Shown one piece after another: positions 1-34,939 of a stretch of DNA of 34,939 bases. This DNA comes from Candidatus Kaiserbacteria bacterium RIFCSPHIGHO2_01_FULL_55_37. Its GTDB lineage: Bacteria; Patescibacteriota; Minisyncoccia; Phycocordibacterales; UBA2100. The position numbers and the translations under genes are program-made. The notes beneath the pieces were generated by a model, which had not been told where the DNA came from, did no database searches, and was given only the letters and a program-made list of their open reading frames with translations. The DNA lies in NCBI GenBank assembly GCA_001781175.1, contig MFKY01000034.1:1-34939 (forward strand). Direction: 5' to 3'. Positions within the stretch are counted from its first letter, which is position 1; each line of letters opens with the position of its first letter.

Positions 1-1525
1 TGCCGAAATATGGAGCAAACTTTTTGCAAAAAAGGGGATTGACGCGAAAGTTGTGGAAATCGGTTCGGAGGAGGACGGCTACCGTCTCGGCATGCAGGGC
101 GGCCGCATCTTTTACTACGACGCCGAGAAAAACTGGTGGAGCCGCGCCGGCGTCCCTCAAAATATGCCCGCAGGGGAGCCGGGAGGTCCCGACAGTGAGG
201 TCTTCTACGATTTCGGTCATTCTGGTCTTGTTGCCCATGACCCGAAGTTCGGCGCGGAGTGTCATCCCAATTGCGATTGCGGACGATTCCTTGAGATAGG
301 CAACTCAGTTTTCATGCAGTACATCAAGCAGGCTGACGGCTCATTCGCTCTTCTCCCCAAGCAAAACGTGGACTTCGGCGGGGGGCTTGAGCGCATTGCC
401 GCTGCTGCACAGAACAACCCTGACATCTTCGCCATTGACGTTTTTGCCGATGTCATCGGTCTCCTCATCCATTTCTCCGGCAAAGAGTATGAGGACAAGC
501 GATATCAGCGCTCATACCGCATCGTTGCCGACCACATGCGCGCCGCGACATTCATGCTCGCTGATGGTGTGCGACCGGCCAACACCGACCGCGGGTACGT
601 CTTGCGCCGCCTCATCCGCCGCTCGGCGCAGCATACGCAGAAACTCGAAATACAGAATGGTAAGGCGGCGGACAGCATGCTCGTCCGCTGTGCGGTGTCT
701 TTCATAGAGAAGTACAAGCAGGCATATCCGGAACTCGGCTCCGAGGAGGCGTATGAAACTATCACGAGCGAGATATGGAAAGAAGAAAAGCAGTTCGCGC
801 ACACGTTGGAAAGCGGCATGAAAGAGTTCGAGAAGGTTGCAAAAGCGGGGCACATCGCGAGCAATGACGCCTTCCTCCTCTTCACCACTTACGGCTTCCC
901 GTTTGAGATGACACTGGAGCTTGCGCACGAGCGGGGAATAGACGTCGATGAGGACGGATTTGCCGCTGCAATGAAAAAGCATCGCGAACAGAGCCGCGCC
1001 GGAAGTGAGCAGAAGTTCAAGGGGGGACTTGCCGACCAGTCTGAAAAGACCACGCGTTTGCACACCGCACACCACCTCTTGCTCAAAGCCCTGCAAATGG
1101 TCCTCGGCCCCACCGTCAAACAGCGCGGAAGCAACATCACGCAGGAGCGATTACGCATAGACTTCTCTCACGGTGCGAAGATGACACCGGAGCAAATTAA
1201 AGACGTGGAGCGTATCGTGAACGAAAAGATTGCAGAGGAATTGCCAATGATACGCTCGACTCTGCCGAAGGACGAAGCGGAGAAGCTCGGCGCAGAACAC
1301 GAATTCGGCGCGAAGTACCCCGACATGGTCACGGTCTACTCTCTCGGCCCTAAAGAGGCGACGACAAACGACCCGCAGTTCGACAAAGCGTTCTCGATAG
1401 AATTCTGCGGCGGTCCCCATGTCGAGAACACGCGCGAGATAGCCGCAGGCGGCACATTCAAAATTCAGAAAGAGGAAGCGGTTGCAGCAGGCATCCGGCG
1501 TATCAAGGCGGTGTTGACCGTGTAA
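1..1525 (+). CDS. alaS: Alanyl-tRNA synthetase, 5'-truncated by the window edge; short form lacking the C-Ala domain
   Basis: LEIGNSVFMQY, VDFGGGLER and ADHMRAATF...RGYVLRRLIRR motifs. Editing motifs HTAHH and CGGPH. Ends at GIRRIKAVLTV. The frame is open from the window start. Confidence 0.97.
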   Translation, partial: AEIWSKLFAKKGIDAKVVEIGSEEDGYRLGMQGGRIFYYDAEKNWWSRAGVPQNMPAGEPGGPDSEVFYDFGHSGLVAHDPKFGAECHPNCDCGRFLEIGNSVFMQYIKQADGSFALLPKQNVDFGGGLERIAAAAQNNPDIFAIDVFADVIGLLIHFSGKEYEDKRYQRSYRIVADHMRAATFMLADGVRPANTDRGYVLRRLIRRSAQHTQKLEIQNGKAADSMLVRCAVSFIEKYKQAYPELGSEEAYETITSEIWKEEKQFAHTLESGMKEFEKVAKAGHIASNDAFLLFTTYGFPFEMTLELAHERGIDVDEDGFAAAMKKHREQSRAGSEQKFKGGLADQSEKTTRLHTAHHLLLKALQMVLGPTVKQRGSNITQERLRIDFSHGAKMTPEQIKDVERIVNEKIAEELPMIRSTLPKDEAEKLGAEHEFGAKYPDMVTVYSLGPKEATTNDPQFDKAFSIEFCGGPHVENTREIAAGGTFKIQKEEAVAAGIRRIKAVLTV

Positions 1526-1581
1526 TTTTACTGACGCATAGTGCTCGGCAGTGGGCAATCACGCTCCAATGGAGGTCGGCT

Positions 1582-2121
1582 ATGGCCGAACAAGAGAAAA
1601 ATACTCCGGCGGAAACGTGCAAGTTCCGTTGGAGAATTCACCCCTTCGGGGGAGATGAGTACATCATCTTTCTTTGGTGGGGAGAAGTCCCCGCAAGGGA
1701 GTTCAACCGGAGGGTACTTAGAATTTCGGAACGAGGGTACAGGGAATGGCTTGCCATCGAACGGGCTAGTGATTTTTGGGAAGCCACTCTGCCTGTCCCC
1801 ATGGGGATGGTTGCGATGACCCTTGGACTGTTGGCCCTGGCTGCGGAGAGGTATTCTCCCGCAGCTAAGCTCTTTATCGAGAGCCCGATTGGCACCACTC
1901 TTCTCGCGTCGGTCACGCTTATGGCGGTTCTCAGTATTATCTTACCCGTGGTGCGCATATGCGTGGACCAACGCCTCAAGAAAAAACTGCTACGGGCCGA
2001 GCTCGGGGTTCAGGTAGCACCCGAGCTCATCAGAACGATCCATGATCCTATTAGGGGCGGGATGTACATCCTTATCCCTCAGAGCGTTATGGACGAACGT
2101 GAATACACTCGCAGATGCTGA
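1582..2121 (+). CDS. Hypothetical membrane protein (2 predicted TM helices)
   Basis: 179-aa ORF with GGAGG upstream, two hydrophobic stretches and a downstream terminator. No family recognised. Confidence 0.7.
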   Translation: MAEQEKNTPAETCKFRWRIHPFGGDEYIIFLWWGEVPAREFNRRVLRISERGYREWLAIERASDFWEATLPVPMGMVAMTLGLLALAAERYSPAAKLFIESPIGTTLLASVTLMAVLSIILPVVRICVDQRLKKKLLRAELGVQVAPELIRTIHDPIRGGMYILIPQSVMDEREYTRRC

Positions 2122-2154
2122 GGCCGAATGCACCCGTACATTGAAGCCCGTACT

Positions 2155-2195
2155 TCACGCCCGCCGGTATCAACTGGCGGGCGTGATTGTTTTTT
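2155..2195 (+). terminator. Intrinsic terminator
   Basis: TCACGCCCGCC-N10-GGCGGGCGTGA followed by TTGTTTTTT. Confidence 0.8.
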
Positions 2196-2251
2196 CAACA
2201 CTTCGCTAACATTCGCAGACCTGCCGACTCTTTGACTGCTATACTTACTCA

Positions 2252-3427
2252 ATGTTCGGAATACATCTCGGGGGAGTGCGCTCGCCCCGCCGATGGCGGG
2301 GTGAGAAGATAGTCGCTGTCGCGGATATCGGGAGCGGCAGCGCCGCCGTGGCGATTCTTGCGGTCCCAAAAGAAGGACCCGCCCGTATCCTTGCTGCGGA
2401 ACGCCGCATACTTCCTATTGAGGAGCGGACCCCTGAAGCTATCATCGCCGCCATTGCTCAACATCTGTCCGAGGCCGGTGGGCACGTACTCGCGACGCAT
2501 CGTAAAAATGGAGGTGTCATCCCACGGTCGGTCCACGCCATCATCCGCGCACCCTGGACACAGTCTAAAACCGTCTCCGCGAAGACGACTTTGCCTACAT
2601 CCACGAAAATCTCACGCAAACTTATCGTACAACTTTCGCAACAAGCTCTCGCGAGCGATACCGAATTCGAGCGGAGCAACCTCATAGAGGCGGGCGTCGT
2701 GCGCGTCGAGGTCAACGGTTATCCGACCGCTCAGCCGGAAGGAAAGTCCGGCGATATGCTTTCGGTCGCCGCGCTTGTCAGCGAATGCGACGGGCAGTTG
2801 CGCGCTTCGGTCGCCGGTGTCCTCCAACAGCTCTTCGGCGCACATCCCTCGACGATATCTTCGGGAGTCCGCGCGATCCTTTCGGTAATGCGGGACATGC
2901 CGGGTGCACCCGACGACTTCGTCATTATGGACATGGCGAGTGAGGGGACGAATTTTGTCGTAGTCCGCGAGGGCGTTACGATTGAGCACGCCGCCATGCC
3001 CGAGGGAAAGAATTCTCTTTTGCGGCGCATCGGCGGCAACAACCTTCCCGCCGACACCTTGGCCATGCTCCGTCTTGTGGCGCGCGGCGAGTGTCACGAC
3101 CCCGCATGCGCGACGCTCGGTGCCGCGATGACGAAGTGCGAGCCGGAGCTTGTGCGCAGCTTCGGCGACATCATCTCGAAGCTGGTCTCGCGCCAACGGT
3201 TGCCGAACCATCTGATACTTGCGACCAACGAGGGTCTCATGCCGTGGCTGTCCGCTTTTTTCTCGCGCATAGATTTTGCACAATTCACCACAACGACGCA
3301 GCCGTTCATCGTCTCGACTCTCAAGCCCGTCGACCTTGCGCATTGGGCGCTCCCCGACACGATGGTGCGAACAGACACCGGAATCCTGCTGGCTGCGGCA
3401 CTTGTTAACATCAAAGAAAGGGCATGA
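2252..3427 (+). CDS. Divergent actin-fold (FtsA/PilM-like) protein
   Basis: N-terminal VAVADIGSGS (phosphate-1-like), VNGY motif, and degenerate phosphate-2-like VIMDMASEGT. TATACT lies 6 nt before the ATG. Confidence 0.65.
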   Translation: MFGIHLGGVRSPRRWRGEKIVAVADIGSGSAAVAILAVPKEGPARILAAERRILPIEERTPEAIIAAIAQHLSEAGGHVLATHRKNGGVIPRSVHAIIRAPWTQSKTVSAKTTLPTSTKISRKLIVQLSQQALASDTEFERSNLIEAGVVRVEVNGYPTAQPEGKSGDMLSVAALVSECDGQLRASVAGVLQQLFGAHPSTISSGVRAILSVMRDMPGAPDDFVIMDMASEGTNFVVVREGVTIEHAAMPEGKNSLLRRIGGNNLPADTLAMLRLVARGECHDPACATLGAAMTKCEPELVRSFGDIISKLVSRQRLPNHLILATNEGLMPWLSAFFSRIDFAQFTTTTQPFIVSTLKPVDLAHWALPDTMVRTDTGILLAAALVNIKERA

Positions 3428-3454
3428 TGTTTACATGGTGTAGAATTATCCGAT

Positions 3455-4906
3455 ATGGCAAAAGATTATTTTCAGGACATTATTCCTCCCGCCGGCGAGC
3501 CTATCCCGCCACGGCAATTCCCGCAGAGCGTGCCCGGCCCGTCGGAGACCCAGAATTCAGACGCGCGTGACATACCTATCCGTGTAGCTGATGCACAAGA
3601 GGGGCAAGATCCGGCCGACCCGGCCTCGCGCGGTATCCGGAGCATATCCGCACCCGCGCGCTCGCGTCCACCCCGTTTTACCGGAGCGCCCGTCCAAATG
3701 GACCAGGATACCCGCGGCTCGTACGGAGGTCTTCCGCAGGGTCCGTCGCGCCGGTCCACCCGCCTCTGGATATGGGCGGCCGCGTCGCTCTTCGTACTAG
3801 TCGGCGCCACACTGCTTCTTTTTGTCTTTTCGTCCACTGTCATCACCCTCACGCCAAAATCTCGTGCCGCTACGCTGACGGCCGCTACGCTGACGGCCTA
3901 TCAGGTAGCTACCGCGGCGGACGCAACACCCGGTACGCTTTCGTATACAGTACAGACGTTCGACCTCGAAGATTCCGATGTCGTTGCCTCAAAAGGGACA
4001 ACGCACGTCGAATCGAAGGCGTCCGGTAGTATCGCCCTATACAACGCATACTCGGCGACGCCTGTCCGTTTGGTGAAGACAACGCGGTTTGAATCTCCCG
4101 ACGGCCTCATATTCCGGGCACTTTCCGATATTGTTGTACCGGGGAAAGTCGGCTCTACGCCGGGGCAGGTCAACGTCACGGTTGCCGCCGACCAGGCAGG
4201 CGAGAAATACAACATCGGACCGACTGCGAAATTTACGCTGCCCGGCCTTAAATCCACCGCCGCCATGTACAGCGGCGTCTATGCGAAATCCAGCGCCGCT
4301 TTCTCGGGAGGATTTGCAGGCGAGCAAGCGGGCGCCGAACCGGGAGCTCTCGACAGCGCGGTCGCTCTTCTTCGCACAAAGCTCGAGACGAAAGCACGTG
4401 AAGCAGCTGTGGCTCAAGCCAAGGACGGCACTTCGGTTTTCTCCGGCCTTATCGGAATAACCTACGAATCGCTCCCCAATACCACGGAGGCGGGGGATTC
4501 AGTGCGCATCCATCAGAAAGCTCGGGTAACGGTGCCCGTATTCCCCGCGCGGGCGTTTGCACAAGCGCTCATGCACGCGGCGTTTGCCGATGTAAGTGAC
4601 GCGCCGGTAACGATAAAGCCGTCTGAAGACTTCTACGTCCGTGCGGCGGAATCGGAAGACGAGGCTCAGACGGGCGTCTTGAATGTCGCTGTTTCCGGCG
4701 GCGTCCTCTTCATCTGGGACACCGACACCGAGGCCCTCTCAAAGGCTTTGGCCGGCAAAGATTCCTCGGTATTCCAAAATATAGTAAACGGCTATACAAG
4801 CATTCAGGAGGCCCACGCCCGCATTACTCCTTTCTGGCGGAGCACCTTCCCCGAGGATCCGGCGGACATCAACATCGACGTAGTCGTCCCCGATGCAGGC
4901 AAATAG
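3455..4906 (+). CDS. Membrane-anchored protein with a baseplate J/gp47-like domain
   Basis: Disordered N-terminus, one TM helix, then ASGSIALYN...TRFES.DG..F...VTVAADQAGEKYNIG, which resembles baseplate-J-like domains. Confidence 0.65.
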   Translation: MAKDYFQDIIPPAGEPIPPRQFPQSVPGPSETQNSDARDIPIRVADAQEGQDPADPASRGIRSISAPARSRPPRFTGAPVQMDQDTRGSYGGLPQGPSRRSTRLWIWAAASLFVLVGATLLLFVFSSTVITLTPKSRAATLTAATLTAYQVATAADATPGTLSYTVQTFDLEDSDVVASKGTTHVESKASGSIALYNAYSATPVRLVKTTRFESPDGLIFRALSDIVVPGKVGSTPGQVNVTVAADQAGEKYNIGPTAKFTLPGLKSTAAMYSGVYAKSSAAFSGGFAGEQAGAEPGALDSAVALLRTKLETKAREAAVAQAKDGTSVFSGLIGITYESLPNTTEAGDSVRIHQKARVTVPVFPARAFAQALMHAAFADVSDAPVTIKPSEDFYVRAAESEDEAQTGVLNVAVSGGVLFIWDTDTEALSKALAGKDSSVFQNIVNGYTSIQEAHARITPFWRSTFPEDPADINIDVVVPDAGK

Positions 4907-5038
4907 CCTGTGAGCGTTTGACCCCACACGGATTCGCATTTACCACCTCCCACGCACAATGAGCACCGAAATACTATTAGTGGCCCGTGTGAGGGGTTGA
5001 CTATCCCGCGAAGAGCTGCTATTCTCACTCACGCAGAT

Positions 5039-5245
5039 ATGTCCGAACTAGAGGTTGTAAGTGGAGTCGTCGACGAGGCGCTTCCCAACACCCTTTTTCA
5101 GGTGAAGCTCGAAGGGGGGACTCGCGTGCTCGCGTATCTCGCCGGAAAGATGCGGCTGCATAGAATTAAAGTGCTCGTTGGCGACAAAGTAGAAGTGCGA
5201 CTCGACCCTTACGGAGGTCGCGCACGTATCGTCAGGCGCACCTAG
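5039..5245 (+). CDS. infA: Translation initiation factor IF-1
   Basis: GVVDEALPNTLFQVKL...AYLAGKMR.HRIKVLVGDKV. ATG at 5039 is preferred over the ORF-track TTG at 4997. Confidence 0.97.
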   Translation: MSELEVVSGVVDEALPNTLFQVKLEGGTRVLAYLAGKMRLHRIKVLVGDKVEVRLDPYGGRARIVRRT

Positions 5246-5322
5246 AGACCAACACTGAGAGTCGCGCACTCCGAGGTTCGGAGACGGGATTCCGGTTATG
5301 TTTTGCAACGATAGACACATGA

Positions 5323-5402
5323 ATCCCGTTAGAAATGTAGTCCGAGGGTTCATGTCGGGTAATTATTCAAGGAAGGTTTACCAATGTAATTTCTAACGGG
5401 AT
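5323..5402. mobile_element. Start-codon insertion element, copy 1 (80 bp) at the rpmJ start
   Basis: Perfect 14-bp TIR ATCCCGTTAGAAAT/ATTTCTAACGGGAT, flanked by a GA duplication (5321-22, 5403-04). Removal restores ATG AAA GTA. Confidence 0.85.
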
Positions 5403-5514
5403 GAAAGTAAAATCCTCAGTAAAAAAGATCTGTACACATTGTCACGCGGTGAAGCGTCGCGGGCGGTTGTGGGTTATTTGCAAAAATCCGAGACATAAAC
5501 AAAGACAAGGTTAA
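5401..5514 (+). CDS. rpmJ: 50S ribosomal protein L36 (Zn-ribbon type)
   Basis: Hand-translated as [37 protein letters not shown]. It is below the ORF-track length cutoff. Confidence 0.97.
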
Positions 5515-5519
5515 TCAAT

Positions 5520-5900
5520 ATGCGTATCGCCGGAATTACAATACCCGAAGAGAAGCGCCTGGAAATAGGCCTTACCGCCATTTACGGCGTCGGCCGTCCG
5601 CGTGCACTCACCACTCTTAAGGCGCTCGGAATTGACCCGGGTAAAAAGCCGAAAGACGTGTCCGCGAAAGAGGAGGCGTCGCTGCGCGAAGCCCTCGAGA
5701 AATTCACTGTGGAGGGTGAACTACGGCGAGACGTGAGCGGCAACATACGCCGGCTAAAAGACATTAAATCCTATCGCGGTTCCCGGCACGCCAAGCATCT
5801 TCCCGGTCGCGGTCAACGTTCTAAAACCAATTCACGCACGGTCCGCGGCAACGTCCGGAAGACGATGACATCAGGCCGCCGCAAATTGGAGAAAACATAA
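5520..5900 (+). CDS. rpsM: 30S ribosomal protein S13
   Basis: MRIAGI...LTAIYGVG...YRG.RH...LPGRGQRSKTNSRT. Confidence 0.98.
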   Translation: MRIAGITIPEEKRLEIGLTAIYGVGRPRALTTLKALGIDPGKKPKDVSAKEEASLREALEKFTVEGELRRDVSGNIRRLKDIKSYRGSRHAKHLPGRGQRSKTNSRTVRGNVRKTMTSGRRKLEKT

Positions 5901-5926
5901 TCCAAAAAATTTATTTTTGTACAAGT

Positions 5927-6361
5927 ATGGGAAAAAAAAGAATCATAAGAAAAAGTGGGGGAAGCGTTGACCAGGGACTGAAATCCCGCTCTCTCGCACG
6001 CATCGCAAAGAAGAACATCCTCGCGGGTACCTTGCACATACACGCCACCTACAACAACACCAAAGTACTCCTCACCGACAAGAACGGCAACGCCGTCGCG
6101 TGGTCGTCTTCCGGCGCGCTTGGCTTTTCGGGCGCCAAGAAGGGCACTCCGTTCGCAGCCGCGAAAGTCGGGGAGCTCGTGGGAGACAAAGCGGTCATTA
6201 TCGGCGTCAAAGAGGTGGACGTCGTCATCCGGGGAGTCGGAGCCGGCCGTGAATCCGCGATGCGCGGGTTTGTCGGCAAAGGTATCGACGTCACCCGGAT
6301 TGCCGACGACACACCGGTACCGCATAATGGCCCCCGACCGCCGAAACCCCGGAGAGTCTAA
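5927..6361 (+). CDS. rpsK: 30S ribosomal protein S11
   Basis: HIHATYNNT, KKGTPFAA, D.TPVPHNG.RP.K.RRV. Confidence 0.98.
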   Translation: MGKKRIIRKSGGSVDQGLKSRSLARIAKKNILAGTLHIHATYNNTKVLLTDKNGNAVAWSSSGALGFSGAKKGTPFAAAKVGELVGDKAVIIGVKEVDVVIRGVGAGRESAMRGFVGKGIDVTRIADDTPVPHNGPRPPKPRRV

Positions 6362-6367
6362 AAATAT

Positions 6368-6985
6368 ATGTTGCTCATCAAATCAAAATTCAAGATCGCA
6401 AAACGGCTCGGCGCCGCCATCTTTGAGAAGACGCAATCCCAGAAGTTCGCGCTCTCCGAGGCACGCTCCGCCGCCAACAAGAAGACCCGCGGCGGCCGCG
6501 GCGGAAGCGACTACGGACGGCAGCTTCTGGAAAAACAGCGCGTTCGTTTTACGTACGGTATCTCGGAAAGGCAACTTTCCAACTATGCGAAAGTGGCTTA
6601 CACGCAACCCGACCCTTCGGCGAGCTTGCACTGCGCGCTCGAAATGCGCGCGGACAGCGTCGCATACCGCGCGGGCCTGTTGCCCACGCGTCGCGCGGCA
6701 CGTCAGGCTGTTTCCCACGGCCACATCATTGTGAACGGCAAGCGCACGACCGTCCCTTCGTATCGCGTCCGCAAAGGCGACGTCGTCAGCGTCCGCGAAG
6801 GTAGCCGTCGTAGCCCGTTGTTTTCCGGACTGCTCGAGAACAAAGCGGAGAATACGCGTTCTATTCCCGCATGGCTCACAGTCGACCTCAGCTTGCTCCA
6901 AGCGGAGGTAGTCGGGGAGCCGACTTACAACACTGTTGAGACCGGGCTTGATTATGCAACGGTCTTTGAGTTCTACAGCAGATAA
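6368..6985 (+). CDS. rpsD: 30S ribosomal protein S4
   Basis: SDYGRQLLEKQ, LEMRAD, ARQAVSHGHI, C-terminal EFYSR. Confidence 0.98.
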   Translation: MLLIKSKFKIAKRLGAAIFEKTQSQKFALSEARSAANKKTRGGRGGSDYGRQLLEKQRVRFTYGISERQLSNYAKVAYTQPDPSASLHCALEMRADSVAYRAGLLPTRRAARQAVSHGHIIVNGKRTTVPSYRVRKGDVVSVREGSRRSPLFSGLLENKAENTRSIPAWLTVDLSLLQAEVVGEPTYNTVETGLDYATVFEFYSR

Positions 6986-7062
6986 TGGTATACTAGTGCC
7001 CACTTTTGTGTCTTTAGGCGTTTTCTATTTATTACTAGAAGCTATCAATTAAAAGCTACCAT

Positions 7063-8040
7063 ATGTCGGATTACCACATTGCACTGCCGAGTAAGCCACG
7101 CGTCGTCTCCGAAACGGAGCGGGGCGGTACCTATGAGATAGACGGACTCTATCCGGGATACGGCTACACCTTGGGCAACTCTCTGCGCCGCATCATCCTC
7201 TCGTCTCTTCCGGGCGCGGCAGTCACACACGTCAAGCTCCCCGGCGTTGCCCACGAATTCTCCACCATCGAAGGCGTCAAGGAGGATGTCGTAACGCTCT
7301 TGCTCAATATACGGAAGATTCGCCTCAAGCTTTTGACCGACGAGCCTCAGACCATCACGCTTTCCGTGAAGGGTCCGAAGGGGGTGACCGCAGCGGACCT
7401 GAAGCTGCCGGGCCAAGTCGAGATATTGAATCCGGAACAACACATCGCTGACGTAAGCGGCAAAGTAAACCTCGAAGTGGAATTGCGCGCAGAACGCGGA
7501 CTCGGCTACATCGCAAAAGAAATGCACCAAAAAGAGCGTGTCGAGATCGGCACCATCGCGCTCGATGCGATTTTCTCGCCGATACGCCGCGTCAACTACG
7601 AAGTGGAGAACATGCGCGTCGGTGACCGCACTGATTTCAACCGCCTCAGGATCGTTATCGAGACCGATGGCACACTCGCTCCGCGTGAAGCGCTCGAAAG
7701 TTCTATCAAGACGATGATTCATCAGCTCAAAGCAGTCGTCGGATTCAAGGAGGACGAGGTTCCGGAGGCTCTCATGGGTACCGCTGAATCTCACACGGGT
7801 TCTCGCGAGGACAAAGGCGGCACCATGGACGCCGAAGTACTGAAGACCCGCATCACCGAATTGAGCATGCCCCAACGCGTCGAAATGGCGCTCGACAACG
7901 CCTCTATCCGTACCGTCGGGGGATTGGTCCGCAAACGCGAGGATGACCTCCTTGCAATAGAAGGACTCGGCCAGAAAGGGCTTCAGGACATTAAGCGCGC
8001 ACTCTCAAACATGGGTCTCACACTCCGCAACGATAAGTAA
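7063..8040 (+). CDS. rpoA: RNA polymerase subunit alpha
   Basis: GYGYTLGNSLRRIILSS, HEFSTIEGVKED, DAIFSPI; alpha-CTD present. Confidence 0.98.
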   Translation: MSDYHIALPSKPRVVSETERGGTYEIDGLYPGYGYTLGNSLRRIILSSLPGAAVTHVKLPGVAHEFSTIEGVKEDVVTLLLNIRKIRLKLLTDEPQTITLSVKGPKGVTAADLKLPGQVEILNPEQHIADVSGKVNLEVELRAERGLGYIAKEMHQKERVEIGTIALDAIFSPIRRVNYEVENMRVGDRTDFNRLRIVIETDGTLAPREALESSIKTMIHQLKAVVGFKEDEVPEALMGTAESHTGSREDKGGTMDAEVLKTRITELSMPQRVEMALDNASIRTVGGLVRKREDDLLAIEGLGQKGLQDIKRALSNMGLTLRNDK

Positions 8041-8045
8041 CGCGT

Positions 8046-8432
8046 ATGCAGCATCATAAGAAGAACAGAAAATTGGGACGTAAAAAGGGTCAGAGGGTTG
8101 CGCTTTTGCGCAGCTTGGCCCGTTCGCTCGTGCTCCGGGAAGGTATCACAACCACTATTGCCAAGGCGAAGGAACTGCGCCCCTTCGTCGAGCGGATGGT
8201 CTCAATGAGCAAGAAGAACACCCTCGCCTCACGACGCATCGTAGGTACACGCATGGGAGGTGCCCATGAGGTGGTCAAAAAACTGCACGATGTATACGCT
8301 CCGCGCTACGCAAAACGCGCCGGCGGCTATACCCGCATCGTTAATCTCGGCAGAGTGGGGAAGCGCGCCGGCGAAGCCGCACGCATTGAATTCGTTTCCG
8401 CCGAAGGCGGATCCTCCTCCGGAGGAAAATAA
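8046..8432 (+). CDS. rplQ: 50S ribosomal protein L17 with a 10-aa insert at the C-terminus
   Basis: RKLGR, ITTTIAKAKELR, R.GGYTRI, IEFV. Confidence 0.97.
   Translation: MQHHKKNRKLGRKKGQRVALLRSLARSLVLREGITTTIAKAKELRPFVERMVSMSKKNTLASRRIVGTRMGGAHEVVKKLHDVYAPRYAKRAGGYTRIVNLGRVGKRAGEAARIEFVSAEGGSSSGGK
8397..8426 (+). repeat. 30-bp double-hairpin in-frame repeat, copy A (SAEGGSSSGG)
   Basis: TCCGCC-GAA-GGCGGA-TCCTCC-TCC-GGAGGA. A related copy lies at 12736-12765. Confidence 0.75.
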
Positions 8433-8437
8433 TTAGT

Positions 8438-8794
8438 ATGGAGACAAAAAACACATACACAATTGATGCCGCCGGCCGTACGCTCGGACGCGTCGCCTCT
8501 GAGGCCGCAAAGGCGCTCATGGGCAAGATGAGAGCGGACTACACGCCGAATAAAAATTCGAACGTCAAAGTCACTGTCACCAACGCAAGCAAGCTCTATA
8601 TCCGGGAACGTAAACGCTCGCGCACAATCTATACGACCTACTCGGGTTATCCGGGCGGCTTGAAGAAAGAAAGTCTCGCATCACTCGCCGCACGCAAAGG
8701 CAACGCCGAAGCTATCCGCCGTGCCGTCGCCCGCATGCTTCCGCGCAACACGATGCACACGCCGCGTTTGAAAAATTTAGCGGTCACCGAATAG
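8438..8794 (+). CDS. rplM: 50S ribosomal protein L13 (short form)
   Basis: IDAAGRTLGR.AS..A..LMGK, YSGYPGGLK, AV.RMLP. Confidence 0.97.
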   Translation: METKNTYTIDAAGRTLGRVASEAAKALMGKMRADYTPNKNSNVKVTVTNASKLYIRERKRSRTIYTTYSGYPGGLKKESLASLAARKGNAEAIRRAVARMLPRNTMHTPRLKNLAVTE

Positions 8795-8819
8795 TTCGAC
8801 TTACTCACTATACATATTT

Positions 8820-9215
8820 ATGGCAAAAGAATTACGATACACAGAAGCAGTAGGCCGCCGCAAGACCGCGACAGCGCGCGTACGCATCACTGAGGCGAAG
8901 AGTTCTTCGATGACGGTGAACGGCAAGATGGCGGATGAATATTTCCCGCTCGACGTTATGGTGAAGATGGCATTCTCTCCGCTCGTGCTTATGGGCGCCA
9001 CCTACGCTGTCTCCGCGCACGTACAGGGCGGCGGTCAGAAGGCTCAGGCGGAAGCGATTCGCCTCGGCCTTTCACGCGCCATGATAGAAGTCACTCCGGA
9101 ACAACGCAAAGACCTCAAGGTTCGCGGTTTCCTCAAACGCGATCCTCGAGCCAAGGAACGCAAAAAGTTCGGCCTCAAAGCTGCACGTCGTGCGCCGCAA
9201 TGGTCGAAGCGCTAA
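8820..9215 (+). CDS. rpsI: 30S ribosomal protein S9
   Basis: GRRKTATARV, GGG..AQAEAIR, RDPR.KERKK.GL..ARRAPQWSKR. Confidence 0.98.
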   Translation: MAKELRYTEAVGRRKTATARVRITEAKSSSMTVNGKMADEYFPLDVMVKMAFSPLVLMGATYAVSAHVQGGGQKAQAEAIRLGLSRAMIEVTPEQRKDLKVRGFLKRDPRAKERKKFGLKAARRAPQWSKR

Positions 9216-9230
9216 TTCTGACACCATCCC

Positions 9231-9260
9231 AAAAACACCTCGCAATCGCGGGGTGTTTTT
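9231..9260. terminator. Intrinsic, probably bidirectional terminator after rpsI
   Basis: AAAAACACCTCGC-AATC-GCGGGGTGTTTTT. Confidence 0.75.
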
Positions 9261-9277
9261 GTTATACTCGCCTCGAC

Positions 9278-9820
9278 ATGATGAATGTTCCCGAAGCGGA
9301 AGATTTGGATTTTGAGCCGGAGGACGAGCTTGGCTCGGTCGGCGCGGTGAAAGCGAAGATGCAAAAACTCAAGGATGAGCTCGAGAAGGTGAAGGCGGAG
9401 CGGCAGGAATACCTCGACGGCTGGCAACGATGCAAGGCAGACTCCATAAATGCCCGGAAGGAAGCCCTCCAGATGGGGGAGCGCACCGGAGAGCGCGCAA
9501 AGGAGAGCCTTATAGAAGATATTATTCCCGCACTGGACGGTTTCGATATGGCTGCGGGCTCTTCGGCATGGGAATCAGTGGACGCAGGGTGGCGCAGCGG
9601 CATCGAACAGATACGCAATCAGCTTCTTGACGCGCTTTCGCGTCACGGCGTGGAGAGATTCGGTAAAATCGGCGAACCCGCCGACCACAACGTACACGAG
9701 ACGGTCGAAGAGCGCGACGACGTCGCGGGGGAATCGGGCACTATCGCGCGGATTCTCCGCTACGGTTACAAAACGGGGCACCGAATCATACGGCCGGCAC
9801 AAGTCGTCCTCAAGAAGTAG
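9278..9820 (+). CDS. grpE: Nucleotide exchange factor GrpE
   Basis: Coiled coil, IIPALDGF, ILRYGY...IIRPAQV. Directly upstream of dnaK. ATG at 9278/9281 follows TATACT. Confidence 0.95.
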   Translation: MMNVPEAEDLDFEPEDELGSVGAVKAKMQKLKDELEKVKAERQEYLDGWQRCKADSINARKEALQMGERTGERAKESLIEDIIPALDGFDMAAGSSAWESVDAGWRSGIEQIRNQLLDALSRHGVERFGKIGEPADHNVHETVEERDDVAGESGTIARILRYGYKTGHRIIRPAQVVLKK

Positions 9821-9903
9821 TTCAGAATATTTGACAAAACTGATTTACAGGTGTATATAAACAATCTCACCTACATCTAATTTATCCATTCAATCATAGA
9901 CAT

Positions 9904-11775
9904 ATGTCAAAAATACTCGGAATAGACCTCGGCACGACCAACTCCGCTATTGCGGTTGTAAAAGGCGGCGAGCCTCAGATAATTGAGAACGCGGAGGGCG
10001 CACGCACGACGCCGTCGGTAGTAGCCGTCGGTAAGACGGGTGAGAGGCTCGTGGGCCTCCTCGCAAAACGTCAGGGCGTTACGAATCCGAAGAACACGAT
10101 ATACCAAATTAAGCGCTTTATCGGCCACAGTTTCGATGAAGCTGCGGTCGCTAAAGACCGCGGCGCGGTATCCTTCGAGACACAGAAGTCAGGGAACGGA
10201 GGCATAGAGGTCAAAATGGCGGACAAGTGGTACCGGCCGGAGGAAATTTCCGCGATGATATTGCAGAAGTTGAAGCAGGACGCGGAAGCTCGCCTCGGCG
10301 AGACTATTACGGAGGCCGTCATCACGGTGCCCGCATATTTTAACGATTCGCAGCGCCAGGCGACCAAAGACGCCGGCAAAATCGCAGGCCTCGACGTGAA
10401 GCGCATCATCAACGAGCCGACGGCGGCGGCGCTCGCGTACGGTTTCAATAAAAAGAAAAATGAAAAGATAGCCGTGTTCGACTTCGGCGGTGGCACGTTC
10501 GACATTTCGGTGCTCGAGGTCGGCGATGACGTGATAGAGGTACGCTCGACCGACGGCGACGCGCACCTCGGCGGCAGGGACATAGACCAAAAGATAATGA
10601 CGTGGATAGCGGACGAATTCAAAAAGGAATCAGGCATCGACGTCCGCAACGACCCCCTCGCGCGTCAGCGCCTCGACGAAGCTGCGGAGAAGGCCAAGAT
10701 TGAACTTTCGACCGCGCTTGAAACGGAGATAAACATCCCCTTCATCACCTCGACCGACGCGGGGCCGCAACACCTTCTTCTCAAAATGACGCGCGGCAAG
10801 CTCGAAGAGCTCACGCGCGAATTCCTCGACCGTGCGATGGAGATAACCAAACGCGCGGTCGCGGCGTCGCCCTTCAAGATAGGGGATATCAACGAGGTCG
10901 TCCTCGTCGGCGGTCAGACCCGCATGCCCGCGATACAGAAGGCCGTGGAAGAATATTTTGGCAAAAAGCCGAACTTGAGCGTAAATCCTGACGAAGTTGT
11001 CGCCATAGGTGCGGCCATTCAGGGCGGTATTTTGCAAGGCGATGTGAAGGACGTGCTTCTCCTCGATGTCATTCCGCTTTCACTCGGAATCGAAACGATG
11101 GGTGGTGTTGCGACCAAGCTCATCGAGCGCAACACGACCATCCCGACCTCACGCTCGCAGACGTTTTCTACCGCAAGCGACAATCAACCGTCAGTGGAAA
11201 TTCACGTCGTGCAGGGCGAACGTCCCATGGCAGGCGACAACAAATCACTCGGCCGCTTCAACCTCGACGGTATCCCTCCGGCTCCGCGCGGCATGCCGCA
11301 AGTCGAAGTGTCTTTTGACATCGACGCCAACGGTATCCTCACGGTAAAAGCGAAGGATAAAACGACCAACAAGGAACAATCCATCCGCATCGAAGGCAGT
11401 TCGGGGCTCTCGGAGGCCGACATCGAAAAGATGCGCAAAGACGCGGAGACAAACGCCGAAGCCGACAAACAAAAAAAGGACGTGGTTGAGGCCCAAAATG
11501 CCGCCGACCAGGTCATCTATGCAGGCGAGAAGGCACTCCGTGAGCACGGCGACAAGGTGAGCGAGGACATCAAGAAGAACGTGCAGGAAAAAATCGATGC
11601 ACTGAAATCCGCTCGCGCGGGCACCGATGCTGCTGCCATCAAAAGTGCATCGGAAGCACTGTCAACAGAGATGAGCAAAATCGGTCAGGCAATGTCCCAA
11701 AATCAACAGACATCGCCGCCTCAAGATCCTCCCAAAGACGAACAAACACCTCCCGAGGAACCGCCCAAATCCTAG
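9904..11775 (+). CDS. dnaK: Chaperone DnaK
   Basis: [42 protein letters not shown]. Confidence 0.99.
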
Positions 11776-11804
11776 CTCTTCCAGCCGTAGGTTTAACCTG
11801 CTGT

Positions 11805-11996
11805 AAGAACGTGCAGGAGAAGATTGAAGCCGCCAAGGCGGCTCGCGCCGGTATGGACACGAACGCCATCAAATCCGCATCTGACGCGCTTTCAACCGCG
11901 ATGTCGACGATTGGCGAGTCAATGAGCAAGAACCAGCAGACCCCGCCGCAAGAACCACCCGCTAGTGACCAAAAACCGCCCGAGTCCAATGCGTAA
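11805..11996 (+). pseudogene. Diverged second copy of the dnaK 3' end (about 63 codons)
   Basis: KNVQEKIEAAKAARAGMDTNAIKSASDALSTAMS aligns with Dna[35 protein letters not shown]. It starts with the 14-bp repeat AAGAACGTGCAGGA, also at 11575-11588. Confidence 0.88.
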
Positions 11997-12059
11997 GATT
12001 GACTTAAATTGGCCAATAAAGTCTAATTGCTAGACGTTCCAGCAAACAGGGAGGTTTAG

Positions 12060-12383
12060 ATGACCGCTGCGACGTTTGTTCTGTCGGCCGGTGGGCTGAT
12101 AATAATCGCTCTGCTCAGCATCTGCCTGGCGAGGATTACTGTGAGTTTCTTCCATAGGCCAACGATTGGCCTGGAAGGGCTGGGTATCTTCTGCCTAATC
12201 GCGCTCGTCGCCTTCGGGATTTTCCATGGCAACGAGATGGTTCTTCCAATCAAAAATGTATTGCAGATTGGACAATCATCGGCGAAGGCAATCGTTACCC
12301 TGTGCATCATCTCCGTAAGCGCCTTGGCGTATTATGGCGGCTATCGCTCCTCACCTTTCCGAGGTTTGGAGCCGGTCAAGTGA
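12060..12383 (+). CDS. Hypothetical small membrane protein (about 3 TM)
   Basis: Hydrophobic 107-aa ORF with GGAGG upstream, a TTGACT-N17-TCTAAT promoter candidate at 11999-12027, and a terminator downstream. Confidence 0.65.
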   Translation: MTAATFVLSAGGLIIIALLSICLARITVSFFHRPTIGLEGLGIFCLIALVAFGIFHGNEMVLPIKNVLQIGQSSAKAIVTLCIISVSALAYYGGYRSSPFRGLEPVK

Positions 12384-12413
12384 TGCTGCAATGACAAGAT
12401 CATCACCGACATC

Positions 12414-12436
12414 AGGGCGGTTCGCGCCGCCCTTTT
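12414..12436 (+). terminator. Intrinsic terminator
   Basis: AGGGCGG-TTCGCG-CCGCCCT followed by TTT. Confidence 0.65.
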
Positions 12437-12474
12437 GCTTTGCAAATTGTTTTCAAGTACTATGAACCCTCCGT

Positions 12475-13551
12475 ATGAAAAATTATTACGATGTTTTAGG
12501 CGTTGCGAAGAGCGCGACGGAAGAGGAAATAAAATCCGCATTCAGAAAGCTGGCGCATAAATTGCATCCTGACAAAAAAGGCGGGGACGAGAAGAAATTT
12601 AAGGAATTGAGCGAGGCGTATTCGGTGCTATCGGACAAAAAGAAGCGTGCGGAGTACGATACCTACGGCAAGACGTTTGCGGGCGGTGCGGGTCCGCAGC
12701 AAGGCGGGTTCGGCGGCTTTGATTTTTCGAATTTCTCCGCCGGAGGCGGACCCTCCTTCGGAGGGCAGCAATTTGAGTTTGACCTCGGCGATATTTTTGG
12801 CGATGTATTCGGCGGCGGGCAGACCCGTACACGGCGGGGCAGGGACATTTCAATAGACATAGAACTTTCCTTCCGCGAGTCCGTATTCGGCGCCGAGCGC
12901 CGCGTACTCCTTTCGAAGACGAGCGTATGCGATACTTGCGCCGGCTCCGGCGCAAAGAAAGGTTCGAAGCTCATCACGTGCTCCAACTGCAACGGCAAGG
13001 GTGAGATACGTGAGTCACGCAATTCATTTTTCGGCACGTTCACTTCGGCGCGTCCGTGCTCACGCTGCCACGGCAAAGGGCAAATCCCGGAAACTCCGTG
13101 CGATGCGTGCCGCGGCGAGGGTGTGCGCAAACGCCAAGAAGAAATACATATCGTCGTGCCTTCGGGGGTGGAAGACGGAGAGATGATACGGATGCCGGGA
13201 CGCGGCGAAGCCGCGACGGGTGCGACCGCGGGCGACCTGTACGTGAAGCTGCACGTAAAGACCGATGCAAAATTCTCGCGCGATGGCAATAATCTTATCA
13301 CCTCACTTCCGATAAAACTCTCGGATGCACTTCTGGGAGGGGAGTATCGTGTATCCACGCTTGATGGCGACGAAACACTCACCGTAGAGCCGGGCATCGC
13401 ACACGGAGAAGTGCTTCGCGTGCGCGGCAAGGGAGTACCGCACGGACGCGCCCGAGGTGACCTGCTCGTACGCGTAGATATCGAGTTCCCAAAGAAGCTT
13501 TCCAAACACGCACGCGAGCTTATCGAGCAATTGCGCAGCGAGGGGCTGTAA
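12475..13551 (+). CDS. dnaJ: Chaperone DnaJ
   Basis: J-domain with HPD, G/F-rich region, four CxxCxGxG repeats. Confidence 0.98.
12736..12765 (+). repeat. 30-bp double-hairpin in-frame repeat, copy B ([10 protein letters not shown])
   Basis: TCCGCC-GGA-GGCGGA-CCCTCC-TTC-GGAGGG, codon-aligned in the dnaJ G/F region. Confidence 0.7.
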
Positions 13552-13596
13552 ACAACCCGCACCTGAAAGTCGGCAACCTGCAGGTATAATGGACGG

Positions 13597-14088
13597 ATGA
13601 ACGTCGCGTCAATTTCTTCCGTGTTTGCCAACTGGCCGACAGATTGGATTATTCTGGGTGTTGTAGCCGCTGTTATCGCTGCGGAATGTCTGCGGGCGGG
13701 TACTAATCGCGCTGCGTCTCTTGGTCTTGCGCTGCCTTTGGCGCTTCTGCTATCCAGCGCTCTCCCGTCTGCGGCTCTCCTTGGCGGCGTTCTCAAGCAG
13801 GCACAAGCCCCGGCCGGTCAAGCGATTATTTTTTTGGTGCTGGTCATCTTCTCTTATTTCCTGGCGAATCGCATACTTAGCTTCTTCAGTGATTCATCGG
13901 GAAAGCCCGTGCAAGCACTCATCGCGGGTATCGCAACGGCAGTGCTCCTTGTCGTCTTTTGGTTTCAGGTGCCCGCCTTGGACTCTCTTTGGCATTTCGG
14001 ACAGCAGGTGACAGCCGTATTCGGCGAATCTTACCGCTTCTGGTGGCTCGCAGGCTCATACATAGCCCTCGCGGTCGTCCGCAGTTAG
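13597..14088 (+). CDS. Hypothetical multi-pass membrane protein
   Basis: 163 aa with about 5 hydrophobic segments. TATAAT lies 6 nt before the ATG. Confidence 0.8.
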   Translation: MNVASISSVFANWPTDWIILGVVAAVIAAECLRAGTNRAASLGLALPLALLLSSALPSAALLGGVLKQAQAPAGQAIIFLVLVIFSYFLANRILSFFSDSSGKPVQALIAGIATAVLLVVFWFQVPALDSLWHFGQQVTAVFGESYRFWWLAGSYIALAVVRS

Positions 14089-14107
14089 TGGTGCTATAAT
14101 CGGCAAT

Positions 14108-14500
14108 ATGATTGTTCACTTTGGCGAGCATATAACTATTGACGGCTACGACGGCGATTCCAAGCGCTTGGATAACAAGGAGCTTGTAGCGGAGTCCCTC
14201 GACCAACTTGCTGCTATTTTGAAAATGCACCCGCTTGGAAAAGTCCATATCGTGTCTGCACCCGACAATCACATCAAGGACCCCGGCGGGTGGAGCGCGT
14301 TTATGATAATCGCCGAGAGTCACATCGCTATCCATACCTTCCCGCGGCGCCGTTTTCTTTCAGCCGACGTCTACACCTGCCAGAACGGGGTTGACCCCGA
14401 TTTCGTCGTAGAGTTTTTCAGAAAGAAGTTCAAACTAGGGGACGTCGAGAAGCACTTCATTAAACGCGGCACCAAGTATCCCGCGCATAACCTCGTGTAG
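14108..14500 (+). CDS. speD: Pyruvoyl-dependent SpeD-family (AdoMetDC-like) decarboxylase proenzyme
   Basis: GEHITIDGY, self-cleavage motif IAESHIAIHTFP, DVYTC. Confidence 0.88.
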   Translation: MIVHFGEHITIDGYDGDSKRLDNKELVAESLDQLAAILKMHPLGKVHIVSAPDNHIKDPGGWSAFMIIAESHIAIHTFPRRRFLSADVYTCQNGVDPDFVVEFFRKKFKLGDVEKHFIKRGTKYPAHNLV

Positions 14501-14507
14501 TTTTCGT

Positions 14508-14726
14508 ATGGATAAGACAACGAGAAACATCTTCACCGTTCTGTCTATCCTGGTTGTCGTTTCGATATTCCTCACGTATGACCGCGCCATCATCCGCAAG
14601 GATTACACAGCGTTTCCGCCCGAGCCTGAAGAAGAAGCGGCTTCTCTGGAAGAAGGCGCCCCCCTAGAGACGCCATCCGGTGTCGAACCGGTTCCCTCAG
14701 AGGAAAGTACGGACACCTCACTCTGA
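14508..14726 (+). CDS. Small single-TM protein with an acidic tail
   Basis: 72-aa ORF that fills the gap between speD and hss exactly. Confidence 0.65.
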   Translation: MDKTTRNIFTVLSILVVVSIFLTYDRAIIRKDYTAFPPEPEEEAASLEEGAPLETPSGVEPVPSEESTDTSL

Positions 14727-14728
14727 AC

Positions 14729-16153
14729 ATGAGACCCGACTCCGAGGTGCTCGTTACGTTCCCCGGCCGGATTCTTATTGTCGGTTTCGGCAGCATAGGT
14801 ACCGCGATACTCCCGCTCATCCTTCGGCATATTGGCATTCCGCGGGAACGCATCAGCATCATCACGGCCGATGAGCATGGGTCTGAAATCGCAAAGAAAG
14901 AGGACATCAGTTTTTGCATAGAACCGCTGACCAAGACCGGTTATAAGGACACCATAGACAAGTACCTCGGTCCGGGAGATTTCCTGCTGAATTTGTCGGT
15001 TTATGTCTCGTCGGTCAGCATCGTCGAGCACTGTCAGAAGAGAGGCATTCTCTATCTCGACACGGTGGTTGACGGATGGGAAGAGGAGTTTTCAAACCCT
15101 GACTGGACGCTTTCAGAGAAATCCAACTACGGGTTCAGAGAGCGGTTGCTCGCACTAAAAAAGTCTAGCACCTCCGACGTAACGTCCGTATCGGCCCATG
15201 GAGCAAACCCCGGCATCGTGTCCCATTTCGTCAAACAAGCACTCCTCAACATCGCACACGATACCGGATTCCCGACACCTGTTCCGCAATCAAGGGAGGA
15301 GTGGGCAGGCCTGATGCAAAATCTCGGCGTGAAAGTCGTCCATGTCGCTGAGTACGATTCCCAAGTCTCTCGCGAGCCGAAGAAAGTCGGAAGATTCGAG
15401 AACACCTGGTCCATCGACGGCTTCTACACTGAGGGAATATGCCAGCCCTGCGAGCTAGGATGGGGCACCCACGAAAAGCACTGGCCGAGCGACGCACACA
15501 AGCACGGCTACGGCTGCGGGGCGGCGATTTATCTCGACCGCCCGAGTGCCGCGACGCTCGTCCGGACGTGGACGCCCGAGCACGGTACCTTTTTCGGCCG
15601 CATTATAACGCACAGCGAATCCATTTCGATTGCCGATTACTTCACGCGCCGTGAAGGGGAGAAGCTTGTCTACCGGCCGACCGTCCACTACGCCTACCGC
15701 CTTTGCGATGCGGCCATTCTTTCCGCGGAGGAGTGCATGGGTAATCACTTCGAACTTCAGAAGGAGCAGAAAATTCTGTTGGACGACATCGAAAGCGGCA
15801 TGGACGAGCTCGGCGTCCTTGTCATGGGGCACAAAAAAGGCGCGTATTGGTACGGCTCTCAACTCACTATCGAGAGAACGCGCGAGCTCGCCCCATACCA
15901 GAATGCGACAGGTATGCAGGTCGCCGTCGGTGCGCTCGGAGGGGTGATATGGGCTATGGAGAACCCGCACGCGGGTATCGTCGAAGCCGACGACTTGAAT
16001 TTCAAGCGCATCATGGAGATAGTCGAGCCGTACATGGGGAAAATGGTCGGAAAATACACCGATTGGACGCCGCTCAAGCCGGACGCCGGCACATTCACGC
16101 GCGATGTAGACACGGAGGACCCGTGGCAATTCAAAAATTTTCGCATCAGCTGA
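14729..16153 (+). CDS. hss: Homospermidine synthase
   Basis: GFGSIG Rossmann motif, HGANPGIVSHFVKQAL, NTWSIDGF, ELGWGTHE, RPTVHYAY, GMDELGVL, QNAT.MQV, DPWQF.NF. Confidence 0.95.
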   Translation: MRPDSEVLVTFPGRILIVGFGSIGTAILPLILRHIGIPRERISIITADEHGSEIAKKEDISFCIEPLTKTGYKDTIDKYLGPGDFLLNLSVYVSSVSIVEHCQKRGILYLDTVVDGWEEEFSNPDWTLSEKSNYGFRERLLALKKSSTSDVTSVSAHGANPGIVSHFVKQALLNIAHDTGFPTPVPQSREEWAGLMQNLGVKVVHVAEYDSQVSREPKKVGRFENTWSIDGFYTEGICQPCELGWGTHEKHWPSDAHKHGYGCGAAIYLDRPSAATLVRTWTPEHGTFFGRIITHSESISIADYFTRREGEKLVYRPTVHYAYRLCDAAILSAEECMGNHFELQKEQKILLDDIESGMDELGVLVMGHKKGAYWYGSQLTIERTRELAPYQNATGMQVAVGALGGVIWAMENPHAGIVEADDLNFKRIMEIVEPYMGKMVGKYTDWTPLKPDAGTFTRDVDTEDPWQFKNFRIS

Positions 16154-16162
16154 GTAGCCTGT

Positions 16163-17086
16163 TTAGAGATACAGCATAGCGACTCCCGCAATCATGACCG
16201 CGACGGTAAGAGCGCGCTGCGCGATATGTTTTGCCGACCAGGTGATGCCGTGCACGACGTGCGGCGCCGTCAGCGTGGCGATGAGTGCGTACATGAATAC
16301 GAATGCGGGGTGAAATGAATTGACCACGTACACGAGCGCCACCGGCGCCAGCAGAAAGGCGTAATTGAGTATCAGATCCGAGGCGACCATCAAGACTTCT
16401 GCGAGCAGAATAAAGCTCAGGATGTGCGCCGTCTGAAATCTGCTCTTGAAAACGCTCCTGAAGCTGTTGCGGTACATCGGCACTGCGGCGAAGAGCAGAA
16501 GCCCGAATATAGCGATTCCGATGTACTCCCAAAATTGTGTCGTCCAGTAGCCGATGTCGAGTGCCGCCCACTTGAACACGACGCCGCTAACAGCGAGCGG
16601 CAGAGACGCTCCGAGTATCAGCAGCAAACTCCGGCCCTTAATCCGTATATTCTTCCAGGATTGTATCTCCAGTGAAAAGATGACCGTGCCCGCGATGACG
16701 ATAAGCGACCCCGTCAGCTGGCGTAAGGAAAGGGTCTCGCCGAGTACAAGGTAGCCGAGTACGAATGCGAACACGGGCACGACCTGCAGAATGGGAATAC
16801 TCAGAAGCACGTCTTCCGTATCTATGGCGTAGAGATAAAAGAGAAGTGCAATGACGGTCAGACATCCGTTGACGATGAGCACACCGCCCTGAAAGGAAGT
16901 GACGGCAAAAACACCCTGACCGAAGAGGAGAGAGACGGGAATCACGACCGATGCAAAAAGCGATGAGAAAATCACGATCGCCCCGATGCCGCCGTGTTTG
17001 GCATACGAAGCGAGCATGTGTTTGTCTATATAATTTCCCAGCGCCGCAAGGGCGGGCGCGAGCAGTGCTACCGGAAGCCACAGCAT
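16163..17086 (-). CDS. EamA/DMT-family transporter
   Basis: About 10 TM segments with an LGYLVLGETLS..Q..G motif. Start placed at MLWLPVALL. Confidence 0.85.
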   Translation of the reverse strand: MLWLPVALLAPALAALGNYIDKHMLASYAKHGGIGAIVIFSSLFASVVIPVSLLFGQGVFAVTSFQGGVLIVNGCLTVIALLFYLYAIDTEDVLLSIPILQVVPVFAFVLGYLVLGETLSLRQLTGSLIVIAGTVIFSLEIQSWKNIRIKGRSLLLILGASLPLAVSGVVFKWAALDIGYWTTQFWEYIGIAIFGLLLFAAVPMYRNSFRSVFKSRFQTAHILSFILLAEVLMVASDLILNYAFLLAPVALVYVVNSFHPAFVFMYALIATLTAPHVVHGITWSAKHIAQRALTVAVMIAGVAMLYL

Positions 17087-17175
17087 ATGTATCTTGCATA
17101 GTAGCACCGCGGACACCACTGAGTTATGCAGGCCTCTTGCCATAGGCACTAATAAAAGTTGTTATACTGAACCGG

Positions 17176-18807
17176 ATGGAATCTTTGTTGTGCCCATGGG
17201 AGAGTCCCGCTTATTTCGTACTCTCCTCCAACGTGCCGCCGCTGCTCTACTATTCCCACTTCGTCGCGGTCGCAGCGGCGCTCATCGTAGGGGTCTACGT
17301 ATTCTTCAAAAACCGCGACTCGCTGACTTCCCGGCTTCTTCTTGTGATGTTCGGCCTGTTCTCCTTTTGGGCGATAGCGGACGTGCTTATTTGGGCGACC
17401 AACAGGTCCGATATCGTACTGTTCTGGTGGTCGCTGCAGGTTCTCGCCGAACCGCTCATGTACGCCCTTGCGTTCTACCTTTTTTATGCGTTTTCGCGCG
17501 GCGGGTTCCCCGCAACCAGAGTTACCGTCGCGATAGCAACACTACTGCTCCCGCTTATCATTTTCGCGCCGACCTACTACAGTCTCGAGGGTATCTACCT
17601 CGCGGATTGTGATGCCGAGGAGGGACCTCTCGCGCTGTATTACACGTATTTCCTCGAGATACTGTTCTCGCTTGGAATTATTGCCTACGCTTTCCTGAGT
17701 TTCTTCAAGACCAAAGACCCGCTGGAGCGCGCCAAAATAGTATATTTCGTCCTCGGACTCCTCGCATTTCTGCTCGCCTTTACCTCGGGAAATATCGTCG
17801 GCAGCATCACGGGGGACTGGGACATCGCCCAGTATGGACTGTTCGGTATGCCTATATTCGTCGGGCTCTTGGCGTATCTCATCGTTCATTACCGCTTATT
17901 CAACGTAAAAGTTTTGGGCGCGCAAGCCCTCGTCCTTACGCTGTGGATGCTCATCGGCTCACTGCTTCTCGTCGTTAAGAGCGATCTCTCCCGTATCATA
18001 TCGTTCGCGACACTCATTTTGGTCGTTTGGTTCGGCATATTGCTCGTCCGGAGCGTGAAGAGGGAAGTCGCACAACGCGAACTGATACAGAAACAGGAGC
18101 AGGAGCTGGAGGTGGTAAATAAGCAGCAGGAAAATCTTCTCCACTTCATCAGCCACGAAATCAAGGGCTACCTGACGAAGAGTGAGGCGGGATTCGCGGC
18201 TATCGCGGAAGGGGATTACGGTGCTATACCCGAGAAACTGAAGACCATGTCGAAAGCTGCGCTCGCCGATGTACGCAAAGGCGTTGATACGGTTATGGAT
18301 ATTCTTTCTGCATCGGACCTGAAAAAAGGAACTGTATCTTTCAAGAGGGATGTGTTCGACTTCCGCGTGGCGGTCAAGGCTATTGTTGCAGAACAGCAAG
18401 TCGCCGCGCAGGCGAAGGGTCTTCAGCTTGACGTGCAGATGACCGACGGGAAGTACCGGATGCAGGGCGACGAGGAAAAAATCCGCGAGCATGTCATCCG
18501 CAACCTCATCGACAACGCTATCCGGTACACGCCGTCCGGCACTATCCACATCGAGCTCTCCGACGGTGACGCGAAGATCCACTTCTCGGTGAAAGACAGC
18601 GGGGTCGGCATCACGCCCGAGGACATGAGCAACCTTTTCACCGAAGGCGGCCACGGCAAAGATTCCATCAAGATTAATGTGCACTCCACGGGTTACGGTC
18701 TTTTCATCGCAAAAGAGGTCGTCGAGGCATCAGGCGGCAAGATATGGGCCGAATCGCAAGGCGCGGGCAAAGGCTCCCGCTTTATCGTGGAACTCCCAGC
18801 CGCATAA
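17176..18807 (+). CDS. Sensor histidine kinase with a multi-TM (7TM-like) N-terminus
   Basis: H-box FISHEIKG, N-box NLIDNAIRY, G1 DSGVG, G2 GYGL. No response regulator lies in the window. Confidence 0.93.
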   Translation: MESLLCPWESPAYFVLSSNVPPLLYYSHFVAVAAALIVGVYVFFKNRDSLTSRLLLVMFGLFSFWAIADVLIWATNRSDIVLFWWSLQVLAEPLMYALAFYLFYAFSRGGFPATRVTVAIATLLLPLIIFAPTYYSLEGIYLADCDAEEGPLALYYTYFLEILFSLGIIAYAFLSFFKTKDPLERAKIVYFVLGLLAFLLAFTSGNIVGSITGDWDIAQYGLFGMPIFVGLLAYLIVHYRLFNVKVLGAQALVLTLWMLIGSLLLVVKSDLSRIISFATLILVVWFGILLVRSVKREVAQRELIQKQEQELEVVNKQQENLLHFISHEIKGYLTKSEAGFAAIAEGDYGAIPEKLKTMSKAALADVRKGVDTVMDILSASDLKKGTVSFKRDVFDFRVAVKAIVAEQQVAAQAKGLQLDVQMTDGKYRMQGDEEKIREHVIRNLIDNAIRYTPSGTIHIELSDGDAKIHFSVKDSGVGITPEDMSNLFTEGGHGKDSIKINVHSTGYGLFIAKEVVEASGGKIWAESQGAGKGSRFIVELPAA

Positions 18808-18840
18808 GAGCCGACCAGTTTTTTCTGGTATTATAGGCCG

Positions 18841-19776
18841 ATGCAGCGGCTTTTTACGGGACTCCAGCCTTCCGGCACACTTCACATCGGGAATTATCTC
18901 GGTGCACTGAAGCAGACCGTGGAATTGCTCAAAGATGCCGATGGATTGGTTATGATTGCCGACTACCACGCTCTCACGACCCTGAAAGATCCTGAAGGCC
19001 TTAGAACGAACATCGCCAACGTCGTGCGCGATTATGTCGCTGTCGGAGTGGACCCAAAGAAGACGATTATCTTCCAGCAGTCGTCGGTACTCCAGCACAC
19101 CGAGCTCGCGTGGATATTCGATTGCCTCGTCACCGTGCCCTTCCTTATGCAAGCACACGCGTACAAAGACAAGGTAGCAAAAGGCCTCGATGCCAATGCG
19201 GGACTCTTCACGTATCCGATGCTCATGGCCGCGGATATTTTGCTCTATGATACCGATGTGGTACCCGTCGGCGCGGACCAGAAGCAGCACGTGGAATACA
19301 CGCGCGAGGCGGCGACGAAGTTCAACCTCGCTTTCGGCGAGACTTTCAAGGCGCCCCAAGAAAAGATACTCGACGCGGTCGCTGTAGTACCGGGCACCGA
19401 CGGCAAGAAAATGAGCAAGAGCTACGGCAACACCATTCCGCTCTTCGGCAGCAAAGACGAGATACAAAAGGCGGTGATGAGCATTGTCACCGACTCAAGC
19501 GGCGAGAGTCCCGAGAATGTCTACAACATCCACCGCCTTTTCCGGAGCGGCGACAGTCTCGTAAACCTGTACAAAGAGAACAGAGGTAAATACAAGGCGC
19601 TCAAGGACGCACTCGTCGAGGATATCGAAACGGTGATAGGGCCGATGCGGGAAAGGCGTGCGAGCATCACCGACGCGGATGTGAAGGCGATACTGAAAGA
19701 CGGCGGCGATAGAGCGCGCGAGCAGGCGGAAAAGAAAATGATAGACGTCCGGCGGAAAGTCGGCGTAACGATTTAA
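18841..19776 (+). CDS. trpS: Tryptophanyl-tRNA synthetase
   Basis: GLQPSGTLHIGNYLG, YPMLMAADIL, VPVGADQ.QH, KMSKS. Confidence 0.98.
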   Translation: MQRLFTGLQPSGTLHIGNYLGALKQTVELLKDADGLVMIADYHALTTLKDPEGLRTNIANVVRDYVAVGVDPKKTIIFQQSSVLQHTELAWIFDCLVTVPFLMQAHAYKDKVAKGLDANAGLFTYPMLMAADILLYDTDVVPVGADQKQHVEYTREAATKFNLAFGETFKAPQEKILDAVAVVPGTDGKKMSKSYGNTIPLFGSKDEIQKAVMSIVTDSSGESPENVYNIHRLFRSGDSLVNLYKENRGKYKALKDALVEDIETVIGPMRERRASITDADVKAILKDGGDRAREQAEKKMIDVRRKVGVTI

Positions 19777-19781
19777 TATGG

Positions 19782-19865
19782 ACCCCGTTAGAAGCTTCGA
19801 GAAATGTCTTTCAACAAGTAGATTTACTGGTAACACTTCAATACTATGATGGCTTCTAACGGGGT
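19782..19865. mobile_element. Start-codon insertion element, copy 2 (84 bp) at the aspS start
   Basis: Perfect 14-bp TIR ACCCCGTTAGAAGC/GCTTCTAACGGGGT with a GG duplication (19780-81, 19866-67). Removal restores ATG GAC CGG ACA. Confidence 0.85.
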
Positions 19866-21270
19866 GGACCGGACATTCATCAAAGACTTGGCAGAGCATG
19901 TAGGGGAGTCGGTCCTTATCAAAGGCTGGGTATCCGTACGGCGCGACCAGGGCAAGATGGTCTTTTTTGATTTCCGCGATATGACGGGTACGGTGCAGGG
20001 GCTTGTCACTCCAGGGGCTGCCGCGATGGACACCGCCAAAAATACCGCGCGCGAATCCGTTGTCGCCATTACCGCAACCGTACAGGAGCGCCCCGGCAAG
20101 AATGCGCAAGCGGGGAAGCAGAATGGCAACATCGAACTCCTTATTCAGGAAATCGAAGTATTGAGCCCCGCGGCAGTGCTGCCGTTTGAGGTCAATGAGG
20201 ACACTGCGGGCATCGGCGAGGAGAGCCGTCTCGCGTACCGCTATCTCGACCTTCGTGGCGAGCGCATGCAGCGCAATATCCGCCTTCGCAGCGAGCTTGT
20301 GCAGCGATGCCGCGAATATCTATTCGGGGAAAAGTTTACCGAAATAGAGACCCCTCTCCTTACCGAATCAACCCCCGAAGGCTCGCGCGATTTCGTCGTA
20401 CCTTCACGACTGCACCCCGGCAAATTCTATGCGCTGCCGCAATCACCCCAGCAATACAAACAGCTTCTCATGGTCGGTGGTTTCGAGCGCTACTTCCAGA
20501 TTGCGCGCGCCGTGCGCGACGAAGACCTGCGCGCGGACCGCGGCTTCGAGCACACTCAAATAGATATTGAAATGTCGTTCGTATCGCAGGAAGACGTGAT
20601 GAGTACCGTCGAAGCGATGATTACGCGGACCGTCGAAGCGATGGGATACGTCGTCAAAGAGAAGCCGTTCCCGCGCTTCACCTACGCCGAGGCCATGGAA
20701 AAATTCGGAGCGGACAAATTCGACCTTCGAACGCCGGAGGATAAAGAAAAGGGCGTCCTCGCATACGCGTGGATCCATAAGTTCCCATTCTTCGAAAAAA
20801 TTCCCGAAGGCGGATGGACGTTCACTCACAACCCCTTCTCGATGCCTACTCCCGAGCATGTCGAACAGCTTCTCGCGAAGAAAGACGTGGGCGATATCCT
20901 TACGACTCAATACGACCTCGTCTGCAACGGGTACGAAGCGGGCGGCGGTAGCATCCGCGCGCATAAGCCGGAGATTCTCAAAGCGGTCTACGAAACGATG
21001 GGTTACTCCGCGGGGGAGACGGAGGAGCGTATCGGGCATATGCTGAAAGCATTCGAATTCGGCGTCCCGCCCCACGGGGGAATCGCTCTCGGCGTCGAAC
21101 GCCTGGTCATGAACCTCACGGGCGAAACACATCTGCGCGAGGTCCAAGCGTTCCCCATGACACGCGGCGGCCAGACTTCCGTCATGAAAGCGCCCAAAGA
21201 GCTGACGCCGGACCAGCTCGCCGAGCTTGGCATCCAGATATCACCAAAACCGAAACACGAGCCCCGTTAG
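19864..21270 (+). CDS. aspS: Aspartyl-tRNA synthetase, short form; alternative ATG starts at 19846/19849
   Basis: OB-fold, RYLDLR, STPEGSRDF, LPQSPQQYKQLLM, PPHGGIALGVERL. The GTG start is rebuilt by element copy 2, and the TAG stop lies inside copy 3. Confidence 0.96.
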   Translation: MDRTFIKDLAEHVGESVLIKGWVSVRRDQGKMVFFDFRDMTGTVQGLVTPGAAAMDTAKNTARESVVAITATVQERPGKNAQAGKQNGNIELLIQEIEVLSPAAVLPFEVNEDTAGIGEESRLAYRYLDLRGERMQRNIRLRSELVQRCREYLFGEKFTEIETPLLTESTPEGSRDFVVPSRLHPGKFYALPQSPQQYKQLLMVGGFERYFQIARAVRDEDLRADRGFEHTQIDIEMSFVSQEDVMSTVEAMITRTVEAMGYVVKEKPFPRFTYAEAMEKFGADKFDLRTPEDKEKGVLAYAWIHKFPFFEKIPEGGWTFTHNPFSMPTPEHVEQLLAKKDVGDILTTQYDLVCNGYEAGGGSIRAHKPEILKAVYETMGYSAGETEERIGHMLKAFEFGVPPHGGIALGVERLVMNLTGETHLREVQAFPMTRGGQTSVMKAPKELTPDQLAELGIQISPKPKHEPR

Positions 21271-21359
21271 AGGTTCGCCTTACGGTCATCAGAACCTTAA
21301 TTACCCATGGAACCACAAGGCTCAAATCATACTCACGCTCAACAGGTCTCTAATGGGGT
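21261..21359. mobile_element. Start-codon insertion element, copy 3 (99 bp, degenerate) at the scpA start
   Basis: GCCCCGTTAGAG/CTCTAATGGGGT (2 mismatches, both G-T) with a GA duplication (21259-60, 21360-61). The upstream triplet is ACG rather than ATG. Confidence 0.75.
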
Positions 21360-22083
21360 GACCGAGCGTTTTTCGTTGAGCACGGAGGCGTACCAAGGGC
21401 CGCTTGAGACGCTCCTCAACATGATAGAGGACCGCAAGATGTCCATTTCAGACATATCGCTCGCCGAGGTGACGGACGCCTATCTCTCGTATGTAGAAAA
21501 ATTACCCGAGCTTCCCCTCGGAGAGACCGCACAGTTTATTCTGGTCGCGTCCACGCTCTTGCTTATCAAATCGCGGGCGCTTCTTCCGTCACTCGAACTT
21601 TCCTCCGATGAACGCGAATCCGTCCAAGAGCTCGAGCGCCGACTCGCGCGGTACGCCGTCATCCGCAAATCAGCAAAGCTGTTGCGGGCCGGCTGGGGAA
21701 CACATCCGGTTCTGCTTGCTCATCGTGCGCCGCAGCGAGAGCCGGTATTCAGCCCGGGCAGCGCCGTACTTGGAACGATAGCGAGCGCCGCTATGCGGCT
21801 CGTGAGCATTTTGCCGAAACCGGAAGCTCTCGCACAGGCCGCGGTCGCGCCAGTCCTCGCGCTTGAAGACGTCATCAAGAGCGTACGCACGCGCCTCATC
21901 ACCGCTATCCGGGCAAGCTTCCGCGAACTTACCAAATCACGCGACCGCAACGAGGTCATCGTCTACTTCCTGGCGACTCTCGAGCTGGTGCGTTCGGGTA
22001 GTGCCAGCGTGACCCAGGAGCGCCTTTTTGAGGATATAACTATCGAACTGGAGAACGTCACCGCCCCGCGCTACGGAATATAA
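21358..22083 (+). CDS. scpA: Segregation and condensation protein A (kleisin); alternative ATG at 21307
   Basis: YQGPLETLL, FILVASTLLLIKSRALLP, VYFLATLEL...QERLFEDI. Confidence 0.93.
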   Translation: MTERFSLSTEAYQGPLETLLNMIEDRKMSISDISLAEVTDAYLSYVEKLPELPLGETAQFILVASTLLLIKSRALLPSLELSSDERESVQELERRLARYAVIRKSAKLLRAGWGTHPVLLAHRAPQREPVFSPGSAVLGTIASAAMRLVSILPKPEALAQAAVAPVLALEDVIKSVRTRLITAIRASFRELTKSRDRNEVIVYFLATLELVRSGSASVTQERLFEDITIELENVTAPRYGI

Positions 22084-22086
22084 CAT

Positions 22087-22656
22087 ATGGATAATCACCT
22101 CACGGCACGCGCACAGGCATTTCTCTTCAGTGAGGGCGGAGCGCTCACGCTCCGTAAACTCGCACAATTGTTGGAGATAAAAGAGCCGGAGCTCCCGCCG
22201 GTCCTCCATGCGCTCAGCGAGCGGCTCACGGGCACCGGACTTGCACTTGTCCGTACGGACACCGAGGTGTCGCTCGTGGCGGACAAAGAGACGTCGCCCG
22301 CCGTCCAAAAGGCATTCGAGCGCGAGCTGGGCAAAGAGATCGGGGACGCGGGGCTGGAAGTCCTGGCCATCGTCCTCTACCGTGGTCCGTCTACGCGTTC
22401 ACAGATAGATTATATCCGTGGGGTGAACACAAGCTCGACTATCAGGAATCTGCTCGCGCGGGGGCTCGTTGAACGCACGGGAAATCCTGAGGACGGGCGT
22501 GAATATCTGTACCGCCCGACCGTCGAATTACTGGCGCACCTCGGCGTGCGCGAGCGCATAGAACTTCCCAATCATGCGGAAATCTTGGCGGAGCTCAACG
22601 CCTTTGAATCCCGTCCCGCGGAACAATCCCCGGGCGAGCAAACACAACAAGTATGA
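22087..22656 (+). CDS. scpB: Segregation and condensation protein B
   Basis: LEVLAIVLYRGP.TRSQIDYIRGVN; adjacent to scpA. Confidence 0.95.
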   Translation: MDNHLTARAQAFLFSEGGALTLRKLAQLLEIKEPELPPVLHALSERLTGTGLALVRTDTEVSLVADKETSPAVQKAFERELGKEIGDAGLEVLAIVLYRGPSTRSQIDYIRGVNTSSTIRNLLARGLVERTGNPEDGREYLYRPTVELLAHLGVRERIELPNHAEILAELNAFESRPAEQSPGEQTQQV

Positions 22657-23738
22657 CCCCGGACGACTCCACTCCACTCGACACGACCGCCGACCCGCAC
22701 GCGATTTCGTATCAGTCCTTACCGCCGGTTTTGGCAGGAGAGCAGCCGCCGCAACCGCTCCTACTTTTGCCCGAGCACGCGGGCGTCTCACGTCTCTCGC
22801 TGCAATACCTTTCGGGCGCGGCGGCGCTCACGCTGCTCTTCTTTGCGAGCGCGAGCGTAACGGTAGCGTATCTCTCCGATACGCGGCCGGTCTCGGCGGC
22901 CTCGCAAACGGCAAGCGCGGCAGCATCCGCCGGCGAAAGCAACTTCCCCGATGTATCCCTCACGGCGCAAAGCGCATACGTTCTCGACCTCACCACGAAC
23001 CGGGTACTGTACTCGAAGAACCCCGAGGTGCAACTGCCGCTCGCATCGCTCATCAAAGTGCCCCTCGTCCTTGCGGTCTTGGAGGCTCTGCGGCCGGACC
23101 AAAACATTACTATTCTGCCGCACACGACGCCTGACGGTGCCGCGGTGCGACTGCCCGCGGGATTGCAATTCTCGACGCAGGAACTCATCAATTTCACTCT
23201 CGTCGCTTCCTCAAACGAAGGCGCCGATATTCTTGCGCAAGCGGCCGAAGACGCGACTCGCATCAAATATCCGCAGGCGACACCCGACCGGGCCGTTTTG
23301 TGGCGCATGAACGAGATAGCGAAAAATCTGGGCCTTACTCACATGTTCTTTCTCAACACGAGCGGTCTGGACTTGAGCTCCACTCAGGCCGGCGCCTACG
23401 GCTCCGCGCGTGACGTCGCTGTCCTTTTCGGACACGCGGCTTCGACTGCTCCGGAAGTGTTCGGGCAGACCTCGCGGGATGCCATCAAGATTAAAGCGTC
23501 GACCGGAGAGACCGTGACCGCCGTAAATACCGACGAGGCGCTACCGGCGATACCCGGCACCGTCATGGGAAAGACGGGTTATACGACCCTCGCCGGCGGC
23601 AACCTCGCCGTGGTCTTCGAGGCGGGCCCCGCCCACCCCATCGTCGCTGTAGTCCTTCATTCGACCCAAAGTGGCCGCTTTGAGGACATAAAACGCCTGG
23701 TTGAGGCCACTGTTGCGTCCATCGGCTCTGACCACTGA
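22653..23738 (+). CDS. D-alanyl-D-alanine carboxypeptidase (peptidase S11 family)
   Basis: TM anchor, SxxK (PLASLIK), SxN (SSN), KTG (GKTGYT). Confidence 0.9.
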   Translation: MTPDDSTPLDTTADPHAISYQSLPPVLAGEQPPQPLLLLPEHAGVSRLSLQYLSGAAALTLLFFASASVTVAYLSDTRPVSAASQTASAAASAGESNFPDVSLTAQSAYVLDLTTNRVLYSKNPEVQLPLASLIKVPLVLAVLEALRPDQNITILPHTTPDGAAVRLPAGLQFSTQELINFTLVASSNEGADILAQAAEDATRIKYPQATPDRAVLWRMNEIAKNLGLTHMFFLNTSGLDLSSTQAGAYGSARDVAVLFGHAASTAPEVFGQTSRDAIKIKASTGETVTAVNTDEALPAIPGTVMGKTGYTTLAGGNLAVVFEAGPAHPIVAVVLHSTQSGRFEDIKRLVEATVASIGSDH

Positions 23739-23787
23739 ATAGCGCTCCACAAGGCAAAATTTGACTGACGGGGTACAATGGTAAAAT

Positions 23788-24858
23788 ATGGTACCCGACC
23801 TCGTCCGCATACTCGTACCCGCCGCTGTCGCTTTCGCTATCGGCATGGCGGGCACTCCCGTACTCAGCCATTATCTTTACAAGTTCAAGGCCTGGAAGAA
23901 GCGTCCCGGTAAACTGGCGCTCGACGGCAGTGCCGCACATGAGTTCAACAGACTGCACATAGAGAACGAGGTCCGTGCTCCGCGCATGGGTGGCATAGTC
24001 GTCTGGGGAAGCGTCGCTCTTACCATCTTCGGTATCGCCGCTATCGCAGAAGTCCTTCCGGCAACCTTGACTACAGACCTCGATTTTCTGAGCCGCAATC
24101 AGACATGGCTGCCGTTCGCGACCCTTATTGCCGGCGCGCTTGTGGGGTTCGTAGACGACATGCTGGTCATCCGTCCGGACGGAGAAGGTTTGCGTTTGCG
24201 CTACCGCGTCATCATCGTCGTCATCCTCGCCTCCTTCATCGGCTGGTGGTTCTGGGACAAACTCGCGATGACGGCCATCAACATTCCGTTCGGCGCACCC
24301 CTCGAAATCGGGTGGCTCATCATCCCTCTCTTCGTGCTTGTATCACTTGCGCTCTACGCCTCAGGCGTCATCGACGGTATCGACGGGCTTTCGGGCGGCG
24401 TTTTCGGCAGCATTTTCGCCTCGTATACCATCATCGCTTTTGCACAGGACCAAATAGACCTCGCGGCATTCACCGCCTGTATCGTGGGCGGACTGCTCGC
24501 ATTCCTGTGGTTCAACATCCCACCGGCGCGGTTCTATATGTCCGACACCGGTACGATGGGGCTGACGCTCGCGCTCGGCGCGGTCGCATTTATGACGGAC
24601 TCACTCGGCGGAGGCGTCGGCATTTCCGTGCTTCCGGTCATCGGCGCACTCCTTGTCGTCACGGTCGCTTCCGACATCGCGCAGGTTGTTTCCAAAAAAT
24701 TCTTCGGTCGCAAGCTCCTGCGCATCGCGCCTCTTCACCACCACTTCGAGGCTATCGGATGGCCCGGTGAAAAAGTCGTCATGCGCTATTGGGTGCTCTC
24801 CGTGGTCTTCGCGTTCGCGGGCGTCATCATCGCCCTCAGCGCGTTGCCCGCACAATGA
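23788..24858 (+). CDS. mraY: Phospho-N-acetylmuramoyl-pentapeptide transferase
   Basis: PRMGG, GFVDD, DGIDGL, FN..PARFYMSDTG, APLHHHFE. Confidence 0.96.
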   Translation: MVPDLVRILVPAAVAFAIGMAGTPVLSHYLYKFKAWKKRPGKLALDGSAAHEFNRLHIENEVRAPRMGGIVVWGSVALTIFGIAAIAEVLPATLTTDLDFLSRNQTWLPFATLIAGALVGFVDDMLVIRPDGEGLRLRYRVIIVVILASFIGWWFWDKLAMTAINIPFGAPLEIGWLIIPLFVLVSLALYASGVIDGIDGLSGGVFGSIFASYTIIAFAQDQIDLAAFTACIVGGLLAFLWFNIPPARFYMSDTGTMGLTLALGAVAFMTDSLGGGVGISVLPVIGALLVVTVASDIAQVVSKKFFGRKLLRIAPLHHHFEAIGWPGEKVVMRYWVLSVVFAFAGVIIALSALPAQ

Positions 24859-25955
24859 AACACGCACGCATAGACAAACCGCTCGCATTTCTTATTTTCG
24901 CTCTGGTCACCGGCGGAAGCCTCATCTTTGTGTCCGCGGCTTTCGGTCTCCTCGGCAGGGGATTTTCCAGCATCACATCCGTCGCTTTCAACCATCTCGT
25001 TCTCGGGGTAGGCGGCGGCACCGTGCTTCTTATCATCGCACTCAACATCAACTACAGGTATTGGAGGCAGTTTGCTCCGTATATTTTTGCTTTTGCGCTT
25101 GCCGCGATGTTGCTCGTTTTTGTTCCCAATCTCGGCTTTGCGCACGGCGGGGGGCAGCGATGGATAGTCTTCTTCGGAGTGTCGTTCCAGCCGTCGGAGT
25201 TCTTGAAGATAGCGAGTATCTTTCTAGCGGCTGCGTACTACTCGGCCATACGCACAAAGACCGAGACGTTCACCTGGGGAGTCGGCGGTCTCGCCGCGAT
25301 ACTCATCGCACCGGTGGTACTCCTCGTCATGCAGCCTGACATCGGTACCCTCGGCATCATCTGCATGAGCGTAGTCGCGATTTTCTTCGCTGCGGGAGCC
25401 CGGATGCGCGACATCGCCATCCTTCTGTGCGTCGCGCTCATCTCGCTTGCGATACTCGCATCTGTAAAGGTGCACGTGAAGGAGCGCATCGTCACCTTTT
25501 TCAACCCCTCGCAAAACCAACAGACGGAAAGCTATCAGATAACGCAATCGCTTATCGCCATCGGCTCCGGACAGGTGTTCGGGCGCGGACTCGGACAAGG
25601 CGTGCAAAAATTCACCTACCTCCCGGAAGCGATGGGGGATTCGATATTCGCCGTCGCGGGCGAAGAATTCGGGTTCATCGGTTCCGGCATTATCGTGCTG
25701 CTTTTCCTCGCGCTCGCGCTGCGGGGTTACGTGGTCGCCGCACGCACGACCGATATGTTCGGCGGCCTCCTTGCCGTCGGCATTTCCACCTACCTTGCGG
25801 GGGAAGCCTTCATCAACATCGCGGCGATGCTGGGCATGGCCCCGCTCACGGGCGTGCCCCTTACCTTTGTGAGCCAAGGGGGAAGCGCGATGCTCATATC
25901 GCTCCTGAGCGCCGGTATCCTCCTGAATATTTCCCGACAACAGAAAAGAGGTTGA
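24855..25955 (+). CDS. ftsW: SEDS peptidoglycan glycosyltransferase (FtsW/RodA)
   Basis: GG.RWI, FQPSEFLK, QPDIGT, S.IAIGSG, YLPEA..D.IF...GEE.G, P.TGVPLTFVSQGGS. The ATGA overlap with mraY gives the start at 24855. Confidence 0.92.
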   Translation: MKHARIDKPLAFLIFALVTGGSLIFVSAAFGLLGRGFSSITSVAFNHLVLGVGGGTVLLIIALNINYRYWRQFAPYIFAFALAAMLLVFVPNLGFAHGGGQRWIVFFGVSFQPSEFLKIASIFLAAAYYSAIRTKTETFTWGVGGLAAILIAPVVLLVMQPDIGTLGIICMSVVAIFFAAGARMRDIAILLCVALISLAILASVKVHVKERIVTFFNPSQNQQTESYQITQSLIAIGSGQVFGRGLGQGVQKFTYLPEAMGDSIFAVAGEEFGFIGSGIIVLLFLALALRGYVVAARTTDMFGGLLAVGISTYLAGEAFINIAAMLGMAPLTGVPLTFVSQGGSAMLISLLSAGILLNISRQQKRG

Positions 25956-25977
25956 ATCTCTCCGCATATAAATAAAG

Positions 25978-25998
25978 AGGCCTCCACAAGGAAGGCCT
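25978..25998. terminator. Hairpin between convergent genes; possible terminator
   Basis: AGGCCTCC-ACAA-GGAAGGCCT (one bulge) with A/T-rich flanks. Confidence 0.45.
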
Positions 25999-26087
25999 AT
26001 CTTTAGGGGCTTAGCATAGAGCAGATTCGGACCGTAGTCCGACTGTATTCCGATTCCCAGTAGTTATTCAGTGAGAGTTGCTAGAAG

Positions 26088-26468
26088 CTAGTTGAACTGC
26101 GCGTTTTTCAGATACCGCTCAGTCAACCTTGCCGCCTCCTCTTCGTCAACGACAACGTAAGTCCACTCGTATTCCTGACATGTTGTGTCGAGAAAACAGA
26201 AGTCGAGTTTGTAGCCGTAGTAGACATTCTCGTCATATGAATACGGACTCAGTTCGCGAGTTAGACCAATGTTCTTGATCTCACGCATCGCCCGTGGAAT
26301 ATCCACATTGTGATATGTCTTATCGAGGCGGTGAACCTCGCTGATCCACCAAACCGCTGCGTGCGGCATTGGTAGCTTCTCGCAGATAACAGCGCGTATA
26401 GTGTCGAGCATGAACGGATGATTGTCCTGCTCCTTAACGTGTTTGAAGAGCTTCCGAAGTGTCGGCAT
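26088..26468 (-). CDS. Hypothetical protein inserted between ftsW and murG
   Basis: 126-aa ORF with an AGGAGG RBS and its own consensus promoter. Confidence 0.75.
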   Translation of the reverse strand: MPTLRKLFKHVKEQDNHPFMLDTIRAVICEKLPMPHAAVWWISEVHRLDKTYHNVDIPRAMREIKNIGLTRELSPYSYDENVYYGYKLDFCFLDTTCQEYEWTYVVVDEEEAARLTERYLKNAQFN

Positions 26469-26510
26469 CGAACTCCTCCTTCAATGTGCGGTCGGTATTT
26501 GACCTCTTCG

Positions 26511-26539
26511 ATTGTAGCATACGCGGGAGCATATGTCAA
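26511..26539 (-). promoter_or_regulatory. Sigma70-type promoter for the ORF at 26468
   Basis: Minus strand TTGACA-N17-TACAAT with an extended -10 TG. Confidence 0.7.
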
Positions 26540-26581
26540 TTTTAATGCGTGATTGTCCTTGCCGCATGCTAAAATAATCCG

Positions 26582-27724
26582 ATGCGTATCGTTCTAATAG
26601 GAGGGGGGACGGGCGGACACTTTTATCCGCTTATCGCGGTCGCCGAGGCCATCGAAGACATCTGCCTCGAGCGGACGCTCATCGAGCCGGAACTGTACTA
26701 CGTCGGTCCGCCGGCCTTCGATAGCGAGGCTCTCCTCGAACACGACATCACTTTCATCCCGACCTCGGCAGGCAAGGTCCGCAGATATGTGAGTGCTCTC
26801 AACATACTGAGCTTCTTCACTAATGCGGCGGGCATCATACGATCCACTCGGCAACTTTTTTCTCTATACCCCGACGTTGTGTTTTCCACAGGGGGTTACG
26901 CCGCGTTCCCGACCCTTGTTGCCGCCCGGATGCTCCAGATACCGGTGGTGATTTACGACGCCGACGCTACGCCTGGGCGTGTATCTCTGTGGTCCTCCAA
27001 ATTCGCAAAATGGATAGGGGTCGCACACGCCGCTTCCGCGACAAAATATCCCGACCGGGTGCGTGACAAAATAGCGGCCGTAGGTCACCCCATACGCAAA
27101 GCCATCATCGAACCGGTGAAAGAAGGGGGGTACGAATTCCTCAAGCTCGATTCGTCCGTCCCCACCGTTTTCGTCATGGGCGGTTCTCAGGGCGCCCGCG
27201 CGATAAACGAGGTCGTGCTGGACGCGCTCGGAGTAATGGTGTCGCAATTCAACATCGTGCATCAGGCAGGACTGGCCAATACGGGTGACGTGAGCGGCAT
27301 TGCTTCTGTCGTGCTCAAAGACTCGCAATATGCTAACCGTTACAAGATGTTCGGCCTTCTCAATACGCTCGCACTGCGTATGGCGGCGGGCATCGCCTCT
27401 GTCGTCGTCGCACGCGCGGGCTCCGGCACTATTTTCGAGATAGCGAGCTGGGGCTTGCCGTCTATCCTTGTGCCGATACCGGAAGACGTTTCTCACGACC
27501 AGACGGAGAATGCGTTCTCGTACGCGCGGTCAGGAGCGGCGGTCGTTATCGAACAGCACAATCTGTCTCCGCATCTTCTGGTGGCAGAGATACAGCGCAT
27601 CACGAACGATGTCGCCCTGTGCAAGAAAATGTCCGAGGCGGCCCGCACATTCGCACGTCCCGATGCCGCCCGCAAAATCGCTCTTACGCTCCTAGAAACC
27701 TCTATTTCGCATGAACCGGTATGA
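26582..27724 (+). CDS. murG: UDP-GlcNAc:lipid I GlcNAc transferase
   Basis: GGGTGGHFYP, FSTGGY, G.PIR, GGSQGA, RAGSGT, DQTENA. Confidence 0.97.
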   Translation: MRIVLIGGGTGGHFYPLIAVAEAIEDICLERTLIEPELYYVGPPAFDSEALLEHDITFIPTSAGKVRRYVSALNILSFFTNAAGIIRSTRQLFSLYPDVVFSTGGYAAFPTLVAARMLQIPVVIYDADATPGRVSLWSSKFAKWIGVAHAASATKYPDRVRDKIAAVGHPIRKAIIEPVKEGGYEFLKLDSSVPTVFVMGGSQGARAINEVVLDALGVMVSQFNIVHQAGLANTGDVSGIASVVLKDSQYANRYKMFGLLNTLALRMAAGIASVVVARAGSGTIFEIASWGLPSILVPIPEDVSHDQTENAFSYARSGAAVVIEQHNLSPHLLVAEIQRITNDVALCKKMSEAARTFARPDAARKIALTLLETSISHEPV

Positions 27725-29037
27725 AGGTCATAACGCGTTTTCCACCGTCGCCGACCGGTTATTTTCACATCGGAAGCGCGCGCACGGCGCTTTTCAACTA
27801 TCTTTTTGCGGCTCACGAAGGAGGTGAGATGCGGATGCGTTTTGAGGACACCGATACTGCGCGAGGCAAAAAAGAATATGAAGACGACATACTCGAAGGG
27901 ATGCGTTGGCTGGGACTTCTCGGCAAAAAGCAGGCCGCGGTTTGGAAACAGTCAGAACGTACCGGTGTGTACCGCGGTTATATCAAACAACTGATAGAGG
28001 CCGGACATGCCTACGAAGCGGAAGCGGCCACAGATAACCCGGATAAAAAGGTCGTGCGTTTTAAGAATCCCAATACTACGGTTACATTCAACGACCTCGT
28101 TCGCGGTCCCGTGTCGTTTGACACGGGTGAGCTGAAAGATTTTATTATTGCAAAATCGGTCGACGACCCGCTGTACCACCTGGCCGTTGTCGTCGATGAC
28201 CATGAAATGGGCGTCACGCACGTTATCCGTGGCGAAGACCACATCTCGAATACACAGAGGCAAATACTTATTCTCGTAGCTCTGGGATACGGGCGGCCCG
28301 CATATGCTCACATTCCTCTCATTCTCGCGCCCGACCGCTCGAAACTCTCCAAACGCCACGGGGCGGTTTCGGTCAATGAATACCGGAGACAGGGTTTTCT
28401 GCCGCACGCCTTTGTGAATTACCTTGCGCTTTTGGGCTGGAACCCCGGAACCGAGCAGGAAGTCTTTACGCTTGAAGAGCTTGTAAAAGTATTCTCGCTG
28501 GAGCGTATCCACAAGAGCGGTGCTATTTTTGATAAAGAAAAGTTGCTCTGGCTCAACCACCAACACTCCAAGCGTCTGACGGACGCAGAATACGCGGGTC
28601 TCCTCAAAGATTTTACCGATGCGGATGTAAGCCTGCTGCCTGTCTCCCTCATCAAGGAACGCGCGCGGACATTTGGCGAAGCCACCGAACTCATTAAAAG
28701 TGGAGAGTACGATTTCCTCGCTGAGAAGGTCGGGTACGAGCCGCATCTGCTTCTGAAAGGTGCAAAAACAGACGCCGCAACCGCAAAGAAACATTTGAAG
28801 GAAGTCGAGACGTTGTTGATAGATGTATCGGAGAAAGTGTTCGTTTCGGAAGAGATAAAAAACGTCATCTATCCGTACGCGACGGAGCAGGGGAGAAGTA
28901 CGGTGCTTTGGCCGCTGAGGGTCGCACTTTCCGGCCGGGAAAAATCTCCTGACCCCTTCATCATCGCCTCTCTTATCGGCAAAGAAGTGACTCTGAGGCG
29001 TATTGAGTCCGCTTTGTCACACCTTTCGACCTTATGA
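27721..29037 (+). CDS. gltX: Glutamyl-tRNA synthetase (compact form)
   Basis: TRFPPSPTGYFHIG, VVDDHEMGVTHVIRGEDH, KLSKR, and the C-terminal anticodon domain (LRVALSG). Confidence 0.96.
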   Translation: MKVITRFPPSPTGYFHIGSARTALFNYLFAAHEGGEMRMRFEDTDTARGKKEYEDDILEGMRWLGLLGKKQAAVWKQSERTGVYRGYIKQLIEAGHAYEAEAATDNPDKKVVRFKNPNTTVTFNDLVRGPVSFDTGELKDFIIAKSVDDPLYHLAVVVDDHEMGVTHVIRGEDHISNTQRQILILVALGYGRPAYAHIPLILAPDRSKLSKRHGAVSVNEYRRQGFLPHAFVNYLALLGWNPGTEQEVFTLEELVKVFSLERIHKSGAIFDKEKLLWLNHQHSKRLTDAEYAGLLKDFTDADVSLLPVSLIKERARTFGEATELIKSGEYDFLAEKVGYEPHLLLKGAKTDAATAKKHLKEVETLLIDVSEKVFVSEEIKNVIYPYATEQGRSTVLWPLRVALSGREKSPDPFIIASLIGKEVTLRRIESALSHLSTL

Positions 29038-30350
29038 TTTCGCGTGCGAACGTCGTTGCCGCGCTACTTAGCCTCGCGGTTTTCTCCGCGCTTTCACTGC
29101 AGGTGACTCCAGTACTCGCACAGAGTACCGATGACGCATCCCAGACAGCTAGCGAGCTGCAGCGGCAGATTGACGAGCAGAGCGCTCAGATAACACAGCT
29201 CGACAAAGAAATCGCACAATACCAAAAAGAGCTGGACGCCGTCGGCACCAAAAAGAAAACCCTCCAGAATGACCTAAACGAGCTGAATCTGCTCCTGAAG
29301 AAAAGCGCCGCCTCAATCAGTGCAACGCAAAAGAAAATAACCTCGACACAGCTGCAAATCAAGCAGCTCGCGAAGGGCATGGCGGTGAAGCAGGATTCTA
29401 TCGATACGGATGTCGCAGGGCTTGCGGAGTCGTTCCGGAAAGTGAATGAAGCGGATGCGACGTCGCTCGCCGTACGGATACTTGCTTCCGAAGACCTCGC
29501 GGCGACCTGGCGTGAAATGGACTCATATCAGACGCTCCAGTCCGCCATTACCGACCAGATAGCGAAGCTGGCAGCGGAAAAGCAATCGCTCGCCGAGATA
29601 AAAAAGAGGACCGAGGAAAAGCGGGCCGAACTGGTCGCTCAGCAGAACACTCTCGTCGCGCAGCAGGGTTCGTTGAACGCCCAAAAGAAAGCCCAGAACG
29701 AACTTCTGGCGCAGACGAAATCCCAGGAATCGACGTACCAAGCGCTCCTCGCACAGAAGGTGGCCGGAAAGGCAGCTTTCGAAGCCGCACTCAACGACCT
29801 CAAGGCTCAATACCTCCAGGCGGTGGACCCGTCGCAAATCCTCGCGGCCAAAAAAGGCGTGCTCCGTTGGCCGCTCGACAAGATACGGATAACCCAAACC
29901 TTCGGGCAATCCTCTTTTGCTCTAAGCGGCGCCTACAACGGCAAAGGCCACAACGGCATTGACCTGGGCGCGCCCATCGGCACACCGGTCAAGGCGGCCC
30001 TCACTGGGACCGTGTGGGCTACGGGAAATACCGACCTCTATAAAGGCTGCTATTCGGCGGGCAAGTGGATAATGATAAAGCACTCGAACGGCCTCTCGAC
30101 GCTCTACGGGCATCTTTCACAGATTTCCGTGGTGCAAGGTCAGAGCGTGTCGGGCGGTCAAATAATCGGCAACGTCGGGGCGACCGGCTACGCCACCGGG
30201 CCGCATCTGCACCTCAGCGTCTACGTAACCTCCGTCACCAAAATCATGACCTTCGGTGAGGCTACGAACAGAACATCCGCCTGCTCGCGGGCAACCATTC
30301 CCATCACTCCTCCGGCCGGGTTCCTCAACCCGATAGCGTACCTTCCTTAA
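29034..30350 (+). CDS. Secreted coiled-coil M23 peptidase (EnvC-like architecture, Zn motifs intact)
   Basis: Signal peptide, long coiled coil, HNGID (HxxxD), YGHL, TGPHLH (HxH). Confidence 0.92.
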   Translation: MISRANVVAALLSLAVFSALSLQVTPVLAQSTDDASQTASELQRQIDEQSAQITQLDKEIAQYQKELDAVGTKKKTLQNDLNELNLLLKKSAASISATQKKITSTQLQIKQLAKGMAVKQDSIDTDVAGLAESFRKVNEADATSLAVRILASEDLAATWREMDSYQTLQSAITDQIAKLAAEKQSLAEIKKRTEEKRAELVAQQNTLVAQQGSLNAQKKAQNELLAQTKSQESTYQALLAQKVAGKAAFEAALNDLKAQYLQAVDPSQILAAKKGVLRWPLDKIRITQTFGQSSFALSGAYNGKGHNGIDLGAPIGTPVKAALTGTVWATGNTDLYKGCYSAGKWIMIKHSNGLSTLYGHLSQISVVQGQSVSGGQIIGNVGATGYATGPHLHLSVYVTSVTKIMTFGEATNRTSACSRATIPITPPAGFLNPIAYLP

Positions 30351-30979
30351 CGCCTCTTCCACTCCTCGATTTCCAAGGCACGCAATTCTATTTTTGATGC
30401 GGGCCGAAGCGTGCGCATAGATTTTTTCGGGGCAAGAGGGGAGTGGCGGGAGTCATCGAGCACATCGACGAGCCATACGAGGTCTCCTTCCTCCGTCACC
30501 CAGCGCTCCGGGGCAAACCGCCGGAGGTCATACGGCTTCGAATACGCGAGCATGGATTTCCGGCCGTTTTCCAACACGTATTCATGCGCGTACGACATCG
30601 CGAGCTCACGCACGGTCCGGTATATCGGGTCGCGGTAACGGAGAATCGCGTGATTGGTCTTGCTGATGGCACCCCACAGTCCGTTCTCCTTAAAAAGCGC
30701 CACGACATGGTCCTCATCACTCGGCAGCGTCTGGAGGTCCAACAAAAGCGGCCGCTGCCCGTGGTACGCAAAAGCCGCTGCGGCCAAAAGCGCCCCCTCG
30801 AAACAATGCGCCGTGCGCTCCCTCAAAAGCCGCCGCGGCGACATGTACGTCTCGCCGCGCAGCTCGAAATTAATCGGAAGCTTGTCCAGAAAATCCTGGA
30901 TCTTTTTTGCCGTCGTGAGTTTAGCAAAAATCTTACGCTCAGAAGGGGAGAGTGCCGCCCGGATTCTCTCCTTATACAT
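30347..30979 (-). CDS. Conserved hypothetical protein, possible transglutaminase-like Cys-His fold
   Basis: AHCFEGAL...DHVVALF...WGAISK. Start placed at MYKERI, 6 nt after TATACT. Confidence 0.75.
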   Translation of the reverse strand: MYKERIRAALSPSERKIFAKLTTAKKIQDFLDKLPINFELRGETYMSPRRLLRERTAHCFEGALLAAAAFAYHGQRPLLLDLQTLPSDEDHVVALFKENGLWGAISKTNHAILRYRDPIYRTVRELAMSYAHEYVLENGRKSMLAYSKPYDLRRFAPERWVTEEGDLVWLVDVLDDSRHSPLAPKKSMRTLRPASKIELRALEIEEWKRR

Positions 30980-31020
30980 AGGCACAGTATACAAGAGGCC
31001 GTACCGCGGGGATAAGTGCA

Positions 31021-31050
31021 TTGACGGGTGAACCGTAGTTCACTTATACT
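31021..31050 (+). promoter_or_regulatory. lexA promoter with an SOS box between -35 and -10
   Basis: TTGACG-N18-TATACT. The palindrome GTGAAC-CGTA-GTTCAC at 31028-31043 matches the GAAC-N4-GTTC LexA box type. Confidence 0.8.
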
Positions 31051-31060
31051 GTACGGATGT

Positions 31061-31167
31061 ACCCCGTTAGAAGTCTTTCAACCGTTCCTGTTGCGCAACG
31101 CGATTGCGAAGGCTTTCACTCGCTTATTCAGTAGCACCATTTCTATGTCAGAAACTTCTAACGGGGT
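31061..31167. mobile_element. Start-codon insertion element, copy 4 (107 bp) at the lexA start
   Basis: Perfect 14-bp TIR ACCCCGTTAGAAGT/ACTTCTAACGGGGT with a GT duplication (31059-60, 31168-69). Removal restores ATG TAC GAG ACC. Confidence 0.85.
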
Positions 31168-31732
31168 GTACGAGACCTACAAAACCGCCGTCGTTTCTTT
31201 CTACAAGAAGCACCGCCGCATGCCCGGCTACAAAGAAATAATGCAGCTTACGGGATTCCGTTCCAAAAATGCCGTCTTCAAACTCATCGCGAAAATGGTG
31301 CAGGACGGCGTCGTTGTGAAAGACAAGAGCGGCCGCATCACACCGGGCAGACTGGCCGCGGGTGTCCGGTTGCTCGGCGTCGTTGAGGCGGGATTTCCTT
31401 CTGCGGCCGAGGAAGAGCTTCTGGACGTGATGGATTTCGACGAATACCTGGTGCCCAACAAAGAGTCCACCTACATTCTCAAGGTGAAGGGAGACTCGAT
31501 GATAGATGCGGGCATACATCCCGGCGATATGGTCATCGTCGAGCGCAAGGCCACGTACAAGCCGGGACAGATTGTCGTCGCGATGATAGACGGCGAGTAT
31601 ACGATGAAGTACCTGCGCAAAAAAGACGGCGAGCATTTTCTCGAGCCCGCCAACGCCAAATACAAGCCCATCTATCCGCGCGAATCGTTCCGTATCGAAG
31701 CGGTGGTTACCGCCGTCGTGCGCAAATACTAG
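31166..31732 (+). CDS. lexA: LexA-family repressor (S24 peptidase); alternative ATG at 31145
   Basis: N-terminal winged HTH (MPGYKEIM...GFRSKNAV), Ala-Gly cleavage site VEAGFP, catalytic Ser (GDSM) and Lys (TMK). Confidence 0.9.
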   Translation: MYETYKTAVVSFYKKHRRMPGYKEIMQLTGFRSKNAVFKLIAKMVQDGVVVKDKSGRITPGRLAAGVRLLGVVEAGFPSAAEEELLDVMDFDEYLVPNKESTYILKVKGDSMIDAGIHPGDMVIVERKATYKPGQIVVAMIDGEYTMKYLRKKDGEHFLEPANAKYKPIYPRESFRIEAVVTAVVRKY

Positions 31733-31733
31733 T

Positions 31734-33056
31734 ATGTGGGGCGCCTCCGGTTCGTTCCCGCGCGCGATTTTGCACGTGGACGGCGACTCTTTCTTCGCCT
31801 CCTGCGAGATCGCGAGAAATCCGAAGCTTCGCGGTAAGCCCGTCATTACGGGGCGCGAGCGCGGCATCGTCTCAGCGATGACATACGGCGTGAAGGCGCG
31901 CGGAGTGAAGCGCGGCATGATACTTTCGGAGGCGCGGAAAATCTGCCCCGATGCGGTCATCTTGCCGTCGGATTACGAGACGTACTCGCTCTTCTCGGAG
32001 CGTATGTATGAGATAGTCCGCCGCTACACCCCCACAGTGGAAGAGTACTCCATTGATGAATGCTTTGCCGACCTTACGGGACTGCGCCGCACGCTGCGCA
32101 TGGGTTACCAAGAAATGGCGGCCGCCATCAAAGGGGACCTGCAACGCGAGCTCGGCATCACTTTTTCGCTCGGGCTCTCCGCCACAAAGGTCTTGGCGAA
32201 GCTCGGCTCCAAATGGAAAAAGCCCGACGGACTTACCGCCATTCCTCTGCGGGATGCGCGCGCGTATCTGGCGAAAACAAAGACGGAGAGCGTCTGGGGT
32301 ATCGGCCACAACACCGCCGCGTATTTGCAAAAATTCGGCATAGAAACCGCGCTCCAATTCGCCGACCGCGATGAGGCGTGGGTGCGCAAAATGGTCTCCA
32401 AGCCCTATTTCGAGCTTTGGAAAGAGCTGAACGGGGAAGTCGTGCTGGAGCTGACCACAGAGCACAAATCCACCTACCGCTCCATACAAAAGACGAAGAC
32501 CTTCACGCCGCCTTCGAAGGACCGGGATTTCGTCTTTTCGCAGCTTTCCAAAAACGTCGAGAACGCATGTATCAAGGCGCGCAGGTGGAATCTCGCTACG
32601 ACCGAAATAGTATTTTTTCTCAAGACGCAGGATTTCCATTATCATGCCTGCGAAGTGAAGCTCTCCAATGCGACGAACGTCCCGCAGGACATCATGCGCG
32701 CGGTGTCGGAATATTTTGCTAAGACTTATCGCACAAACGTTTTGTATCGTACGACGGGAGTCACGCTGCTGAAGCTCCGCGACGCCGCCTCGGCCCAGCT
32801 CGACCTCTTCGGTGCGGCGACGAAAACTGAAGGGTTGCAGTACGTGTTCAAGAGTGTGGACGAACTTTGCGAGCGCTACGGCAAGCATGCCGTATTCCTC
32901 GGCTCGAGCTTCCATGCGATGACCCCGCAGGACAGCAAGCTGCCTACGGGGCAGGCCCACTTGCGCAACGAACCTCCTACTCGGCACAGAAATCTTTTCA
33001 AAGGAGAAAATTCCAGGCGACGACTGGGGCTCCCTATGCTCGGCGAAGTGTCGTAA
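31734..33056 (+). CDS. dinB: Y-family DNA polymerase (DinB/UmuC-like)
   Basis: ILHVDGDSFFASCE, YSIDE, KVLAKLGS..KKPDG, and clamp-binding motif QLDLF. Confidence 0.92.
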   Translation: MWGASGSFPRAILHVDGDSFFASCEIARNPKLRGKPVITGRERGIVSAMTYGVKARGVKRGMILSEARKICPDAVILPSDYETYSLFSERMYEIVRRYTPTVEEYSIDECFADLTGLRRTLRMGYQEMAAAIKGDLQRELGITFSLGLSATKVLAKLGSKWKKPDGLTAIPLRDARAYLAKTKTESVWGIGHNTAAYLQKFGIETALQFADRDEAWVRKMVSKPYFELWKELNGEVVLELTTEHKSTYRSIQKTKTFTPPSKDRDFVFSQLSKNVENACIKARRWNLATTEIVFFLKTQDFHYHACEVKLSNATNVPQDIMRAVSEYFAKTYRTNVLYRTTGVTLLKLRDAASAQLDLFGAATKTEGLQYVFKSVDELCERYGKHAVFLGSSFHAMTPQDSKLPTGQAHLRNEPPTRHRNLFKGENSRRRLGLPMLGEVS

Positions 33057-33114
33057 GGCAACGATGTGGACACGCCCACGGATTTCATATTAAATGCCGT
33101 TAGCCCTTGTACGT

Positions 33115-33294
33115 ATGGGCCAACCTGAAAGGACGGTGAGTCCGGCAACAGCAGTTGAATGGGGCCTCATTGCACTGGGTATTTTCATCGCAATCGTCGC
33201 AGTGATGAATGCGTTAACCTGCGACGGCACAAACGAGCTTGGCAAGATCTTTGGCGCCAAGCCCGCGGTTTGCCAAGACGTGGATGCCCGTTGA
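33115..33294 (+). CDS. Small TM protein resembling an Flp-type pilin; alternative start at 33094
   Basis: ATAVEWGLIALGIFIAIVAVM resembles the Flp motif (G)ATAIEYGLIA. Confidence 0.5.
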   Translation: MGQPERTVSPATAVEWGLIALGIFIAIVAVMNALTCDGTNELGKIFGAKPAVCQDVDAR

Positions 33295-33334
33295 ACAAGC
33301 GCGTCGCGCTTTCAAGGCCCCCAGATGAGAAGAA

Positions 33335-33375
33335 ATGTTTCCGCACCGCTTCGGACAGCGGTGCGGGACATCTTT
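33335..33375 (+). terminator. Strong hairpin, probable terminator
   Basis: CCGCACCGCT-TCGGAC-AGCGGTGCGG, with a short extension and TCTTT downstream. Confidence 0.6.
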
Positions 33376-33889
33376 ATATACAAAAGGAATGAAGTCCAAC
33401 TCCCCCGGATTTTGGGGATTTTAGCTCATAGGGGAGGTGGGTCGACGTAAAGCTTGACCGGATTCGGGAAAACGCCCGAGATGGGGTTTGGGGGAGCCGG
33501 CGGCCCGGCGAACGGTCCTGAGGCTGTTTTGACCTCGTATACGGGTCCAGGACGCGCGGGGATAGCAGCGGGCGTGGATTGGTGCGTGGCTGCGGCCGAC
33601 TCAGCCGGATGCCTTATTTGTACGTAGCTATACGTCGCAAAAGATATATTGTGCGACGTTGGAAATTATAGAACTCGGCTAGCCTAGACCACATTAGACC
33701 ACTGCCCTGTCAAGACTCATCGCCCAAAATTTTCTTGGAAGATTCTCCGGCTTGTTTCGTTTTGTGTCGTGCATCTGAAATATTTCCCCGCAGAAAATAC
33801 CCGGTAGTTATTTACCACTTCCCTGTTCGGGGTATTTTAGAGGAAAGCACCTTATGCCTGACCTACCCCCTATCCCCCCTTCTTCATCT

Positions 33890-34483
33890 CTATGCCTTCC
33901 AGGGTATCTCGAATTGTGCGAATTCGGGCAAGAGTTTTCTGCCGTAGAGCAGACGCGCGATGACTTCCGCGTGTGAGAGCGCGCCGGTGAGTGCGTTGTG
34001 CGGCGATGGCTCCTCGGGAATGCCGCAGTAGTTGAGGACCGCGTCGAGATTGAGCGCCGAGCGGTGGTACTTTACCGGCGGCTGCAGGCCTTTGTGTATC
34101 ATGTGCATAAAACACATCGTGTGCGTGTCGAGTGTGCGGTGCGCGAACGGCCAGTTGGTATGCCCGGCGCGCTCGGCGGCTTCTTTCAGAAAGTCGCGGT
34201 CGAACGATACGTTCTGTCCGGCAAATGTCCGCTCCTCCACGCCCTCGCTCCAATGCAGGAATGCGTGCGTGAGATCGGCCTCACTCGGCTTGCTTTGGTC
34301 CGTAACCTGCTCGCGGGTAAAGCCGTTCACCGCGAGCGCCTCATCCATGATGTGTGCGCCGTCCCACACTTTGCACTCCATATAGAAACGATTCGTAGGA
34401 TTCGCGAGGTCGAGTGCGCCAAGACTCACAATAGAGTGAATCTTCGGTTCCACGCCCGTTGCTTCGACATCGAGGACTATCAT
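33890..34483 (-). CDS. DEDDh 3'-5' exonuclease (DnaQ-like)
   Basis: ExoI VLDVEATG, ExoII GQNVSFD, ExoIII-like HNALTGA (the usual final Asp appears replaced by Gly). TACAAT lies 7 nt before the ATG. Confidence 0.88.
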   Translation of the reverse strand: MIVLDVEATGVEPKIHSIVSLGALDLANPTNRFYMECKVWDGAHIMDEALAVNGFTREQVTDQSKPSEADLTHAFLHWSEGVEERTFAGQNVSFDRDFLKEAAERAGHTNWPFAHRTLDTHTMCFMHMIHKGLQPPVKYHRSALNLDAVLNYCGIPEEPSPHNALTGALSHAEVIARLLYGRKLLPEFAQFEIPWKA

Positions 34484-34503
34484 GGGTGCTATTGTAGCGT
34501 GGA

Positions 34504-34872
34504 TTATTGCGGCGCCAAACCCTTGCATCCCTTGGCGGATGAGTACCCCGCCCTGCGGGCAGCTGCCTCACTTTCGAACCACACTTTACCGGCGGGGCTG
34601 ATCTTACCTGCACCGGTACACCACGGATAGTAGTAGACTGTGCCGCCCCGTGCCGCCACGAGGAGGCCACCGGGGGCTAACGCACTTGGTCTTGCATCCA
34701 TTGGGGCCTCAATGATAGAGACGAGCGGTTTAGCTTCTTCCAAGGCCGAAAGACGGCCGAGGCCAAAGGAGGCCAAGGTGACCAAAAAAATGATAACTAC
34801 GACACCCCACTCAGCTACCCATTGCCCGCCCAAAACCTTGATTTTTAGATACGATTCGTGTATATTCTGCAT
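34504..34872 (-). CDS. Membrane-anchored protein with an Ada-like metal-binding domain
   Basis: One TM helix, then YYYPWC...KI...VWF.S..AA..AGY...KGC. Confidence 0.75.
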   Translation of the reverse strand: MQNIHESYLKIKVLGGQWVAEWGVVVIIFLVTLASFGLGRLSALEEAKPLVSIIEAPMDARPSALAPGGLLVAARGGTVYYYPWCTGAGKISPAGKVWFESEAAARRAGYSSAKGCKGLAPQ

Positions 34873-34939
34873 GTTAGTTAATCATACAACGACAGCAATA
34901 TGGCACATACAAAAGCCGGGGGAACAGCGCATAACCTGA

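Follow-up and report, generated by a model that had tools for sequence, protein, structure and literature searches.

Short inserts at start codons of a Kaiserbacteria contig as probable non-autonomous members of a mobile family whose full-length form encodes a GIY-YIG nuclease

The window analyzed in this work, a whole contig of 34,939 nucleotides from Candidatus Kaiserbacteria bacterium RIFCSPHIGHO2_01_FULL_55_37 (MFKY01000034.1), carries four short inserts with common ends, each located at the start of a gene. What kind of DNA are these inserts, and why do they lie where translation begins? An earlier note had described four such elements directly after the starts of rpmJ, aspS, scpA and lexA, and both the elements and their siting were borne out. 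The window contains 8 occurrences of the motif CCCRTTAGA, arranged in four inward-facing pairs, compared with 0.29 expected, and none of 100 shuffled sequences reached 8. The cores of copies 1-4 extend over positions 5325-5400, 19784-19863, 21263-21357 and 31063-31165, respectively, and one extra complementary base per side (T..A or C..G) brings the elements to 78, 82, 97 and 105 bp. The annotated features are as follows.

5319..5321, + strand: original ATG of rpmJ (copy 1), which now opens a short upstream frame with its stop TAA at 5394-5396
5320..5323, + strand: left TGAA of the 4-bp target duplication flanking copy 1 (sequence read)
5324..5401, + strand: copy 1, short element of 78 bp with T..A ends; terminal stem folds in prediction
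5401..5514, + strand: rpmJ (Pfam L36, 37 aa) from the rebuilt ATG, made of the last A of the element and the duplicated TG
5402-5405, + strand: TGAA, right copy of the duplication of copy 1 (sequence read)
19778..19782, + strand: original ATG of the AspS-like gene (copy 2), including the left TGGA duplication at 19779-19782
19783..19864, + strand: copy 2, short element of 82 bp with C..G ends, from a 77-80-bp subfamily; terminal stem folds in prediction
19864..21270, + strand: AspS-like ORF of 468 codons from the rebuilt GTG (Pfam class-II aaRS)
21262..21358, + strand: copy 3, short element of 97 bp at the aspS/scpA junction (sequence read)
21358..22083, + strand: scpA, 241 codons, from the rebuilt GTG (Pfam ScpA); orthologues begin M(T/S)GRF at the same codon
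31021..31056, + strand: lexA promoter-like stretch, with TTGACG, 18 bp containing a GAAC-N4-GTTC palindrome, TATACT and 6 nt to the ATG
31057..31061, + strand: original ATG of the LexA-like gene (copy 4), including the left TGTA duplication at 31058-31061
31062..31166, + strand: copy 4, short element of 105 bp with C..G ends; terminal stem folds in prediction
31166..31732, + strand: LexA-like ORF of 188 codons from the rebuilt GTG (Pfam Peptidase_S24)
31167-31170, + strand: TGTA, right copy of the duplication of copy 4 (sequence read)

The ends of the family form a perfect terminal inverted repeat of 10-13 bp, YCCCGTTAGA...TCTAACGGGR. At start codons the insertion takes place at A|TGNN and is accompanied by a 4-bp target duplication, TGNN, of which the left copy keeps the old ATG. 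On the right side the last base of the element (R) and the duplicated TG create a new in-frame ATG or GTG, and therefore the host protein is unchanged; as the earlier note had claimed, the rebuilt codons open the host ORFs in all four cases. The duplicated targets are TGAA, TGGA and TGTA in copies 1, 2 and 4. Copy 3 has no duplication left, its right end carries one change (TCTAATGGG), its terminal stem is predicted not to fold, and the position equivalent to the old start codon reads ACG. The proposed 2-bp GN duplication has to be given up, since copies elsewhere with TGAG, TGCG, TGGG and CAAG fit only a 4-bp parse. It appeared to be 2 bp because most duplications start with T and end with A, which lengthens the inverted repeat by one pair.

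Positions 1, 11, 12 and 13 of the repeat vary yet remain Watson-Crick paired in 84-86 of 88 copies, a pattern of sequence change which indicates that the pairing of the arms matters. The short forms are 57-120 bp in size and have no coding capacity of their own. Only a minority of the 88 short copies have an upstream frame that extends to the rebuilt start: it stops within 10 nt of this codon in 23, is in frame with it in 3, and runs past it in 8, some of which overlap the start. Individual copies in the window have further features. The interior of copy 2 contains ATGs in frame with the AspS-like gene (…ATG ATG GCT TCT AAC GGG GTG), and the stop of this ORF, TAG at 21268-21270, lies within the left inverted repeat of copy 3. 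The hexamers upstream of lexA, where orthologous promoters were also examined, are in our reading putative promoter boxes in a leaderless layout.

That these inserts constitute a non-autonomous, MITE-like mobile family, as the earlier note had supposed, is supported by the 4-bp duplications, nested insertions, precise empty sites and patchy distribution. This 0.86-Mb genome contains 27 paired copies, while the exact pattern was found in 18 of 41 related genomes with 0-38 copies in each. Most long copies are flanked by an exact 4-bp duplication, and copies nested in others have duplications of their own (CAAG, CGAA and TTCA). In relatives, the orthologous genes lack an insert at precisely these start codons. 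The rpmJ orthologue in genome G011 (37 residues, 100% identical) has no insert, the aspS site is empty both in G010 (...atttaatATGGACAGAACA) and in G011, and in the same two genomes the aspS/scpA junction is an uninterrupted ATGA stop/start overlap. The lexA insert is absent from all ten orthologues in other genomes of the genus. When G000 and G011 were compared, 7 of the 15 copies at start codons in the former and 18 of the 33 in the latter had an empty site in the other genome, and the orthologue starts at the same codon in every case where the protein alignment runs from residue 1 (in two of the 18 G011 cases it begins only at residue 11 or 28). Inverted repeats and target duplications with empty sites are two of the three marks of a MITE; the third is that a non-coding element has a longer relative which shares its ends and does encode a protein.

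Such a relative, the existence of which the earlier note had raised as a possibility, occurs in related genomes. The full-length form is 277 bp long, has the same ends, and contains one open frame of 94 codons, the product of which is a GIY-YIG nuclease (Pfam GIY-YIG, E 2.2e-15). The nuclease frame takes up the whole element, with the repeats at both ends read as codons, and lacks a start and a stop codon of its own. It begins at the host ATG as M-x-P-V-R, where PVR represents the left repeat, and ends with ...L-S-L-T-G at the duplicated-target TGA, which overlaps the rebuilt host ATG (ATGA). This layout was checked in six copies (from G011, G006, G017, G021, G038 and G037) followed by six different host ORFs of 158-500 codons; a seventh listed full-length match, G038:C6, is not among them. 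The dN/dS ratio of the nuclease is 0.11-0.24 at dS of 0.6-1.1, which indicates purifying selection on the protein. Its nearest solved structures are the UPF0213 proteins 1zg2 and 1ywl, and SLX1. The short and long forms match at the ends only, over 17-24 nt of the right arm and 12-14 nt of the left arm. No nuclease-coding copy was found in the assembly of this genome (90% complete), where the sole GIY-YIG match is distant and lacks the repeats.

The link between the nuclease and the repeats was further analyzed at 30 small GIY-YIG loci, 17 of which have flanking inverted repeats with at least 12 matches (shuffled maximum 9-13). Among these 30 loci, the long form or a close variant was found in 9 of 18 genomes with the short pattern and in none of 23 pattern-free genomes. 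It is this association that points to a role of the nuclease in movement. GIY-YIG enzymes hydrolyze DNA, and we know of none that makes target duplications. A DDE insertion sequence (IS4/IS5/IS1380, IS3, IS630 or piggyBac-like) was rejected as the source, since the DDE_Tnp_1, rve, DDE_3 and piggyBac-type domains (PF01609, PF00665, PF13358 and PF13843) had no match in the complete, copy-rich genomes G011 and G027, although the null for PF13843 carries little weight because this search matched no control genome either. The rve matches in G033 and G037 are without the repeats.

We conclude that the inserts in the window are probably non-autonomous, internally deleted members of a mobile family, and that its full-length, nuclease-coding form is the likely source of the mover. 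Given that the nuclease frame starts at the host ATG and ends at ATGA, the enzyme would be expressed from the host promoter and host start codon, and translation of the host gene would rely either on stop-start coupling or on direct initiation at the rebuilt codon. The nuclease may recognize a hairpin or cruciform made by the repeats and mobilize short as well as long copies. Orientation and site rule would be retained in the short ones because the same integration step is used for both forms; all short copies in the window have the nuclease-sense orientation.

The start-codon target claimed by the earlier note holds as a strong association: ATGNN precedes 125 of 575 termini in 41 genomes, compared with about 9 expected and 3 matches of a reversed control pattern. 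Start codons are not the sole sites, however. About half of all copies lie away from them, and the other targets include promoter -35 and extended -10 boxes and, in other phyla, TAAA/TTTA sites. Such a distribution could possibly, although we do not favor this, be produced by survivorship, where integration would occur at any T-N-N-A-like 4-mer in AT-rich DNA and, with 90% of the genome coding, insertions would persist only if they happened to restore an expression signal (start codon, -35 box or extended -10 box). This agrees with the duplications, which are mostly T..A 4-mers without obligatory TG (TTGA/TCAA, TAAA/TTTA, TATA, TAGA and CAAG also occur), and with the right-hand duplicate of non-start copies, which restores TTGACA or TGNTATAAT. 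Likewise, in our own count of 26 loci with a non-CPR phylum label, 5 lie at start codons, and TAAA/TTTA is present in 11. On the other hand, even with a generous definition of a start, intergenic TGNN sites outnumber start-like ones by about 5:1 (the latter account for no more than 18-20% when TGNN sites at starts and between genes are pooled, and for 2% of TGNN sites overall), yet long copies occupy start codons in 33 of 50 cases in G011; in G000 they do so in 15 of 21. The 77-80-bp subfamily is at a start codon in every copy examined and in a single orientation. The symmetric ends would permit either orientation, yet it is identical relative to the gene in 41 of 41 related start-codon pairs, and the CCT-carrying arm adjoins the gene in 37 copies versus 4. 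The bias may therefore reflect targeting or, less probably, survival.

It is more doubtful that the short copies, whatever their mobile origin, are now host parts, namely 5' hairpin modules that control translation or mRNA stability of the gene behind them, in line with the domesticated control module which the earlier note had offered as an alternative. In eight orthologous pairs from G000 and G011 the ends are identical at 188 of 192 positions, compared with 0.74 for interiors and 0.66 for third codon positions. The ends thus show far stronger conservation in situ than neutral sites do, which is unexpected of dead copies and makes a host-level role possible. The covariation of the arms would fit such a role, as would the enclosure of the first base of the start codon in the terminal stem and the stops at the junction, where one frame meets a TAA in the right repeat, 4 nt ahead of the start, and another ends over the start at the duplicated TGA. 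However, presence varies freely between close relatives even at rpmJ, aspS, scpA and lexA, and G-T pairs in the arms are as rare as mismatches (4 vs 5 of 352), so that pairing at the DNA level fits better than pairing in RNA. Retention of the same 9-mer in different phyla suggests that it is read by a protein, and no Rfam 15 family matched anywhere in the window, either at the gathering score or with E up to 1. It also appears unlikely that another, unseen enzyme moves the MITE, with the GIY-YIG gene being a passenger or having invaded it secondarily. Apart from there being no biochemical precedent known to us, this could be argued from the 27 copies in this genome with no nuclease gene among them and from the limited sequence, 12-24 nt per end, common to short and long forms. 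A passenger is nevertheless hard to reconcile with a selected frame that uses the repeats as codons and has a fixed length: within the best 119 homologue clusters, a length of exactly 94 aa was found in 77, PVR occupies residues 3-5 in 86, and LSLTG is the C-terminus in 99. Moreover, five repeat types were distinguished among the repeat-flanked loci, and these vary with how similar the nuclease homologues are to the query (a similarity-based grouping, with no tree), while the four DDE-type families searched had no match in two complete copy-rich genomes. Single-domain GIY-YIG nucleases of the Ssn family bind and cut beside their own flanking hairpin repeats (PMC11893778). Finally, the location of the copies at gene 5' ends and the absence of a transposase from the window might suggest a vertically inherited leader or an assembly artefact; this is highly improbable and already contradicted by the exact empty sites, the target duplications and the nested copies. 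At least 120 stretches, derived from many genomes that were assembled independently, show the same structure, and copy 4 is spanned by identical contigs in two public DNA runs from two studies.

No published description of this element was found. The nearest published relative is the Ssn nuclease with its NTS/SRM hairpin repeats (Chenal et al. 2025, PMC11893778), for which site-specific cutting of single-stranded DNA beside the hairpin was shown and the NTS-ssnA-NTS arrangement was likened to an insertion sequence; REP/REPIN with RAYT and IS200/IS605 are cited in its discussion. In both systems a small single-domain GIY-YIG gene lies between inverted repeats of its own, the genome has numerous additional repeat copies without a protein, and repeat types vary with the nuclease. 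The Ssn flanks, however, are described as separate 20-50-nt hairpins, whereas the ends here are two arms of one stem and are read as codons; target duplication, empty sites and start-codon siting are present here, and none is reported for Ssn/NTS in the accessible text (PMC11893778). An Ssn nuclease is a single-domain GIY-YIG protein of CDD family cd10448; our nuclease has a Pfam GIY-YIG match, with UPF0213 proteins as its nearest solved relatives. An SRM-flanked Ssn system was rejected, as the published degenerate SRM consensus has 0 matches within 300 bp on either side of the 30 GIY-YIG loci and the flanks are single arms of one stem.

Among other known systems, DDE-derived bacterial MITEs such as Correia elements are also short, non-coding and multicopy, with inverted-repeat ends and target duplications, and are often co-transcribed with neighboring genes. 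In contrast to these, the candidate parent here encodes a GIY-YIG nuclease rather than a DDE transposase, the insertion is registered to rebuild a start codon, and the orientation to the gene is fixed. GIY-YIG homing endonuclease genes, free-standing or intron-borne (e.g. I-TevI and the T4 seg genes), are likewise selfish nuclease genes beside or inside host genes. Homing enzymes carry a separate DNA-binding domain and are copied by repair into one cognate site, leaving no inverted repeats or duplications. The many unrelated target genes, inverted repeats and 4-bp duplication found here, together with a single domain of 94 residues, rule out this class. REP/REPIN-RAYT and IS200/IS605 resemble the present family in structure-dependent recognition and in the association of many hairpin-forming repeats with a single small gene for a nuclease or transposase. 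These systems use an HUH tyrosine enzyme, are located between genes, and make no target duplication, and they were rejected for the latter reason. To our knowledge, no nuclease parent or start-codon rule has been described for Rickettsia palindromic elements, which are short and tolerated inside reading frames; similarly, 'mini' copies of the present family, 27-30 bp in size, lie in frame inside ORFs.

The motif CCCRTTAGA forms four inward-facing pairs in the window, with eight matches against 0.29 expected, a number that none of 100 shuffles reached. The earlier note had placed four short elements at the start codons of rpmJ, aspS, scpA and lexA (copies 1 to 4), and its positions and gene names were borne out by sequence reading, by open reading frames and by Pfam, which assigned the downstream products to L36, a class-II D/K/N tRNA synthetase, ScpA and Peptidase_S24 (LexA-like), respectively. 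In copies 1, 2 and 4, ATG plus two bases adjoins the left end, and the last element base joins TG at the right to give an ATG or GTG that opens frames of 37, 468 and 188 codons; in copy 3, a GTG opens a 241-codon frame. One extra complementary base lies outside each pair (T..A in copy 1, C..G in copies 2 to 4).

The assembly of the source genome (G000; 862,658 bp in 58 contigs, 55% G+C) contains 27 paired copies, comprising 21 of at least 50 bp and six 'mini' palindromes of 27-30 bp. When element bounds are taken as YCCCGTTAGA...TCTAACGGGR, an exact 4-bp direct repeat flanks most of the longer copies, and some have 3 or 5 bp; the repeats include TGAA, TGGA, TGAG, TGCG, TGGG, TGTA, TGAT, TTGA/TCAA and TAGCA. 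The 2-bp GN duplication first proposed was not confirmed, because repeats such as TGAG or CAAG are compatible only with a 4-bp parse; it appeared as 2 bp because most repeats begin with T and end with A, which adds one pair to the inverted repeat. Nested copies in two related genomes have their own repeats (CAAG, CGAA and TTCA). Among 88 start-codon copies from many genomes, 84-86 have a Watson-Crick pair at arm positions 1, 11, 12 and 13, and G-T pairs are no more frequent than mismatches, while positions 2-10 were set by the search patterns and carry no information on pairing.

The 'mini' palindromes (G000 contigs C7:16328-16354, C55:3143-3169 and C27:6132-6158; related genome G011 C1:157663 and C1:307687) consist of the two ends and a 9-12 bp spacer, and a clear duplication is absent. 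Several lie in frame inside long ORFs, where they would add about 9-11 residues (..PVRG.ASNG..). Duplication-less copies show a recurrent one-sided extension, CCTG 5' of the left end or CAGG 3' of the right end (G000 C4:31491 and C55:3143; G011 C1:25152, C1:126614 and C1:157663; extracted locus L166), which may represent a variant end or another site class. At the end of the AspS-like gene (window 21262-21270), a TAG within the left repeat of copy 3 creates a new C-terminal ...EPR; aspS of relatives stops at a TGA overlapping the scpA ATG.

The start-codon siting claimed in the earlier note stands as a strong excess, but promoter boxes and TAAA/TTTA sites are also used. Across 41 related genomes, ATGNN stands directly before 125 of 575 YCCCGTTAGA termini, against about nine by chance and three matches for a reversed control pattern. 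In G000, 13 of the 21 longer copies have both an old and a rebuilt start codon followed by a frame of 35 codons or more, and two others have the right one only; in G011 the numbers are 29 of 50, plus four. In a tally from crude gene calls, with 'start' defined generously, start-like sites make up at most 18-20% of start and intergenic TGNN sites and 2% of all TGNN. Since this share is small, the excess at starts is real; it may originate in integration or in survival.

In some non-start copies (G027, G011 and G000), the right-hand repeat restores a promoter box, either TTGA in TTGACA or TGATA or TGCTA in TGNTATAAT-like extended -10 boxes; these promoter labels are our own reading of the hexamers. 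One G011 copy scored as a start (C2:44803; orthologue G000 C25:1549) is better interpreted as sitting in an extended -10 box, with a leaderless gene downstream. Two subfamilies occupy different sites within G027 (loci L005 and L088-L103): a form of about 115 bp in TTGACA or TGNTATAAT boxes at 12 of 14 loci fetched, and one of about 190 bp on start codons at 5 of 5, both sets being picked from the listing and thus non-random.

When one genome per species was scanned, at least 120 stretches had the ends spaced 75-105 bp apart; many CPR lineages are represented, as are records labelled Omnitrophota, Planctomycetota, Deltaproteobacteria/Desulfobacterota, Brocadia and a Gammaproteobacterium. Start-codon copies account for 62 of the 134 elements in the stretches listed, and the commonest repeat among the remainder is TAAA/TTTA (17). 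The Omnitrophota-, Planctomycetota- and Deltaproteobacteria-labelled records have identical ends and mostly TAAA/TTTA duplications (loci L109, L112, L113, L134, L141, L145, L157, L164, L169, L178, L182 and L183); L109 has its copy placed between a Shine-Dalgarno-like AGGAGG and the ATG.

The earlier reading of a mobile, MITE-like element is supported by the 4-bp repeats, nested copies, empty orthologous sites and patchy occurrence. The exact-ends pattern was found in 18 of the 41 related genomes, ranging from 0 to 38 copies within one genus, and also in five other families of the order. Empty sites in relatives, suggested as a check, were found for all four window copies. The aspS site reads ...atttaatATGGACAGAACA in G010 against ...atttaatATGGA-element-TGGACCGGACA in G000, and is empty in G011 as well; the aspS/scpA junction in both relatives is an unbroken ATGA stop/start overlap; and the insert is absent from all ten lexA orthologues of the genus. 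G011 has none of the four window copies, and its rpmJ is 100% identical over 37 residues, with no insert. When the start-codon copies of G000 were compared with G011 (n=15), seven sites were filled, seven empty and one had no orthologue; the reciprocal comparison (n=33) gave 8, 18 and 7. Empty orthologues have the same start codon in every case aligned from residue 1, and in 2 of the 18 empty G011 cases the alignment starts only at residue 11 or 28.

One orthologous start codon (G000 C56:19925, G011 C6:55729) bears unrelated interiors (94 and 113 bp, 0.45 identity), which suggests that the site was used repeatedly or that the insert was replaced there. The sequence was also matched by nine public DNA runs from soil and groundwater in six studies, with no RNA run among those listed. 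In contigs of four public runs, none of the 15 joints listed skips an element (116 further joints fall outside that list), a result that is uninformative on empty alleles, and public-run contigs break at copy 3. Viral contigs yielded only three stretches with the pattern.

Long copies enclosing a nuclease between the same ends, another check suggested earlier, were found in G011 and G021 and then in other genomes. Here ends about 275 bp apart delimit a single open frame spanning the element, read ATG NNY CCC GTT AGA. The 94-residue G011 product matches the Pfam GIY-YIG domain over residues 10-74 (E 2.2e-15, 57 bits; cut-off 22.6), and its closest relatives of known structure are 1zg2 and 1ywl, both UPF0213 proteins, and SLX1. 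In the 41 genomes searched, six checked copies share a common layout (G011, G006, G017, G021, G038 and G037); a second full-length G038 match (C6) listed in the search lies outside this set. Each checked copy opens with ATG-NNY-CCCGTTAGA (one change in G017) and closes with ...TCT CTA ACG GGA TGA. This TGA overlaps the host ATG and forms the opening triplet of the right-hand target repeat. The host frames behind these copies are all different, at 158 to 500 codons. In the G011 copy, codons 1-12 showed no other in-frame start by eye. The nuclease frame thus borrows a start from the host gene and a stop from the duplicated target. Four long forms gave dN/dS of 0.11-0.24 at dS of 0.6-1.1.

A protein database search returned 1083 homologue clusters at E up to 1e-5, from records labelled Kaiserbacteria, Paceibacterota or Patescibacteria and named 'GIY-YIG nuclease family protein', 'putative endonuclease' or, wrongly, 'excinuclease ABC subunit C'. 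Among the best 119 of the 1083 clusters, 77 are exactly 94 aa long, PVR occupies residues 3-5 in 86, and LSLTG forms the C-terminus of 99; residue 2 is most often N (65), followed by S (18) and I (12), matching the coding of TGAA, TGAG and TGAT repeats followed by Y.

This GIY-YIG long form is the candidate parent of the family. Short and long forms match at the ends only, over 17-24 nt at the right and 12-14 nt at the left. All 41 related start-codon pairs have one orientation relative to the gene, in a set that is non-independent and includes orthologues. The arm ...CCT-NNN-TCTAACGGG adjoins the gene in 37 copies and points away in four, with 47 lacking the marker; as the nuclease frame has this arm at its 3' end, the short copies lie nuclease-sense. 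Inside the nuclease frame (L264 and L267), GGAAGCGTTTCA.. and ..TGAAACGCTTCC lie about 150 nt apart and are complementary over 12-14 nt. A short subfamily of about 118 bp has these segments fused as a GNRA-looped hairpin, as if it had arisen by deletion between them.

Small GIY-YIG genes were examined at 30 loci. Inverted repeats with 12 or more matches flank 17 of them (9-13 at most after shuffling) and fall into five types; the 13 repeat-less loci are more distant homologues.

Inverted-repeat types flanking small GIY-YIG genes
Repeat type CCCGTTAGA: nine loci
Repeat type CCCGGTAGTACAAC: related genome G014
Repeat type ACACACGAAATGACCT: related genomes G015 and G016, with a related form in G023
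Repeat type CCCCGTGAGATA: related genomes G009 and G020
Repeat type with 23 matches: related genome G022

Among the loci fetched, the CCCGTTAGA-type long form or a close variant occurs in 9 of 18 genomes with the short pattern and 0 of 23 pattern-free ones, a count that overstates the support because related genomes are non-independent. The sole GIY-YIG gene of the G000 assembly (90% complete) is distant and has no repeats. Sister small GIY-YIG genes (L273, L277, L280, L278, L281 and L283) have quite different inverted repeats. Several repeat-flanked loci adjoin a host frame whose start overlaps or closely follows, for example GTGTGA with a host GTG.

Several other explanations were considered. 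An RNA family was rejected, as Rfam gave no matches, whether at the gathering score or with E relaxed to 1. The half-sites resemble integron attC core sites but stand in reverse order, and this reading was dropped. A translated intron, a ribosome bypass or a spliced element was dropped as well: the copies are not scattered over coding sequence, and with a rebuilt start there is no need to remove them. The CCC ends and 4-bp T..A duplication resemble those of piggyBac/IS1380-like elements, which suggested such a parent. Searches of the complete genomes G011 and G027 for DDE_Tnp_1, rve, DDE_3 and piggyBac-type domains gave no matches; the piggyBac-type search (PF13843) is uninformative, as control genomes gave none with it. 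G033 and G037 do have rve genes, but these are without the repeats. Repeat-bounded copies of 300-6000 bp in G000, G011 and all loci were only chance pairs of neighbouring short copies. No outward promoter was seen by eye in the right end.

The ends themselves are unusually stable. In eight copies orthologous between G000 and G011, the outer 12 nt per end are identical at 188 of 192 positions, compared with 0.74 identity in the interiors and 0.66 at downstream third codon positions. Dead copies should not retain their ends so well; a host-level role of the hairpin, continued nuclease action on the ends, or exchange between copies are possible explanations.

The literature search found no published description of this element. 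In the text available to us, the closest published system is the Ssn family of single-domain GIY-YIG nucleases, which are flanked by their own hairpin repeats (NTS/SRM) with hundreds of extra repeat copies, cut single-stranded DNA beside the hairpin, and are likened, as gene plus repeats, to an insertion sequence by their authors (PMC11893778). Judged against that portion of the paper, the start-codon family differs in having a single stem with arms doubling as codons, in duplicating its target, in leaving sites that are demonstrably empty in relatives, in its siting at start codons that are then rebuilt, and in lacking a match to the SRM consensus; the Ssn supplement, with its homologue and repeat lists, may include this clade.

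Kinship with GIY-YIG nuclease and repeat systems and with MITEs is indicated, and there is a substantial chance of a new transposon class. A fuller reading, which we advance tentatively and rate slightly below an even chance, is a new prokaryotic class whose sole protein is a nuclease of about 94 residues, startless and stopless, with both signals supplied by the duplicated ATGA, expression confined to copies on a gene's start codon, and integration perhaps steered to single-stranded DNA of the promoter open complex. Copies lie in both extended -10 and -35 boxes, and the open-complex idea leaves the latter unexplained. If the nuclease moves the element, a catalytic class new to transposition would be added and the known minimum size of an autonomous mobile element would fall. 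We know of no listing of GIY-YIG catalysis among bacterial insertion sequences, and 277 bp would be, to our knowledge, the smallest autonomous DNA transposon, if autonomous.

The family points to a new lifestyle for selfish DNA in a streamlined, 90%-coding genome: it occupies start codons of essential genes (L36, AspRS, ScpA and LexA), borrows their expression signals and returns the start codon. At such loci, gene callers will be prone to misplace starts or to add N-terminal tails such as ..SNG(V/M). An explanation is also gained for hundreds of 94-aa 'GIY-YIG nuclease family proteins' annotated in CPR genomes. A mini-nuclease that is specific for sequence or structure and paired with a defined DNA partner could serve as a tool, a potential that the Ssn authors argue for in their own family (PMC11893778).

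Leaderless mRNAs appear to be common in the lineage. In the G000/G011 genome scan, Shine-Dalgarno-like words precede 15-16% of gene starts versus 18-19% of internal ATGs, and a TANNNT hexamer lies 4-9 nt upstream of 24% of first starts (about 40% allowing any early start) versus 3% of internal ATGs; with a -10-like hexamer so close, many genes look leaderless. Such a hexamer precedes 27 of 47 hit start codons at 4-9 nt, a weak excess over the 24-40% background, and a Shine-Dalgarno-like word precedes three.

After insertion, the transcript would presumably start at or near the old ATG, and the frame read from it would meet one of three fates set by element length modulo 3: an in-frame run into TCT AAC GGG RTG, a stop at the TAA within TCTAAC 4 nt upstream of the new start, or a stop at the duplicated TGA over the new start. 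In the 88 copies, this frame stops within 10 nt of, or overlaps, the new start in 23 (versus four stops within 10 nt when the element is reversed in silico), is fused in frame in three, was scored as running past in eight, some being RTGA overlaps, and stops more than 30 nt upstream in 49. Strict translational coupling was rejected, since the upstream frame reaches the new start in a minority of these copies only; coupling seems, from the reading frames, to be built into the long form and some short forms and not to be universal. The other copies would rely on direct initiation at the rebuilt codon or on internal in-frame ATGs, for example ATG GCT TCT AAC GGG. Upstream of the lexA-like gene (window 31021-31059), TTGACG, an 18-bp spacer with GAAC-N4-GTTC, which we take to be a LexA-box-like palindrome, TATACT and 6 nt precede the ATG; the predicted layout is leaderless and self-regulated, and it is conserved in orthologues.
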